A stretch of DNA of 64,000 nucleotides, taken from Paramoeba atlantica (taxonomy: Eukaryota; Protista; Discosea). This document shows positions 1-64,000 of this stretch, in pieces. Position 1 is the stretch's first letter, and every line of letters starts with the position of its first letter. The stretch lies in the NCBI GenBank assembly GCA_977017575.1, contig CDRNVI010000002.1, positions 682,001 through 746,000 of the forward strand, in the 5' to 3' direction. The notes beneath the pieces were generated by a model. It saw only the letters and a program-made list of their open reading frames with translations. It made no database searches and was not told the origin of the DNA. The translations under genes and the position numbers were made by a program.

Positions 1-1
1 T

Positions 2-400
2 CCGCATCCTGACGTTGTCCCGCATAAACACCGACTGTACACGGATGCGTCAGCTAAAGGATGGGGCGCGGTTCTTTACCGGGACGACGGACAAGTGATT
101 ATTGTTGGCGATAAATGGCAACCTGAGTTCAAATACGAAGTGAATCACGCTGAGGCGATGGCCGTTCGACTTGCGTTTGAAAAACTGACACACCACTTTC
201 AAAAAGGAACCTGTGTTGATTTGTTTATTGACAACACCTCTTGCCAAACAGCATTCAACCGCAAGATCGCGAAATCCGACAGTATTGCCGGAGAGCTCAA
301 GCGTGTGTTGAAGACAAATCAGAACTTTGGCGTATGTATCATGGCACGTTATGTGAGATCTGCCGAAAACCCAGCGGACCCTATCAGCCGCACCGGATAA
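2..400 (+). mobile_element. 3' end of a DIRS-like (tyrosine-recombinase retroelement, VIPER/TATE-type) RT-RNase H ORF, truncated by the window start
   Basis: Frame from base 2 reads ...LYTDASAKGWGAVLY...NHAEAMAV...LFIDN...YVRSAENPADPISR, the D-E-D-D RNase H pattern of DIRS-class elements. Stop at 398-400. Confidence 0.65.
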
Positions 401-825
401 GCATGTATACATACATGTATAGAAACTGGCATAGGTATGAATGTACCATTAATTAGTAAAACTCATTATATAGAATCAAAAAAAAAATTAGCTATATAGA
501 AAATATATACTATTCAATTTCATTACGCGGTAGGAATTCTTGAGAAACGTTTCGAGTTTTTAGTAATTGGCCGCCACCATTTGCTACAAACACGTGCGCG
601 CGGGAGTTTGGATTACGGGCGAACGGGTTGGTTCGCGGAGTTGGTGGACGGGATGCCCGTTCGTAAGTTTGAGGAGTTGTTGACTGGGTTTCTGTGATTG
701 TTTTTATTATATTGGCCAGGTACCTTGAATTCGTCAGATAGATATAGTTTATTGGAAACTAAAAATAGTCGGGATGATTGGACTGAAACTTTCATTGAAG
801 CGATATATTACTAGGAAAATTGGTT

Positions 826-1061
826 TTAACATGGTTTACTTTCATTATGATGCAGGGGAGAGAAGACGTTGATTTCATTTAATTTATGAACCACCCTCTC
901 GCATCCCCCCTTCGAAAGTACCCCCTGTTGTATCGGCGTGAACAAAGGACGTAATGTCGTCTCAAAGCGCTGGATTAAAACTAGCCCTGCAAGTTTCATC
1001 CAGACCTCGCCGATTGCAACTGGACGGACACCACCGTTTGGTTTCGGTATAGCGATAATAC
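826..1061 (-). pseudogene. Distal fragment of a CRE/SLACS-like RT ORF, continuing the ORF broken at 8710
   Basis: Reads IIAIPKPNGGVRPVAIGEVWMKLAG...IQQGV...GGCERVVH (CRE-type RT motifs). It resumes exactly where the 8652-9221 ORF breaks (RARIIA). Confidence 0.75.
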
Positions 1062-1076
1062 TTCTGTACCTTGTTG
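1062..1076 (+). other. Spliced-leader-like relic TTCTGTACCTTGTTG
   Basis: Resembles the 3' end of kinetoplastid SLs (TTCTGTACTATATTG / TTCTGTACTTTATTG). It sits immediately inside the TSD and is not followed by GT. Confidence 0.65.
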
Positions 1077-1745
1077 AATTTCCCCCATGCACCCCCATCA
1101 ATTTCCCCCATGCACCCCTTCACCCCTGGGGAAATTAAGCCCCCGTTCCGCCGCCCACTTCACCCCCTAGCGCCGCCCCCTTCGCCGTCCCCTCCACCCT
1201 GCTGCGTCGCCCTTCCGGCAACCTGTTTCGCCCCCCCTCTTGGGGAGGGAGCTTGAGCTACCCCATGCGCCGCCGCCGCCGCGCTCCCCGCCGCGCTCCC
1301 ACCGCGCCACCCGCCGCGCTCCCGCCGCGCTCCCGCCGCGCCCCCGCCGCGCCAACCGCCGCGCTCCCGCCGCGCCAACCGCCAAGCTCTCACCACGCCA
1401 CCCGCCCCGCCTCTCGCCCCGCCTCCCCTTCCGCCGCTCCCTTTGCCGCCACAATTTCCGCCCCGTTTTCGCCGCCTTCTTTCGTCCCCGCTTCGCCGGC
1501 CCTTTCTCCGTCCCCCCAGTCGCCGTTCCCCTCCCCGGCCCCTTGTGTGGAGCTACCCGGTGTCAGCAAAACAAGACGCCAAGAAACTAGGGTAGTCTCC
1601 ATATGCAAAAATTTAAATTGTGAAGGGCACTGGTCGAGCTCCATTGTGAGCCCCGCTGGTGAGAGAGCCTCGCAAGCTCCACACACCCTAGCGTGAGTCA
1701 TCCCTGGTGGTGGAACAGAATATAACGACTGTTCCACTACTTCTT

Positions 1746-2183
1746 CAGCTCCGTTTGGAATTCGACCAGTTTTCGTATGACGTTTTGAAAGCGAGCGAAT
1801 TGCGACACGCGAAACAGTCCTGCGGTCACCTGAAGGCGGTTGCATTGGATAGCGAAACAGGTGGCAGTGCGGAGGGCGTTGGCAGGATCAGACAACGCTT
1901 CGAAACGCGCACGAAACGCTGGTGCGTTTATCATTCGTCGAGCGCCGAAACTCCTTTTCAGCTCCGTTTGGAATTCGACCAGTTTTCGTATGACGCTTTG
2001 AAAGCGAGCGAATTGCGACACGCGAAACAGTCCTGCGGTCACCTGAAGGCGGTTGCATTGGATAGCGAAGCAGGTAGCAGTGCGGAGGGCGTTGGCAGGA
2101 TCAGACAACGCTTCGAAACGTGCACGAAACGCTGGTGTGTTTATCATTCGTCGAGCGCCGAAACTCCTTTTCAGCTCCGTTTG
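1746..2183 (+). repeat. 213-bp tandem duplication within unit 1 of the retro-insert
   Basis: CAGCTCCGTTTGGAA recurs at 1746, 1959 and 2172. The whole block is absent from unit 2, with an ACTTCTT microhomology at the junctions. Confidence 0.85.
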
Positions 2184-2589
2184 GAAAAAGAAGGAGAAGA
2201 AGAAGAAGAATTGGAAATGGCTTGCAGACAGCGCGAGCAAGTAACTTCTTTGCCCCAGGATGCGAATCCATCGGGCATTGAAGTCACGGATGACAAGTCA
2301 GACCACGCAACCTGACAGGTATTGCTTGTCTATCTGCGAGTGCGGCATCCCACTTGATTGATGATGATTTTTAGGCAATATATCTCCGAGGAGATGTTAC
2401 CTCCCTAGGACAAGCCCCCCCTTATCGCTTGCTAGGAGCCGTGCCACGCAGCACGCAAGTCAACACCTCTTCGCATTAGCCCTCATGCCGAGACTAGGGA
2501 TCACACATCCAGATCTTCCTTCTCAACTGTTTTGCCCAGGATGTAACATTCTTTTGAAAGACGAATCAATATTGCCACACATAATGGGA

Positions 2590-2602
2590 CTGTACCTTGT
2601 TG
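2590..2602 (+). other. Spliced-leader-like relic CTGTACCTTGTTG preceding unit 2
   Basis: Exact 13-mer shared with 1064-1076, 16 bp upstream of the second GC-rich unit. Confidence 0.6.
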
Positions 2603-3383
2603 ACCGATAATCAAATCAATCAATTTCCCCCATGCACCCCTTCACCCCTGGGGAAATTAAGCCCCCGTTCCGCCGCCCACTTCACCCCCTAGTGCCGCCC
2701 CCTTCGCCGTCCCCTCCACCCTGCTGCGTCGCCCTTCCGGCGACCTGTTTCGCCCCCCCTCTTGGGGAGGGAGCTTGAGCTACCCCATGCGCCGCCGCCG
2801 CCGCGCTCCCCGCCGCGCTCCCACCGCGCTCCCGCCGCGCCACCCGCCGCGCTCCCGCCGCGCCCCCGCCGCGCCAACCGCCGCGCTCCCGCCGCGCCAA
2901 CCGCCAAGCTCTCACCACGCCACCCGCCCCGCCTCTCGCCCCGCCTCCCCTTCCGCCGCTCCCTTTGCCGCCACAATTTCCGCCCCGTTTTCGCCGCCTT
3001 CTTTCGTCCCCGCTTCGCCGGCCCTTTCTCCGTCCCCCCAGTCGCCGTTCCCCTCCCCGGCCCCTTGTGTGGAGCTACCCGGTGTCAGCAAAACAAGACG
3101 CTAAGAAACTAGGGTAGTCTCTATATGCAAAAATTTAAATTGTGAAGGGCACTGGTCGAGCTTTTATTTTTTCATACTTTCCAGTAGAGTAAGTCGGGGG
3201 TATGACCCGCATTCAACGGGATTGCCCCCTTTTTAGAAGACAATGTCAATACGTTTCCTCCTCCGACCATGTCGCCTCATTTCGGCGAGCCCAGAGTATG
3301 TAACTCCCCCTGAGGGCCATCTGTGTCATGCTTTCTCGACACTTTGTGGCCAAAATATGGTCGCCGTTAAAGATGGCATTAAT

Positions 3384-6300
3384 TTATTTGCATGACCCAT
3401 TGGGGAATCCCCGGGCACCTATTTCAAAGGCTATTATGTAGGTGTCCGGGTTTTCCTGTCGCCGTGTATGTAAAAGGATGTTGTACTTCTCGGATTTTCT
3501 CCGATGAGCGTTCTCCGCATTCTCCTCCCATGGGACTGTGAGTTCGATGAGGAACTCTGTCCCATTGTGAAGTTTAATGTAACCGTCGGGACGGAGCAGT
3601 GTATCGTGTTCCCTCAGCCAAGCTGGTGGGTTACGCTCTCCTGGTAGGTCGAAATATGAAAACTCAGTTCCCTGTGCTTCCCTAATATGTTTCGCAAATT
3701 CGGCAAGGACAAGGTTATGACGGAAAGTATATCGTCCTTGCTGAAGTGAAGTGGTGCAGGCGGAAAGGGTGTGTCTGACGGTTTGCACTCGGTCGTTGCA
3801 AATAGGGCATTTCATGTTACTGTAGGTGCTGCGGCCCCATTGAACAAGCGCTGCTCGGGAAGGGAGCGGTGTAAGAGTCATGACGGATGCTACAAAGCGG
3901 GAGATCTTCGCATTCCGGATCCCATTTATGGCAGAAGCGAATTCTTGGGCCATTTCTGGATCCGTAGGAAACTGCCACCATAGGGCTGCGATGGGCGCGC
4001 GTTGCTGCAAGCGCGTGATCATTTCCTCCTCATGTGCTTCACGAAGCCGTTGACGAGTCATTCGGGGATCATCCAGATGTTCTGTAATTAAAGTAGCGGG
4101 TCGTATTTGACCTCTTTGACGTTTGTGTTGCTCTTCCTGTATGCGTATGCGAAGTGTATGTAGGACATTTGGATCTTTGGATTTGTTCATTTGCGTCATA
4201 GATTCTCCCGTGCATTCGTACCAAAGTTTTGACAGGCTCGTAAGGTTCCAGCCTCGGCAAGAGTACAGGACTTCAGAGCTTCCGGCACGCGCCATGTTTA
4301 TCCATTTCCGTATGTGAGACGTGGCTCGCTTCTGAAGGCGTAGCACGGATCCGAACGATAGACAGGGGTGAATAACGAACTGAAAACGGAGACGTGAGAG
4401 AACGGCATTTTTGTACATCCAAAGCTTAGCGGGAAGGCTGTGGGCACTTTGTGTGATGTTCTCCATCCACTGTTTTAGTTTTGAGTCGAGTTTACGAAAC
4501 AGCTCTTTCAGTTGTTGGGACCCCGGTGCCAAGGTCATCCCGAGGAAGGTGCTACCGACATCACATATGTGTGGTATGGTCTCTCCGTAGACTTTTATTT
4601 CCGGACGTCTTGTCATATAGCCTGGATGTTCCTCGCCTTTACGGGTGCTCATGCACTGTATTCGACTCTTGTTCACGTTAATCTTAAGGCCTAGCTCGCC
4701 CAGCACTTTGGTAACTGCATTAAGTGCGTGTTGCATGTCTCCGTCGCTTTCAGTAAGAATAGTTAAGTCATCAGCAAAAGCCTTAAGGAAGTTGTTCAGA
4801 CCGTTTGGGAGTTTCATACCGAAGTGCGGGCAGGAGAATCGGACATATCGCAAAACAATTTCCATCACTATCAGGAAGACAATAGGAGAGAGGGTATCCC
4901 CTTGGAGGACACCTTTTCGTATAGAGATAGGTTGCGTAAGACCTTCGTAGCACTTAATGCGCATGTGCGCATCCGTTAGGGTATTTTTGATGTAGTGGAT
5001 GACCTCCGGCTGTACTTGGGCCCATTTCAGAGCGGCATGTATGATATGATGTGGGACAGACCCGAAGGCATTGCTCAGGTCGAGTTGTGCGAGGCAATAT
5101 TGAGTTTTGTGTTTCTGGTAATGTCGCAGGAGTGAGCAAAGAGTTTGTGTGTGTTCCAGTGTACCGATAATGGAAGGGAGAAAGCCTTTTTGTATTTGAG
5201 GGTCAATGACATGGTGTTCAGTCAGGTGTTGAGTCAGTCGATGTGCGATGATCGTGTGAAAGGTTTTACCTAGAGCACTAGTAAGGGAGATCAGGCGCCA
5301 GTTTTTCGGATTTTCTTTGCTACCTGCTTTATATATCAGCCTGGTTACTGCGGTTTTCCATGATAGCGGGCACACAGAGAAAGTCATTAGATCGTTGAAC
5401 ACAGATGCAAAGTATTCGTGTGTCGATGGGCAGTTTTTGAGTATTTTGTTAGTTATCGTGTCGGTTCCTGGAGAACTGGCGTTGCGCTTCATTGTGACAG
5501 CTGCAGTGACATCCTCACGGGAGATCGGGTTCCATTGCATTGGCTGGCTAGCTGTCGGACCTAGTAGATCTGAAGGAGGGAGACGCGAGGATTGCTCATT
5601 AGGGTTAAAACTTTCTTGAAAGTATGATTCAATGCTAGATCTGTCACAGGTGGGAAATGCGGTGTTTTCTACCTCTCTTCCGTTAGGTTTATCAATCGTT
5701 TCGGATGCCGCGGTCCACGAGTTTCTAGAGAATCTCTGTGCGGCCCATCTTTCATCTAGATCTCTGCGTTGCATTGTAGCTTCCTCCTCCCTCAGCTTGA
5801 TCGCTTTGCGACATTCCTTAATTTGTGCCCGCGTTCTCTCGCGTTCCGCCCGGTTCCTCGTGTAACGTAGCGATCGTTTCATCGTTTCTAAATGGTGTTT
5901 GAGATCGGTTACGGTTCTTTCCGCCGCGAGTGGTCGGTATCTACGTCGTGCATGTCCGGTACTGGTCCTTATCAGGAAACCTTTCGTCGGATTTGCTTCT
6001 ATGGCGACTTCATGTGCTGAGACTGCTAATGCGGCACTGAGTAATTCCGCGTTTCGTACAGCTGCCTCTTTATCCGGTGTAGGGGTAAGTAGTTGAATGC
6101 ATCTCTCTTTCGCTCTCGATTCGACAATCCGCCACTGTACCTCATTTAGTCGTATCGTAACCTTACCTCCGCTTATGGCTTCGTGCTTCTGGAGAAGTTG
6201 CGTTTGCAATCTGGTTCGAGAGTAGGCTTCTTGCTCGGGGGAGGAAGGGTACTCTGCAGCCGGAGGAGGGCTGTTCGGGTGCTGGATGGCTGCTGCATCG

Positions 6301-8228
6301 GTCTCTGAGTCTTCGGTGTCTCTTTGCGTAGTGTTCCTCCGGGCATACACTGGTCCGTATACTTTGCAGCACTTGTGGGCACATTCCACTTTGTTTCGAC
6401 ATGTGTGCTGACACGGGTGCAAACTAAGCTTCGTAGGTGCCCTACTGATAGTTTGGATGCGGTGAGGGGATGCTTCTCGGCGCGGGTTCTTTTCATAGTG
6501 TACGTCTGAGGGATCTTCCTCCCGCTTATGTAGTGTAATATGCAGATGTTGAAGGAGGGGCACATCCCGTCCGGCAAGAACCTTGAGGATTGCGCGGCCG
6601 AGTGCTCCCGCGGAGCTGTATGACTCACCAAGTTTGAAGGTATCATCTTTGTAGAGGGAAGTCCAGCTGGCGTGCCGTCGGTGTTCTTGCGCGTGCGCTT
6701 GTTTTACAACCCTTATGTAGTCACATCCCTGGTGATCCATGAGTTCGTCCAGTGAGGCTGGCTGAACAATTAGGTCGTGGGAGCTTCCGTTCCCCGAAAG
6801 CATTTTACTGAGTGCCGCTTGCGCTGCTTGATGAGAAGCAATTCTGGCCTTGACTAGAGGGGATTCGCTGGCGGCCCGGACGTCTGGAAAATACCGCCAG
6901 GTGAGATCTGTGAGTGTTCTTATTTTTAAGGGGCGCGCCCGGCTTTGGACAAAATGAAGATTTTGTTTGTGTTGAAGCGATGCACTCAGTCCAGTAGGTG
7001 TTGTGGCAGCGTCATCTAGGTTTCCCGAGTGTTGGTTGTTGAACACCCAGGTGGGAACTTCGTCCGTGCTTTCTTCCAGTAGGATGTGATGGTCTACGGA
7101 GACGCTAGGTACCGGTAGTGGGGAAGGGAGGCGAGCGAGCACCTCGGGATACAGAGATTCTGTATTTTGGTTTTCGTATCCAGGGATCTCGTCGTTTTTA
7201 GTGGCACTGCATGAGGTAGCTATCGCGGCGTCGTTTTTGCTGTCGCAGTTTGGTTGCTCGGGAGCGCGATTTTCAAGGTGCAATAGTGGATTCGTACAAT
7301 TGGGTTCATCATTCTCTGCTTGTACATTATGCGCGCTTGGAGCTTTGGGGGTAAGGAAGTCTATGTACCAGAGAAAGATGCGTAGTGGTAATTTTACAAG
7401 TTCCAAAATGATGGTCGATGTTGATGTCTTCTTGGTCTTCCCAAGTAGCAACCAAAGTTCATCGTATTTCCGTGAGACAGGCGTTTTGAAGTTGGAGGGG
7501 GTTAGATAGATCTGGTTGATTGCCACTGGAACTAGAGGTATGCTGCTTCGCAAAAGACTGAGCGCATACCATGTGAGTGCGAATATTAAGTGGACAAGTG
7601 TGCAGAATAGTTCCATGAGGTACTTCACGTTATGAAATAGTATTGCAACCTTGAGGGTCTGCTCCGTGTAGGGGTTGCTCGTTTGATCTGGAGTAGTGTG
7701 TACTAAGTGGCGTTTGCAGCAGGCATGCTTGCATGTGTTTTTGTTTAGACATTTATGTTTACATGGCTTCGTTTGAGGTGGTTCTGTAGAGTTTCGGCAA
7801 TATGCAGGTTGGGTTACGAAGTAGGGTATTTTCATGAATATTGTCGCCAGTAATGCTTCGATGATGCAATATACTCTCCCGAAGAATCTCGGTGGGGTGC
7901 TTATATTCGTCAAGTTCGGTGCTGTAGGAATATCGATTTTGTTTATGCGAGGCTGTTGCCTCTTACAACACGGGTGAAGACATGTTCGTTTGTTGAGGCA
8001 CCTGTGTTTACATGGTGTTCCGTGGGTCATGGGGGTTTGCGGTACCATATTTGCAGTCACTAGTTCGGTTGGCGTGACGCATGATGGTCGTTCGGAGGGG
8101 GCTCCATTCTCGTCGACGGGACGTCCATGGTCTAAGAGATCAACGGTTGACATATCAACGCCGCGTGGTCCTCCTGTAAGGTCCTGCGGCGCATCAGCAT
8201 GAGTGCAATGTGAAGGGGGTCGCGTCAT
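3384..8228 (-). CDS. 1614-aa RT plus restriction-like endonuclease polyprotein, HERO-like
   Basis: RT motifs NWRLISLTS, QKGF, LDLSNAFGSVPH, GVLQGDTLSP, AFADDL. Zinc knuckle CPIC...HTLSAC..SLQQGRYTFRHNLVL and RLE LRPDG...IELTVPWE...RKSEKY. Clade assignment is by motif resemblance only. Confidence 0.9.
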   Translation of the reverse strand: MTRPPSHCTHADAPQDLTGGPRGVDMSTVDLLDHGRPVDENGAPSERPSCVTPTELVTANMVPQTPMTHGTPCKHRCLNKRTCLHPCCKRQQPRINKIDIPTAPNLTNISTPPRFFGRVYCIIEALLATIFMKIPYFVTQPAYCRNSTEPPQTKPCKHKCLNKNTCKHACCKRHLVHTTPDQTSNPYTEQTLKVAILFHNVKYLMELFCTLVHLIFALTWYALSLLRSSIPLVPVAINQIYLTPSNFKTPVSRKYDELWLLLGKTKKTSTSTIILELVKLPLRIFLWYIDFLTPKAPSAHNVQAENDEPNCTNPLLHLENRAPEQPNCDSKNDAAIATSCSATKNDEIPGYENQNTESLYPEVLARLPSPLPVPSVSVDHHILLEESTDEVPTWVFNNQHSGNLDDAATTPTGLSASLQHKQNLHFVQSRARPLKIRTLTDLTWRYFPDVRAASESPLVKARIASHQAAQAALSKMLSGNGSSHDLIVQPASLDELMDHQGCDYIRVVKQAHAQEHRRHASWTSLYKDDTFKLGESYSSAGALGRAILKVLAGRDVPLLQHLHITLHKREEDPSDVHYEKNPRREASPHRIQTISRAPTKLSLHPCQHTCRNKVECAHKCCKVYGPVYARRNTTQRDTEDSETDAAAIQHPNSPPPAAEYPSSPEQEAYSRTRLQTQLLQKHEAISGGKVTIRLNEVQWRIVESRAKERCIQLLTPTPDKEAAVRNAELLSAALAVSAHEVAIEANPTKGFLIRTSTGHARRRYRPLAAERTVTDLKHHLETMKRSLRYTRNRAERERTRAQIKECRKAIKLREEEATMQRRDLDERWAAQRFSRNSWTAASETIDKPNGREVENTAFPTCDRSSIESYFQESFNPNEQSSRLPPSDLLGPTASQPMQWNPISREDVTAAVTMKRNASSPGTDTITNKILKNCPSTHEYFASVFNDLMTFSVCPLSWKTAVTRLIYKAGSKENPKNWRLISLTSALGKTFHTIIAHRLTQHLTEHHVIDPQIQKGFLPSIIGTLEHTQTLCSLLRHYQKHKTQYCLAQLDLSNAFGSVPHHIIHAALKWAQVQPEVIHYIKNTLTDAHMRIKCYEGLTQPISIRKGVLQGDTLSPIVFLIVMEIVLRYVRFSCPHFGMKLPNGLNNFLKAFADDLTILTESDGDMQHALNAVTKVLGELGLKINVNKSRIQCMSTRKGEEHPGYMTRRPEIKVYGETIPHICDVGSTFLGMTLAPGSQQLKELFRKLDSKLKQWMENITQSAHSLPAKLWMYKNAVLSRLRFQFVIHPCLSFGSVLRLQKRATSHIRKWINMARAGSSEVLYSCRGWNLTSLSKLWYECTGESMTQMNKSKDPNVLHTLRIRIQEEQHKRQRGQIRPATLITEHLDDPRMTRQRLREAHEEEMITRLQQRAPIAALWWQFPTDPEMAQEFASAINGIRNAKISRFVASVMTLTPLPSRAALVQWGRSTYSNMKCPICNDRVQTVRHTLSACTTSLQQGRYTFRHNLVLAEFAKHIREAQGTEFSYFDLPGERNPPAWLREHDTLLRPDGYIKLHNGTEFLIELTVPWEENAENAHRRKSEKYNILLHTRRQENPDTYIIAFEIGARGFPNGSCK

Positions 8229-8256
8229 GGTAACGATAAAGATAAGAGAAAAAAAA

Positions 8257-8284
8257 CAACAAGGTACAACAAGGTACAGAAACT
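8257..8284 (-). other. Longest SL-like relic AGTTTCTGTACCTTGTTG plus a second TACCTTGTTG
   Basis: The minus strand reads AGTTTCTGTACCTTGTTG-TACCTTGTTG, then a 28-nt pyrimidine-rich leader, then the ATG of the retroelement ORF. Confidence 0.7.
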
Positions 8285-8710
8285 TTTGTGAGCCCCGCTG
8301 GTGCTTATTGTAGAGCTAGTTGAAGGAGCTAGTTGGAGCTTTGTGGAGCTTATTGTGAGCCCCGCTGGTGAGAGAGCCTCGCAAGCTCCACACACCCTAG
8401 CGTGAGTCATCCTGGTGGTGGAACAGAATATAACGACTGTTCCACTACTTCTTTGCCCCAGGATACGAATCCATCGGGCATTGAAGTCACGGATGACAAG
8501 TCAGACCACGCAACCTGACAGGTATTGCTTGTCTATCTGCGAGTGCGGCATCCCACTGGGAAAGTCTGCGCGCGACTGACAGCGTACCACCCACGGAGTA
8601 CGGTAATACCCGGTGCCGTTTCACACGAGCACTAAATAACTAGGGTGTACTCTAAACCCATAGCCAGTCATGGCCAAACGGGTTAAACAACAACAACAAC
8701 AACAACAACA

Positions 8711-10031
8711 TAGCGATAATACGTGCCCGCTTCAACCGTCGCATTATCTCATCGGGGAGAAATCCGTTGATAAGGTCCGTGAACATATGGCATAGTTGCA
8801 AGCTGCAGACTGGGTCGTCGATTAGTATGCGGATTAGAGAGTCCGTAGTGCCCGTTGGACCTGGACTAGCTCCTTTGACTAGCCTGTGCCCTGCCGCCTT
8901 GAGCTCCATCGGTTCTAACCCAACAAGGACCGGCGCATCGCTGGGAAGAGTGAATTCGTACTTGTTTTGTGGATGCAAATCCTCCAGTTTCGAGAGCGTC
9001 TCCTCTTCTGAGAGCTGATACGGCGTAAATGCTTGGTCCATAACTTGAGCTGCTTTCCTGGTATTACCTTCCAAGACCAATTTTGTGGCTCTCTTGATTG
9101 CCCTTTTGTCTGTTACTTGACGACCCTTGGAAACCTCGGCTTGTGTAGTCTTATCTTCGTTCCCTTCTGGGAAAGGACGACGACGCCTCTTCCGTTTCGA
9201 ACTTTCTATAAAAGATGCCAAGGAACACTACATGGCTGACAATACGCTGTGCCAGATCTCATGTCGCTGTGAATATGAACTATGTGCATATTCGCTCATG
9301 AGTTCGCGATAGGTCGCTACTACTCCGGGTATCATTTCTGGACTGATTATGCGAGAAGTGGGAATGGGAGAGTGGTCCAGATCATCTGGGGCCCAGTTCT
9401 CGACGGTAGAGGCTGCTGGAAGGATACGCTTCGTCTGTTCCGTCCTTTCGATTCGCTCTTCTGTTACCGTTGTGTCGGGAAGATGCCATACAATTTTATA
9501 GATGCTAACCGTTTCGACTGGTGGAAGTGTGCCGAAGAAGTCTTCTTCTGGCTTATGGCCGACGATGCCTGTGTATTGGATGTTCAATCTGCCATTCCCT
9601 CGCCTCTTGTAAACCCCGGTTACTTTTCCTAGAGATACATTGATTTTATTGTTATCAAAAGCCCAGGCAACCGTGCAGACAGATCCTTTCTTTATGTGTT
9701 TGGATTTATTCCACAGTTCGCAAGCCGGAATCGGATGCTGATTCTGAGGCAGGATGTTCCCAAGCATCTGTTCGCACATCTCATGGGGATCTGCGAGTGC
9801 ACCATAAGAAATATCCCATTTGTTTGTTTCGGTGCTTGAAGACGTCTGTGTGTTATCGATACATTGGATTACTGGCGTATCGTCCTTAGTTTGCAGGTGA
9901 TCTGGGGCTGATGGAGGTTCGCGGTCGTCCGAATCACCTTCTTTAGAGAAAGCATTGGGGTCTTCGGGGGTTATACTTGTTATAAAAAGGGGTCGGCATC
10001 TACGCTGTAAATAATTACAGTTTCGACACAC
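8711..10031 (-). pseudogene. Proximal part of CRE/SLACS-like RT ORF (N-terminal region through RT domain 0/1)
   Basis: ORFs 9228-10031 and 8652-9221 are in one frame, separated by a single TAG at 9228-9230. Contains RATKLVLEGNTRKAAQV, LEDLHPQ and GASPGPTG. Confidence 0.75.
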
Positions 10032-10300
10032 GTGTCGCTAAACGATATCCCCTCGAGGGAGAAAGCCCTCGTCAACCTCCCGTGAGCTCATTAAAATAAT
10101 GAGCTAGAAAGTCAGTTGTTTGACTTTCCACCAGGGGAGGTAACTCGCTAGGGTACGCGGAGCTTGCGAAGCTCGCTCACCAGCGGCCTTCAAAGAAGAC
10201 AACCAATGCCCTTCACGCCCTTTGTGAGAAGGGAGTTTTTGCCCGACGACGACCAAAATTGGCATCATGGCAGACGGCAAAAACTTGTCACTTTCCATCC

Positions 10301-10610
10301 TCTTGTCCTAGTTATTTAGTACATCGTTTACGTGTACCAGACAAGACTCAGGTCATTCCCCAAGGGGCAGGGGCTTCCTTTCGATAGAGAGGAAGGATCT
10401 TTATGTCAATAGCGCGAATGACTCCTGCCCTAGTTTTGTAGTACCTTGTTATATTCGGTACCGGGCGGTGTCATTCTCATTCTGCATTGTCAGAGTGACA
10501 GTTCCCCTAGTTATTTGGTGCCTCGTTATGTTGGCACCGGGTATTGTCACCCACAGGATCATGCTCACCCTAGTTTTTTAGCGTCTTGTTGTACTGACGC
10601 CGGGTGAGTT
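10301..10610. repeat. Array of four covarying two-stem hairpin motifs
   Basis: Copies at 10307-10340, 10428-10465, 10505-10541 and 10568-10604. Inner stems differ in sequence but all pair: gtaca/tgtac, gtacc/ggtac, gtgcc/ggcac, gcgtc/gacgc. Confidence 0.8.
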
Positions 10611-10670
10611 AGCTCGGGAAGCTGGGATCGCTAAGTCCCATCATCCGGCCTGAGCCGAATGCCCTGACTA

Positions 10671-11951
10671 CTACTCTTCGGGGGTTGGTTCTTTGATTTC
10701 CGATATCTCCACATCGGTTTTGTGAATTGATGGAGATCCCGGAGAGAGAAGCTGATCACGGCTATGGTTTTGCTTCCCGTCAATGGGAGAGAAAAACTCA
10801 AGCGTTGGTGGGGAGAAAGAGATTTCTTTTGCATCATAAACCGGTGTTTCAGGCGTAGCAAACCCGTCGGGCGTTGATAGGGATAAGATGTCTGACGTGT
10901 TGGGAGTTGAGTCTTCTATCTCGGGCGTGTCGGAAAAAGGATCGAAACTGTGGACATCATGAACGTATCCGTTGCCCACCCATCTGTACCCTTTAAATCT
11001 GGGGTCCTTTGGGTCAGGACGATCGGGCTCTTGAACTCCAGGACTTGAGAATTCAGGAAGTGCAGTCTCATGACGAGATTCAGTGGGAGGCAGGTTGCGT
11101 TCCATTATCGTTGTCTGTTTGCTTTCGGAAGTTTTATCTCTGATGGGGGTTTTATTGTCGTCCGACTTGCCAACCGATAGAGCTTCCGTTATGTTATGCT
11201 CCGCGTCTAGTTTTGGCTTTGGCTCTTCCGGGATTGGTTCTACGCTTGTTATTCCACTTGGCACTCCGTGGTGTCAGAAGGCCCTTCCAAACTGTTTTTC
11301 CAACTGCTCCTGCAACCTTTCCAAGTGTCGACAGCCGGGAAGTGTAATTGAGTTCGCTGTCCTTTCCCTGAATGCCGTTTCCCATCATTAAGGCCGTGGT
11401 GTGTTTTTCTCTGGCACCTTCGTCATCTCCTCGTCGTGTTCGGGACTGATTCTCCTCTCTGATATTTAGGATACTTTTCTTGAAGGAAATATTTTCAGAT
11501 GTTCGAATCACATCTCCCTGTGTGGGAGTTTTTTCTAGTGTAGACGTTTTCGCTTTGCGGAGGATTATCTTTAAATTGGAGCGTTGCGGCGTGCTGGCTT
11601 CAGCCGCCTTTCTATCCGATTCTTTCCGTTCCGCTTCTTTTCTTTCCGCTTCTTCCTGTTCAGCTTTTTTTCGGTCAGCTTCTTCTTGTTCCATTTGTTT
11701 CTTAAACTCGTAAAAAGAGATTCGTCGATATGAGCGTTTTTGTTCTTTTCGTCCTGATCCTGATAGTTTCTTATCCGTTTCTTTTGAAGGAAGATTTGCT
11801 GGGCTGGAGATTTGCCGGAATGGAGGAACTGAGGTTGGCGAAAGAGAAAACACATTGGTTGGCGAAAGAGAAAGCACATTGGTTGGCGAAAGAGGAGGCG
11901 GCGAAAGAGGAGGCGGCAGGTCCGAAGGTCGAACAGTCTTTTTTTAACCAC
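10671..11951 (-). pseudogene. Low-complexity, frameshifted ORF1-like region upstream of the CRE-like RT
   Basis: Overlapping minus-strand ORFs (11571-11951, 11194-11877, 10671-11264) are charged and Pro-rich, with 30-bp repeats at about 11830-11920. They lie between an SL-like relic and the RT ORF. Confidence 0.4.
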
Positions 11952-12045
11952 TCCGATGAATTACTTTCGTAAACTTTCACGCCTCTCGCCAACGATATCC
12001 GCAGTCCGAGCGGACTATTTTGAAAAATTATACAACTCGGATAGA

Positions 12046-12058
12046 CAACAAGGTACAG
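12046..12058 (-). other. Spliced-leader-like relic CTGTACCTTGTTG at the presumed 5' end of the CRE-like element
   Basis: The plus strand has CAACAAGGTACAG. It is oriented like the downstream minus-strand ORFs and is not followed by GT. Confidence 0.55.
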
Positions 12059-12334
12059 GAGACGTGGGGCTTCGGGAGACGTGGGGCATTCGGAATGAAT
12101 CAGGGCTAACACCCAGTTCGCCGAATAGCGAGGGCTTAGCTCTCCACGTGCCCGGGGAAGGAAGTCCTAGGATCTGCGGAGGCAGCAAATCGCTCACCGA
12201 TTTGCATACCCTATTCGAAACTCGCAAGAGTTTCGATGATCCAGCGACCAGGCTCCTTCCCCCAAGTTCCCCTGCTTTCTCAGGGGAGGCGACATCCTTG
12301 TACTAGGGTAACCGCCTGTAATCACTATCACTAT

Positions 12335-12530
12335 CACCCGCCGCGACACCAGCCGCGCTCCCCGCCTGCGCTCGCCGCCTGCGCACCCCGCCACGCTCCC
12401 CGCCGCGCTCCCCGCCACGCTCCCCGCCTGCTCTCCCCGCCTGCACTCCCCGCCTGCGCTCCCCGCCACGCTCTCCGCCGCGTCACCCGCCGCGACACCG
12501 GCCGCACTCCCCGCCACGCTCCCCGCCGTC
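12335..12530 (+). repeat. GC-rich degenerate minisatellite (CGCTCCCCGCC-like)
   Basis: Same motif class as 1270-1400 and 2790-2900. Confidence 0.65.
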
Positions 12531-12960
12531 ACTAAGGGTGTGATGCCGCAATCTAATAACTTGCTAAACTTGGACATTGTGGGAGGGAAAAGGTCGTACA
12601 ATATAAAGCTTGCAAGAATGTTGTTAATTATTCGCCGTTTACTTACATCGTTGCTTCCGTACTAACTTGGACACTTCGGGAGGGAAAAGGTCGTACAATA
12701 TATTTATAGTTTACGAAAAGAATTGTTTAAAGAGGATTTGCAGGTTTTCTATATTATAGAGGGTATGTGTGGCCCTACGGGGCACATAATAATATTTTAT
12801 TATGATCTATTAATATGTGATTAATATGTGTTAATATATTATATTAATATGTGTAATATAAAAATTACAATAGGATCCTTCGTACACTTATTTCGCCACA
12901 CCTCTCTTTACACGTGCTTTTCCGACTTTTTCTCACACATCTCTTTGTATAGCTAGTATA

Positions 12961-13562
12961 TTAAATATCAATAATTTCACAGAAATACCGAAGATTTTTC
13001 AGCATACGAAGTAAAACGTCGTTACCATTTATCTTCAACTTTCCATTGCTTTTCTCATCTAAAGCTCTTACTCGACTGCCGGGCTTTTCATCCCACCGAC
13101 CGAGTATACCCCCTTCACGCTTGAACGTCTTCTTCACAAGTGAATTAGCCGACTCAACTCTGTTTGTGTGAACACCTTCTTGTGGTACCCACTCGCTTTG
13201 GACCAATTGGATGCACGAATTGGACCAATTGGTGCACCACCTTTTCCCACTTGTATCTACCTTGCAGTTGTAGATTATGACGGGCGGAATCAGTCCGGAT
13301 CCTAGTCATACACCCCTTTGCATTTTTTGGTACACCGCCACTTCTCGTCGCTCAATCGCATTTCCAATGGAGAGGAGTGACTTCGCTTGTTGCATATCAC
13401 TTTCCTTGCAACAACATCATGGCATTTTAACCAGTGTCGACATTGAGCCTCTGAAGCTACCTTAAAATAGTTAGCTTCCGACGGCCCGTGAATCCACGAC
13501 ACCCCTCGCACACTATGTAAGGAATTCAAAAAAATGTAAAATATTTTTTCTAAAAAGTACAT
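12961..13562 (-). pseudogene. Internally deleted Merlin/IS1595 (ISXO2-like) transposase remnant
   Basis: C-terminal VHTNRVESANSLVKK motif (12961-13206) and an N-terminal Cys-rich segment L..KVICNKRSH...MRLSDEKWRCTKKC (13302-13562). The central DDE region is missing. Confidence 0.6.
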
Positions 13563-14237
13563 GGGTAATTTACCCCGCTTTTCTCAATATTTATCACCAA
13601 ATTTTTGAAAAGCGAATTCTCGTTCAATTTCCCCCGCAATACAAACATGCTTTCTGACTCAATGGAGTGAAGGGTTTTTTTTGATCACATGTCCCACAGT
13701 AACGTAGTGGAAATCTATCCCTTCCAACCTGAACGTACTCCTCCGACATGATCAAGGAAATGTTTTGTTCTTGTAAACGAAAAGAATCTAGTAGAAATAT
13801 TTATTTTTCAAATAAAAGTACGACCAAAAATTTCATTAGTAGTATATGTAGTATATGTCTTTTTTTTCAAAATTGTGTCATACGCTGCCACATGCTGCCG
13901 TGCACTGTCAAACGCTGCCAGCCACTGCGAGCCAAAACTGCATGGGTTCCATTGAGAAAAATTAAAAGAGGAAAAATATAAAAAAATCACCCCTTAACTC
14001 CGTCGCACCCGGACGCACCCTCCTGTTTCAACCCTCTTATTACTGTATTCCTTTATCTTATTACTGTGTTCCTCTTTATACACTGTATTTTCGCTGTTTT
14101 TATTCACTTTTTTTCAATAATTCTACGCTGTAGGTCAATCTTGAAATACTTAAGAACATTGTGAATATTCTCCTCACCACATGCACGCGTCCAAAACGTT
14201 TACTCCAATAATCTGAAGCAGAATCTGAGAAAAGGGG

Positions 14238-16406
14238 ATGCGAGTATCTAGAATATTGCTACAAAGTCAAGGCGTAATGGGTGGTTCTAGACAATTCGTA
14301 GAAGGTAGGCTCAATGCGCGATATGCGGCTAAATCCGGGTTTCATTGTCTTAATATGGGAAAGTTAACGTCCCAGTTGAAGGCCACAATTCAGCAAGATA
14401 GACGCGAGAATGGATTGTCACAAATTGTCGATTGGGGCGAGTTTTGTGAAGAAGCAACCTCAATTCCTACACGCAGGGGACCCATGTGGCTCGGAAAAGA
14501 TGATCCTCGCGTTGTACGCTATATGCGGCGACTAGAAAAAATGAAAGAAAATGTTATGCATATTGCGAGACCCAGAATTAGTGAAGACCCTGTGGAAAAG
14601 CTAGAATCACACGAGCATCGCGTCTATTTTACTACGGCGACGAATCTTCGCGATCCACTTTCTGTTGCTGAGGGGCTTTACAGATTAGGAAGGATCAAGC
14701 GTCAAGACGTAAAGTATACTGCTACTAAGATAAGCTACATCCCGCGTTGTCCAATTGTTTCTATTATGGGTCATGTGGATCATGGCAAGACCACTCTTTT
14801 AGATACGCTTCGGAAGACTAATGTGGCGGGCCAAGAAGTCGGAGGCATCACACAAAGTATTGGTGCCTTCCAAGTGAAGCTTGGAGTCAACGAAGGGGTA
14901 GGGTCTATCACCTTTATTGATACACCGGGCCATGCAGCATTTGAATCTATGCGGAAATCTGGAGCATCCGCAACTGACATAATCGTTCTAGTTATCAGCG
15001 CCACTGACGGAGTGCAGCCTCAAACCTTAGAAGTCATAGATATAGCGAAAGCCAATGCAGTCCCAATTATAGTTGCCATAAACAAGATTGATAAGGGGGG
15101 AAATGCAGAAACAATTCTCAACGTTCTATCTGGAAAAGGAATTAACCTTGAACCAAGGGGCGGCGATACCTTGGTCACCAAAGTAAGCGCAAAATATGGT
15201 ACAAATATTGAAGAGCTTTTGGAATACATACAATTACAAGCCGTGATGTGTGAGTTATATTCACCCACACCTTCGCGTGCGGAGATCACAGTCCTCGAGT
15301 CGCGAGAGAATCAGGTAACGGGGGTAGTTCGATGCGGCATCCTTCGCCCCGGTTCCTGGTTAGTATGCGGTATCAGTCTTGCTTGTGTAACGCGCCTTCG
15401 AGACGAATCGGGGAAAGAGATCAACCAAGCCCTACCGGCACAGCCTGTACTTATTGAAGGATTTCGCGTCCTTCCGAAGCCCGGCAACACGATTATGGAA
15501 GTTGCAAACAAGACATACGCCCATCGATTCGTGAATCTTATGCGCGACGTTTACACAGTGGAGGGTGGACAGGAAAAGTACATGCAGATACTTGCAGCAG
15601 AGTCATCAGGACAAATATTCGAAAGAAAACCGAATAACAAATTGCGAGCATACGATCGTAAACTGTTTAGCCTAGTAATCAAGGCCGGTACTTTTGGGCA
15701 ACTCCAGGCTCTTTTGCGACTTATATATGAGCTTCCGGAAATACCGGGAACAGAGCTATCAATCATAATTGCCGAAGTCGGCTCGCTGGATGATAACGAT
15801 GTGCTACACCTAAATGCGAAACAGCAAGCCGGGGGGGCTCTTTTGTTTGGGGATGCGAAGGATGGGTCCCGTATGGCGATTCCGAATTACGTAGAAGTCG
15901 CACAATTTGATGTGGTGTTTCATGCTATAGATTGGCTAAAAGCTAAAATCGTTGAGCAGTTACCAAGAAAAAGAGTCGACACTGTTCTCTCGCGAGCGAT
16001 ATGTCGCAATACTTTTCGCGCTTCGCAATCAAAAGGTGGGAATGCAGCTGGATGCTACGTAGAGAAAGGTAAACTACACGTTGCAGCCGACAATCTCCGG
16101 GTAGTGCGACGAGGAGAAGTCATCGGTGAGGGGAAAGTCAGCTTTTTAAGACGCTTCAAAGAAAATGTATCCTTTGTTGAGGAAGGGCTTGAGTGTGGGG
16201 TAGTTCTAGACATTGATTTTGAATTTGAAGCAGGGGATATCCTAGAAGAGTATACAATTGAATGGAAAGAGAATGACGTAGATAGTGAGTACGAAAAAGC
16301 CGTGGCAATCGAAACCGAAAAAAGGCAAGCGGAAGAAAGGAAAAAGGAGACTGAAGGGGACGTTCAACGTGAATTTCCTGAATTTGATTTCTCTGCCGAC
16401 GCGTGA
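14238..16406 (+). CDS. IF2: Mitochondrial translation initiation factor IF2
   Basis: 722 aa with [14 protein letters not shown] and NKID GTPase motifs and the C-terminal GxECG domain. Intronless, with an upstream polypyrimidine tract at about 14030-14120. Confidence 0.92.
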
Positions 16407-16567
16407 CTAACCTTTTTGAAATGAAATTTAGCAATAAATTAACAATAAAGCGTTATTGCGCTAAAGCCTCATAAAAAACCAGATAACTAAATGAGAAATT
16501 TTTAAAGGAAAAGAAAGGTCGAAATTCTGCAAAAAAAACGAAATATTACGAAAATTTATACTATATA

Positions 16568-16915
16568 CCGTGAAAGTACTTATTAACAGAATAAAAATCA
16601 TTGGAATAAAAATTAGCGAAATAATAATTAACGGAATAATTTTTTTTTAAGATTTTCACCAAAATTTTCCCAAACATTTTAGTCAGTGGGCGGTCTGTTC
16701 ATCAACAAAATTCGAAGTATTTCTGTCGTGAAGAAAAAAAGCGACGTTACCGCGAAAAGATGAATCGATTAAGACGTATCAGCAGAACGTTTCTCTTGAC
16801 GCTTAAAGTTTTGTAGAAATTTAGTAAAAATCATTGGAATAATAACTAACGGAATAATTTCTGCCCAAAAAAACATTCCGTTAATTATTATTATTGTTAA
16901 TAAGTACTTTGACGG
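16568..16915. mobile_element. TA-flanked MITE (Tc1/mariner type)
   Basis: TIR CCGT(G/C)AAAGTACTTATTAACA at both ends. TA at 16566-16567 and 16916-16917. Confidence 0.8.
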
Positions 16916-17163
16916 TAATTGTTGATACAAAAAGAGATTCAATATACAAGTCTTGCAAACTATTTATTCATCCCAAAATCCCTTCGCCGACAGAGGCGCA
17001 CACTTTCTACTCGGCACACTTCGTACCTGAAACGCATTACATGCGTACCGTTATAAAAACAGATATAAAATGAAAAAATGAAGGGGGGAAATACGGCGCC
17101 GCTTCTTGTTGATGCCGAAAATACAAAAGACGTCGGTGGAATCTCCCTTTAAAAGGGACACCA

Positions 17164-17463
17164 GTGTTTGGAATTACTGCCGAGGTTTGGTCTGATTATT
17201 CGTCCGGCAAAGGTTTTGACCGCGATCCAGCCAAGCATAAGACGGCCTGGAGTTGGTGGCAGTCAAGAGGGCGGGAATTGTTTCCCACTATTTATGAAGC
17301 TGCTCGTCACTACCTCTTTGTTGTCCCTGTTGTCACCGAGTGCGACTCTCTGCTTTCCATCATGGGATGGAAGTATGATGCACGGCAGGCTTCTCTAGAA
17401 TCTGACGTTATTGCGACACAGATGTTCCTCCGCGGTAATTTGGAGAATATTGGATTTTCGTGA
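17164..17463 (+). pseudogene. hAT transposase C-terminal dimerisation domain remnant
   Basis: WSWWQSRGRELFPTIYEAARHYL...R.ASL...MFLRGN follows the hAT-C pattern WW..FP.L...A...L...R..L...FL..N. Confidence 0.6.
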
Positions 17464-18049
17464 AGTTGGTTTGACAAGAAAATGACGTTTATAGACATTT
17501 GCTATACCTGTAGTACATTTTTTTAAGTTTACTTAGGGCTTTTTTCCGTGAGTTCTTAATGATGGTCTTGTTTTTCCCTTTGTAAACATACAAGTTTGAA
17601 GTTTCATCCGTTCTATATTCTATAATATTTATATTCGTTCATGGAAATTTTTTATAACTGTTGTTTGAATAGTACTATTTCGTGTGATGTCATGAAAGAA
17701 GATAAAGCATTTTTGGTCCAATTTTTAATGTTAAGATATACATCTCAAATGGGGGGTTTAAATGAGGTGTATCATTCAATCGAAATGCAACGTAATAACT
17801 CCATACAAAAGACAGTTGTAGACAATGTAGAGTTGCAATCTATTTGCTTCATACATAGTGATAATCATAATAACGTCCTCTGGTGTGGTAATCATACATA
17901 CATGTATCTTTAGAAGATTTTTGCAAAATCTCAACAACCTACATAGTTTATGACACCGGTTGCGAGGAGTGCCTTTATGTCGCATCGGTCCTTCTTTTGT
18001 CTGCCTCAATCATGTCCGAAACTGCTGCTCCACACTCTCAAAAGGCGCA

Positions 18050-20030
18050 TGTAGTAATCGACGTAGTAATCAGTATTCGGTGTAGTAATCAGTAACCAAA
18101 ATGTAGTAATTTACCACCGATTAAACATCATGTAGTAATTTACTACATGATTAATCCAGGGTATGTCTTTTTGTCCCCCCTTTTTTCGAAAAAAACTACT
18201 TCCACGTTTTTTCGAGTTCAGCGATTTAACAGTCCTCCTAGATTGGTATTGACGAAAGGGAAGACACTGGCTATTTCTAGGGCTCAAATTGTGGCACATC
18301 GGGTAGACAAAGGTGTGACATACTTACAGAGTTTGGTAGTGCATCGATACTGTATGGAAAACATATGAACGAGCGAAATGGTAAATTGAAAGCACGAATG
18401 GCCTTTGCTTCAGCCTCAGAAGATCTTCAAATATGGAAATATTAAATTTTAGGTTCTTCGTTAAACGCGGTGGTTGTTTTCAATATAGAAGTCACTCATG
18501 CTGCGCGCTTCGCGTTGAAAAGTACCTCCGCGTAACCTAAAAAAGAAAAATTGACAAGAGGCCACAAATAATCTACTTTTTCGAGGGAGAGAGCCCGATT
18601 TTTAGGCCAAAAGACGAAATTTCACCTCAAATTTGGGCCGTTTTTGATGCCCTACCAGTAGGCGTAGGAGGCGAATCTGTCGAAAAACACGTCGTAGAAT
18701 GATAGCTGAGGTCCCAAGCTCTTAAAATATTTTTGAGGAGTCGATTTTGGAAAAATATTGTTTTTACTCTTTTTTGGTCAAAAATATTTTTTATTGGGTC
18801 GCCACTCGCACCTTTATAACGCAGAAAACTCGCACCTTTATAACGCATAAATCTCGCACCCTTATAATGCATAATGCACCCTGATAACGCATATTGTCCC
18901 ACTGAAAATGCATATTGAACCCCATGCATACCGCCACTGCAAACCAGTGCTAACTTGTGCCAGCCAGTGCAAGCCACAACGGCCATTATTCTAGGGGACC
19001 GGAAGTGATTGACTGGGAGAACGTGTGTTCTCCCATGGGGTGATAAAAAAAAGGGATTTTCTTGTCTTAAATGGTGATAATAATGTGAAAGCAGTTTATT
19101 GTTACGATCTCTCGAGAAAAATCGTAATAATAACCGTACTAATAATGTGAAAGGTAATAATAATCCGAAACGGTAATAATAACCCAAAAGGTAACAATAA
19201 TCCGAAATGTAATCAATAATCATAATTTTATGAAATAACTTAGGGAACGTTTGCGAAACCTGATGAAGAGGGGTTGTCACTCAGATTCGTCCTGTTCTAC
19301 AATCTGGCTGAAGGTAAGTCTTCGAATTCTCCCATTGAACTAGCACTGCTTTGGTGCGTATATACTGCTTTGGTACGTATATCACGAACTTGTCAATGTA
19401 GGTTTGGGTCAATCCACTGCTTGGATTTTCGCGTCGGAGCCGCTTTTTATTGGGCTCGAAAGTTTGGATATCGAGATGACTGAGCGGGGTGGTCCTTCAT
19501 CTTTTTTTCAAGTTCTTCTTTTTTGTCGGGAGTTATTGAAGGATATCAAGAGTCTTCACCACGTAGAATGACATTTTTTTTAAGATTATCATTATTAATG
19601 ACGGGGAGTATTCATTTTAACATTCATTCAACAACACGATGAATCAATGCTACCCCACTACGCAAACTGTACAGTGTACTGGAAACGTCAACCAGACATT
19701 AAGCCATAAAGGCCTCGGAACATAGGATCCGAAACACGATCTAGTCTGAAGGACACAAACCCTAGTGAAAGAGTCAAGCAGACACTAAGCGATAAACGCC
19801 TCGGATCATAGGATCCGGAAAATAATTTAGTCCAAAGGACCTCTACGCAAACCGTAGTGGAAGCGTTAACCAAACACAAAGCCATAAAGGCATCGACTCA
19901 TAAATGTGGAATAGAACAATGCCCGAAGGACGTCACTCCACAAACTCGGATCATAGGATTCGGATCGCGATTTAGTCCGAGGGACGTCACTACACAAACC
20001 CTAGTGGAAGCGTTAACCGGACGTTCAGCC
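18050..20030. repeat. Clusters of short degenerate repeats typical of DNA-transposon subtermini
   Basis: GTAGTAAT array with palindrome at 18050-18152, CTCGCACC..ATAA(C/T)GCA array at 18786-18892, AATAAT array at 19125-19222, and two diverged copies of about 130 bp at 19700-20020. Confidence 0.55.
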
Positions 20031-20454
20031 ACAATGGCCACGAATTAGAAAATCCTGAGGCGCAACAAATCTTAGAGAGGTACCTGCAGATGAAACATAC
20101 TAGAGGCGAAAATATCAAATCCTAATAAGGCCAATTGCGGTGGTTGTATAACTACCGCTCTACCCTCGATTATTGAAAAAAAAAGTGAGCAAAAACAGTG
20201 AAAATATAAAGAGGAACACAGTAATATAATAGAAGAAAATATATAAAAGGGGGATCTGGTGGTCCAAAACTGAAAAAAAAATGAAAAAAATGAGGGGACT
20301 AGGGGGGGATCCAGGGGGCATACGTCGCGAATTCTTTTTCCATTTTTTTTTGCTTTTCAAAATCGAGCGCAAGGAAGTGTTGGAGTATGTTGCGGCGATG
20401 ATTTTCCACCCTCCATCTGGGGGTGACCCCGCGGTATGCGCAGGAGGGGTCGTA

Positions 20455-21167
20455 CTGTGCCCCCCCCCACTTATTTGTTACCACTTTTTCGAAAAAAGGA
20501 CAATTAAGTGGGGGGTTCAATTTATTTGGTTAGATGAAACAAAGGTCCCAAGATTTTTTCTTTATTTTAGGAATCTCCAAAGCGTTCGGATAAAGTTGGC
20601 TTTACAGAAACGGTATCTTTTATTTATATTTATCGTATGAGTAGTTTTTCTACCTATCCCGTACTAGTATAGTAGTAGCAGTTTCTTTTGTCAAACGGCT
20701 ATAAGGTATGGGGTTTGATAGAGCACCGACTAGTGGGGCAGGAGGGCATATTGTAACCCAAGCATCAAGGCGACGTGGGCGAGACGACTGGGATGGTGGT
20801 GGGGAATGACTGTTCGCAGTGAGAGAAGAACGGAGTGGTGGTGGTGGGGAATGACGGTTCGCAGGGATGGGAGAAGGGAGGGGTGGTGGGGGTGAATAAC
20901 TATTATCCGTACACTGGAAGGAACCAAAAAAAAGTTAGAAACGTAGCTCGGTATACCGTAGTGATATGAAAAACTTGAAGTAGACAGCATATAAATACAA
21001 ACTGACGTCGGATCCTGATATACTGTATGTATGAGGTTCGTAGGGAAAGAATTGAGCCCCCCCCCCAAAAAAAAATCCGGCGCCGCTTCGCGGCGCCTCC
21101 TGCACCGTCTCGTCAAAAAGGACAATTAAGTGGGGAGGGGACTACGACAAATAAGTGGGGAGCACAG
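20455..21167. mobile_element. TA-flanked MITE
   Basis: TIR CTGTGC(C/T)CCCC..ACTTATTTGT at both ends. TA at 20453-20454 and 21168-21169. The subterminal AAAAAGGACAATTAAGTGGGG is repeated. Confidence 0.75.
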
Positions 21168-21183
21168 TATCTGTCGCACCCCT

Positions 21184-21245
21184 CCCCCCTAGTTGTCTGT
21201 CACCTTTTCTTGAAAAGTAGCGACAGATAACTAGGGGGGGTGCAG
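21184..21245. repeat. Palindromic end of a related MITE family (GACAGATAACTAGGGGGG), also at 58164-58268 and 60967-61020
   Basis: Inverted arms at 21184-21201 and 21222-21239, ending ...GTGCAG|TA. The same motif recurs near 58.2 kb and 61.0 kb. Confidence 0.65.
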
Positions 21246-22339
21246 TATAAAATTAACTAGCGGGGGTGTACCTTGGTTCCGTATCCCAGCTTTTTCGACT
21301 CACGCTAAAACCGTGACGCCGGAAAAATCACTTAAGCAAGCCCCTTAAGTGGGAAGCACCCTGAGCTGTAGATAGGTGAGGGAGATACGGAGTATCTAAC
21401 TCACTTACTAAGGTTAATTCAAAAAATTGAAAATGCCCTTCAAAGAAGCGAAAGATCGAGAATTTTCAAAATTCCGAAACGTAGCAGTAGGTCATTAGAT
21501 GAACTCTTTAATACTGGAAAAATCATCTAAAACAACCTTATTTCTCAAATTTTAGAACACTTTTGGTAAAAAAAAAGTGCGTGTGCAAAGGTCTGCGATA
21601 CGACAAACTGGTTGACTAAGAAGAGTCCTTTGAGTACAGTAAAAGTCACTATTCTGAGAGTCACTAAAAATGAGAATCGGGCTGTCAACGTTCAATTGGT
21701 AAAAATGAGAATGCAATGGTAAAATGAGAATGGGGCTTTAACTTCTGATGTCAACGTTCAACTCGAATATAATCCGAAAAATGAGAATACAAAAAAAAAC
21801 TTTTTTGAAGTGATATACAAGTATAGTATACACAATATAAGTCTTCTTCTTCCTCTTCTTGTATCGCCCTTTAAATAATGCTCACTCCAAACCACGGCCC
21901 CTCCCACGGTCCCCACGTCAAAGTCTTCGACGGATCGGGAGCAGGAGCAAGCATAGAGACGCCGTCCGATCTCCCAGGCTAACATATCCCCTTTTTCCTA
22001 TGCCACGCCCTTGGTATAGCCCAGTGCTTTGCAGGAGCCTGGACCCCGTTCGCGTCGGAGGGCGGAACGGCTTGCTGGAGCTTCACGCCCACGGAGGGAC
22101 TGATAGCTGACTCGGGGTGGTCGGCCGAGTTAGTCCGGTGTAACCTCCGTAGAGGGTGCATCGAAGCCAACCCGGGACCACGCCGTGCAAAACGGAAGAA
22201 TAAAACGCCCAAATCCTCCGGCCCCGCGGACAGTAACCCCGTGAACGTAACGGGACAGACGAGCACACAAACCGAGGACACCCCTACCCCACTACCCGAC
22301 CCCCACATTACAGACCCCATTCCCACACCCCCGCATCAG

Positions 22340-23620
22340 GGGGGGGCCAAGCGGGATGCCAGCGAGGATTGCGCCGAGGCTGGCAGCCTCAGAGCGGGCC
22401 CGTATCCAAAATCCCATTGTAATGGGGGGCCCAACCCGACACCCCACAGCTTTTCATCGGGCCCTAAGTCCACAACCCCTGTTCTGGGGGGGGGCCATGC
22501 CGGATGCCAGCGAGGATTGCGCCGAGGCTGGCAGCCTCAGAGCGGGCCCGTATCCAAAATCCCATTGTAATGGGGGGCCCACCCCGACACCCAACAGCTT
22601 TTCATCGGGCCCTAAGTCCACAACCCTTGTTCTGGGGGGGGCCATGCCGGATGCCAGCGAGGATTGCGCCGAGGCTGGCAGCCTCAGAACGGGCCCGTAT
22701 CCAAAATCCCATTGTAATGGGGGGCCCACCCCGACACCCAACAGCTTTTCATCGGGCCCTAAGTCCACAACCCCTGTTCTGGGGGGGGGCCATGCCGGAT
22801 GCCAGCGAGGATTGCGCCGAGGCTGGCAGCCTCAGAGCGGGCCCGTATCCAAAATCCCATTGTAATGGGGGGCCCAACCCGACACCCCACAGCTTTTCAT
22901 CGGACCCTAAGTCCACAACCCCTGTTCTGGGGGGGGGCCATGCCGGATGCCAGCGAGGATTGCGCCGAGGCTGGCAGCCTCAGAGCGGGCCCGTATCCAA
23001 AATCCCATTGTAATGGGGGGCCCACCCCGACACCCAACAGCTTTTCATCGGGCCCTAAGTCCACAACCCTTGTTCTGGGGGGGGCCATGCCGGATGCCAG
23101 CGAGGATTGCGCCGAGGCTGGCAGCCTCAGAACGGGCCCGTATCCAAAATCCCATTGTAATGGGGGGCCCACCCCGACACCCAACAGCTTTTCATCGGGC
23201 CCTAAGTCCACAACCCCTGTTCTGGGGGGGGCCATGCCGGGTGCCAGCGAGGATTGCGCCGAGGCTGGCAGCCTCAGAGCGGGCCCGTATCCAAAATCCC
23301 ATTGTAATGGGGGGCCCACCCCGACACCCAACAGCTTTTCATCGGGCCCTAAGTCCACAACCCTTGTTCTGGGGGGGGCCATGCCGGATGCCAGCGAGGA
23401 TTGCGCCGAGGCTGGCAGCCTCAGAGCGGGCCCGTATCCAAAATCCCATTGTAATTGGGGGCCCATCCCGACACCCCACAGCTTTTCATCGGGCCCTAAG
23501 TCCACAACCCCTGTTCTGGGGGGGGCCATGCCGGACGCCAGCGAGGATCGCGCCGAGGCTGGCAGCTGCAGAGCTGGCCCGTATCCAGAATCCCATTGTA
23601 ATGGGGGGCCAACCCCGCAC
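22340..23620 (+). repeat. Nine tandem copies of a 147/148-bp unit in the 5' part of CRE-like element 1
   Basis: GCCAGCGAGGAT starts at 22358, 22506, 22653, 22801, 22949, 23096, 23243, 23390 and 23537. Length differences come from a G homopolymer. Confidence 0.95.
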
Positions 23621-26359
23621 TCTCACGGGACCCTGATCGAGCACATCGCGGCGGCCGCCAATGTGCCCAAAACTTCTCAGCGGACGACGGGACAGGGGGG
23701 GACATCGGAGGTGGGGGGAGTGTCTTCCACCACACGAAACAAGCAATCCACCCCGACAACCCAGGGCGCTCCAGTTGAGGTGCGTGGACAAGCCCCTTCC
23801 CCCGAAAATTTAGCAGAGCTCCTGGGGAGGGGGTCCTTACGTAAACTGTACGCACTCCAATACCCGGCTTGGAAGGAATACACTGCCGGTGTATGCCACG
23901 ATTTTATTAATAAGTCGGTGGAGGGCAAGGTCGAGATAGCCTGGAACCTCCTCCTCGCCGTTAAACGTTTCCTTTTCCTCCCCGAGGACAAGCTGTCGCA
24001 ACGCCAGCTAGCGCGCGAACTTAGAATGCGCGCCCATTTAGAGGGTTCGGAGACCTTGGCTCCATCCCCGAGTCAGGCCAACGGCCCCCCGTGGTCTGTC
24101 AAAAAACGGGTCGAGGAATTGTGCAGGGCGGGTTGCTTCTCCAGGGCGGCCAAAACGATGGAGGCGCCCCTCAATCCTCCGGCCAACCCCACGGCGGCCC
24201 TAGAACAGGCAAAACGTCTACACCCCACAGGCGGGCCCTACACTGCGGGGAAATTCAGGTACAACAGGGACCGACACGGAACCCTACCCTCCCCCGCCGA
24301 TGTGGCCAGGAAGGCTCAAATCCTGGCCCCTATCCGCGCCCCCGGACCTACGGGATGGACCAAGGAACTGCTTGTCCCAGTCCTCATGGAAGATGGACCC
24401 CGCGAGTGTATCACGTGGATAATCCACGGGATAATGACCAACTCCCTCCCCCCCTCAATGAGGGAACTTCTCACGGGGGCGTCCTTAAAACTATTCACCA
24501 AACCGGACTCCCCGGCGGGGCACCACTCTTCCTACAGGCCCATCGCCATGGGAGAGTGCATCCTCAAGGTGGCGGGGCTCCTTGCCCTGGAGAAAATCCG
24601 GGAACATCTCCCCACTTACTTTCAGGGCATCCAGTTTGGAGCCCAATACACGCAGGGGTGTGAGCACATAATTTATAATGTGCGACAGCACTTCAGGGAC
24701 AGGCCGAAGGAGGTCATCGTGGCGGCAGACCTCGAGAACGCCTTTAATAGCATCTCACGGTCGGCAATTTTTAGGGCGGTAAGGGGGGATCCGAAACTCC
24801 TCCCCATTGAGGGCATCACCCTGTTCAGCTACGGCACCACCAGTACCCTTCACCTTGGGGAAGGCCAATGCATCACGAGCTCAAGGGGGGTCAAGCAGGG
24901 CGACCCCATGGCTCCCATCCTATTTGCCATAGGGATCCAGGGGGCAATCGCCAGAGTGGCGGCCAACTTCACAGGCACGCTGAAGGTCTGGGCGTACCTG
25001 GATGACGTCACCTTTGCTGGTGAACCCAAGGTTTGCGCGGAAGCCCTAGAGGCCCTCCGCGAGGAGCTGAAGCATCTTGGGCTACGGTTAAATACTGCTA
25101 AATGCAAAGTAGCTACCAGAGGCGAGGACCTCTTCTCCGAGTTCTCCGGATCTCGCATGGTCCACTCCCCCGGGGGGGTCAAACTACTGGGGGCCTTCAT
25201 CGGGGTGTCGGAGGCTAGGGAGGAAGAATGGGTGCTTTCCAAGGCCCCCAAGGTAATCTCCTTCCTGGGGAAACTCAAGGACATTAGCAGGCAATGCTCT
25301 TTGCCCCTTTTAAGACTCTGTGGGAGTCCTCGATGGAACTACATCGTAAGGACCCACGACCCCCCGGTCACTAAAGTGGCCAATACCCAGGTCGACAAAG
25401 CCGTCCTGGCATGTGCTGAGGCCTTGCTCGGGGGGATGGGCTCCTTGGGAAAAACGCCGTTCTCCAATAACCTTTTCACGGCAGATTTCCTGGGGACCAT
25501 CCCCTTCGCGCACAAGGCGGAAGACATGCAGGCCAAGGCGAAGAACGCCCTACAGGGCCGACCCCAAGGCATGTCAGCCAAGGAACAGCGGCGCAACCTC
25601 TGTGAGGCCGCGTTGGGGAAAGCCCCGACGGCCACCCAACTGGTCTGCATGCGACAGACCCAGAACATTCACTCCACTAAGTGGATGAACGCATGGCCCA
25701 ACAGGCCGGAGTATTACATGCGGGACCCGCAGTGGGAGACTGCGGCCCGTCTCCGGTACTTGGTCGCCCCCACCTCGGAACCTGAGCTCCAGTGCGTGTG
25801 CGGTGCAACCCTCCGCAATGAGGAGTTTTGCGTACACGCACTGGATTGCAAAAAGGTTAAGGGGAAGACCCAGGCCTCCCGCCACAAGGAGGTCAAGGAA
25901 ACCTTTCGAAACCTTCTTGTGCAGTATGGTTTCAAACCGGACCTACACGAACCGAGGTTCGACAATGGACGGGGGCCCGACATATGCTTCCAGCTGGGAC
26001 GGAAGACTGCCCTAGTTGATGTCACCGTGGTGAACCCACTGGCCCCGTCCTACGTGGAGAAGGAGGCCGCAGAGCCCTCTCATACCCTGAGGATGGCAGA
26101 GGCCAACAAGCGGCGCTCACACGATGAGATGGCGACCGCCCGAGGGATGGAATTTTACCCCTTGGCATTCACCACGTATGGGATCCCGGGCCCAGAAACT
26201 TTGAACTTCCTAACCAAGGTGGCCCGGGCTCACTCATCCGACAAGAACGGATGCATGTCCCACCTTCTGATGGCCATAGGGGTGGCCATCCAGAAAGGTA
26301 ATGCCCAGATTGTACAGGCGGCAGTACAGGACTGGTACCGCCGCGGGGTACGAGGCTAG
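22799..26359 (+). CDS. CRE/SLACS/CZAR-like RT-RLE polyprotein (element 1); true start uncertain because of repeat frameshifts
   Basis: YRPIAMGE, GIQFG, DLENAFNSI, GVKQGDPMAP, YLDDV. C-terminal CVCG...HALDC...RHKEV, GPDI...VDVTVVNP and FYPLAFTTYG. Confidence 0.9.
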   Translation: MPARIAPRLAASERARIQNPIVMGGPTRHPTAFHRTLSPQPLFWGGAMPDASEDCAEAGSLRAGPYPKSHCNGGPTPTPNSFSSGPKSTTLVLGGAMPDASEDCAEAGSLRTGPYPKSHCNGGPTPTPNSFSSGPKSTTPVLGGAMPGASEDCAEAGSLRAGPYPKSHCNGGPTPTPNSFSSGPKSTTLVLGGAMPDASEDCAEAGSLRAGPYPKSHCNWGPIPTPHSFSSGPKSTTPVLGGAMPDASEDRAEAGSCRAGPYPESHCNGGPTPHSHGTLIEHIAAAANVPKTSQRTTGQGGTSEVGGVSSTTRNKQSTPTTQGAPVEVRGQAPSPENLAELLGRGSLRKLYALQYPAWKEYTAGVCHDFINKSVEGKVEIAWNLLLAVKRFLFLPEDKLSQRQLARELRMRAHLEGSETLAPSPSQANGPPWSVKKRVEELCRAGCFSRAAKTMEAPLNPPANPTAALEQAKRLHPTGGPYTAGKFRYNRDRHGTLPSPADVARKAQILAPIRAPGPTGWTKELLVPVLMEDGPRECITWIIHGIMTNSLPPSMRELLTGASLKLFTKPDSPAGHHSSYRPIAMGECILKVAGLLALEKIREHLPTYFQGIQFGAQYTQGCEHIIYNVRQHFRDRPKEVIVAADLENAFNSISRSAIFRAVRGDPKLLPIEGITLFSYGTTSTLHLGEGQCITSSRGVKQGDPMAPILFAIGIQGAIARVAANFTGTLKVWAYLDDVTFAGEPKVCAEALEALREELKHLGLRLNTAKCKVATRGEDLFSEFSGSRMVHSPGGVKLLGAFIGVSEAREEEWVLSKAPKVISFLGKLKDISRQCSLPLLRLCGSPRWNYIVRTHDPPVTKVANTQVDKAVLACAEALLGGMGSLGKTPFSNNLFTADFLGTIPFAHKAEDMQAKAKNALQGRPQGMSAKEQRRNLCEAALGKAPTATQLVCMRQTQNIHSTKWMNAWPNRPEYYMRDPQWETAARLRYLVAPTSEPELQCVCGATLRNEEFCVHALDCKKVKGKTQASRHKEVKETFRNLLVQYGFKPDLHEPRFDNGRGPDICFQLGRKTALVDVTVVNPLAPSYVEKEAAEPSHTLRMAEANKRRSHDEMATARGMEFYPLAFTTYGIPGPETLNFLTKVARAHSSDKNGCMSHLLMAIGVAIQKGNAQIVQAAVQDWYRRGVRG

Positions 26360-26625
26360 CTGGGCGGAATGGGGAGGGGCGTTTCCGGTGCAAGAATTGT
26401 AACAAGCACTACGAATTAAACAAACAAGATTCTCACGCCAAAAAATGCCCGTTCCGCAGCTCCTCAATGCCAGCCCAACCGCTACATCCATCGAATAGCG
26501 ATACGCTATCCCAGAAGACTACACCGGTCCGCAGCACACCGCCAACAGGCATTACAACATCCCCATAGACAGTAATCATTTCGGGAGATCCATCTCTTAA
26601 TGCGAATGAACAGTCGCATTCGACG

Positions 26626-29559
26626 ATGGATATTGACGTCTCCTTACCGGCCTTGTCTTCGGTGTGTGCATCGCCTATTATCACAAGCAAACACATCCCA
26701 AATTGCTGCAAGGCGGAATGGTCTCGAGTGTTTACCTCATGCTTGAATGCAGCCATGCTGGATAACACGTTGGAGGCTTGGACCCGCCTCGCTATGCTTC
26801 CTAAATGCGTACTCCCAGCCCCACACCGGGGCGGTAGCGGGAACAAAACCTCTTATGCGTCTTTCGTTCGTAAAAGCCTAGCTAGATGGAACCAACAAGA
26901 GTATTCGTCCCTCTGGAGCGACGCCATATCCAGTCTACGGCGCAAACGCAAACCCCAGACCCAGGCATCCAGTTTAGAGGAAGACGAAAAAAGGGCAGCA
27001 CTACGAGCTGAGCGACTCGTTCGAGACAGAGAACTGTCACGTGCCATGACAGCACTGACCTCCGAACCACTCGCTCCCAACGACGACGCCACATACGCCA
27101 AACTTGTAAGCAAACATCCCTCGCGACTAGCGGAAGAACGCCCGAATATTCAACCTTCCCCCCTCCCCGTGATTCCGCTAAAGGCCACAGAAGAAGACAT
27201 AACCGCGGCTCTCTCAAGCTTCCACCGTGGCTCCTCCGGTGGGGCATTTGGCCTCCGGCCCGAGCACGTGCAAATTGCAACGGAATACCACAACGACGAA
27301 CGCACAAACCCCTTGGGAACACTTACGAAGTTTACGAACCATCTCCTTTCCGGGAGAGCTCCGGAGGAGGTCCAGCCATACTTCGCCGGAGGACGATTGT
27401 GCGCACTTCATAAGGGGGAGCACGATGTACGACCCATTGCTGCTGGAGAAACTCTCCGGCGCCTGGCAAGCAAAGTTGCATGTCTTTCCGTCAAAGAAAA
27501 AGCCCGAAAGCTCTTTAGTGGGCATCAGTTTGGTGTTGCCATACCAGCAGGGATCGACCGGGTCATACATTTGTGTCGTCTAACGATGGCGGAACACTGT
27601 GCCGACGAGGACTTTGTTTTCTGCAAAGTTGACCTCCGGAATGCATTCAATCACGTGTCGCGTAACTGTTTTATTTCGCTTACACGCAAACATTTTCCCT
27701 AACTCAGCGCCTTTGTCGAATGGTGCTACGCCACCGACAGTAGTCTCACGTTCGGGGATCGAACAGTCACCTCCTCCGAAGGCGTCCAACAGGGAGATCC
27801 ACTAGGTCCCTTCCTATTCTCCTTGGTAATGCAACAAGTATACCTAAAGATCCATGATGCGGCCCCAAAACTAGACTTAAACATGTGGTATCTGGACGAC
27901 GGAATTCTTTCGGGAAGATCTTCAGATGTAAGGCACGCGCTCGACGTAATTGCCATCGAAGGTCCCAAATGGGGATTACATCTTAACTCCTCTAAATGCG
28001 AACTCATTACCAATCCTGCGGCCTCGGATCGACTAGATCTCTTCCCAGATATTCCGGGTCTAAACAAGAAGTCGGAAGGCAACCTTGACATCCTAGGCAG
28101 CCCCATCGGATCCACGCCCCACTGTCGCCGATACCTTATAGACAACGCGGTCAGCCTAGCTGAGGAGTCCCTTGACGCGATCGAAAAGCTGGAAGATCCA
28201 CAGGTAGCCTTATCTCTCATCCGTCATTGTACCGGATTCTGTCAAATGGTGCATACACTTCGAACTACACCCGCAACAGAGCTACAGGACCTCTGCCAAC
28301 GCCTAGATAATGCAGTCCAGCACGCAGCAGAGCGTTTCGTTGGTCCCTTGAGTGGCGCTGCTCGACGACAGGCGCAACGTGACAAGAGGTATGGGGGGTT
28401 TGGACTGCGCTCAGCGGAATCGCATGCCACATCAGCCTACGTATCGTCAGTCGCTTCCGCATCCTCTAAGGATCTTTGGGACCCAATGCAAGCCCAAGGC
28501 TTCGAGTCGGCAGTACGGGATGTGAATAGTCGTGCAGGATACGACCTCGTTTCTAACTCCGGGAGAATTATAAAGCCCCCTTCCCCCTCCCCACCGGAAC
28601 AATCGTACCCCGAGAGCACACGCTCTGATGAAGATATCCCGGACGCAGCCCACCCAAGCGAATCACTTAACACAGAATCCCGCCCCAAACTGGTAATCCC
28701 CCGCCAGCGCGAGCTAAGCCAGGCGATTTCCTCTCATGAATACGAGCTGGAATACGCGAAAGCTGATGCCAGAACCAGAGCCAGATGGGTTTCCCAAACG
28801 GGGAAAGGCGCATCGGAGTGGGCGTTCGTAACCCCATCAAAGAACAACGGTCATGCGTTCACCCCCACCGAATTTCGCATCCTAACTCGGTGGTGGCTCG
28901 GTAACGACGTTTACCCAAAGGCCAGGCCCTGTCCTATGGACAAATGTGGATTGCCATTGGGCCCTGAAGGAGACCACGCCCTTTCTTGTAAGAGTGGGCA
29001 CGGTATCATTGCCCGACACAACGCTCTCGCTCGACAATTTTCCCTAGACTGCAACAGGTCTGGGCTGACAACGAAGCGTGAAGTCAGCCTAGATAATACG
29101 GGCCCAGGGGGTGGTCGGACCCGACCGGCCGATGTGTTTATTAAAGAGTTTTGCCTTGGCCAGGGTCTGGTCCTTGATTTCGCCGTCACCAATGTTCAGC
29201 CAACAAAGTATACGGACTTGGTCCGTGATGCTAACTTGGTTGAGGCGGGATCCTTCGCCGAAAGATACGCGACAGAGCATAAGCAGAAACAAAGGGAAGA
29301 AGCCGAAGCGGCCAAGCTCAGATTCGCAGCCATGGCTGTCGAATCGTATGGATCTTGGTCCCCAAGCGCTATGGCCGTCATTCGAGATTTATCGGTCAAC
29401 CGCTCACTCCAATCCGCGAACCTATCCAAAGCAGACGCATTACACGAACTGTTAACTGCCCTGAACATTACCTTGATGAGATCACAAGCGCGAATGATGG
29501 TGCTGCGCTCTCCTCCCACCCCCGACTCAGACCTCGTAGGCTACGGCTCCGAGATTTGA
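26626..29559 (+). pseudogene. CRE-like RT-RLE ORF (element 2) with one in-frame TAA
   Basis: ORFs 26626-27702 and 27823-29559 share a frame. After TAA at 27700-27702 the frame continues LSAFVEWCY...GVQQGDPLGP, WYLDDG, then zinc knuckle and RPADV...DFAVT RLE. Confidence 0.88.
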
Positions 29560-29681
29560 GAACTACGTGATTCTCGCCCCCCCCCCCATTCACCAGCCTG
29601 AACCCGTCGGGTGTTGGTCGAGTCGGCAGGACCTATACTCACACCTAGCCCCCGTCGGCTAGGTACCCCAAGTGAGGTAGT

Positions 29682-30043
29682 GCCCGGGGAGGGGACCCTG
29701 CCCCTCCTCGTCGGCCACCACCTGGTTCTGTGACTGTTCCGCTGCCGGCGGAGGCCCATTGCTTGCGCCCTCTCGTACAACAAGAGCAGGGTTACCAAGG
29801 CAAGCTGGGAGAGGCCGAAAGACCCGGTCCAGAACACGTAAGGAAGGTTTTCCCTGGGCCGACTCCTAGCAAAAGCGCAGGGAGTCCTCAACCTCCCCAA
29901 TGAGTTTGGAAGTCGAGTGAGGAAAGCGAAGGGAAGTAAAGGAAAGGAACGAAAAGGAAAAGCAAAGGGAGGTAAAGAAAGGGAGGTAAAGGAAGTGAAA
30001 GGAAAGAAAGAAGTCGTGAAAAAAAAAAAAAAAAAAAAAAAAA
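29682..30043 (+). mobile_element. Poly(A)-tailed short retro-copy, or tandem SINE-like unit, in the 3' region of element 2
   Basis: A25 at 30019-30043, bounded by (A)CCCCAAGTGAGGTAGT at 29665-29681 and 30043-30059. The sequence after each 17-mer is a diverged homologue of the other. Confidence 0.6.
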
Positions 30044-31907
30044 CCCCAAGTGAGGTAGTACACGGGTAGTGAATCTCCTCCCCGTCGGCCAGCATCCTGT
30101 TTCGCGACCGTGTCGCTGTCGACACAGGCCCGCGCCTGCGCCCTCCCACATAACAAGGGAAGGGTTCACAAGTCAGGCCGTGGAGAGGTCGAAAGACCCG
30201 GTCCGGAACGCGCGAATGGATTGGGTCTGGATTGCTTGTTTTTATTTTTACTGTGTCTTGTTTGTCGTATATACTTAGGGGAGATTGAATTGCTAGTTTT
30301 GGGCTGAGAAAAAAGAAAAAGAAAATATACTTCTGTGGAAATAAAAAGAATTGCTAATTTGATTGCTTGTTTTAAATTCATATACCCCCCTAATGGACCT
30401 ACTATGTACTTGGTTCGTCTACTGGGTCAAAATATAGAGGCAATGCCGCGTTTCATACTTCTCCCCCCTTATTAATCGAAAAAAAAAAAAAAAAAAAATT
30501 CGTATTCGCTCTATTACAGCAATCTCTTCTTCACTTGGTTCGCCTTCTTCTTCTTTAGTGTCGGTCTCAAAGGAAAATTCTTCCACGGCATCATCGGATT
30601 CAATATTTATGTTGTCGACATTTACTTCAGGTTCTTGAGGAGAGATGTCAGGATCCATATTAGAACCATTTTTTTTGTCCAAACCATGTGCCTTGCAAAT
30701 CTAATCCTCTCGAAAATAAATTTATATTTCTTTTTTCAAACATGAGAATTTATGATTGACCCATCAAAAGAAGCTCTGTCAACGTTCAACACCCAATTCT
30801 GAGAATAGTGACCAATAAAGATCATTTTCCGTGTCAACGTTCAACACCCTATTCTCAGAATAGTGACTTTCACTGTAGTCCAGTTGGTAAAGGGGTTCTA
30901 TTTTGACGCTGGACGGCCGCGGTTCGGTTCCCGACACCGACATTTTACTAATAAAAATGAAAAAAAAATTGCTCAAGTTCGCAAAAAAAAACAATTTCGG
31001 AACGATTTTTTTTTATTTTTTTTCTCGAAAAAGTGGCCAGCTGGTCACCAAAAACACGGTTTGCTTTTTGTAAACCGTTACCCCCCCTTACTTCGCCTCC
31101 CCCCTTACTTTACCACATTTAGTCACTGGACGTGTGGTGAAGTAAGGGGGGTGTCAGATTTTTCTCCAGACAACTTACCACCTCTTTACACAGCCGGAGG
31201 GCTGCACTGCAACCGACTGTTGCATCGGGGTAAGGCGAGGCAGGGCCACGCCCAGTGGTCTTCAAAGGGGGGGACATAGATGGCGCACAAAGATCGATGC
31301 ACAAAGGTTCTTTGTGCAACTTTCTTGGTGAAGACGACGCCGTCATACCGGGATTTTAAACCACAGTCCGGTTTAACGTTCCGGGGGGAATGTTAACGGC
31401 TACAGGAATGCTACGTAGCTGCAGGAATGATAATTTTTGAAGATTGTCTTGGGTTCGTCGACGCAACGGGTTGGTAGCAGCACGTTGTTGCTGCCTTGTA
31501 CTAACGAAAACAGGTAGAGGACTTCGGCCTCGAAAGTTTCAAATCTATCTGTGAAGGGTCTGGCCTGCCAGTGACCAATCGGAGCAATCCGGAATGACTT
31601 AGATTCGTTGAACCATTTCTAATTCAGAACGGTTTTCTTCCACGTCAGTTTCATCATCGCTTTGATCATAAAGTCGCTCCACAGCGTCTTGTAGTTCTAA
31701 AATTTAAATTGGTGTTTAATAAGTTATGTTCTGCGACATTTTTTATATTTTACGATGTAAGAAATTTTCATGGGGGGAAAGTTAAAAACGTATGGGACAT
31801 CGTAGACAAACTAAAAGAAGCATAAAATATAGAATGTGCAACACGAGGTATTACAACACTCAAGAAAAAGAAATTATGCTCAATGTCGATAGCATCATAC
31901 CTTTTTT

Positions 31908-33690
31908 GGGTCCGTGGGTCCGGACCCAGGTCCCGGACCCCACGGACCTACTTCGGACCCACGGACCCACGTAGGAAATATCCTTAGGGCCATAATAAAA
32001 AACTTTGTAAAAATACCGCCATATTTAAAATAAAAGCAATACAAGTATACCTGGGTCACGTAATCAATGTAATAAGCGGGTGGTGGTAATAAGCGTAGGT
32101 TATTCATCGTTTCTAAGTTTCTTTTACTTAGAACTAGCATCGTAGATAGCGGTTGACGGCACGGATGCAGTTACAGGCAACCTTTTTTCAGAAACGCAAA
32201 AGGGAGTTGGAAATAGGGATGGTGGACCTAAAATTGTTCTACCAGCATGCAAGGCCTTTCGTGACAATGAGTCTTCTGTTCTACTGACAATAGATTCTCC
32301 TCCGTTCTTGTGGAGGCCCCCGTTGCACTTCTCGGCGATTGCTTGCACTCTGTCTGCTCTTCTACCTGATTTCCTTCCCAAAACTCTCCCTTCACGCTTC
32401 AATCGCTTCTTTGCCATTGAGTTAGCAATAGAATAGCAAGAAATTCTATAGCAATAGGCAGGGGTGTGGAAATGGTGCTGTGGAGGTACAGCAGGAAGTT
32501 CGTACGATGCTTTCCGCGTGCGCTTCGGGGCATGTACGTTCAGGATGTGGGCCTGCAGGCCTTTGAGGTGTTGATGTGTGGCTCCGCACTCGGCACACAC
32601 GTGCCCGGAGGGCAGAGCGTTCCTCAATAGCTTTTTGAACCTCGAAGAGGCCCCAGAGTGAGTCCAAAGTTAGTGCCCTTCTCGTGAGTGCCTCCTGTTC
32701 CACGAGGGAGGTAACGGCGTGCTCTTGACTCAAACAGGCATCGGCTCGGACCTTCTGTCCCCCGGCGCAGACTCAGGAGGTCAGGGAGGAGCCTTTGGCG
32801 CACCTTTTCGAGGGTCCTAAATTGTTGAGACCTGGTGGGAAGTTTGTCAAGGTCCTCATCGATTTCGGGTGTGTCGCGGTCGGTAGGAGTGATCCGCCTG
32901 GGTTGTTGCCCCCCCCCGCCGTCTTGCCTATAACGCCTATAAAGTAGCGGCGGGTAGTTCCGTGTTGGGGGAGGGGTGCGAAGGTAACGTGAGCAGACTT
33001 CTTCAGGATGGGTGAAGGATTGTGGTTCAGGAAGTTGTGGCAGTAGCGCATGTCATGCCTCTCCGCAGAAAAAAGAGCACCGCAAAAATCGCATTCCCGT
33101 GAGAACGACTGTTTAGGGCGGACATCTAGGTCCGGGCGGGCTCCCTTCAGCTCTTCGATGAAGATGGTGTAGCTCCGAGACGCCGTCATTGGCGTGGGAG
33201 CTATTTGCTCCCCGCTACAGAGGGGAGGTAGATTGTCCTCTAGGGGCCGAGGTAGATGGGGTTGTCCCATGACTGGAATCCTTGTGAAGCCGGCTGCCGC
33301 GTTTGAAGCGCGTCATTGGCGAGAGCCGGGGAGAGAGATAGAGAGTAGGAAAGGAAAAGAGGAAGAAACGTTTGCCCTTGTGTAAGATTGTAGGTGTACT
33401 GCATGTATCCAAAGTTGTTTTATCAAAAGATTTTTGATGTTAAGTACGTAATATTGTAACAATGCTACACGTTTGTAAGATGAAAAACAGGCGCGTTGCC
33501 CCCCTCTTAGCCCGGAAGGTATGCAACAACCAGAGCGAACTGTCTGTGAAGTAAATATGACGTTCACTGTGTTAGTTTTCTAGTACCAGCGATTTAAATT
33601 GAAACTTGAGGCTGACCATCCAAGTGGGTCCGGGGGGTCCGGGACCTGGATCCGGACCAGCACGGACCTGGGTCCGGACCCGACGGACCC
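31908..33690. mobile_element. Nested element bounded by GGWCC-rich inverted repeats
   Basis: GGGTCCGT(C)GGGTCCGGACCCAGGTCC at 31908-31968 and its inverse at 33626-33690. Confidence 0.55.
32124..33270 (-). pseudogene. Zinc-finger-containing (gag/ORF1-like) remnant in two or three frames
   Basis: CDFCGALFSAERHDMRYC (Cx2Cx8Hx4C) in 32773-33270 and a C2H2 finger CAECGATHQHLKGLQAHILNVH in 32124-32627. Confidence 0.45.
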
Positions 33691-33894
33691 GCAAATGTAT
33701 GTAGCATAGTATACTTCAATAATTTGAGGACTTTCGAGAGAAATATAAATTGATCGAACTTTGAATCACTGATTCACCCCCCTTACTTCACCACCCCCCT
33801 TACTTCACCACAAAATACGGGTTTTGGACCAAAAAGTGGGGGCTAAGTAAGGGGGGGTAACGGTATGTATAGAGAGAACAATTATGAGCAGGTC

Positions 33895-34322
33895 CGAGTG
33901 GTACAGTGTGTAGCTACAGTGGCACGTGCGAGAGTAAGTGTACTGCCACGCGAGGCAGTGACTGCAGTGATGTAGTGTAGAAGAAGAAGAAGGAGAAAAA
34001 GATGTAGTGTAGCTGCAGTGGCACGTGAGAGAGTAAGAGTACTGCCACGTGATGCCGTGACTGCGGCGTAAGTACAGTGGTACGTGAGAGAGTAAGAGAA
34101 GTACCACTTCAGGAAGTGGCTGCAGCGCAGCTGCAGTGGCACGTGAGAGATTAAGTGTACTGCCACGTGAGGCAGTGACTGCTGTGTAAGTACAGTCACA
34201 CGTGAGAGAGTAAGAGCAATGTCACGTGAACCAGGGACTGCAGTGTAGATACAGTGGCACGTGAGAGAGTGATGGCAGTGGCACGTGAGAGAGTCAGTGG
34301 CTGCAGTGTAGCTGCAGTGCTA
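33895..34322. repeat. CACGTG-rich minisatellite (CAGTGGCACGTGAGAGAGTAAG...TGCCACGTGA)
   Basis: Degenerate tandem units. The same family occurs at 46047-46425. Confidence 0.85.
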
Positions 34323-34401
34323 CGAGGAAAAGCCTGTCACGAGGTAAAGTCTCCCCCGCGTCAGCGGGTCTGCACCGCCTCGAAGGGCCCGCCGTATAAC
34401 C

Positions 34402-34599
34402 CAGATTGAAAGGGGCGAGGGAGATACGAAACAACAGGCGTGGCAGATTCCCAATGAAAAGAAATGGTATATCCCCGCACGAGAAAAGCCTTTGCGCTTG
34501 CTAGATCGGAGACAAATTTGGTGCGGGGAGATACCATTTCTTTTCAGCGGGAATCTGTCACGCCTGTTGCTTCGTATCTCCCTTGCCCCTTTCAATCTG
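34402..34599. mobile_element. Foldback MITE-like long hairpin (79-bp arms, 40-bp spacer)
   Basis: Arms 34402-34480 and 34521-34599 are near-perfect inverted repeats with about 6 mismatches. Confidence 0.85.
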
Positions 34600-35555
34600 T
34601 TTAAAAAAATCAGCTATCACGGCGCTAGGAAAGCCGAGGCGTATTTATTACGCCCGAGACAATGGTGAGTTGCTGTTCCCCTGGTCAGTATGTTGGTCAG
34701 CGCATAGCAACACACTCAGTTTCCGTTAGCTCTTTTCTCTCCCGGAAACGGGCATATTTTTACTATGTTAATGCCCGTTTCCGGATGGCGCTAGGAGAGG
34801 AACTGTCCCTCTTGTCGTAAAGTAGGGGTGCGCCTCCCTTCCTTCACCTCCCACCACCCCGCTCGGAACCCGGTTCCGAGTCCCCATGCGCTGCAGGACC
34901 CTTCTACTGGACGACGCGGCGTGCCTTCGGTACATAGCGCGCGACACCGGTACATAGCGCAGGAGGCTTCCAAACGCTGGAAGTCTCCGACACGGCGAGC
35001 AAACACGTTGTATGCGTGTTCTAGAGGATGTTCTATGCACCTCTCTTGCTCACCAGCCGTGGCGGATTCTGTGGGACCCCGATGCCCACGATGCATCATG
35101 AATCATGACTCCATTTGCCAGCATTGATCCATGGCCCTGATCACGTTGTATCATGAAGCATGGAAGTCATTTGTAGCATGTACGATGGGAATACCATCCG
35201 CGTCTCACAAATCCGTATAGCTTTCCTGGCGCACTGCGCTTACAAAACATATCGGGACATCTTATCCCGATGAGGCCGTCTCTCTTCGCTTTCCTGGGGA
35301 GGATATCCCGTGCTTTTCCCTGTGTCGCTGCAGAAGGCAAAAAGGACCAGCAGGAAGCGTTGATTGCGCCTACCCCTGCTGGGCCTAAACATCTCTGCAG
35401 GTCTTGCCCTGCATGAAAAAACAAAAAAATTGACCGGGAATGCAGTTTATTTGGAAAAACCACTTTTTGATACTTTATTCGGAGTTCTGTAATTTATTGA
35501 CCTCCGCTCTCCGTGTAAGACATGTTTAAAAATATCCCAGTTTCTGACTTGAGTA

Positions 35556-36494
35556 ATGTATTCTTACCATGCAGACGATCGATCGGTGTTATCTCGAGTT
35601 TTGACCCCTTACTGGTATTGGGTTGCGCGAAGGACCCCAACATACATTTCACCTAACGCCATTACGTGTTTCGGAGTTTCAATTATCATCGTATCTTCTA
35701 CAACGATTTTCTGTGGTAGTGCACACTCAGAGAGCATTATTCCATGGGCTTTCCACTCGCTTTCTCTTTTTTTGTATCAAACCACGGATGCCGTGGATGG
35801 GATACATGCCCGCAGACTAAATGCGAGCTCCGCATTGGGTGAATTTTTGGATCACTCCAGCGATGGCGTAGCAGGAATTATTACCGTGTTGACTACCTTG
35901 CTAACTCTGCATGTCCCTCCGCACAGTCGTCTTCTGGGATGTTGGCTATATGCGTGGGCATACGCACTGGTCCATTTGCGACACTATATCACAGGCATCT
36001 TAACACACTATATGGTCGATGGGGCCTCAGAAGGGGTTATGATTTGTGTACTGATCCACCTCCTCACCGCTGCACAAGGAGGTCGCGCTCTCTGGTTAGT
36101 GAAAATAGGGGGGCTACCCCTTGGAGAAGTCGTTTTTCACGTATATGTTCTTTGTTCTTTGGTTCACATCTTGTATTCTTCTATTTTGCTGTACAGACTG
36201 CCTTCGCGATGCTTTGCTGGAAAACTTCTTGCACCACTGTGTGGGACACTATTCCACATCATCTTGTTTGCATATGTTTTTCCAACATTGCCCACGAAAT
36301 ACCCCTCCTTCATAGGACTGTTCTCCTCGCTTTCAATTATTATTCCTGCAGCGCAGTTTATTGGCCTCCGCACTGTCCCACATGTGAGAAGTACAGGTGA
36401 GATTATACCGATCTTTCTCCTATGCATAACATCGTTCTTCGGTTGTTGGGTAAGCACAATGTTTAGCACGCCTTATCAACGTGTAATAGGTTGA
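35556..36494 (+). CDS. CDP-alcohol phosphatidyltransferase (choline/ethanolamine phosphotransferase family)
   Basis: Signature DAVDGIHARRLNASSALGEFLDHSSD, ISPNAIT, and multiple hydrophobic segments. Confidence 0.88.
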   Translation: MYSYHADDRSVLSRVLTPYWYWVARRTPTYISPNAITCFGVSIIIVSSTTIFCGSAHSESIIPWAFHSLSLFLYQTTDAVDGIHARRLNASSALGEFLDHSSDGVAGIITVLTTLLTLHVPPHSRLLGCWLYAWAYALVHLRHYITGILTHYMVDGASEGVMICVLIHLLTAAQGGRALWLVKIGGLPLGEVVFHVYVLCSLVHILYSSILLYRLPSRCFAGKLLAPLCGTLFHIILFAYVFPTLPTKYPSFIGLFSSLSIIIPAAQFIGLRTVPHVRSTGEIIPIFLLCITSFFGCWVSTMFSTPYQRVIG

Positions 36495-36666
36495 ATACTT
36501 TATTGAGTTGGACCACCGCCAATGCCGCAGTACTATTAGCACCTATTATACCTAACCTTATAGGTTTCGACAATTGGAGATGTTTGACAAAATATCTGAA
36601 ATTGCTTCTATGAGAATTTCTCACTCTTGACAGTTAATGCATACATTTATAATGCATACATGTATG

Positions 36667-36804
36667 TGAGGGACTGTGGGTGAAACCTCGCGAAACCTCG
36701 ATGAAACCTGGATAAAACCTCGGCGAAACCTGGATGAAACCTTGGTGAAAGCCTTGATGAAACCTCGTGAAACCCGGTGAAACCTCGCCACCCGCAGCCC
36801 CTCA
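36667..36804. repeat. Short element with 16-bp inverted ends (TGAGGGGCTGCGGGTG-type) around a GAAACC array
   Basis: Ends at 36667-36682 and 36789-36804. The same 16-mer occurs at 39139-39154 and 39321-39336. Confidence 0.65.
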
Positions 36805-37039
36805 TGTGTCGTTGTGACTCAAACGCGTCACACGTTTATTTAGGATCTAGTGCTCTGAGAGCAAAAGTACGTAAAAGTACCCCCACTTTTACCGAAAAAT
36901 GGACTATTTTTGGTTTAAATCCTTCCAGTTTCTTCCGCTTTCGAAGCCAATTTTTCTTTTTTAGTCTCTTTATTTTTCAACGCGAAGCGCGTAGCACATA
37001 GAGCTGCGGGATTGCGGTGGTTATATAGGAGTCTGTGCA

Positions 37040-37135
37040 AATATCACGTGAAATCTTGTGAAAATTCGTGAAGTTTTGTGAAGATTCGTGAAAATTCGTG
37101 AAGTTTTGTGAAGATTCGTGAAAATTCGTGAAAAC
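37040..37135 (+). repeat. GTGAA(A/G) short tandem array
   Basis: TTCGTGAAAATTCGTGAAGTTTTGTGAAGA unit repeated. Confidence 0.75.
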
Positions 37136-38987
37136 TAAAAATATCCCATTGAGCCACAGATTAAACTGTCCCGTAATACAGCCCCGAACTGTAGTCTAAA
37201 CTACAGGGGAGGCGCGATGTTTCTGGGGGAGTCTAAAATTCGTAATATTTATCCAATTTTGGAAAGTAATAGCGCATTCGAGAGTTCTCGGAAGGTCTGA
37301 TGCTTCCGCGCAATGCTTTTCCCGTTCGTTTATAAAATATTTTTTTTGACAAAAAAAATAGGAAAGCGATAGTGCTCAAACATGCAATTTTACTCAAAAA
37401 GTTCGATTTTACGCGTTTTTTCTCCCTTATTGAACTCAAAAAGTTCCTTTTATGCCCCGAAAAGGAAATTGATTTGTGCAATCGAGGGGGTGGGCCCTAG
37501 GACGCATCAAGGCATCTCATCGGATGCTGCTTGTATACCATTACAAGGAAAATGATTCCTTTTCTGCGACTGGGCGTCGTTTTGGTGTAATAATTTTTCG
37601 TTTTGGCCAAATTATCCCACAGACCCTTGAATATCTTACGAACGATGCTAAGACTACGTATGAACGCACTACATTAAGTATGCCAAAGCGGATGTTTATT
37701 GTCCGAGAGAAGAAAGGGGGTTACACCGGTTACTACCGTCCCCCCCTATTTACTATTTAGTACCTTGTCCCCCCTATTTAGTGTTTAATTTCAAAGCTTT
37801 GAATTGCCGCCGCGAAACGGCGCCGATTTTTTTTGCACAACCCCGTTTACGAAAAATGGGACCAACCTTGAATATAATATATATTCAAATAAAGGGTCTT
37901 AAAGGGGAAATAAAGGGTCTTAACTCCGATGTATCGTGCGGAGATGATGACGATACCAGCCTTGATTCTTTGTCCCCTGAAAAGGAAGCACCCGTTCCAC
38001 AATTAATTTCAGATCCAAGTGACGAACAATTGAAGTCCTTGGAGAAAAAAATCAATGTCAAGGATGCAATTTATCAAGAGGCTGCGTAACAAACCCTGCA
38101 AGACTAAACGAAAGGTTAGAACTCTTGAAAAGCGTGGAACTAAGAGTGTGGGGGATTTCATAGGGGCCGAAACGCGGAGAACAGAAATAGAACTCAAAGT
38201 ACAATTTTTAAAGTAGGACAATGCAAACGCTCGCGCGGAGTGTCAGAATTAAAAACGTTTCACTAAATTAATAAACGAGAGGCAAAAAACAATTTTTTCC
38301 ATCGTTACATATCGTAGGCCTTGTTTTTCCCCTTCGTTAGCGTAATTTATCTAATTTTGTTTACATATGGTTTCTGCTCTGAGCATTAGTTTACGAGAAA
38401 TATATGAGACAATACGGTATGCTTCTTACGTCATTATGGATAGTTTATTTTATTATACGAATGTACGAATGTTTTATCGTTACGATTCCTACCTCCAACC
38501 ATTCAAAATATTCAACAAATTGGCACACCTTGTGCAAATATTTTTCTTTCTGCACAATACATCGTCGTACCCTCTTTATCACTATACCACTTTCCTAACT
38601 TCCGCTTTAGATTTCTACGAACTTTAAATTAAATTTCAGATGAGTGCTATGTAGATCGACATAATTTTAGAGAAAATATCCTCTTGCATCCAACCGGGTC
38701 CCAAATGGCTTCCAATGCTCTTGAGGGCCTTTAAAGTACCTGAGTTCTCCTCCTTGGTTGATGACTAAAAAATGACGGTTGAGGGAAGTGTAAGTTTCTT
38801 GGATGGAAGTATAAGGGGAGTCCTGATTCATTGTCTGGAATGAAAATGTAGGTATAAAGGGAGGGATCACCCTCTGAAATATAAAAGGGGGTGACAGTAC
38901 TATCCAAATTCTTCCGATATGGCAATGATATTTTTCTAGCTCCCGTATTTTGTGCTGCGGGTAACACCGAGTACCATGCGTACGGTA

Positions 38988-39055
38988 CGCGAGTACGGTA
39001 CTCAAGTACTCAAGACCCTAGGTACTCATTTGAGTACTTGAGTACCGTACTCGCG
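38988..39055. repeat. Perfect 26-bp inverted repeat built of GAGTAC motifs, followed by a GATCTC array (39070-39130)
   Basis: CGCGAGTACGGTACTCAAGTACTCAA at 38988-39013 and its reverse complement at 39030-39055. Confidence 0.85.
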
Positions 39056-40738
39056 AATGTATGTCTAGAGAGATCTCGCGTGATCTCGCATGATCTCACG
39101 TGATGTCGCATGATCTCGCGTAATCTCATATTGGGCCTCACCCGCAGCCCCTCAAGTGTATCCCGAGATCGCAGCAAAACGAAACAAAAACCAAAACAAA
39201 CCAGTATGTTCAAGCAGAGATTCAAACCAACAAATAATGGTGACTGATGATGATGCATTGGGCCTTTTGACTCCGAAAAGTTATGGCCCCTCAACTCCCC
39301 AAACGGGTAGTCCGAATGCGTGAGGGGCTGCGGGTGGGGATTCGGTGCGGTCTCGGCGCGGCGTACGCACTTATCTCAGTGCAAGAACAGAAAGTGTGGA
39401 ATGGGTGGGGGGTGGGGGCAGGGGCGTAGAAGGCGAAGGCGAGGCTACATGAATCCGGACATTGTTGGAGAGGAAATCTCAATGAAATTTACGGTTATTA
39501 ACAAATCTGCACGGTTAGTACAAATCTACTAAAAGGAATATACGCGTGATTTTACCAAAGAAAGGGGTAACCCTGATACACTCATTTATAAACCCCGCGT
39601 CACCAATAAGTGACCCCCCCTTATTTTTAGCACAGGGGGTCGTGGGGCGGTTATCATACCACGTTGTCGTTCAAAATTTTGAGATCTGTACGTTCCCGCT
39701 GTTTTTAGCTCATTTTAAAACTTTAAAATTCAGTAAAAAAAAATTTAAATTTTTCAACGTTTTTTTCAAAAATGCCAAAATCGCCATATCGACTCCCAAG
39801 AGGGGGGCTGATTCTAGTGGAAAGGTTCTTTTAAAGATGAGGCACGGACAAGGAGTACCAATAAAAGAGCTAGCCCGTGATTTCAACGTTTCTAGAAGGA
39901 TAGTTAAAAAATATTTGAACGAAAAAAAAACTACCCCAGTATACACTTTGAGTCCTGAGCGAAAAAAAATAATGAACTCGTAAAACGAAAATTGAGAAGA
40001 TAATAACCCCTCTTGACCCCGCTGGAGTACCGAGACTCAATTCATCAAGGCGCATAGCAGCCCAATTGAAGAAAAAGAATATACAAGTTTCAAAAAGAAC
40101 TGTACAGAGAGACTTATCATCCCTGGATTACAGTTATGCCGCTCGACCGCTATGCCAAGGGCTTACCGAACGACAAAAAGTAAAAAGAGTTCAATTTGCG
40201 TTGAATTACAATATGGATACTTCCCGTGTCATCTTTACAGACGAAAAAATATTTGATACGAATGATGGCAGAAGAAAAATGTGGGTAAGGCGCGGTCAAA
40301 AAGCAGCCCCGCGTCAAAAAGTACGTTGGGCACCAAGATGCCAAGTTTGGGGTGCTGTAGGGGTGGGGTGGAGGTACTTGGTAATTCTACAAAATGACAC
40401 ATCTATTACAAGTGAGACGTACATAGAAACATTAAAAGAGGTAGATTTCCCCCCTAATCGTATTTTTCAGCAAGATAGGGCAACGGCACACACTGCTCGT
40501 GCCTCAAAGGAGTACATTGAAAGCGCAATGAGTGAACTTCTGAAAAATTGGCCCCCCAACTCACCAGATCTTTCCCCAATAGAAAACGTCTGGTCTATGG
40601 TCCAAGGGGCGGTGGACGAACAGACCCCATCGGATAAGCCTTCACTCATCCGATGTGTACGCAAAGCGTGGTCTCGCTTGTCTCAAAATGTGATCGACAA
40701 AACGGTCTTAAGCTTTGACTCACGCCTTAAGGAGTGTA

Positions 40739-43700
40739 CACCCCTGTTCCACTTTTTTGCCCGCAATTGATTGAGCGCACCAGATGAGCTTTTCGAATAA
40801 TTTTTTCAGCAAAGTACGTAGATGATTCGCCAGAGCGTGTAAAAAATGCGTTTTTCACCCCTTATTTCAGCTGTGGCGACTGAGCAAAAAAGGTTCGTTT
40901 TTTCCACGTTTTTCAGTAACAAATTGCATTTTTTTTTGTTTTTTTAGGTTATTTTACCACAATTTATGTATACTTCTATCTTCCATTTCTCTTTTGAAAT
41001 GTCCTGATTATTTATTCTATGAACAATACTGCGTTTTTAAGACTCCTTCGTTTTATTAATAATATTTCTTACTAGTAATGCACAATCGTCACCCAAGTTC
41101 TTTATCCCTTGAAGATTTAGTTCGCTCTGGCGAATTGATCCAACTTCAGAGCGGGAGATATTTTTTATGCGACCGAGATCAGGATGCGTTGCCTACCTTG
41201 ACCCCTCCACTGTCAGATTCTTTCATCTCCTCAGAGCTTCATCTTTCTGTTTCCTCTTCTTCGGTACCACCTGATACTCCTGTCGAGGGTGATTTAACAT
41301 TCTTCGTTTCACCTGTGGTTGCTTCTCCTCCTGTCGGAAATCCTCCAGACCTTCCTCTCTTAGCATCCGACTTTTCTGATACAGAAAGTGACGACGTATC
41401 TTGTACTTCCTCGATTGTTGAGGACAACTGGAGCGAAGAAAAGGGCGTCGAAGCGTATGCAGCTTCCCTAGGTCATCTGAGGGAGGAAGGTGAATCTTTT
41501 GAATCATTCGTGACTAGGATGCAAAATTCGGAACCCCCTATGGAGCAAACAGGGGAGCAAATGAACCTGATTGACCTCATTACGACTTCTCATGCAGCAG
41601 GAGTGGAAGTGAATCTTGTCGAGCACATCACGACTTCACATGGCGTTTTGCCGACGGAAACGGAAGAAAAATTGAGAGCCGAGTTGAGAGACAGTCGAGA
41701 CCTTTGTCGGGTTAAAGCCAAAGAATGTACCTCTCTGAGAAAGAAAATCACAGCGATGGAGAAAAAGCTCGTATCTTCTCAAAATGAACGAGCGGATATC
41801 GTGAAAATGATTAGTGAATTGCGTGAAAGGTGCAGCATCGCAGAAATTGAAAAAGACAAGGCTGTTCAGTTAAAAGAAGGAGTTACCCTGGAATGCGAGA
41901 AAAGAGCGGCTAAAGAAATTAAACTCCTAAATATCTTGAGCTACCTCCAGCAACGACCCGTTGAAGAAGCACCTTCTTCTGATGAAGGGGATTCAGTTAT
42001 ACGGCGTGGGCGTCCCTTAAAGCGCAAGCGTGGAAGAAAACCGCGAGATACCGATTCTCTACCAATCCTAGTCCACGGAAAAGGGGCGCTCAACGAGGAA
42101 GACAAATTTGCCTTCAAAAAGATTCAATCAACGGGACGAGTGCAACGTTGGGAGTTGGGCTACATGTTTTCTTTGGAGCGCACGACATGTCGGCGGCTCT
42201 GGAATTCTCCTCTCAAAGTTTCCACCGGAGAGGAGCAGGGTGAAAGCAATTCCATTGTGAAATGGGAACACTACGATGCGGCTACTGACCTTTTGCCGCA
42301 AGCAATTTCTATGTACGGCTCGTACCGTACAATTACAGATATTCAATGCGCGTACGTGAAGCTGACAAACTTCAAGATCGTCCCTTCTCGCAAGAAGGTA
42401 CGCCAATTATTATTGCACCATAAGTATCACTACGGACCGAAAGTTCATACTCTTTGTCTGAGTGTAACAAAGATGGAAGCCCGAGTTCGCTTTGCACAAG
42501 CAATACTACAAGAGCAGGACAATCGAGACCAAAAATTTTTTTCGCGCCTAATTTTTTCTGACGAGGTTATGATACAGGCCGGTGACTCATCCAGAAAAAC
42601 CTGGCAACACCCGGATTCCCCAGTATCCAAATACCGCACGGACCATCCACCTCAAATAATGTTATGGGGCGCTATGGATGTCGACGGGAATTTCCTCCAT
42701 CACTGGTGTGAATTCAAATCTTTTTACGACGAATATACTCGAAACGGGGGTCAAGAAGAAATTCCTCCAAACAAAGGGCTCGGAACATTGTATTATCGAA
42801 GTTGCTTTTTGCAAAAGACGTATCTTCCGTGGGAAAAGATAGGAAACAAAATTTTTATGGACGATAACGCGCCTGGGCACAAGGCCATACTAACAATCGC
42901 CTGGTGGAAATCTCATCCCCGGGTTGAGGCTCTGCGGCTTTGTAAAGAGGTGAAGAGTGCTCAGACTCTCCCAAGATGGCCAGCAGACTCCCCGGATCTA
43001 AACCCAATAGAAAATCTCTGGAGTATTCTCATGCTGTACAAGAATAAACATAGACCAAATACCGTGAGTGAAATAAAGGAAGTATGCGATCGATACTTGA
43101 AGTCTCCTGCTTGTCGGAAGGAATGTTATAAACTGTACCGTACTTTTAAAAAACGAATGGAAATGGTTATTTTGTATGGAGGAAAGAAGATCCCTTACTG
43201 AAATACTACAGTGAATCTTTCATCCACTTTAGTATTTCGATAGAAATTATGCAATTTTCTGCAAGTTTTAGTTCAGAGGAACATGTTTAAGTATTTGCAT
43301 CTCTGTGAAAACCGCGTCTGCCTTTGACAAAATTTTTTAAAAAAAAAAAAAAAAATTCTTTTTCTTTTCGATGTTCTTCTTTCAGAGATGACACGTCTTT
43401 TGACAAGACACGAGCTTTGATGATGAAATCTCCCCCACCTAAACCAAAGAGGAGGCTCTCACACTCTCCCAGGATGGCCTGCAGACTCCTCGGATCTGCC
43501 TTTCCTATCAAACCGAGTTATTTTACTTGAAGATGAGATTTTTTGAAAGGTTTCACAGGATTTTTTTCACTGCCCAGATGAGCAAATTCTCAGATTTTTG
43601 CCCTTCCTCCCACGTTAATCGCATGCTGTTTAACTATAGGCATATTTTTCCCTGGTAGGGCATCACCTAATTATGCCGAAAAACCACTCTTTAGACCCAA

Positions 43701-43753
43701 ATAGAAACTTTTTTTTATCACATAATACCGGGCAAAACAGGGGAACGGGGGTG
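40739..43753 (+). mobile_element. Inner full-length Tc1/IS630-like element
   Basis: 25-bp TIRs, 22/25 identical (CACCCC.GTTCC.CT.TTTTGCCCG), at 40739-40763 and 43729-43753. TA at 40737-40738 and 43754-43755. Confidence 0.8.
41078..43201 (+). CDS. 707-aa Tc1/IS630-like transposase with DD48E spacing and a long N-terminal extension
   Basis: IFSDE, MLWGAM, FMDDNAPGH, WPADSPDLNPIENLW and terminal GGKKIPY. Uninterrupted ORF inside the TIRs. Confidence 0.85.
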   Translation: MHNRHPSSLSLEDLVRSGELIQLQSGRYFLCDRDQDALPTLTPPLSDSFISSELHLSVSSSSVPPDTPVEGDLTFFVSPVVASPPVGNPPDLPLLASDFSDTESDDVSCTSSIVEDNWSEEKGVEAYAASLGHLREEGESFESFVTRMQNSEPPMEQTGEQMNLIDLITTSHAAGVEVNLVEHITTSHGVLPTETEEKLRAELRDSRDLCRVKAKECTSLRKKITAMEKKLVSSQNERADIVKMISELRERCSIAEIEKDKAVQLKEGVTLECEKRAAKEIKLLNILSYLQQRPVEEAPSSDEGDSVIRRGRPLKRKRGRKPRDTDSLPILVHGKGALNEEDKFAFKKIQSTGRVQRWELGYMFSLERTTCRRLWNSPLKVSTGEEQGESNSIVKWEHYDAATDLLPQAISMYGSYRTITDIQCAYVKLTNFKIVPSRKKVRQLLLHHKYHYGPKVHTLCLSVTKMEARVRFAQAILQEQDNRDQKFFSRLIFSDEVMIQAGDSSRKTWQHPDSPVSKYRTDHPPQIMLWGAMDVDGNFLHHWCEFKSFYDEYTRNGGQEEIPPNKGLGTLYYRSCFLQKTYLPWEKIGNKIFMDDNAPGHKAILTIAWWKSHPRVEALRLCKEVKSAQTLPRWPADSPDLNPIENLWSILMLYKNKHRPNTVSEIKEVCDRYLKSPACRKECYKLYRTFKKRMEMVILYGGKKIPY

Positions 43754-44383
43754 TACAAAGCTGTGCCGTAACCCCCTTTACCCCCCCTGTACAAAAAATG
43801 AGGGGGGTGACTTATTTATAAAGAATTTGCGGGGGTTGTTTACAACCTCTGCCTCTTCGTCTTTATGGTGGCCGGGTGGGGGTGAATCGAGGCGGGTGAT
43901 AAAACCCCGAAAAAGGGGTGAGTATGGTCGATGAAAGGGATACTGTTGATTTTCATTTTCGCCAGAGGGTCTGATTAGCCAAGTCATCAGGTCCAGTGAC
44001 TCTACATCTGAGAGGCCTGAGTTCGATTCCCACAGAAGTACTTTTAGTCCGACTACACAGGGATTAGCTAATAAGCTCGGGTCCACGATATCCGAACAGA
44101 TTCGTCCATTTGTCTATCCCACCCATTAGCATGCGCGTTCGAAGGGGGTTCGAACCCGCTACTCGTCGTTTTTGCACAAACTACATGAAGCACGAACGTC
44201 GTTAGTGGGAAGCACTTTGCGAATCCGAAGGGGTGGTATTGCGAGGGCTCGCGTGAGCGGGCCTGAGCCATACGCGGCGTCGTTAGTGGGAAGCAATTTG
44301 CGAAGCCCCGTTTAATAACAACCACCGCTTTTTAACGCAGCTATCACACCGACATATGAAAGGGGGAGTATCATCACAATTGA

Positions 44384-44616
44384 ATTCGGAACACATACCC
44401 GAGGGGAGGGAGTCACGAATGACCTCGGAGGCAGATAACTGCCTCCGGAGCGTGCACCCTCAGGACACGGAGTCTTCGAAAAGACCTCGAATACCATACC
44501 GAACATGATTCGGAACACATACCCGAGGGGAGGGAGTCACGAATGACCTCGGAGGCAGATGACTACCCCCGGAGCGTGCACCCTCGGGACACGGAGTCTT
44601 CGAAAAGACCTCGAAT
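44384..44616. repeat. Tandem duplication with a 124-bp period containing three small hairpins
   Basis: Copies at 44384-44492 and 44508-44616. Stems ccgagg/cctcgg, ggaggcag/ctgcctcc and gtctt/aagac. Confidence 0.8.
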
Positions 44617-44967
44617 TTGATTATTAATAGAGGGCTGCACAGTATGTCGTGCCAGGCCGGTTCCCAAGCATTTCCTTATTATTAGAACTTTGGAGAAAAT
44701 TGAATACGTAAAGTAGATGAATAAATAAGTGGACTTGTAAAGAATGTGTCCAAGAAATAAAATACAGGACCTTTATTTTTTTCCATCATCCGCTTATTTC
44801 AGTAACATATCGGTTTAATATTGCGTTTGATTTGCGCTCTTCCCTCACACTTTCTCGTTTTTTGTTCACGAGAACGCCGGGCTTGGGACCGGTATCGAGC
44901 GTGTTTATGGAGCTTTGATGATGCGTGCTACAAGCACTACAAGGAGCGCTGATCGAAATCTCAAGAC

Positions 44968-45282
44968 TTGAGTGAAGACTCTGCGGAGACAACGAACCCA
45001 AAGTCTTTAGAAGAGTATACATGTATCTCTGAAGCCCTTCCATGTTTTGCCGCACAAAGTAATCTATCTACCGAGGGGTTCCTGAGTTGTGTTCGACTCC
45101 AGTTTGAGGAGTTTCCTGCTAATGTCTCACCTTCAGAAGTTGCTTGCATTCTTCCTTCTCCTCGCGAGTTTTACCTTAGCGAGCGCCGGATTGCCGATAT
45201 GATTTGGGACGATATTCAGCGTAACATTGACGGAGCAAAATTCTTTGGGTTGGCGGTAGACGGGGGGGTTGACAAAGTTTGA
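44968..45282 (+). pseudogene. Possible hAT/ZBED-like transposase fragment
   Basis: ...IWDDIQRNIDGAKFFGLAVDGGVD resembles the first catalytic-D strand of hAT transposases. Confidence 0.4.
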
Positions 45283-46046
45283 AATGAACATGTACTTATC
45301 GCAATCTTGTACGTCGTGGACCGGAACTTCCTTCTACCTCCGATTTACCACCCGAAATACTATTTTCATGGTGCCTCTGATGACGCCGTGTGTATCTCAG
45401 CTTCTTATTCTTAACACCCGCAACCTTGTGGTGGCTCCTCATCATCAGCAGTTATCATCCCTCAGCAGCAGTTATCATTCCTCTCTCAGTTATCCCCGTC
45501 TCTCTCTAAAAGAAGAGTACGACGTCGACCGTGAAAATACCTGAGAGGGTGGAGATACTTAGGATAAGATGGAGATACTTAGGGTGGAGATACTTGATTT
45601 TTACTGCATTTCGCGAATCAGTTGCACTGTTTAGTAGCATTTTTACTATCTTTCTTTATGCACATTTTTTTCTTACTGTCAACTCACTCAATGGAAAAGT
45701 ACCTATTCGCGTAATGCGAGATCCTTCATTCCCTTTCACCCTCTTCACCCCCTTCACACAGACTTCCCTTCCACCCATCTTCCCTTTCGCCTTCCTTCGC
45801 TTTCAATTCCCCTGCAATAACAGGTAACCTGAAGTTCGAACGCAAAGAAAAGGTCATGGCAGTACTACTCTACAGAATTTTTGGGTAAACGGAAAAAAAA
45901 CTTTTTGAAAGTTTTATAGTAAAAAAAAGTATAAAAAGTACTTTAAAGTAACTTTCATCCACTGAAAAAAACTTTTTTTTACTATAAAAAAGTTTCCGCG
46001 AACCCTGGTTAATTCCAAAAACTGAAAATGCCCTTCAAAGAAGGGA

Positions 46047-46425
46047 CTGCAGTGGCAGCTGCAGTGGCACGTGAGAGAGGAAGAATACTGCCACGTGAGG
46101 CCTTGACGGCAGTGGAAGTACAGTGGTACGTGAGAGAGTAAGTGTACTGCCACGTGAGGCAGTGACTGCAGCGTAGCTGCAGTGGCACATGAGAGAGTGA
46201 GAGCACTGCCACGTGAGGAAGTGTCTGCAGTGATGCAGTGTAGCTGCAGTGGCACGTGCGAGGGTAAGTGCACTGCCACGTGAGGCAGTGGCTGCAGTTC
46301 AGCTACAGTGGCACGTGAGAGAGTAAGAGTACTGCCACGTGATGCCGTGACTGCAGTGCAAGTACAGTGGCACGTGAGAGAGTAAGAGCAGTGCCACGTG
46401 AGGCAGTGACTGCAGTGATGCAGTC
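46047..46425. repeat. Second copy of the CACGTG-rich minisatellite
   Basis: Same units and orientation as 33895-34322. Confidence 0.85.
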
Positions 46426-46608
46426 CCACTTTTTCAAGGGGTGGCTAGCTGGCCACTTTTTCGAGGGGTGGCCAGCGGGCCACTTTTCGGGGGATGATTT
46501 CTTTCGGGGGCGATTTTTTAGAAGATGATTGGCATTATTTTGTCAATTCTTACTGCCATGACACCCACGAATTTTACTGATTGATACGACGAAACTGTTT
46601 TTTGTAGA

Positions 46609-46815
46609 ATCCAGGTATAAAGGAGCGAGGGAGATACGAAGCAACAGATGTAGCAGATTCCCACTAAAAAGATATCGTGTCTCCCTGCAGGAAGTTGACT
46701 CCAAGCTAGAAAGCGCATAGGTAGACATTTCTCGTTCAGGGAGATACGATTTCTTTTCAGTGGGAATCTGCTACATCTGTTGCTTCGTATCTCCCTCGCC
46801 CCTTTATACCTGGAT
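46609..46815. mobile_element. Second foldback hairpin of the 34402 family
   Basis: Arms at 46609-46687 and 46737-46815, sharing the core GAGGGAGATACGAA.CAACAG with the first copy. Confidence 0.85.
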
Positions 46816-47566
46816 CTTTTAATAACAGTCTTGGTCTGTGTTCAACTTCGCGCTATTCATTGCCATTGAAATTGCTTAGATGTATCCTAATTGTAATTAC
46901 GTGCATTGCTAATTGTTTAACTGTGTTCACTAGAAAGTCCATTCTGAGCATTTTTGTTTTATTCTTTACGTGCTACAAATGAATGCAGATGCAGTCCTTC
47001 ACACTCACTGCGTCTGAAACTTGTAGCATCCTCGTATTCTCCGGTACTTAATCCCTCCTCTTTGGCAACTTCCACTGCAGAACGTTACCATCGTGCTTTC
47101 TCCACATCGAATGGTACACCATCGAACATGTATACCTGCCTCAGCAGCCTACTTTCGTTTATGATTAATACTCACGCACTTACAGTTGCTTTTCAGCTCT
47201 TCGTTTTCTTCTGCTGCATCAAGAACCGGTATCATTGTAAACAGTTCGCTCGCACGGCGAATCGCTTCAAGGATGTTTTCTGGCTTATTTACATTTACTG
47301 GTGGAATTCTGACCTTACTCCACGCTTGAACATTGGCATGCCTCTGCCGATTATCATTAAGGTGGGCGTACGTTTCGAAGGGAGAGGGGCCTTCAAATTC
47401 ATTACCAAATATTCTTTGTAAGTATATTCTAAAAGATTTTCAAAAACAAAAACCAAATTTATAAATTTTATAATTTTAATATTTTTTTTGCAAAAAATTC
47501 TGACTCGCCATTTATAAAAATCAGTGAGAGATGGAGTAGTGTATAATCATCGATCTGGCAATTTAA

Positions 47567-49276
47567 ATGTCTGGAGAGGAATTATTCTTTGAGGGTGTGG
47601 GTGTTCTTGAGCTTCGCCGAGAGAGGACTGCATCATATAATTCCTTGCAAGACAAGCCTCACACGCTTCTTATTGAGCGTGAGGAACATTTTCAAATCAC
47701 AATTCTGGGTGCCAATGGAAAACAAATTTTGTCTACCGCTGTTGACGAAGGGTTATCCATTTGTATGTACCCGTCCGCATGTGCGGTGGTTTTTCGCATC
47801 GGTTCACTTACCTACAAATTCACTTTTCACGAGACAAAAAGCTCAATCACAGACTTCTCTGAGTGTTATGACTGGGCGCTGTACTGCACGATCACGGGCC
47901 GCGAGGTGCCCTTTGTGCCCCCCTACCACAATGAGCGCCATGATGCAAATGCCTTTACCCCTTGCGAGGAAGACAAAGCCGACCTCACCTGGGCGGTCTC
48001 AATGATGACCCACCGCATGGATGTAGACCCTAGTGAGGAGGAAGAAGAGGACTGGGATGGGGGCACGGAAACGGCCCGATCCACCGGACTGGGCCAGAGC
48101 CATTGCTTTGCCGACTCCACCCCCTACGGTCGCGTCATTGTAGCCAAGGAGCTGACCGGAGAGCGAGGCTGTGTGTTGGCGGCATTCCCTTACACCTCCG
48201 AAGGGTTGGAGATGGAGGACTCTGGGAATGCGGGGGTTCAGGAGTTCCGCCCTACCCCCCTCGCCAACAATTCCCCCAACACCGCCGTCGAACCCGCCCA
48301 ACTCGTACTCACCGACGACGACCGCCACGTCCTCGTCCGGGACCGGTTCGCTACCCACACCCTCCATGACATTGACCTCACCACCGGGGTGGTGGTCGCG
48401 GACTACCACACCCACTCCGCCGGGGAGCCCTGGCCCCTACGCTGTCTCACCCCGCACCCCGGCCACACGCACGAGGCCCTGGTGACGTGTACCAGCCCCC
48501 AGGTCGTGTTCACCCTCGACCGCCGGCTCCCCTCCCGTCGCTGTGTCGTCCTCCCCCCCGGGCGGTCCCTCCCGGACTACGCCCTAACGCTACGCCCCGG
48601 CGACACCCTCACCTGTCACGCCACCAACGACGCCGGGTGTGTCGCCGTGGGGGACCGCCGGGGACGCGTCCGGCTGTACTCCGGGGCCCCGGGGTCGTGG
48701 CGGGACCCGGGGGACCGGGCCAAGGGGTACCACCCGAAGACGGCAAAGACCCTGCTGCCGGGGCTCGGGCACCCCATCCTCCACCTCGATGTCACAAGGG
48801 ACGGGGGGTTCGTGTTGGCCACGTGTGAGAGGTACCTGATTGTGCTCTCGACGGTGTGGGGGGAGGGGGCGGGGGAGGGGTTTCGAAAGAGGATGGGGCG
48901 GCATAAGAAGTTGCCGGTCCGGCTGGAGCTTACGCATGAGCAGGTGATGGCGTTGAACGGGATACAGAATGTGCACTTTGGTAAGGCCGTGTTCGAGTCG
49001 AATCCGAAAGGGGAGCATTGGATAGTAGCCAACGTGGGTAACTTTATTGCGCGGTGGGACTTTGACTTGGTTCGCTCGGCGATTGAGGGAGAGGGTCCGT
49101 CCAATCCCCTGGTCAAGCCCTCGGTGATCCGTCAAAAGGAGCGAGTGCGGGAGCTGAGTTTAAATACGATAGACACGGGTGAAACACCACTCAAATATCT
49201 CACGGACCACACCATTGGAATGCGTAGTTACACAGAGGGAGCAGTGCAGAAAAAGTCGAGTAGGGTAGGCGACTAG
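47567..49276 (+). CDS. VID27: VID27/CYPRO4-like beta-propeller protein
   Basis: VAVGDRRGRVRLYS...AKTLLPGLGHPILHLDVTRDG.FVLATC.RYL is the Vid27 C-terminal signature. Confidence 0.8.
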   Translation: MSGEELFFEGVGVLELRRERTASYNSLQDKPHTLLIEREEHFQITILGANGKQILSTAVDEGLSICMYPSACAVVFRIGSLTYKFTFHETKSSITDFSECYDWALYCTITGREVPFVPPYHNERHDANAFTPCEEDKADLTWAVSMMTHRMDVDPSEEEEEDWDGGTETARSTGLGQSHCFADSTPYGRVIVAKELTGERGCVLAAFPYTSEGLEMEDSGNAGVQEFRPTPLANNSPNTAVEPAQLVLTDDDRHVLVRDRFATHTLHDIDLTTGVVVADYHTHSAGEPWPLRCLTPHPGHTHEALVTCTSPQVVFTLDRRLPSRRCVVLPPGRSLPDYALTLRPGDTLTCHATNDAGCVAVGDRRGRVRLYSGAPGSWRDPGDRAKGYHPKTAKTLLPGLGHPILHLDVTRDGGFVLATCERYLIVLSTVWGEGAGEGFRKRMGRHKKLPVRLELTHEQVMALNGIQNVHFGKAVFESNPKGEHWIVANVGNFIARWDFDLVRSAIEGEGPSNPLVKPSVIRQKERVRELSLNTIDTGETPLKYLTDHTIGMRSYTEGAVQKKSSRVGD

Positions 49277-49564
49277 GGGTTGATTCCACAGGTTTGTTCA
49301 TGGTGTGTACATTGCTTACACTAATGCGGTATTGATATCACTTACAAACATTGTACAACTTTGTTATTTACGATGTTTATTTTTTGTTTTGCAGGGTCTG
49401 AAAAGGAAAAAGTATTTGTAACATTCTGCATAAATTTCTAATTATTGAATTCAATGCGTTTCGCTTTTACGTGGAGTTGCATCAACTTGAAAAATACCCA
49501 CCTTTGTATTTCAAACTTTGTATGAAACAATAGTAATATACATGTACGCTTCGGGAAGAAAGTT

Positions 49565-52500
49565 ATGGTAATGCATTCTGTATCTGTTGAAGACTGTAGC
49601 GTGCTCAAGCGTCTCGGACAAAGACTTACACATAGTTCACTGATCGAGAGTGAAAGTTTCGAGCCTGATCTTGATGAGATTCTGAAGTTTCTTTTTTCTG
49701 CACGAACGCGTGCATTGCATAAGCACGTGTATGTTTTGATAGAACGTCTTTCCGAGGAATTAGGTTTACAACGCTGCATTGTAAAGAAATTTTCCAATGC
49801 ATTGGACCACTTTCTAGGCGAGACTGCTACTCTCTTATCAAGCTCTGCACTTCACCATGAGCTTCAAGAAACGTTCTCCGATCTTGACTCCTTACTTTCT
49901 CCCTGTAAGCCAGTTTTTGATTTCGTGCTAGATTCAAAAGTGTTCTCTATTCTTTCATGCCTAAAGCATTTCACGTTAATACGTGCACAAGCGGATGCCA
50001 TGCATTGCTTCTGTTCTTTTAGCTCCGAGAAAAGCACTTTGCTTGGAAGCTTTCTACGCGTGCTCAACAGCGCTGTGCAACTAGGAAGGAACAGACTTGA
50101 AAAAACCAGACGAGAGAACTCTGAACTATTCTTGCAGGAATTTTCTCCTTTTCTATGCTTGCTGCAAAGCGTTAGTCAATGCCGCGTTTCCGTTTCTAGA
50201 CAACACGTTCACTGTGCAGCCATGATCTACTCCCTTCTTCTACCTCCTTGGGTGGCCATAGATGCAGGTAAATTTTTACGAGTGCACAGCAACGATGCAC
50301 GGGTAGAAATGTCGGAAAGAGTCCACTGTCCAACGAATGTTACGACTCGTGATTGGACAGACATTTTTATTGCACAATCTCTCACTGCAGTGCAATGTTG
50401 GACGCAATCGTTTACGTTTTCTTCCCAAGTTGCACTGATGAAAGGTTGTATTGCGCTACATGAGCTCACAAAAGACTCTTGTACTTACATTGAATGCATT
50501 GTCACATGTCTTCAGAATCCAGACCTAGATGCCTCCATGCGATTTACAACGCTGCAAGCCGTTGAACTCATTTTTAAACGAATGGTAGCGTCTGATACTT
50601 CACTTCTTTCAGCTCTCACTTTGCGGGACATCACCACTGCGCTATTGGATCTCTGGGAGGAGAGTGGGGGTGCCTCCACCCCTACATTTCGGAACGTGGC
50701 ATTCAGTCTGTGCGAGCGATTGGATCAAGCCAATGTGAACACGCCAAGGCACTTCATGCAAACAATGACAAAACTTACTGTAGTGCATCGGGGAAGATTT
50801 TCTGTTCTCTCTATTCTTGGTGAACGCTATGGCATGAAGAGACTGCTTGAGGAAGATTCCACGCTGCTGGAGACATCCATAAGTGTGATGTCTAAAGCTA
50901 AATTTGCTCACAGTGTGGGAGAGTTTCTTGTGACTTCTCTTCGGGGATCGGATGAAATGAGTCGTGCCGTGTTGTCGGGCTTGGACACGGCGACGATTAG
51001 TGATACCACTCTGCTGCACCTCACCATGCACCTCTTTCTACCACTCTCTGCCAATTCTCCGGATCTCATGAAGCTCATTCTACTCAAACTGTCAGAGAAG
51101 CCATTTGCCTATTTTAGGTTCGCGTGCCATCTGATCAACAAGCGGCTGAGTGTTTTCTGCTTGATTCGTCAAATGACCGGAAGTGTATTGTGGGGTGAGG
51201 GCCTCGTGAATTCGGACTTTAGAGTGAGGATGGATTGTATGAATACATTCGTGCGTTACTTTGGAAGGGAACGCTCAGCAATTTCTACTATTTTGCAGCG
51301 AAATATACGACAAGATGATTCATCCCACCGTAACGTATGGATCATAGCCTTAAAAAAGTGGTCTCTTTCGAGTCAAGATTTAGAGCGCTATTTGTACTAC
51401 GAACTACATAGACAACAATTTCCTGGTAATTCTCTTGATTCACGTTTGACTTACCTTCACTGCGGGCTTCATTTTACTAATAGCATCAAAAGCAGCGAAA
51501 ACCATATCTCATTTATGTTTGCTTCACTATTGGAGGGCTGGGATCGAGTTCGAAATGATGCTTTTCATATACTCTGCGAACAGAAACTTCACCAATGTCA
51601 CTTCGACAGTGCTGTAAAATGGGCCCAAATCGAAGGATTTAATTCCGTGGTGCGGAAACGAAGTGAAGCGGCTTGTATGATTTTGTACCTTGCAGATAGG
51701 TTCATGACAGATAGCTCTTGTACATCATGTAGGCATGAGGAAAGAATATGCAGTTTGCTGCAAGATATCTCTTTTGACATAGGCAAGGTTGCAAAATATT
51801 CCAAATTCGGTGTCCATGCGAATCTTACCTGGATTCGTCTTCTAATACGCTACACGAAGAGAACGAGTTTTTCATCTGATGTTATAAACAACGTGATCAC
51901 AGCCTCTTCCAGCGTACTGAGCGCATGTACCTCATTGCTATCCAATGTGACAGAGACTGAGGATTTGTGCAACCCTAGCCGGGATTCGTTCATTGATTGT
52001 AGAGGACACGTCATTATTGATGGTTTAACGAACCTGGAACAACGTCACATCATAACGAACGCTTGGTTGGCAGTAAAAGAAGTCTGTGAATTGCTAGACG
52101 AGGTTTACAACGTATCAGAAATTATCACATATGAGGCATCCAAACGTGCATTAACGGAACTTTCGAATGCTCTGCTGCAAACTAAACACAATGGTATTAT
52201 GTTTAAAAGCCGGCAAAGCCTTAGTGTGTTGGCAACATCTCTCCTACGACACTCCGGTTGCACTCTAGTGCTGAATCTGATGCAAGACCTTCTGGGTGCG
52301 AAAGGGGTGAGATCGATGAACGAGAGCCGCATTTTGCGACGCAGCCAAGGGTTACCCCACGCCATTGTTGGTCTCCTTGAGGCGGAGGATGCCTCCAAAC
52401 CTCGTTGTCTTCTCTCCATGGCAATGGACGTGTTTTTCGAAATTACGTGTGAGGATACGGAAGTGGTTCAACAACATGTTGTTTCTGCTCTGCATGTCGT

Positions 52501-54661
52501 CAAATTTATTCTAGAAAGTTCCATATTAAGAGAGAGCACTACAATCTATCTTGAGAAGATACTTTTGATTGTGCTTCGAAACATCGATAGCGCCGAATGG
52601 TCCGTGCGTAATAGCTGTCTCATGGTACACGGCCAGCTTGTTTCCAGGATCGCGGGGGATCAAAAAGCGCATCGCAGTCTTACGTATTCACAATTTCAGG
52701 TACGCTACCCTGGCGTCGTTTCTCACCTACTAAATTTTTTATATCAGTGTAGCAGAGATACCGCGTTCTTATTTCTTTTGTTGTTTTCAACCCTTTCGAC
52801 TTGCTGCACGCAGGCGAGAACAACTTCAACCAATTCCATGTTAGAAGCCTTATTCCCTCACCTGGGCTCTCCACACCAACTTGTACGCATGAAAGCCGCG
52901 GAAGTTATGCCATGTCTCATTGGTAGTGAAAAGGAAAGGGACACAATCATAAAACGACTGCTATCACTCCTTAAAAGCTCAAACAAGAATAATCAACTAC
53001 ACGGTGTTCTCCTTGCTCTAACTCAATTACACGTCTTCGTTCCTTTGTATTGGCACACGCTAACCTTACACGTGGATAAATGCAGACTGAGAAGGCTTAC
53101 AAGAATCTCCAAAAGAGGAGACATGCGTTGCCATCTTGATCAACTCTCTATTGAACCCAAAGTGAGACATCCTACAACAGGGTGCAGTCCTACCGTAGCC
53201 ACGCAGGCACTACACCTACTCGACGCGATTCTTTCGAGAGAAGAATCCCCCGAGGGTCGTGTCTTTTTATGTGATCTTTATCTACACAACCTACACGCAA
53301 TAGCGACACACGCGACGCTCGACCACTGCGGTACGGTTCCTGCGGATTATGATGCCTATGTGGTCGGCAACCTGTTTGGGGGCCTGCGAGAGTTGAAGCT
53401 TTTGCCCTACGCCACTTATGAACAGGAAGAGACAGAGAAATGTATTCTTACGTGTTTGTCGTACGTAATGCAAAGCAACGCGCCCGTCTCGAGAGAGGAC
53501 TATTCAGTACTATGGCTGTATTTTGACTCCTTACCCATACGTGTACAATTATCTCAGTGTGTGGATTGTATGTGGTGTTGGCAGTGTCTTCGAGCGGGCT
53601 ACACGAAATTTCCTAAATATCTCAAGACGGACATTGCCAAGGCGTCACCTTTAACCCGTGCGATGTTGAGACTCTTCAAGGGTGAAGAAGATATCTGCGT
53701 GCTTCCTTACGAAACAAAGAGCTCCTTGCTACAACTCGCGGCACTTGCAAGAGCCACCGGTGTCACCCTCCCAGGAGTTTCGCCTTCCTCCTGTGAGACG
53801 CTTTGTGTGAAATGGTGCTCGGATGATTTTCCCCTCCCGCTTCGCATGTCCGCATGCGAGGCGCTTGTACTGTTAAGTCAAGAAGAGGGGAAACCGGATG
53901 GTTATTTTAACCGGCCCGCCTGTGAGGGTTTTGTACAACTTCTCACCGATGAGACGGAGTGCGTTCGCCAGGCCGCATCTCGTGCCGTATTCACCAAAGG
54001 CTCCTACATCGCTGTGGACCAAACTGTACCCCAGAGTGACGGGGACAACCTCCACGCGTATGGTGTAACCGGCGTCATGGGTTTCACCACAGCACAGGTA
54101 GAGGTGGCCTTGGAGCACCATTTCTACAACATGCTCGTTTCTAAGGTGTGGGAACACCAGGAGTGTAAGCTACTTCAGAAACTGATACCGCAACCATCGA
54201 TCTTTGCTCCATCTGTAAAAGAGGATGTCATCTTTGACGCCGAACCTATGAATATGTACCGAGAGGATACGCAACTTGCGCAATTTTATGCCTCCATCGT
54301 ACGATGTGCGCTTTCGAGGGGGACAAAGGGACGACATGCCGATCTTGTCCATTTTCTTGTCCTCACATTTAAGGAATGGGGAGCATATCTTACACAAAAT
54401 GCCTTTCATGTACCCTACGGTGCGACCTTTTTATGGGCAGAACCGTGGAATATAGTGTATCGACTACTTCTCCTGGCCTGGAGCACTTCTGCGATAACTC
54501 CCATGAGTGCTCTTCTTTCCCAATTGCCGTTGGATGAGGCGCAAGTTCTGCAAGAACCACACTTGGCCGTTTTGTGGAATCGTCGTGAAAACTGTGACGT
54601 GAGGGACGCGCTATTTTTGCTTTCCGAGCACTACCATAGTAGGCTTAGAGGGATAGAGTAG
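49565..54661 (+). CDS. THADA: THADA/Trm732-like ARM-repeat protein (DUF2428)
   Basis: 1698 aa helical protein with DCRGH, AWLAVKE, LLQTKHNG, RRSQGLP and WSVRNSCLM motifs. Confidence 0.75.
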   Translation: MVMHSVSVEDCSVLKRLGQRLTHSSLIESESFEPDLDEILKFLFSARTRALHKHVYVLIERLSEELGLQRCIVKKFSNALDHFLGETATLLSSSALHHELQETFSDLDSLLSPCKPVFDFVLDSKVFSILSCLKHFTLIRAQADAMHCFCSFSSEKSTLLGSFLRVLNSAVQLGRNRLEKTRRENSELFLQEFSPFLCLLQSVSQCRVSVSRQHVHCAAMIYSLLLPPWVAIDAGKFLRVHSNDARVEMSERVHCPTNVTTRDWTDIFIAQSLTAVQCWTQSFTFSSQVALMKGCIALHELTKDSCTYIECIVTCLQNPDLDASMRFTTLQAVELIFKRMVASDTSLLSALTLRDITTALLDLWEESGGASTPTFRNVAFSLCERLDQANVNTPRHFMQTMTKLTVVHRGRFSVLSILGERYGMKRLLEEDSTLLETSISVMSKAKFAHSVGEFLVTSLRGSDEMSRAVLSGLDTATISDTTLLHLTMHLFLPLSANSPDLMKLILLKLSEKPFAYFRFACHLINKRLSVFCLIRQMTGSVLWGEGLVNSDFRVRMDCMNTFVRYFGRERSAISTILQRNIRQDDSSHRNVWIIALKKWSLSSQDLERYLYYELHRQQFPGNSLDSRLTYLHCGLHFTNSIKSSENHISFMFASLLEGWDRVRNDAFHILCEQKLHQCHFDSAVKWAQIEGFNSVVRKRSEAACMILYLADRFMTDSSCTSCRHEERICSLLQDISFDIGKVAKYSKFGVHANLTWIRLLIRYTKRTSFSSDVINNVITASSSVLSACTSLLSNVTETEDLCNPSRDSFIDCRGHVIIDGLTNLEQRHIITNAWLAVKEVCELLDEVYNVSEIITYEASKRALTELSNALLQTKHNGIMFKSRQSLSVLATSLLRHSGCTLVLNLMQDLLGAKGVRSMNESRILRRSQGLPHAIVGLLEAEDASKPRCLLSMAMDVFFEITCEDTEVVQQHVVSALHVVKFILESSILRESTTIYLEKILLIVLRNIDSAEWSVRNSCLMVHGQLVSRIAGDQKAHRSLTYSQFQVRYPGVVSHLLNFLYQCSRDTAFLFLLLFSTLSTCCTQARTTSTNSMLEALFPHLGSPHQLVRMKAAEVMPCLIGSEKERDTIIKRLLSLLKSSNKNNQLHGVLLALTQLHVFVPLYWHTLTLHVDKCRLRRLTRISKRGDMRCHLDQLSIEPKVRHPTTGCSPTVATQALHLLDAILSREESPEGRVFLCDLYLHNLHAIATHATLDHCGTVPADYDAYVVGNLFGGLRELKLLPYATYEQEETEKCILTCLSYVMQSNAPVSREDYSVLWLYFDSLPIRVQLSQCVDCMWCWQCLRAGYTKFPKYLKTDIAKASPLTRAMLRLFKGEEDICVLPYETKSSLLQLAALARATGVTLPGVSPSSCETLCVKWCSDDFPLPLRMSACEALVLLSQEEGKPDGYFNRPACEGFVQLLTDETECVRQAASRAVFTKGSYIAVDQTVPQSDGDNLHAYGVTGVMGFTTAQVEVALEHHFYNMLVSKVWEHQECKLLQKLIPQPSIFAPSVKEDVIFDAEPMNMYREDTQLAQFYASIVRCALSRGTKGRHADLVHFLVLTFKEWGAYLTQNAFHVPYGATFLWAEPWNIVYRLLLLAWSTSAITPMSALLSQLPLDEAQVLQEPHLAVLWNRRENCDVRDALFLLSEHYHSRLRGIE

Positions 54662-54843
54662 GCTCAGTCGTCAAGTAACTAAAATTACGTTAACAGGACT
54701 CGACTAAATTTGTTTTTCAGGATTGAACTATTGTATTCATGAAATAGGATTAATAAACATAAAAGCATATGCCCAGCCAACTTGTTGCCCTATCATTTTA
54801 TCTCAAAAAGTGGTTTTGATTCCCCCTTTCTATCCCCTTTTCC

Positions 54844-55911
54844 ATGCCGCCCCGTCCCGTTATCCTCCACAAAGCGTACCCCCCGTTACGACGTCTCCTC
54901 CTCACCGAGCTTCGCACTCTCCTCCCCGCCCCCACCTCACACCTCCGGTACCTACGACACCTCATGGACTACAACCTTCTAGGGGGCAAAGGTCTCCGGG
55001 GAGGTCTCCTGATCGAAACCTTTCAAAGTCTTATTTCTGCCAAACAGCCACGAAAACCGTTTCATTCCCCCCCGGGCTGCCCCGCTGCGGCACTCAGCTG
55101 CGCGTGGGCGATTGAGTTTCTCCAGGCCAGCTTCCTGGTCGCGGATGACATCATGGACGGGGGCAGGCTGCGGCGGGGGAAGCCCTGCTGGTACCGTCTG
55201 CCCGATGTCGGGACCCCGGCTGCCATCAACGACGGGCTGGTGCTGCAAGGCATGATGTGGCGGTTGCTGGAAAATGGACTCCGCCGTCACCCCCGGAGGG
55301 GTGAAATTATGACATCGTTTCAGAAAGCGTTTTACGCCACGACGCTGGGACAGTTTTTGGATGTGCAGGTCGCGAAAAAAGGATCACGAACCGGGGGGTC
55401 GCTGCCGTCGTTTACGTTGGCGACCTACCGTAGGATGGTTCGTCTCAAGACGGCGTATTATACCGTGTGGTTACCGTTTGTTGTGGCGTTGTCCTTAGGT
55501 GAGACCCGTGTCTCCTCTCAGACCATACAACAGCTTTCGCTCCTGATAGGGGAGTTTTTCCAAATACAAGATGATTTCTTAGACTGTTTTGGGGTCAAGG
55601 AAAAGACGGGAAAAACGGGCAATGACATTCCGGAGGGGAAGTGCACCTGGCTCGCGGTGAGGTTCCTGGCATTGGCGAAAGCGAATGAAACCGACAGAAA
55701 CCGTTTCTATGCACACTATGGTAGAAAAAGATCTCATTCCGTAAGTTGCATTCGAAAGTTGTACGAGAAGTATGACATGCCTCGCCACTATTTCGTGTTA
55801 CAAAATCGTTTAAATCGAAAAGTTCACCAAATTCTTGCTCAAATTCGTTGTAAAACGTTTAAGGATACGGTAGAGACATTTTGGAGAAAGTTACTGAGTC
55901 GATCGAAATGA
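54844..55911 (+). CDS. FPPS: Farnesyl diphosphate synthase
   Basis: GGKGLRG, first Asp-rich motif FLVADDIMD, GQFLD, KTAYYT, second motif FQIQDDFLD, and DIPEGKCTWL. Confidence 0.92.
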   Translation: MPPRPVILHKAYPPLRRLLLTELRTLLPAPTSHLRYLRHLMDYNLLGGKGLRGGLLIETFQSLISAKQPRKPFHSPPGCPAAALSCAWAIEFLQASFLVADDIMDGGRLRRGKPCWYRLPDVGTPAAINDGLVLQGMMWRLLENGLRRHPRRGEIMTSFQKAFYATTLGQFLDVQVAKKGSRTGGSLPSFTLATYRRMVRLKTAYYTVWLPFVVALSLGETRVSSQTIQQLSLLIGEFFQIQDDFLDCFGVKEKTGKTGNDIPEGKCTWLAVRFLALAKANETDRNRFYAHYGRKRSHSVSCIRKLYEKYDMPRHYFVLQNRLNRKVHQILAQIRCKTFKDTVETFWRKLLSRSK

Positions 55912-56070
55912 ACGACATAGACGCGAATTGGTTCTCTGGTGTTGACAGGCACAGTATTGCTGTCGAAAAAAGTATCCTCTTTCTTTCTTCTTTATAATAT
56001 GTGTTTATCGTATGTGATCCTAGGAGCAGTCTATCTTCTCTCAAATAAGCTTCTTTAATATTTTATTCTC

Positions 56071-56832
56071 ATGTGTGATGCCGATGGCGTTGATTCTAAT
56101 TTGGGATCCCTTTTCTACATAGAGGAGCCTGCGACTACGTACAGTCCAGTAGAGCACACGTATTGTCTCCAAGGCACCGATATGACGTTGCGCCTAACAA
56201 CAGAGACACGGCACCACAGTTTATGGGGCCACATGTTATGGAACGCAAGTCGCGAAACATCAAACTACCTTTCCAAATTAGGAAATGAATTACGTGGTAA
56301 ATCTGTGGTCGAATTGGGGGCCAGACTGGGACTCCCTTCTCTTGTGGCCCAACACTGTGGGGCATGGCCCGTAGTAGCCACTGAATATCCAGAAGCAGTT
56401 CTTCTGAACAGATTACGACAAAATGCAGATAGTAATGCGCGAGATAGCGTAAAGATGCTCGTTGAACCTCTACTTTGGGGCGACGCTGAACAATTGGAGA
56501 AGGTTCTCGCCCATACGAATGGAAATAAATTTGATTTTGTAATTCTTGCAGATCTCGTTTTTCAGCATTTTTGTCACGATGTTCTGGCGAAATCTATTGC
56601 ACAGTTGCTCGCGGTGGGTGGTGTAGCGATATGTGCATTTACTCATCACAATCCTAGAAAAGCGCACAAAGATATGTTGTTTTTTCAGAAGCATTTACCT
56701 GAAAGTACTCTTAATAGTCACTTTGTAAGTTCATCAACCTATCCGGCGATGTTTCCATCGGATGATGGCGATCTGAAAATGCGGAGCACGGTTCATCTTT
56801 ATGAAATCCGGCACAAGATAGAATCCGAATAA
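56071..56832 (+). CDS. EFM7/NNT1-like (METTL21 family) protein methyltransferase
   Basis: HHSLWGHMLWNA, VVELGA.LGLPSL, ILADLVF and FTHH.P..A.KD motifs. Confidence 0.75.
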   Translation: MCDADGVDSNLGSLFYIEEPATTYSPVEHTYCLQGTDMTLRLTTETRHHSLWGHMLWNASRETSNYLSKLGNELRGKSVVELGARLGLPSLVAQHCGAWPVVATEYPEAVLLNRLRQNADSNARDSVKMLVEPLLWGDAEQLEKVLAHTNGNKFDFVILADLVFQHFCHDVLAKSIAQLLAVGGVAICAFTHHNPRKAHKDMLFFQKHLPESTLNSHFVSSSTYPAMFPSDDGDLKMRSTVHLYEIRHKIESE

Positions 56833-57124
56833 TCAATTTTATTGGTGAAAGGGGACTTTTTTCCCCCGAAAAAAACCTGATTTTTTTTCATGGTGGTTTC
56901 TCAAACAAAATTTCAGTATTATCCAAGCGAGTGTTTAAGCATCATACTTTTGCTACTTACACGACTCCGCTCTATCATTTTTCCTTGCACAGGCTGTAAA
57001 ATGTATGACAGTATCACTTTTTGTAGTTGGGAACCTTGGATGACGTCATGCTAGAAGCCGTACGATGTGAATTGAGGAGTTCTTGTAATCCGCTGTTTAA
57101 GGAATTTGAAATTATTGTCCAGGC

Positions 57125-57996
57125 TCAGAACACGGGCCCCGTGTTCCAGTAAATCACCAAATCTGGGCCAGAACGATGCAAATGTTTTCCTGGACAGACC
57201 TTGTGATGCCACGGTTCGTTGCTGATGTTGACAATGCTTCGGCAAGTAAGGCAGGTCCACGTGCTAAGGGATCGTTGTTCCCTTTCGCACGGGATTCCCG
57301 CTTTTAGACACATTTCATGAAGGAAGCGCACCAAAGCATTGTGTTTCGAAGTAGCGTTGAAGCCTGAACAACGTACGCAACCGGGAATGTGAGTTAGAAT
57401 GTCCTTGCTGTTGAAGGTTGCTTCACACCCGGGACATCGAACGTGCTTCGGGAGGTTCGGATGTGAGATGCCTAAACGAGGCATGACTGCTAATTCGAAG
57501 TACGGAGTTGCAACATAACGAGCGTTAGAGGTGAGCCAGTCGGAGTTTTCTCGATGCGAGGTAGCCTTTAGTATCGATTCGAATTCTGGATCGGCCATTA
57601 ACGCTACTCGTTTCGCGTCGTGTAGGAGATCGGCTGAGGTGGCATCATCGGTGGGCGGAGGTTGTACGCTGTTTTTATCTTCGAGAATATTGGATTGAGC
57701 TGAAGAGGAAATTTCGAGCTCAAATGCCAAATGTCTAGAAGAGAGGTATGCAGCAGCACGTGTCGGATGGCAGGCAATTACGTTACATACATGCATATGG
57801 GTTAAAGCAGAACATTGGGAGCTATCGGACCCCAATTTTCACAAAGGTCACGACGGGAAAGAATGTCAATATCACGGTTTTCAAATAAGGTGCGATATAT
57901 ATTATTTACCACGTGAATTGCACAACTGTTTTCACCAGAACCTTGCTGCGGACAACACATTAAATACGGCGAAGAGTCCGTTTTAAAAATGTTCAC
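57125..57996 (-). pseudogene. Internally deleted CRE/SLACS-like element: zinc knuckle/RLE end joined to a possible Ulp1-like protease fragment
   Basis: RLG...CPGC...HIPGC...KHNALV...SGPDL in 57125-57835 and CPQQGSGENSCAIHV in 57802-57996. No RT between them. Confidence 0.6.
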
Positions 57997-58361
57997 ATAG
58001 ACGATCTTTAAATTGAAGGGAATGATGGAGGGGATAACGAGCTCCGTCTCCTGTTTTCCAATTTTGGTCGTAGAACTCCACGCAACACCATTAGCCTAAA
58101 AGCAGAACAGAAAAAAATTGAAGTTTCGCTTCTAATTTTGTAAATTTTTCATTTTGTTTAGAAGCGACAGATAAGTAGGGGGGATCGACGAAAAAAAATA
58201 TTCGAAGGGCCGAAAAGCGACAGATAACTAGGGGGGTGGGGGGTGACAGATAACTAGGGGGGGTACAGTAATAGTGCTTCGAATCGTACTGTACATTTTA
58301 TAGATTAATATTGGAAATTTATTGCCTTTATCTATTTATCCATGGAGTCTAATCACACAAG

Positions 58362-58715
58362 ATGCTTGTAGGAGCGCAAATTCGATCTAAGCTGCACAGA
58401 CCTCGTGCACTGGAAGCAACAAAATCCATGGCACGAAGCAAGCAGGTTGCCTTGCACGCTCGAATTTGTTACGGAAAAAGAGTTGACGCTCAGAGATTAC
58501 GAAAAGAACATACTTTTCTCATGGACAACAATCAGCTTGCATTTCGCTACCAACGAGATGTTCACCAGCATCGCATTGCAGATCTTCGCAAAGGACACTC
58601 TAGAGACCCAAACAAAGGAAAAGATATTCTTGATCACTTTGCCGCAATTGAGGCAAAAAAGCAAATCATGAAACAACGGAATAGATCCTTGTACAGCGGA
58701 ATTTATCCAAGATAG
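58362..58715 (+). CDS. Small basic hypothetical protein (117 aa)
   Basis: ATG-initiated ORF on the gene-cluster strand. No family recognised. Confidence 0.5.
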   Translation: MLVGAQIRSKLHRPRALEATKSMARSKQVALHARICYGKRVDAQRLRKEHTFLMDNNQLAFRYQRDVHQHRIADLRKGHSRDPNKGKDILDHFAAIEAKKQIMKQRNRSLYSGIYPR

Positions 58716-59024
58716 CTCTGAACTTCGTTATCCATTCGTAAAACGCATCCCGGAGTTTGGAACTAATCATCATTTAACTGCTTACTTTAGGCTGCATACA
58801 TATCGATTGTCTATCCACCACGTTTTCTCAGCCACATCGTTTTTGTCACATGATTTTCTTATTTTCTTATTTCCACGAACTCTACCCTTTTCTCTGTACG
58901 AAAACTTTTTCTCCCCTCCCCTTTCTGCTCCCCTCCTACTCTGTATCCCCTTTCCACCCCTCCATTACTCCAACACCACCACCTCCCTCCCCAGTAGTTC
59001 TTTTCTCATCTCCTTCTCCCTCCC

Positions 59025-59984
59025 ATGTCCGACGGCCACTTCACCTACGACGGTGTCCTCCGTGGCCACCGCGGCTGGGTCACCGCCCTCGCCGCCCCCT
59101 CCACCCGCAACGACACCCTCCTCTCCGCCTCCCGCGACACCACCGTCCTCCGCTGGACCACGACCAACACCTCCCGCGACCCCTCCGAGCCCCACGCCCT
59201 CCCGGCGAAGCGCCTCGAGGGCCACAGCGGGTTCATCCAGGACCTCGCGCTCTCCTCCACCGGGGACTACGCCCTCAGCGCCTCCTGGGACACCACGCTG
59301 CGGCTGTGGTCGACGAGCACCGGGGCCTGCACCCGCGTCTTCCGCGGCCACACCAAGGACGCCCTCTCCGTCGCCTTCTCCCCCGACGACAAGCAGGTCG
59401 TCAGCGGGGGCCGCGACCACCGCCTCAAGGTGTGGAACGTCGACGGCGCGTGCATGTACACCTTCGCCGACCGCGCCCACACCGACTGGGTCAACGCCGT
59501 GCGGTTCAGCCCCCGCGCGGAGAGCCCCTTCATCGTGAGCGCCGGGGCGGACCACCTGGTGAAGCTGTGGTCCGTGAACCCCTTCCGCCACGCCATGGAC
59601 TTCGAGGGCCACGACGGGTACGTCAGCACCGTCGCGGTCTCCCCGGACGGGTCGCTGTGCGCGAGTGGGGGCAAGGACGGGGTCACGATGCTGTGGGACC
59701 TCAGCACGGGGTCGCACCTGTACCAGCTCGAGGCCGGGGAGGTGATCCACGCCCTCACGTTCTCCCCGAACCGGTACTGGCTGTGTGCCGCCACGGAGAG
59801 CTGTATTCGGATTTGGGATTTGGAGTCGAAGAAGGCGGTCGCGGAGCTTGCCCCGCCCTGCCCCACGATGAGTCGTAAGGCACTGAAGCCGGAGTGTATC
59901 TCGTTGACGTGGTCCGCGGATGGCAACACGCTGTACACGGGACACACCGACAACACCATCCATGTCTTTGGGGTACGTGAGTGA
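59025..59984 (+). CDS. RACK1: RACK1 (LACK-type) 40S-associated WD40 protein
   Basis: LRGHRGWVT, YALSASWDTTLRLW, LCASGGKDG, FSPNRYWLCAA, SLTWSADGNTLYTG, seven WD repeats. Confidence 0.95.
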   Translation: MSDGHFTYDGVLRGHRGWVTALAAPSTRNDTLLSASRDTTVLRWTTTNTSRDPSEPHALPAKRLEGHSGFIQDLALSSTGDYALSASWDTTLRLWSTSTGACTRVFRGHTKDALSVAFSPDDKQVVSGGRDHRLKVWNVDGACMYTFADRAHTDWVNAVRFSPRAESPFIVSAGADHLVKLWSVNPFRHAMDFEGHDGYVSTVAVSPDGSLCASGGKDGVTMLWDLSTGSHLYQLEAGEVIHALTFSPNRYWLCAATESCIRIWDLESKKAVAELAPPCPTMSRKALKPECISLTWSADGNTLYTGHTDNTIHVFGVRE

Positions 59985-60170
59985 GAAGAAAGTAAATGTT
60001 GAGGTAAAGTCGAAGGGAGAAGTTTTAGGTGATAAAGTAAGCGAAGGAAGTGGAAATAAAGGATGTTTGTCAGAAATCGTCGTTTGCGGAGTTTGAAATG
60101 GTATTGTTTCGTGTTGTAGTGGAAACTATCGTGTATGGTAAAATCTGTAAACTTCTTTTTGTTTGTAAGC

Positions 60171-61160
60171 GACGCAGCGATTAATCCCTGCAGTGTCCCA
60201 GTTACTGATTCATACCCAGTACTTCATGGACCTGCAGTTTCATAGCTTGCGGAGATTTATTGATCAGCGGTTTATACATGTGTCTACTTTTCACGCTTCA
60301 AGAAAATTACATGGAGAAGTATACCATGACTAGTACTTTCGTTTGAACCCACCCATGTTGCGAGAAAGCAAGTGTGTGATGCTCGGCACTTGGGACCGCA
60401 GAGAGGATTTGATCTCACGAACGACTCTCCAGAGCGAGTGGACCTATCCCTTTCTATGACAATACGCATTTGTTTTTAAACCCAAAATCCCCGCCCAGTT
60501 CGCGAGCGCTATTGAAGGCATTTTCGAGGTCCACCGCTGCTGTGACATCCTGTGGTCTGTCGCTGAAATGGTCGTGCGCCTCATGGACGATGTGCTCAGA
60601 CTGGGTGCTTCGGACCCCAAAATTATAGGCCTTGTAAAAAGGTGGGCAGGTGTTCATGCACCCTTTCGAGGGTGAGAAGACCTGCCACCTTCAAAAGCAG
60701 GCCTCCATGGCGATGGGGCGATATGTGGAGTGATGTCCCGAGTGATTCGCTCAGTTTGGAGAACATCTGCAGTAAATAGTTCACTCAGAGAGGGTAGGGT
60801 CAAAATCGTCAGGATGCCATGAATAATTCGAGTAATGCAGTCCCGGTGGCCGTCCTCCATAAGGATTGAAACCAGCAGCTCTTTGGTGCTAAGCCAGACT
60901 TGGCCAGCTGCTTGATCCCCACTCAGTATTCCCTTGCCGTAATACGTAAGCTAGTAGTATAAACTACTGCACTCCCTAGCTATCTGTCACCAATTTTCGG
61001 GAAAGGTGACAGATAACTGAGTTTTTACCAATTCGTACTTCCTCTGCACTTCCAAAGTTGAAATGACGCAGCGATTAATCCCTGCAGTGTCCCAGTTACT
61101 GATTCATACCCAGTACTTCATGGACTTGCAGTTTCATAGCTTGCGGAGATTTATTAATCA
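60171..61160. repeat. 96-bp direct repeats (60171-60266, 61065-61160)
   Basis: GACGCAGCGATTAATCCCTGCAG...GGAGATTTATT(G/A)ATCA, with 2 mismatches. Confidence 0.9.
60454..60930 (-). pseudogene. Decayed RT fragment of the same family as CRE-like element 1
   Basis: MEDGHRDCITRIIHGI versus MEDGPRECITWIIHGI, and DLENAFNS. Confidence 0.75.
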
Positions 61161-61299
61161 CACCCATAGGGTTTGTATCTACTGTAATTTGTATCTCCTT
61201 TAATAATACATATCCTTTGTGTTATCCAAAACTCAACGAGGCATGACGTTCCTTACACTTTTCATTTGAACTCACCAATGCCACAAGAAGGCAAGTCCT

Positions 61300-62400
61300 A
61301 TGACTGCATGCGTGATGCTCCAAACATTAGACAACAGCGAGGACAGTGACTTCACGAGCGACTCACTCGAGCGGGTCGACGCTGTGCTGTACAGCACTAC
61401 CGACACCTCCGAGCTCTTCGCGCAGGCCCGTTCACGGCCGTTCGAATGGGAAGCGACAAATGTACCGGAGGCCAATGCCCATCAACCTCTATGCTACGTG
61501 CGCTGGCTGCACGGTGGTGAGGGGTGGACCACCGATACAGTGGGACTACTGTCCGATGAGCAACGAGAACTCACGCGTCGAACCGACTTATGTTCCCATC
61601 GGGTCTCAAACAAGCGGCGTGATACGACTTCGTTTTCCCAGTGTCTGTTGAGATTTAAAAAATACTCCCCGGAGAGGGACAACGTGGAAAACCCAAAATG
61701 TGGAATTACTTCCGAATCCACCGCCGAGGAGCTTTCTCAGTATCAAGTGACGCAGTGGGTACGTTCCAGGAAGTTACCAAGCGTGGACTCCGAGAACCGC
61801 GGTGCAATGTTTACTCCGCGACTCAACGGAGTCGATTTTTCCCCAACCGGGGAGATCTTGTTTCACTGCTCCACAGACTCCTTGTTGGACTTTCACACCT
61901 TGCCTTACCGTGACCTCCCCAAGGATGTGCGCCACACGCAAGAAAGTCAGATTCTTTCACACATCCGAGACAGCGTCATTCAGACAGCCGTGACCCCGCG
62001 GTATCGCCTGGGACTGGAGCTTCTCCAGGGACGTTATGAGCGCTTTTGTCGTTTGCCACGTGATGTAGCGGATGCCTGCGCGGAGAGCTTAATTTCACAA
62101 TATGACGCTTTTCCTACGCCAGAGTTCCTGTTGGGCTGTGCAGCCTCTGAAGGCATCGTGGAGGATTCTCCGGAACGTCTCAAGGGGGTTAAACGAAGGA
62201 AAGTGAAAGCAAAAAGCGTCAAAAGAAATGGGTACAATGAACAAACAAGTTCCTATGACGCTGCATCAGCATTCGCCTTTTTGTCCCCACTTGATTTTAA
62301 GTTACCCGATGAGAGGTTAGCTCGGTACGATAAAAAGTGGAGCAATTTTTGTCGAACTCGCAGGCAACTTCCCGTAGGCAAGGACCTAATGAAGTTGTGA
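61300..62400 (+). CDS. Hypothetical protein (366 aa)
   Basis: Long ATG ORF on the cluster strand. No family recognised. Confidence 0.65.
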   Translation: MTACVMLQTLDNSEDSDFTSDSLERVDAVLYSTTDTSELFAQARSRPFEWEATNVPEANAHQPLCYVRWLHGGEGWTTDTVGLLSDEQRELTRRTDLCSHRVSNKRRDTTSFSQCLLRFKKYSPERDNVENPKCGITSESTAEELSQYQVTQWVRSRKLPSVDSENRGAMFTPRLNGVDFSPTGEILFHCSTDSLLDFHTLPYRDLPKDVRHTQESQILSHIRDSVIQTAVTPRYRLGLELLQGRYERFCRLPRDVADACAESLISQYDAFPTPEFLLGCAASEGIVEDSPERLKGVKRRKVKAKSVKRNGYNEQTSSYDAASAFAFLSPLDFKLPDERLARYDKKWSNFCRTRRQLPVGKDLMKL

Positions 62401-62726
62401 AGTGTCCATTGCACGCACAATTAATATTTTTACCCTTTGCCTGACCCTCTCACCTACAACACCCTCTCCATCACACTGCAGCTGTACCCTGAAATGCAGT
62501 GTATCATCCGAGGTCTTAATTTTTTGCTAAAAACCTTCCCCACACACCGAAAAATGACATCGTGCGTTTCGCTCTTAAAACCCTGGAATAGATTTTAACA
62601 TCTGTGGTACACACGAAAATGTTAGCTTTAACCACCGATTTCTCCAGGACTTTACTTCACACATCCCTTTTCTCAACTTCCCCACCTAAAAGCCCTCTTT
62701 TTACCCCTTTCCCCTTTTTCCCCACC

Positions 62727-63461
62727 ATGCCACCTCCCCACCACCCCCACCCCACCCTCTCCCCTTTTCTTCTCCTCCTCCTCCTCCTCCCCCTCCCCCC
62801 CCTCCCCTCCTCCGACCCCTCCGACGACACCCCGTCCCTCTCCCTCTACCACGACCCCTACTCCAGCCCCCACACCTCCTTTGGGGCCTACACCCCCGAC
62901 CCCTTGCCCTCCCCCTTCCACGACCCCCTCGACACCCACCTACGCGAGAGCAACACCTCCTCCTCCCCCTACCCCCCCTCCTCCTCCCCCTACCCCCCAT
63001 CGTACTCGTACTCGTCTTCCTCCCGTTCCTCCCCCCCTCGCTTCCGTGCGGAGGACCCCACGGAGGAGCGTGACAGCGCCCACGAGTGGAACCTCGACGC
63101 GTGCTGCGCCTCCCTCCCGCGCCCCGTGCGCTGGCTGCTGTGCCCGCTCGTGCTGTTCTACTGCTGGGCGCGCTGGGACCGGGTCTGGTACAGCTGGTGG
63201 AACTCCCCCGGGACGTACGGCACCCGGCCCGGGGGGGAGATCTACGACGGGCCGCGGCCCGATACGTGGGGCCCCGGGGCGGAGGTCCCGGATAGGACGG
63301 GGAGTGGGGCGGGGAGGGGAGGGGGGGAGAAAGGGGGTGGGGGAGAGGGGGGGGAAGGGGGGGGGGTGTATAGGGTGAGGGGAGGGCGTGGGGAGGGGGA
63401 GGGGGGGAGGTACGGTACACCGCCGTCGTTTGCGAGATGGCCGATGCCGGAGATGGGGTGA
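62727..63461 (+). CDS. Hypothetical Pro/Ser- then Gly-rich protein with signal-peptide-like N-terminus
   Basis: MPPPHHPHPTLSPFLLLLLLLPLPP..., with a central Cys/Trp-rich hydrophobic segment. Extreme composition lowers confidence. Confidence 0.45.
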   Translation: MPPPHHPHPTLSPFLLLLLLLPLPPLPSSDPSDDTPSLSLYHDPYSSPHTSFGAYTPDPLPSPFHDPLDTHLRESNTSSSPYPPSSSPYPPSYSYSSSSRSSPPRFRAEDPTEERDSAHEWNLDACCASLPRPVRWLLCPLVLFYCWARWDRVWYSWWNSPGTYGTRPGGEIYDGPRPDTWGPGAEVPDRTGSGAGRGGGEKGGGGEGGEGGGVYRVRGGRGEGEGGRYGTPPSFARWPMPEMG

Positions 63462-63472
63462 TGGGGAAGGGA

Positions 63473-63497
63473 TGTGTGTGTGTGTGTGTGTGTGTGT
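63473..63497. repeat. (TG)12 microsatellite
   Basis: Read directly from the sequence. Confidence 0.95.
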
Positions 63498-63711
63498 CGA
63501 GTTTAGGGTCAAGTTAGGGTTGATTGAAAAAGGAGAGGATAGGTGAAGGGGTATTGGGAAAGAGGTTTGCAGGGAACCGGTTGAAAAATTTTGATTTCTT
63601 AGAAATTTTAAGAATTCGTTTTTTTCTTTGCTACACAGAGAAAAAGGGTATGTCGGAAAGATGTCGAGCACTTCAGAGTTATGGATGTAAAAAAAGTAAG
63701 ATGGAAAAGTA

Positions 63712-64000
63712 ATGCCGAAGCTGCACAACATAAATGTGGGGATACTGGGTCACGTTGACAGTGGAAAGACCACTCTGGCGAAGGCTTTAAGCACTGTGAG
63801 TAGCACCGCATGCTTTGACAAGCATCCCCAAAGTAAGGAGCGAGGTATAACTATCGACTTGGGATTTAGTTCTTTTTCCTTACCGCTTACGTGCTCGTCA
63901 GGTGATACAACGGACGGTGATCGCATTCAATTTACCTTAGTAGATTGCCCAGGACACTCCAGCTTGATTCGCACGGTTGTCGGAGGTGCGAACATAATTG
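63712..64000 (+). CDS. EEFSEC: Selenocysteine-specific elongation factor eEFSec, 5' part (runs off the window)
   Basis: MPKLHNINVGILGHVDSGKTTLAKALST...FDKHPQSKERGITIDLGFSSF...LVDCPGHSSLIRTVVGGANII. Not in the ORF track because it has no stop in the window. Confidence 0.88.
   Translation, partial: MPKLHNINVGILGHVDSGKTTLAKALSTVSSTACFDKHPQSKERGITIDLGFSSFSLPLTCSSGDTTDGDRIQFTLVDCPGHSSLIRTVVGGANII

What the first reader, a model, noticed from the sequence alone, without database searches (positions are those of the whole stretch)
1062..12058. Spliced-leader relics cap the 5' ends of several different retroelements: retrotransposition through trans-spliced RNA
Seen: CTGTACCTTGTTG occurs at four insert 5' boundaries, always in the element's sense (1062-1076 +, 2590-2602 +, 8267-8284 -, 12046-12058 -). 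The longest is AGTTTCTGTACCTTGTTG. None is followed by a GT donor, so none is an SL RNA gene. Known: the T. brucei and Leishmania SLs end AGTTTCTGTAC-TATATTG and AGTTTCTGTAC-TTTATTG, giving the same 11-nt core and same 7-nt distance to a terminal TTG. Relic SLs from mRNA recycling are known in dinoflagellates, and SLACS/CZAR/CRE insert into SL genes. Inference: a HERO-like element, a CRE-like element and a non-autonomous element all let host trans-splicing define their 5' ends, in place of a promoter or 5' ribozyme, and reverse-transcribe into the SL. This predicts the host SL sequence.
Basis: partly seen in the sequence, partly recalled or inferred. Interest (0 to 1): 0.9.

Follow-up and report, generated by a model that had tools for sequence, protein, structure and literature searches.

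The report
Retrotransposons headed by host spliced leader
Several jumping genes in this kinetoplastid genome begin with a DNA copy of the short leader that the cell splices onto all its messenger RNAs, so they were copied back from ordinary processed RNA; the same habit appears in a second species, and I found no report of it for mobile elements.

Summary
The 13-mer lies at 1064, 2590, 8267 and 12046, each in the sense of the sequence it heads and none followed by GT.

It is the 3' end of the host's spliced leader (SL). Real SL RNA genes (38-nt exon, then GTATGAGAAGC) sit in arrays with 5S rRNA. An RNA-like contig joins the leader to a host gene at a canonical AG (window 14153-14154).

The genome holds 1104 copies of the 13-mer and only 40 are SL-gene junctions. 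The rest head at least 40 different repeat families. Relic lengths vary (13-38 nt) among near-identical copies with unrelated flanks.

In the window, a 13-bp target-site duplication encloses an insertion that starts with the relic, so the leader belongs to the insert and not to the target. Fourteen stacked relics are cut at the leader's internal AG, which indicates re-splicing.

Position 2 reads T in 62% of near-full relics and in none of the SL genes. This suggests copying from mature, modified RNA.

A second kinetoplastid, seen in metagenomes, has RT elements headed by its own, different leader.

How the leader is renewed each round remains open. This scan had already reported the phenomenon on other DNA of this genome.

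The parts
1..1048 (-). Continuation of old RT element E. RT motifs 1-2 read IPKPNGGVRPVAIGE on the minus strand. The RT core lies left of the window.
1049..1061 (.). Target-site duplication, copy 1 (ATAGCGATAATAC).
   Evidence: the same 13 bp recur at 8710-8722, and both copies encode the same residues of E's RT frame
1062..1076 (+). 15-nt spliced-leader relic, the first bases of the inserted DNA.
1062..2589 (+). Non-autonomous element A-var. It has C-rich repeats, a 2 x 213-bp tandem repeat at 1744-2169 and its own 3' region at 2355-2589.
2590..2602 (+). 13-nt spliced-leader relic heading element A2, directly after the 3' end of A-var (head-to-tail pair).
2590..3162 (+). Non-autonomous element A2, 5' part (98.5% identical to 1097-1640).
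3163..8284 (-). Intact R2-superfamily (HERO-like) retrotransposon R. The ORF spans 3384-8228 (1614 aa) with RVT_1 at residues 971-1207, followed by a C-terminal CCHC and a PD..E..K endonuclease motif. The 5' UTR is 28 nt.
8257..8266 (-). 10-nt stutter (TACCTTGTTG) between the relic and the body of R. It is absent from the 99% identical copies elsewhere.
8267..8284 (-). 18-nt spliced-leader relic heading R.
8285..8342 (.). Untidy 5' junction of the R insertion, with short duplications of target sequence.
8343..8709 (+). Element A2, 3' part, ending in a (CAA)n tail at 8688-8709.
8710..8722 (.). Target-site duplication, copy 2.
8723..12045 (-). Old, decayed RT element E, 5' part. Frames are broken; RT motif 0 lies near 8723-8900; a 260-bp repeat family is inserted at about 9969-10673.
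12046..12058 (-). 13-nt spliced-leader relic at the probable 5' end of E. Another repeat family ends at 12070.
14153..14154 (+). AG trans-splice acceptor of the host gene (ORF 14238-16406). The leader is joined at 14155.

Best explanation
The 13-mer is the 3' end of the host's spliced leader, whose exon in the SL RNA genes reads AACTTTAACGATAAAGATACAGTTTCTGTACCTTGTTG. Retroelement RNAs in this organism get their 5' end as host mRNAs do: the leader is trans-spliced a few tens of bases upstream of the first ORF. The element's reverse transcriptase then copies this mature RNA from its 3' end. It often runs into or through the leader, and the copy is inserted with a target-site duplication.

Incomplete copying leaves relics of 13 to 38 nt. 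Realignment of the growing cDNA on short repeats inside the leader (TG..TG, TTT..TTT) would make the stutters. Jumps from the 5' end of one RNA to the 3' end of another would make head-to-tail pairs, as at 1062-8709.

Shown here: the identity of the leader, its presence on a host mRNA-like contig, relics inside the target-site duplication, variable truncation within families, stacked relics cut at the AG, and the same habit in a second species.

Inferred: that element RNAs themselves are trans-spliced, the stutter and jump mechanisms, and the absence of an own promoter or ribozyme.
For: - SL RNA genes: 40 exon-intron junctions, 32 of them with the near-complete exon (36 nt or more) intact, in arrays with 5S rRNA.
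- A host mRNA-like contig of run X3 covers only 14154-16602. It begins with 23 nt of the leader, joined at an AG that follows a pyrimidine tract.
- 1104 genomic copies of the 13-mer, 341 of them 36 nt or longer.
- In an unbiased sample of 87 distinct sites, one is an SL gene. The other 86 end exactly at the exon end and are followed by at least 40 different sequences, mostly a short T-rich UTR and then an ATG.
- Within families the upstream flanks are unrelated and relic lengths differ. The 99% identical copies of R carry 18, 24 and 32 nt.
- A 13-bp target-site duplication encloses an insertion that starts with the relic.
- 14 sites show a full leader followed by the 16 nt that remain after the leader's own AG.
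- 7 of 14 RT hits in fully listed regions have a same-strand relic within 5.5 kb upstream, against 0.066 expected per hit.
- Position 2 is T in 192 of 309 non-gene copies and in 0 SL genes.
- A second species has RT elements headed by its own, different leader, also with AG-cut stacks.
Against: - No reads were laid on the elements themselves, so trans-splicing of element RNA is not seen directly.
- The relic-body junction reads TTG, not AG, so a relic-bearing copy cannot be re-spliced at the same point.
- All copies of R found carry relics, and no relic-free source copy was found.
- The idea that a TTG-to-TAG change creates an acceptor is refuted: 0 such copies exist.
- Stacked AG-cut relics are rare (14 of about 1064), so re-splicing at the relic's AG is not the main route.
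- The fourth window site heads mosaic sequence that has no other copy in the genome.
Confidence: 0.85

Rival explanations
1. The leader is picked up during reverse transcription, not by trans-splicing of the element RNA. On reaching the 5' end of an unspliced element RNA, the reverse transcriptase jumps to the 3' end of a free SL exon (the first-step splicing intermediate) and copies it.
For: Template jumping seems active here. Poly(A) runs abut full leaders in many loci, and head-to-tail pairs lie within one target-site duplication. Stacked partial relics are separated by 0-7 nt spacers.
Against: - The leader-body junction is fixed within a family and sits 3-60 nt before the ATG, as in host mRNAs.
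- The 16-nt remnants begin exactly after the leader's AG, which is a splice-site signature.
- The free SL exon is a rare, spliceosome-bound species (own knowledge).
Confidence: 0.07
2. The leader-like head is an inherited part of each element, captured once from an SL gene and then copied along from an internal or upstream start.
For: Some families share upstream flank as well as relic. One example is six sites with the same flank; these are duplicated units, not fresh insertions.
Against: - Near-identical copies carry relics of different length, some longer than others, and never anything upstream of leader position 1.
- At least 40 unrelated downstream families carry the relic.
- The second species carries its own leader on related elements.
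- The A-to-T change at position 2 is absent from all SL genes.
Confidence: 0.05
3. The elements insert site-specifically into SL genes or SL sequences, as SLACS, CZAR and CRE do, so the leader is target DNA.
For: CRE-clade elements of trypanosomatids do this (PMC12278014). One metagenome contig shows a relic-headed element about 100 nt inside an SL gene intron.
Against: - In the window the target-site duplication lies outside the relic and is part of another element's RT gene.
- Upstream flanks are unrelated to SL genes, relics are truncated from the 5' side at variable points, and no SL remainder or intron follows the elements.
Confidence: 0.02

Closest known systems
mRNA recycling with relic spliced leaders in dinoflagellates (Slamovits and Keeling 2008, as described in PMC3229502 and PMC6050394)
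   Same: DNA copies of the host leader sit at the 5' end of retroposed units. Stacked relics are truncated at the leader's internal AG, which records repeated rounds of splicing and reverse transcription.
   Different: In dinoflagellates the tagged units are host genes (retrogenes). Here the tagged units are mainly autonomous RT elements and their non-coding riders, in a kinetoplastid. Variable 5' truncation, stutters and a position-2 change are seen here.
SLACS / CZAR / CRE1 / CRE2 of trypanosomatids (PMC12278014, PMC4728078)
   Same: Kinetoplastid LINEs with an RT and a restriction-like endonuclease, physically linked to spliced-leader sequence.
   Different: Those insert at one fixed point inside SL RNA genes, so the leader is target DNA on both sides. 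Here the leader is inside the insert, ends at the exon's last base, and the copies are dispersed.
L1Tc / ingi with the Pr77 internal promoter (PMC1874656, PMC8190864)
   Same: Kinetoplastid non-LTR elements that must make a defined 5' end in a genome with polycistronic transcription.
   Different: Pr77 drives unspliced transcripts from inside the element. The elements here show a leader where Pr77 would be.
R2 elements: co-transcription with the host gene, a 5' HDV-like ribozyme and end-to-end template jumping of the RT (own knowledge)
   Same: R's protein aligns with solved R2 proteins over the RT and endonuclease. The head-to-tail junctions fit template jumping.
   Different: No ribozyme family matched in the window. 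The 5' end coincides with the leader junction, and insertion is not in rDNA.

Membership tests
Retroposed copies of trans-spliced RNA (relic spliced leader) | The relic is identical to the host SL exon. | tested here: met
   SL RNA genes carry the same exon followed by GTATGAGAAGC, in arrays with 5S rRNA.
Retroposed copies of trans-spliced RNA (relic spliced leader) | Host mRNAs carry this leader. | tested here: met
   A contig of run X3 covers only 14154-16602 and starts with 23 nt of the leader, joined at an AG. The run's kind is not on record; its coverage pattern is RNA-like.
Retroposed copies of trans-spliced RNA (relic spliced leader) | The relic ends at the exon's last base and no intron follows. 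| tested here: met
   86 of 87 sampled sites. All four window sites.
Retroposed copies of trans-spliced RNA (relic spliced leader) | The relic lies inside the inserted unit, bounded by a target-site duplication. | tested here: met
   The 13-bp duplication at 1049-1061 and 8710-8722 encloses 1062-8709, which begins with the relic.
Retroposed copies of trans-spliced RNA (relic spliced leader) | Stacked relics are cut at the leader's internal AG. | tested here: met
   14 sites in this genome and three contigs of the second species.
Retroposed copies of trans-spliced RNA (relic spliced leader) | Element transcripts themselves carry a freshly added leader. | not tested
Genomic relics would in any case confound short reads.
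SLACS/CZAR/CRE site-specific elements | Insertion at a fixed position inside the SL RNA gene exon, with SL gene sequence on both sides. | tested here: not met
   Flanks are unrelated to SL genes, and the window's target is another element's RT gene.
R2-superfamily LINE (restriction-like endonuclease; HERO-like) | RT domain followed by a C-terminal CCHC and a PD-(D/E)xK endonuclease. | tested here: met
   RVT_1 at E = 2e-30. Alignment to R2 structures reaches residue 1607. CPICN..H..C and RPDG..E..K motifs are present. There is a weak zf-RVT match.
R2-superfamily LINE (restriction-like endonuclease; HERO-like) | Placement in the HERO clade by phylogeny. | not tested
   Evidence is only nearest-hit: fish, amphioxus and sea-urchin proteins at 24-28% identity, and no CRE or SLACS names among the 120 best hits.
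R2-superfamily LINE (restriction-like endonuclease; HERO-like) | A 5' self-cleaving ribozyme, as in R2. | tested here: inconclusive
   No Rfam match at E <= 0.1 in 1-14500. Divergent ribozymes could be missed.

The most novel reading that the evidence does not exclude
A whole community of LINE families in free-living kinetoplastids has given up promoters and ribozymes and relies on host trans-splicing to make its 5' end. Their reverse transcriptases read through the capped leader and leave a fixed A-to-T mark at position 2, which would be a DNA record of a cap-proximal RNA modification. The same enzymes would build tandem arrays by jumping between leader-headed, tailed RNAs. Because the habit is shared by at least two species with different leaders, it would be an old, lineage-wide strategy and not an accident of one genome.
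Probability: 0.4. Interest if true: 0.85.

Novelty: new variant of a known kind. Interest (0 to 1): 0.8.

Why it matters
Non-LTR retrotransposons lose their promoter unless they carry it inside or borrow one. The known solutions are internal promoters, ribozymes that cut the element out of a host transcript, and insertion behind the SL gene promoter. Using the host's trans-splicing would be a fourth solution, and a natural one where genes are transcribed in long polycistrons.

The relics also give a built-in tag for counting and dating retroposition events. They record how far the reverse transcriptase reads into a heavily modified cap structure. They raise a concrete open question: how a copy that already carries a relic obtains a fresh leader at the same junction.

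Relic leaders also mimic SL genes. About 149 copies are followed by GT, so they can mislead SL gene finders and splice-site annotation.

Tried and rejected
- A TTG-to-TAG change at the relic end might create an acceptor in source copies. Rejected: 0 TAG variants genome-wide, and only 2 variants of any kind at that base.
- An SL gene variant with T at position 2 might explain the T in relics. Rejected: 0 of the SL genes have it.
- Known ribozyme or other RNA families at the element heads: none in 1-14500. A bacterial-type promoter scan at the head of R was uninformative.
- Element E as a multi-copy DNA family: only a 260-bp internal repeat and 36-39-nt pieces recur. Its ORFs had no Pfam hit apart from the RT core, and the RT had no PDB hit. 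A protein search did find distant relatives, one of them leader-headed.
- Naming the organism from exact protein look-up: no names were returned. The 13-mer occurs in no kinetoplastid paper of the library.
- Literature searches for leader-headed mobile elements in kinetoplastids found none. This covers open-access papers and preprints only.
- Other metagenome relatives of R (contigs L152-L154 and L156-L161) showed no leader core. Several of these contigs start inside the element.
Full report
**The observation.** The 13-mer CTGTACCTTGTTG occurs exactly at 1064-1076 (+), 2590-2602 (+), 8267-8279 (-) and 12046-12058 (-). A one-mismatch overlapping copy lies at 8257-8269 (-). About 0.06 matches are expected by chance. 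Read against the full leader, the relics are 15, 13, 18 and 13 nt long. None is followed by GT.

**What the motif is.** The genome (45.7 Mb, 248 contigs) has 1104 copies, against 0 for the reversed control. In the first 30 loci, most copies are preceded by the same 23-25 bases. This gives a leader of 38 nt.

A search for the motif followed by GT found 189 places. Most of these belong to a dispersed repeat that begins GTACATTTT. A minority have the exon followed by GTATGAGAAGC and stem-loops, in tandem units that also hold a 5S rRNA gene on the other strand. There are 40 such exon-intron junctions, 32 of them with the near-complete exon (36 nt or more) intact, mostly in arrays on C97, C107, C11 and C74. 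These are the SL RNA genes.

The core CAGTTTCTGTAC and the 39-nt format match published kinetoplastid leaders (tables in PMC6872171 and PMC3795323). The end CCTTGTTG appears in no paper of the library.

**Host mRNAs carry it.** Contigs of four public runs were laid on 11900-17899. Run X3 covers only 14154-16602, as an mRNA would. Its 2472-nt contig begins with 23 loose bases, AGATACAGTTTCTGTACCTTGTT. The genome there reads a long pyrimidine tract followed by AG at 14153-14154, 84 nt before the ATG of ORF 14238-16406. The kind of run X3 is not on record, so calling it RNA is an inference from its coverage.

**Anatomy of 1-12058.** The oldest layer is a decayed RT element, E, on the minus strand.
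- E's frame reads RT motif 0 and ends ...RRLKRARIIA at 8723 and above.
- The same frame resumes IIAIPKPNGGVRPVAIGE below 1061.
- E's RT core (RVT_1, E = 8e-18) lies about 4 kb left of the window.
- The 13 bp ATAGCGATAATAC occur on both sides, at 1049-1061 and 8710-8722. They form the target-site duplication of everything between.

That insert, 1062-8709, starts with the 15-nt relic and ends in (CAA)n. It is a head-to-tail pair of two non-coding elements of one family. A-var spans 1062-2589. A2 starts at 2590 with a 13-nt relic.

A2 is in turn split by an intact retrotransposon, R (3163-8284, minus strand). R's head is an 18-nt relic, then a 10-nt stutter, a 28-nt T-rich UTR and the ATG of a 1614-aa ORF.

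Each flank was translated on its own.

**The elements.**
- R has RVT_1. It aligns with solved R2 proteins up to residue 1607. It carries a C-terminal CCHC followed by RPDG..E..K.
- Outside its own species, R's best relatives are metagenomic proteins, followed by fish, amphioxus and sea-urchin proteins at 24-33% identity. No CRE or SLACS names appear among the 120 best hits. 'HERO-like' is therefore reasonable but was not tested by a tree.
- E's RT is only 25% identical to R's. Its endonuclease was not found, so 'CRE-like' is open.
- Family A has no convincing ORF or domain.

**The relics were written in from RNA, event by event.** Copies of R that are 99% identical lie in unrelated flanks with relics of 18 (+10), 24 and 32 nt. 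More distant relatives have 17 to 32 nt, again directly before a short UTR and an ATG. Heads of family A in 14 loci are variable stacks of leader 3' pieces.

An unbiased sample of all 13-mer sites on contigs C1-C3 and part of C4 gave 87 distinct sites.
- One of the 87 is an SL gene.
- Relic lengths are bimodal: 34 sites have 13-19 nt and 33 sites have 35-38 nt.
- Downstream sequences fall into 40 clusters, 19 of them with several members. Those members mostly have unrelated upstream flanks and different relic lengths.
- Most downstream sequences are a 25-50 nt T-rich UTR followed by a long ORF.

The genome has about 1850 RT-like segments, and all 150 that were scored pass Pfam's cut-off. Of the 14 scored RT hits that lie where every 13-mer site is listed, 7 have a same-strand relic within 5.5 kb upstream, against 0.066 expected per hit. 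By my own calculation this gives a binomial P of about 1e-5.

A distant relative of E with a 1623-aa open frame also has a 36-nt relic 27 nt before its ATG.

**Signs of repeated rounds and of the enzyme's behaviour.** Fourteen sites have a full leader followed by TTTCTGTACCTTGTTG, the 16 nt that remain if a new leader is spliced at the old relic's own AG. This is the signature described for dinoflagellate mRNA recycling (PMC3229502).

About 12 of the 87 sampled sites have shorter second pieces. The commonest is TACCTTGTTG. It differs between near-identical copies of R, so it arises at the event itself. Realignment of the cDNA on the TG..TG repeat in the leader would give exactly this product. 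A TTT..TTT realignment would explain heads such as the one in L126. Both mechanisms are inference.

Many full-length relics are directly preceded by poly(A). Together with the A-var/A2 pair inside one target-site duplication, this fits jumps of the enzyme from the 5' end of one RNA to the tail of another. That behaviour is known for R2 enzyme (own knowledge).

**A mark near the cap.** There are 341 copies of 36 nt or more.
- The base before CTTT is T in 192.
- It is A in 105, which includes the 32 intact SL genes.
- It is C or G in 44.
- No SL gene has T at this position.

Relics from many unrelated families thus read A-T-C where the gene reads A-A-C. The simplest reading is misincorporation opposite a modified base of the mature leader. 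That would be further evidence that the template was processed RNA. The modification itself is unknown.

**A second species.** A metagenome contig (L155) encodes a relative of R (31% identity, 1523 aa). Its first ORF starts 31 nt after a 34-nt relic of a different leader...GATACAGTTTCTGTACTTTATTG, followed by AG and not GT.

A scan of metagenome contigs for that leader's end followed by a non-G base found 23 contigs from lakes and groundwater.
- One contig holds the true SL gene of that species.
- Others show full or truncated relics after unrelated flanks, then short UTRs and long ORFs.
- Three contigs have AG-cut 16-nt stacks, one of them with three layers.
- Four of seven long ORFs have RVT_1. 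One of these also has zf-RVT and is 30% identical to R over 764 residues.
- Two ORFs are ordinary host-type genes (a P-type ATPase and a choline transporter) on contigs that start in the leader. These may be transcript-derived records or retrogenes, and I cannot tell which.

The habit is therefore not peculiar to one genome, and the relic follows the host's own leader.

**What remains open.** The relic-body junction reads TTG, so a relic-bearing copy cannot be re-spliced at the same point. No relic-free copy of R exists in the assembly. The TAG-acceptor idea is refuted. AG-cut stacks are too rare to be the main route. How source copies regain a clean leader-body junction is unknown.

A rival explanation is that the leader is picked up by a template jump onto a free SL exon. 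It is not excluded, but it fits the fixed junctions and the AG-cut remnants poorly.

**Literature.** Relic leaders are well known for dinoflagellate retrogenes (PMC3229502, PMC5585692, PMC6050394). For kinetoplastids the library describes CRE/SLACS insertion into SL genes (PMC12278014, PMC4728078) and the Pr77 promoter of L1Tc/ingi (PMC1874656, PMC8190864). I found nothing on leader-headed mobile elements.

This scan had already reported the phenomenon on other windows of this genome. New here, as far as I can see, are the target-site duplication that places the relic inside the insert, the position-2 change, the rejection of the TAG idea, and the second species.

Noticed in passing
G000 genome-wide; examples L019, L022, L025, L092: In near-full-length leader relics, the base at leader position 2 is T in 192 of 309 non-gene copies. 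All SL RNA genes have A there. This may be a DNA record of a cap-proximal RNA modification.
   Followed up: partly
window 15657-15974: One contig of run X5 skips 316 nt with GT..AG ends inside host ORF 14238-16406. The skipped length is not a multiple of three. Kinetoplastids are said to have only three intron-containing genes (PMC11613528), so this may be an artefact, a deletion allele or a rare splice.
   Followed up: no
L001-L004 (G000:C1:9752-25042, 5093-bp tandem units): A 37-nt leader copy is flanked on both sides by the same 34-nt sequence (acttttcttatttg...aataaaagt) in every unit of a tandem array. The arrangement looks like a leader-only insertion or a jump product.
   Followed up: no
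L005, L006, L018, L019, L022, L029 (first ORFs after the relic): Several poly(A)-flanked, leader-headed families share an N-terminal motif, GSWDQF..N..L...STY.E.LYTTP. It gives weak, sub-threshold matches to the LsmAD domain of ataxin-2-type proteins (E = 9e-5 to 3e-3).
   Followed up: partly
L031-L035, L038-L042 and about 149 places genome-wide: A dispersed non-coding repeat begins GTACATTTT right after a truncated leader relic (14-31 nt), so it mimics an SL gene donor site. It carries a long hairpin (cccggaaacgggca...tgcccgtttccgg).
   Followed up: partly
window 11941-12015: The first ~120 nt after the fourth relic are a mosaic. A 36-nt piece recurs in 132-bp satellite arrays on C4, C9 and C41, and a 39-nt piece is found at about nine dispersed loci. 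This may be a chimeric head made by template switching.
   Followed up: partly
L024, L025, L086, L090, L146: Several leader-headed families, including a relative of element E, start their ORF with MG(V/M)(F/L)TR. This looks like an N-myristoylation-type start.
   Followed up: no
L007, L109, L123, L127: Poly(A) is followed by leader bases 2-12 and then by a complete leader. The extra piece ends near the position where CRE/SLACS elements cut SL genes in trypanosomatids.
   Followed up: no
L170 (metagenome contig Ga0194134_10100527): In the second species, a relic-headed element sits about 100 nt downstream of a true SL exon, inside the SL RNA gene's intron region.
   Followed up: no
G000 genome-wide: About 1850 RT-like segments lie in 45.7 Mb, many within open frames of more than 1000 aa. 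This is an unusually rich and young retroelement load for a kinetoplastid.
   Followed up: partly

Follow-up and report, generated by a model that had tools for sequence, protein, structure and literature searches.

A covarying, repeated RNA cassette in the short non-coding retroposons of a kinetoplastid-type protist: a putative protein-docking module

What is a short two-stem RNA motif doing, copy after copy, inside the retroelements of a single 64-kb stretch of DNA (the whole of which was analysed, and is referred to here as the window)? The motif, termed the cassette, is an RNA of 55-65 nt (roughly 60) which folds into a bulged hairpin with a large A-rich bulge. Its outer stem is variable and closes with three invariant C-G pairs, the inner stem is comprised of G-Y-R-Y-C plus a closing G-U, and the apical loop of 10-11 nt has a 3' part reading A-N-A-A-C-R-A. 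The same two-stem fold was retrieved independently by RNAalifold, with an additional G-U/G-C pair, and it is this pair which brings the inner stem to 6 bp and leaves a 3' bulge of 9 nt, A-A-A-W-A-A-C-U-A (AAAWAACUA in the RNAalifold fold), as the unpaired stretch. Loop and bulge taken together thus display a single-stranded heptad, ANAACNA, twice per cassette, each time immediately 5' of a descending strand which starts with G. Across the copies the unpaired positions are near-invariant and the stems variable. The conserved CCGG and CTAG of the cassette are palindromes.

The reality of the cassette was assessed with a strict pattern and with a covariance model. The pattern CCGG-N15-35-AACTAGG has six matches in the window where 0.78 would be expected, a number reached by none of 100 shuffles, and 43 matches genome-wide against none for the reversed control. 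The covariance model, R1, was run on the window with filters off and gave seven matches at E <= 1e-4, the next best being at E = 0.48; these are exactly the seven full copies which had been proposed in the first-pass annotation (Table 1). Genome-wide R1 has at least 150 matches, all with E < 1e-15 (a scoring bound), and the DNA contigs aligned to the window likewise show the cassettes to be highly repeated. Among sequencing runs containing this stretch none is recorded as RNA, and the one possible RNA run gave no alignment to it. The cassette recurs hundreds of times in the short non-coding retroposons of this genome, and the model marks those copies, hence its use in annotation. Most of the copies are products of recent amplification.

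The simpler hairpins which had been grouped with the full copies (1707-1740, 8415-8448, 10107-10128, 26385-26411, 29768-29791 and 30141-30164) fared less well, as none of them matches R1, the best (30133-30171) having E = 1.9. Loops ending in AACRA occur in 29 hairpins of the window, as compared with 16.4 +/- 4.0 in shuffled sequence, an excess due to the cassettes themselves and repeated copies. Only the hairpin at 1706-1741 looks related, since its loop, AAUAUAACGA, resembles that of cassette M3, GAAUAUAACAA, and it is possibly a relative of the cassette apical hairpin; the hairpin at 10107-10128 on the minus strand is homologous to it, with a loop that is not conserved.

Table 1. Cassette copies, the possibly related hairpin and the host elements in the window.
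Feature	Position	Strand	Details
Cassette in first C-rich monomer ('unit A') of composite unit	1544-1604	+	R1 68.4 bits, E 1.2e-18
Cassette in second 'unit A' monomer	3066-3126	+	R1 68.4 bits; repeat family D2
Diverged cassette, loop GUUUCACACGA	8597-8657	+	R1 42.9 bits, E 8.7e-11
Cassette M1, inner stem GCGUC/GACGC, outer stem CUCACCC/GGGUGAG	10556-10616	-	R1 69.5 bits; in minimum-free-energy fold
Cassette M2, inner stem GUGCC/GGCAC, distal stem GUGACA/UGUCAC	10493-10553	-	R1 70.9 bits; in minimum-free-energy fold
Cassette M3, inner stem GUACC/GGUAC, long outer stem GAAUGACACCGCCC/GGGCAGGAGUCAUUC	10416-10477	-	R1 74.7 bits; in minimum-free-energy fold
Cassette M4, degenerate (CUGGUACA...UGUACUAAAUAACUAGGAC)	10298-10348	-	R1 23.3 bits, E 9.5e-05
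Hairpin, 13-bp stem, loop AAUAUAACGA	1706-1741	+	Identical copy 8414-8449; repeat families D6/D7; no R1 match
SINE-like unit of ~700 bp with M1-M4	9973-10668	-	Homology limits from second copy, 95% identity
Composite retroposed unit with three plus-strand cassettes	1063-8712	+	Sequence reading
RT-encoding LINE nested in composite unit	3160-8290	-	ORF 3384-8228; RVT_1 E 2.1e-30

Pairing within the cassette is strongly maintained. Both core helices are 97-98% paired, as opposed to 29-40% when the partners are slid, the observed level of covariation was reached by none of 500 shuffles, and the inner stems exist in at least nine different complementary versions. The suggestion that inner and outer stems exchange sequence whilst remaining paired is thus confirmed, both by these analyses and by RNAalifold, with the proviso that the covariation derives for the most part from a small number of paralogue types which have been amplified repeatedly, all in one genome, and so represents a modest number of independent events. 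It had also been held that G-U wobbles do not settle the strand. They do favour one: across the two core helices G-U pairs outnumber A-C oppositions by 25 to 8 (the inner stem of the 1544-1604 copy, GUGUC/GACGC, contains one G-U pair), which points to the element sense strand as the strand that folds, and the fold z-score is -5.1 for the sense compared with -3.4 for the antisense strand.

The antisense strand also folds well, and this, along with the palindromic nature of the conserved CCGG and CTAG and the recent amplification of most copies, is what could be expected if the cassette acted at the DNA level, as a hairpin, cruciform or protein site in DNA or cDNA, or were a neutral structure hitchhiking by amplification. 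We consider that there is only a slight chance of this, given the sense-strand excess of G-U pairs and the fact that pairing is kept among paralogues which differ at most stem positions whilst the heptads are invariant, a pattern not expected from neutral drift. The cassette is a real, selected RNA structure which matches no catalogued RNA family: at gathering score Rfam has no match in the 64-kb window, and the first-pass description of an uncatalogued, covarying cis-acting RNA within retroelements is supported. Weak Rfam matches to mir-140, MarS, Pospi_RY and CRISPR-DR10 were considered and set aside as being at chance level. Degenerate versions of the cassette pattern were found in none of the metagenome (two scans), prokaryote-genome (one) and viral (one) collections searched, in which bodonid DNA is probably scarce and records of the source genome were perhaps left out.

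The elements in which the cassettes reside read as the retroposons of a free-living kinetoplastid-type protist. The SINE-like unit bearing M1-M4 opens with a structured head of ~50 nt (GUCAGGGCAUUCG..., 10668-10617), the hairpins of which show compensatory changes; head and three cassettes are common to more than 200 candidate loci, and copies related to this unit have TSDs and microsatellite tails. The composite unit carries a spliced-leader relic, TTCTGTACCTTGTTG, at its 5' end and a (CAA)n tail at its 3' end, and is flanked by a 13-bp TSD, ATAGCGATAATAC, at 1050-1062 and 8713-8725. Its second 'unit A' monomer is a 96% repeat of 1097-1396, and the LINE nested within it has a spliced-leader relic of its own at the head (8267-8286) and no R1 match inside. 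A spliced-leader origin was also entertained for AACTAGGG, and rejected, since in this genome the spliced leader terminates in ...AGATACAGTTTCTGTACYTTGTTG, which is unrelated to the cassette.

The cassette is present in (TCA)n-, (CAA)n- and (ACATA/AAACA)n-tailed families, with TSDs and 5' truncation. Several SINE-like families have one to four cassettes each, in their 5' or middle part; the first begins ~50-60 nt inside the element and the linkers between cassettes are less conserved than the cassettes themselves. A cassette homologous to M3 is the single copy present in the (ACATA)n-tailed family. Single cassettes occur in other contexts too, for example after C-rich tracts, and single-cassette copies are found in inverted pairs 9-13 kb apart. 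These inverted pairs prompted us to consider the terminal inverted repeat of a DIRS or LTR element, which was rejected because the unit, ~770 bp in length, is a retroposon that shows 5' truncation and possesses a tail and TSD of its own. The 3' end of a Helitron (a hairpin plus CTAG) was rejected on the basis of the microsatellite tails and TSDs, and of the outer stems pairing across the CTAG.

The position of the cassette within these elements bears directly on the proposal that it is an RT-loading or 3'-recognition signal. Stringent LINE/SINE 3' stem-loops resemble the cassette in being covarying hairpins whose loop nucleotides are conserved, and the elements which bear them likewise end in short repeats, (CAA)n or (TCA)n for example. 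However, such 3' handles adjoin the tail directly and are common to the partner LINE, whereas the cassette lies mostly in the 5' half of the element. In the (TCA)n and (ACATA)n families it is separated from the tail by 250-500 nt or more, rather than lying directly upstream of it as an RT-recognition stem-loop would, and each cassette-bearing family has its own hairpin directly 5' of the tail which fits the handle role. The placement about 40 nt before a CAA tail, as first reported, was accurate for the 8597-8657 cassette, the only copy in the window near a tail; it does not apply to the other two plus-strand copies, which lie in internal monomers, or to the four minus-strand copies, which lie in the 5' half of the ~700-bp unit. 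In L065, a related SINE with a (CAA)n tail, the position of the 8597-8657 cassette is taken by a different segment. Since the families differ in their tails and possess terminal 3' hairpins of their own, the cassette behaves as a shared SINE core domain and not as a 3' priming signal, and the recognition-signal proposal is not supported.

Nor could the cassette be confirmed as common to autonomous and non-autonomous elements. Neither RT gene of the window has an R1 match within it or next to it, and the hairpin which follows the element 1 stop lies past 26373/4, the point at which 99%-identical copies of element 1 stop aligning; no copy of the cassette has thus been found in an autonomous element. 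In 264 kb of loci, no RT frame has a cassette downstream on its own strand, apart from where a SINE is inserted into an RT gene. These results should be set against the view that the cassette is LINE-derived, being the part of a LINE 3'UTR which binds the RT or ORF1 protein of that LINE and which SINEs have copied in order to hijack the machinery, in other words the classical signal common to LINE and SINE, but located further upstream than is the rule. The proximity of the 8597-8657 copy to its (CAA)n tail would fit with this, as would the report that LINEs contribute the middle bodies of SINEs (PMC5786205). With the cassette absent from both RT elements of the window and from downstream of the RT frames of the loci, with the hairpin after element 1 outside the conserved element, and with three tail types sharing a cassette which in most copies is in the 5' half, we regard a LINE derivation as unlikely.

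Retroelements are known to carry ribozymes, and the cassette, with its conserved unpaired nucleotides framed by covarying stems, has some of the look of one. A precedent is Pr77/L1TcRz of the trypanosomatid retroposons, an HDV-like ribozyme (PMC8190864) which occupies positions +1 to +77 and is also a promoter. SIDER2 has two tandem 79-nt signatures near its 5' end, the RNA structure of which is of functional importance (PMC5509151). Like the cassette, the Pr77/79-nt hallmark of the ingi/L1Tc-clade retroposons (L1Tc, NARTc, RIME and SIDER) is a signature of many non-autonomous elements; compared by description, however, the cassette starts ~50-60 nt inside its element, is repeated and is a simple bulged hairpin. 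The cassette thus does not occupy the first 77-79 nt of the element as the hallmark does, the elements starting GUCAGGGCAUUCG..., and HDV-type Rfam models have no match in the cassette region. None of the hammerhead, HDV-like, twister, twister-sister, pistol, hatchet and hairpin ribozyme families matched at E <= 10 in either 9900-10750 or 10400-10620. As a fold the cassette is simply a bulged hairpin, lacking both a junction and the complementarity which a pseudoknot would require. In addition, full-length retroposed copies have lost neither the head nor any of the three or four cassettes, so that their templates had not been cut there, which argues, indirectly, against self-cleavage. A small self-cleaving ribozyme, or some other RNA-processing signal, is therefore very improbable, and the ribozyme reading in the first-pass annotation is not upheld. 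An HDV-like fold of the SINE head was considered, with threading by eye, and set aside; no Rfam HDV model matches there.

A relationship to the preQ1-I riboswitch, making the cassette a ligand-binding aptamer, was also considered; in both a short stem precedes an A-rich tail with CUAGG at its end, and in the cassette the sequence 3' of the 5-6-bp stem, UAAAAAACUAGG, can be aligned with the tail consensus of preQ1-I, AUAAAAAACUAAGG. However, the match to RF00522 reaches 14.5 bits where the gathering score is 39 (E 1.3-5), with only one of the seven copies among the matches listed. The loops (AGUACAACAA, GAAUAUAACAA, AACAUAACGA and AGCAAAACAA) lack the UAG or CUAG needed for the loop-tail pseudoknot P2, and the GGG of the tail pairs with the CCC 5' of the stem in a nested topology as opposed to an H-type pseudoknot. 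As the context is moreover that of eukaryotic retroposons and not of queuosine genes, such kinship is extremely improbable.

Other SINEs have heads derived from tRNA, 7SL or 5S, which raises the question of whether the head and cassettes came from a host small RNA gene, with the cassette serving the RNP or the promoter of that RNA. In favour of such an origin, the 5' part of ~280 nt is highly structured and sharply delimited at its 5' end, and in the main families T-runs resembling Pol III terminators come after it. However, neither the head nor the cassettes match an Rfam family, ARAGORN finds no tRNA in the window, so that the cloverleaf of a tRNA-derived SINE head is lacking, no single-copy 'master gene' was seen, and single cassettes in other contexts are difficult to reconcile with such an origin. 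We give this origin a small chance.

The cassette is most likely a protein docking site, as opposed to a ribozyme or a handle at which reverse transcription starts. From its structure, the selection upon it, its strand, copy number and position in the elements, we infer a modular, putative protein-docking module of SINE-like, LINE-dependent retroposons that is distinct from a TPRT priming handle, a reading for which we judge the chances to be evenly poised. Folding on the element sense strand of the SINE RNA, the cassette would form a multivalent site for the docking of an RNA-binding protein with sequence specificity, encoded by the host or by a LINE, and the non-coding retroposon RNA would need the docked protein for RNP assembly, for stability or for access to the retrotransposition machinery. 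Families with different microsatellite tails presumably have different LINE partners, and the role proposed here would be analogous to that of the central domains shared within SINE superfamilies.

Such central domains are conserved internal modules which appear to be under selection and whose function is unknown (PMC4824008, PMC11481361). Those of the CORE-, V-, Deu-, Ceph- and Meta-SINEs and of the bivalve HCD-SINEs are, like the cassette, common to differently tailed families and situated between the 5' end and the LINE-type tail, and one conserved internal module across differently tailed SINE families is indeed what was found here. The cassette, likened to them by description and so far known from one protist genome, differs in being short, in occurring one to four times per element, in its explicit covarying secondary structure and in its lack of a tRNA-type head. 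As central domains are common across eukaryotes, it provides a short, repeated and structured example of a widespread feature, and it would be the first structured core of a SINE to be reported from kinetoplastids. Kinetoplastids rely on polycistronic transcription and trans-splicing, and the cassette bears on how non-coding retroposon RNA is made, stabilised and passed to the LINE enzyme. There is a fairly small chance that the cassette is a new functional RNA fold, either a ligand- or metal-dependent aptamer or a ribozyme with the A-rich bulge and ANAAC loop as its tertiary core, or else a domain which defines a kinetoplastid SINE superfamily and recruits one host factor for several unrelated LINE partners. 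Were the latter true, the SINE 'central domain' would become experimentally tractable in a protist.

The two heptads of the docking module have a parallel in the U1A polyadenylation-inhibition element, in which two internal-loop heptads on one helix bind two molecules of U1A. The likeness is one of architecture only, as the sequences are unrelated, and by analogy the display of two single-stranded heptads on one helical scaffold suggests paired or dimeric protein binding. A short repeated module which combines a covarying structure with two identical heptads lends itself unusually well to pull-downs and mutational tests.

The two-stem cassette is a real, uncatalogued and selected RNA module of SINE-like retroposons. 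The strict pattern CCGG-N15-35-AACTAGG was matched six times in the window, compared with 0.78 expected, and a stricter one gave 43 matches genome-wide and none in the reversed control. A covariance model, R1, was built from 44 aligned copies, all distinct, taken from the window and other genome loci; when the window was searched with filters off, seven matches were found at E <= 1e-4 (see table), the next best match having an E of 0.48. These coincide exactly with the seven full copies listed in the first-pass annotation; none of the six simpler hairpins listed there matched R1. Hairpins with loops ending in AACRA are modestly enriched in the window (29 against 16.4 +/- 4.0), an excess due to the cassettes themselves and to repeated copies. 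Across the 45.7-Mb assembly, the one genome from which all cassette data derive, R1 identified at least 150 candidates, every scored one at E < 1e-15. A near-perfect long palindrome at 21175-21245 (CCCCCCTAGTTGTCTGTCAC...GCGACAGATAACTAGGGGGG) has ATAACTAGGG in common with the cassette; it gave no match to R1 (E 5.7).

Cassettes located in the window with the covariance model R1
Feature	Position	Strand	Source
Cassette	1544-1604	+	R1
Cassette	3066-3126	+	R1
Cassette	8597-8657	+	R1
Cassette	10556-10616	-	R1
Cassette	10493-10553	-	R1
Cassette	10416-10477	-	R1
Cassette, weak match	10298-10348	-	R1

The covarying structure originally described holds for the seven full copies. Among 67 distinct sequences the CCC/GGG-based helix was paired at 97.3% and the inner helix at 97.9%, as against 29-40% for slid partners, and 0 of 500 column shuffles scored as high as the alignment, behind which lies a limited number of paralogue lineages. 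An identical fold was predicted independently by RNAalifold, with an extra pair closing the inner stem (G-U in 34 and G-C in 6 of 44 copies) so that a pure 9-nt 3' bulge remains. The inner stems include GUACC/GGUAC, GCGUC/GACGC, GUGCC/GGCAC, GUGUC/GACGC, GUGUU/AACAC, GCAUC/GAUGC, GCGCU/AGCGC, GCACC/GGUGC and GCGCC/GGCGC, the changes among them being transitions in every case, whilst the outer stems, which reach 14 bp in cassettes of the M3 type (named for the copy at 10416-10477), keep their pairing between paralogues although the sequence is entirely different. The two core helices hold 25 G-U against 8 A-C oppositions and the 386-nt four-cassette region has a fold z of -5.1 on the element strand versus -3.4 on the opposite one; the element sense strand is therefore the one that folds. 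The unpaired positions are nearly invariant (loop A-N-A-A-C-R-A, bulge ...A-W-A-A-C-U-A), one heptad being shown twice per cassette, each time directly followed by the G of a descending strand.

The four minus-strand cassettes form part of a unit of ~700 bp (9973-10668), the limits of which are set by a second copy of 95% identity. Its first 260 nt, comprising a head (GUCAGGGCAUUCG...) and three cassettes, are found at >200 candidate loci at ~83% identity; these loci are SINE-like retroposons that begin at a precise 5' end and show extra junction nucleotides, target-site duplications (TSDs) and (TCA)n or (CAA)n tails. Conservation within them is higher in the cassettes than in the intervening linkers. 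The head (10617-10668, minus strand, and loci L049-L072) folds into three small hairpins whose stems vary between subfamilies in a compensatory manner (CGGC/GCCG versus CGAC/GUCG; GGGA/UCCC versus GGGG/CCCC), and T-runs resembling Pol III terminators lie downstream of the third cassette in the main families. A third family of ~770 bp carries one M3-type cassette preceded by a C-rich tract and ends in a hairpin and an (ACATA)n or (AAACA)n tail, with TSDs and 5' truncation. The cassette is thus spread as a module over differently tailed families and lies at a distance from their terminal hairpins. As every family has its own hairpin directly upstream of the tail, the RT handle is expected there and not at the cassette, leaving the proposed role in 3' recognition unsupported. 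Some truncated SINE copies (L003, L016, L035:6960-7050) end within the first-cassette bulge (...CTAAATAACTAGGGTAAATAACTAGTA..., ...GCTACATACC/ATAAAAG...), which hints at breakage or template switching there. A C-rich 12-bp array at 12337-12528 is like the tracts preceding single cassettes.

A link to autonomous elements had also been proposed; it found no support, R1 having matched at neither of the window's two RT genes. For element 1, one of the two RT-encoding elements, the alignment of copies with 99% identity ends at 26373/4, which places the hairpin at 26385-26411 outside the element. Wherever an RT frame stood beside a cassette in the 264 kb of loci covered, either a SINE had inserted into an RT gene or the two belonged to unrelated adjacent elements. 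A 147-bp tandem array (22339-23617, 8.7 copies, 96% identity) takes in the N-terminal portion of the element 1 RT ORF (22799-26359) and encodes 49-residue repeats in frame. At 29560-30220 a purine-rich microsatellite and an A-run lie between two related ~190-nt units (CCCCAAGTGAGGTAGT...GGAGAGGYCGAAAGACCCGGTCC); the unit recurs, reversed, in locus L020 adjoining a retroposon, and is another unclassified repeat family.

The cassette, which the first-pass annotation took for an undescribed structure, has no match in Rfam at gathering score. At E <= 10 there were only chance-level matches and a preQ1-I riboswitch look-alike, which was rejected: its score, owed to the tail UAAAAAACUAGG, was 14.5 bits where the threshold is 39, the tail pairs 5' of the stem, and cassette loops are unable to make the riboswitch pseudoknot. 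No tRNA was found, and degenerate-pattern scans of metagenome, prokaryote-genome and viral collections gave no homologues. A ribozyme, suggested earlier, is unlikely because the fold, a plain bulged hairpin, matches no ribozyme model and because full-length retroposed copies retain all sequence upstream of and between cassettes. We infer a multivalent protein docking site serving the retroposon RNA: the two heptads that each cassette displays on a stem-independent scaffold, in up to four cassettes per element, would be where the protein docks. The closest known kind is the conserved central domain found in SINE superfamilies, which rely on several LINE partners (PMC4824008, PMC11481361), as the cassette families presumably do. 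Among kinetoplastids, the nearest parallel is the Pr77/79-nt hallmark that trypanosomatid retroposons carry (PMC8190864, PMC5509151), from which the cassette differs in position and in fold. A literature search found no paper on SINEs, or on such a motif, in bodonids.

The genome has long, intron-free ORFs and a spliced leader of kinetoplastid type whose end reads ...CAGTTTCTGTACYTTGTTG/GT, features pointing to a free-living protist of kinetoplastid type; comparison with this leader ruled out a spliced leader as the identity of the motif. The window spans C2:682001-746000, and its initial 12 kb forms a retroelement nest, in which all three plus-strand cassettes lie within one composite retroposed unit of 7.6 kb (1063-8712). 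A 15-nt spliced-leader relic (1063-1077) stands at its start and a (CAA)n tail (8688-8712) at its end; the 13-bp TSD ATAGCGATAATAC lies on either side, the whole spanning 1050-8725, and coding sequence on the minus strand is interrupted by the insertion. Such a unit implies that a trans-spliced chimeric RNA was retroposed. Nested inside it on the minus strand is an RT element with a spliced-leader head. The unit also holds a 213-bp tandem duplication (1736-2186, 2.1 copies, 97% identity), and a SINE 3' end with a (TCA)n tail lies in reverse orientation at about 2354-2600. On the minus strand, a further relic at 12048-12062, which the plus strand shows as CAACAAGGTACAG, stands at the head of an element that lies upstream of the ~700-bp SINE-like unit. 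Over 200 copies dispersed in the genome (loci L031-L034, e.g., G000:C2:38803) carry the 3' part of the spliced leader followed by GTACATTTT and a hairpin. This sequence is spliced-leader RNA together with its intron side, suggesting that the copies form a dispersed family derived from that RNA.
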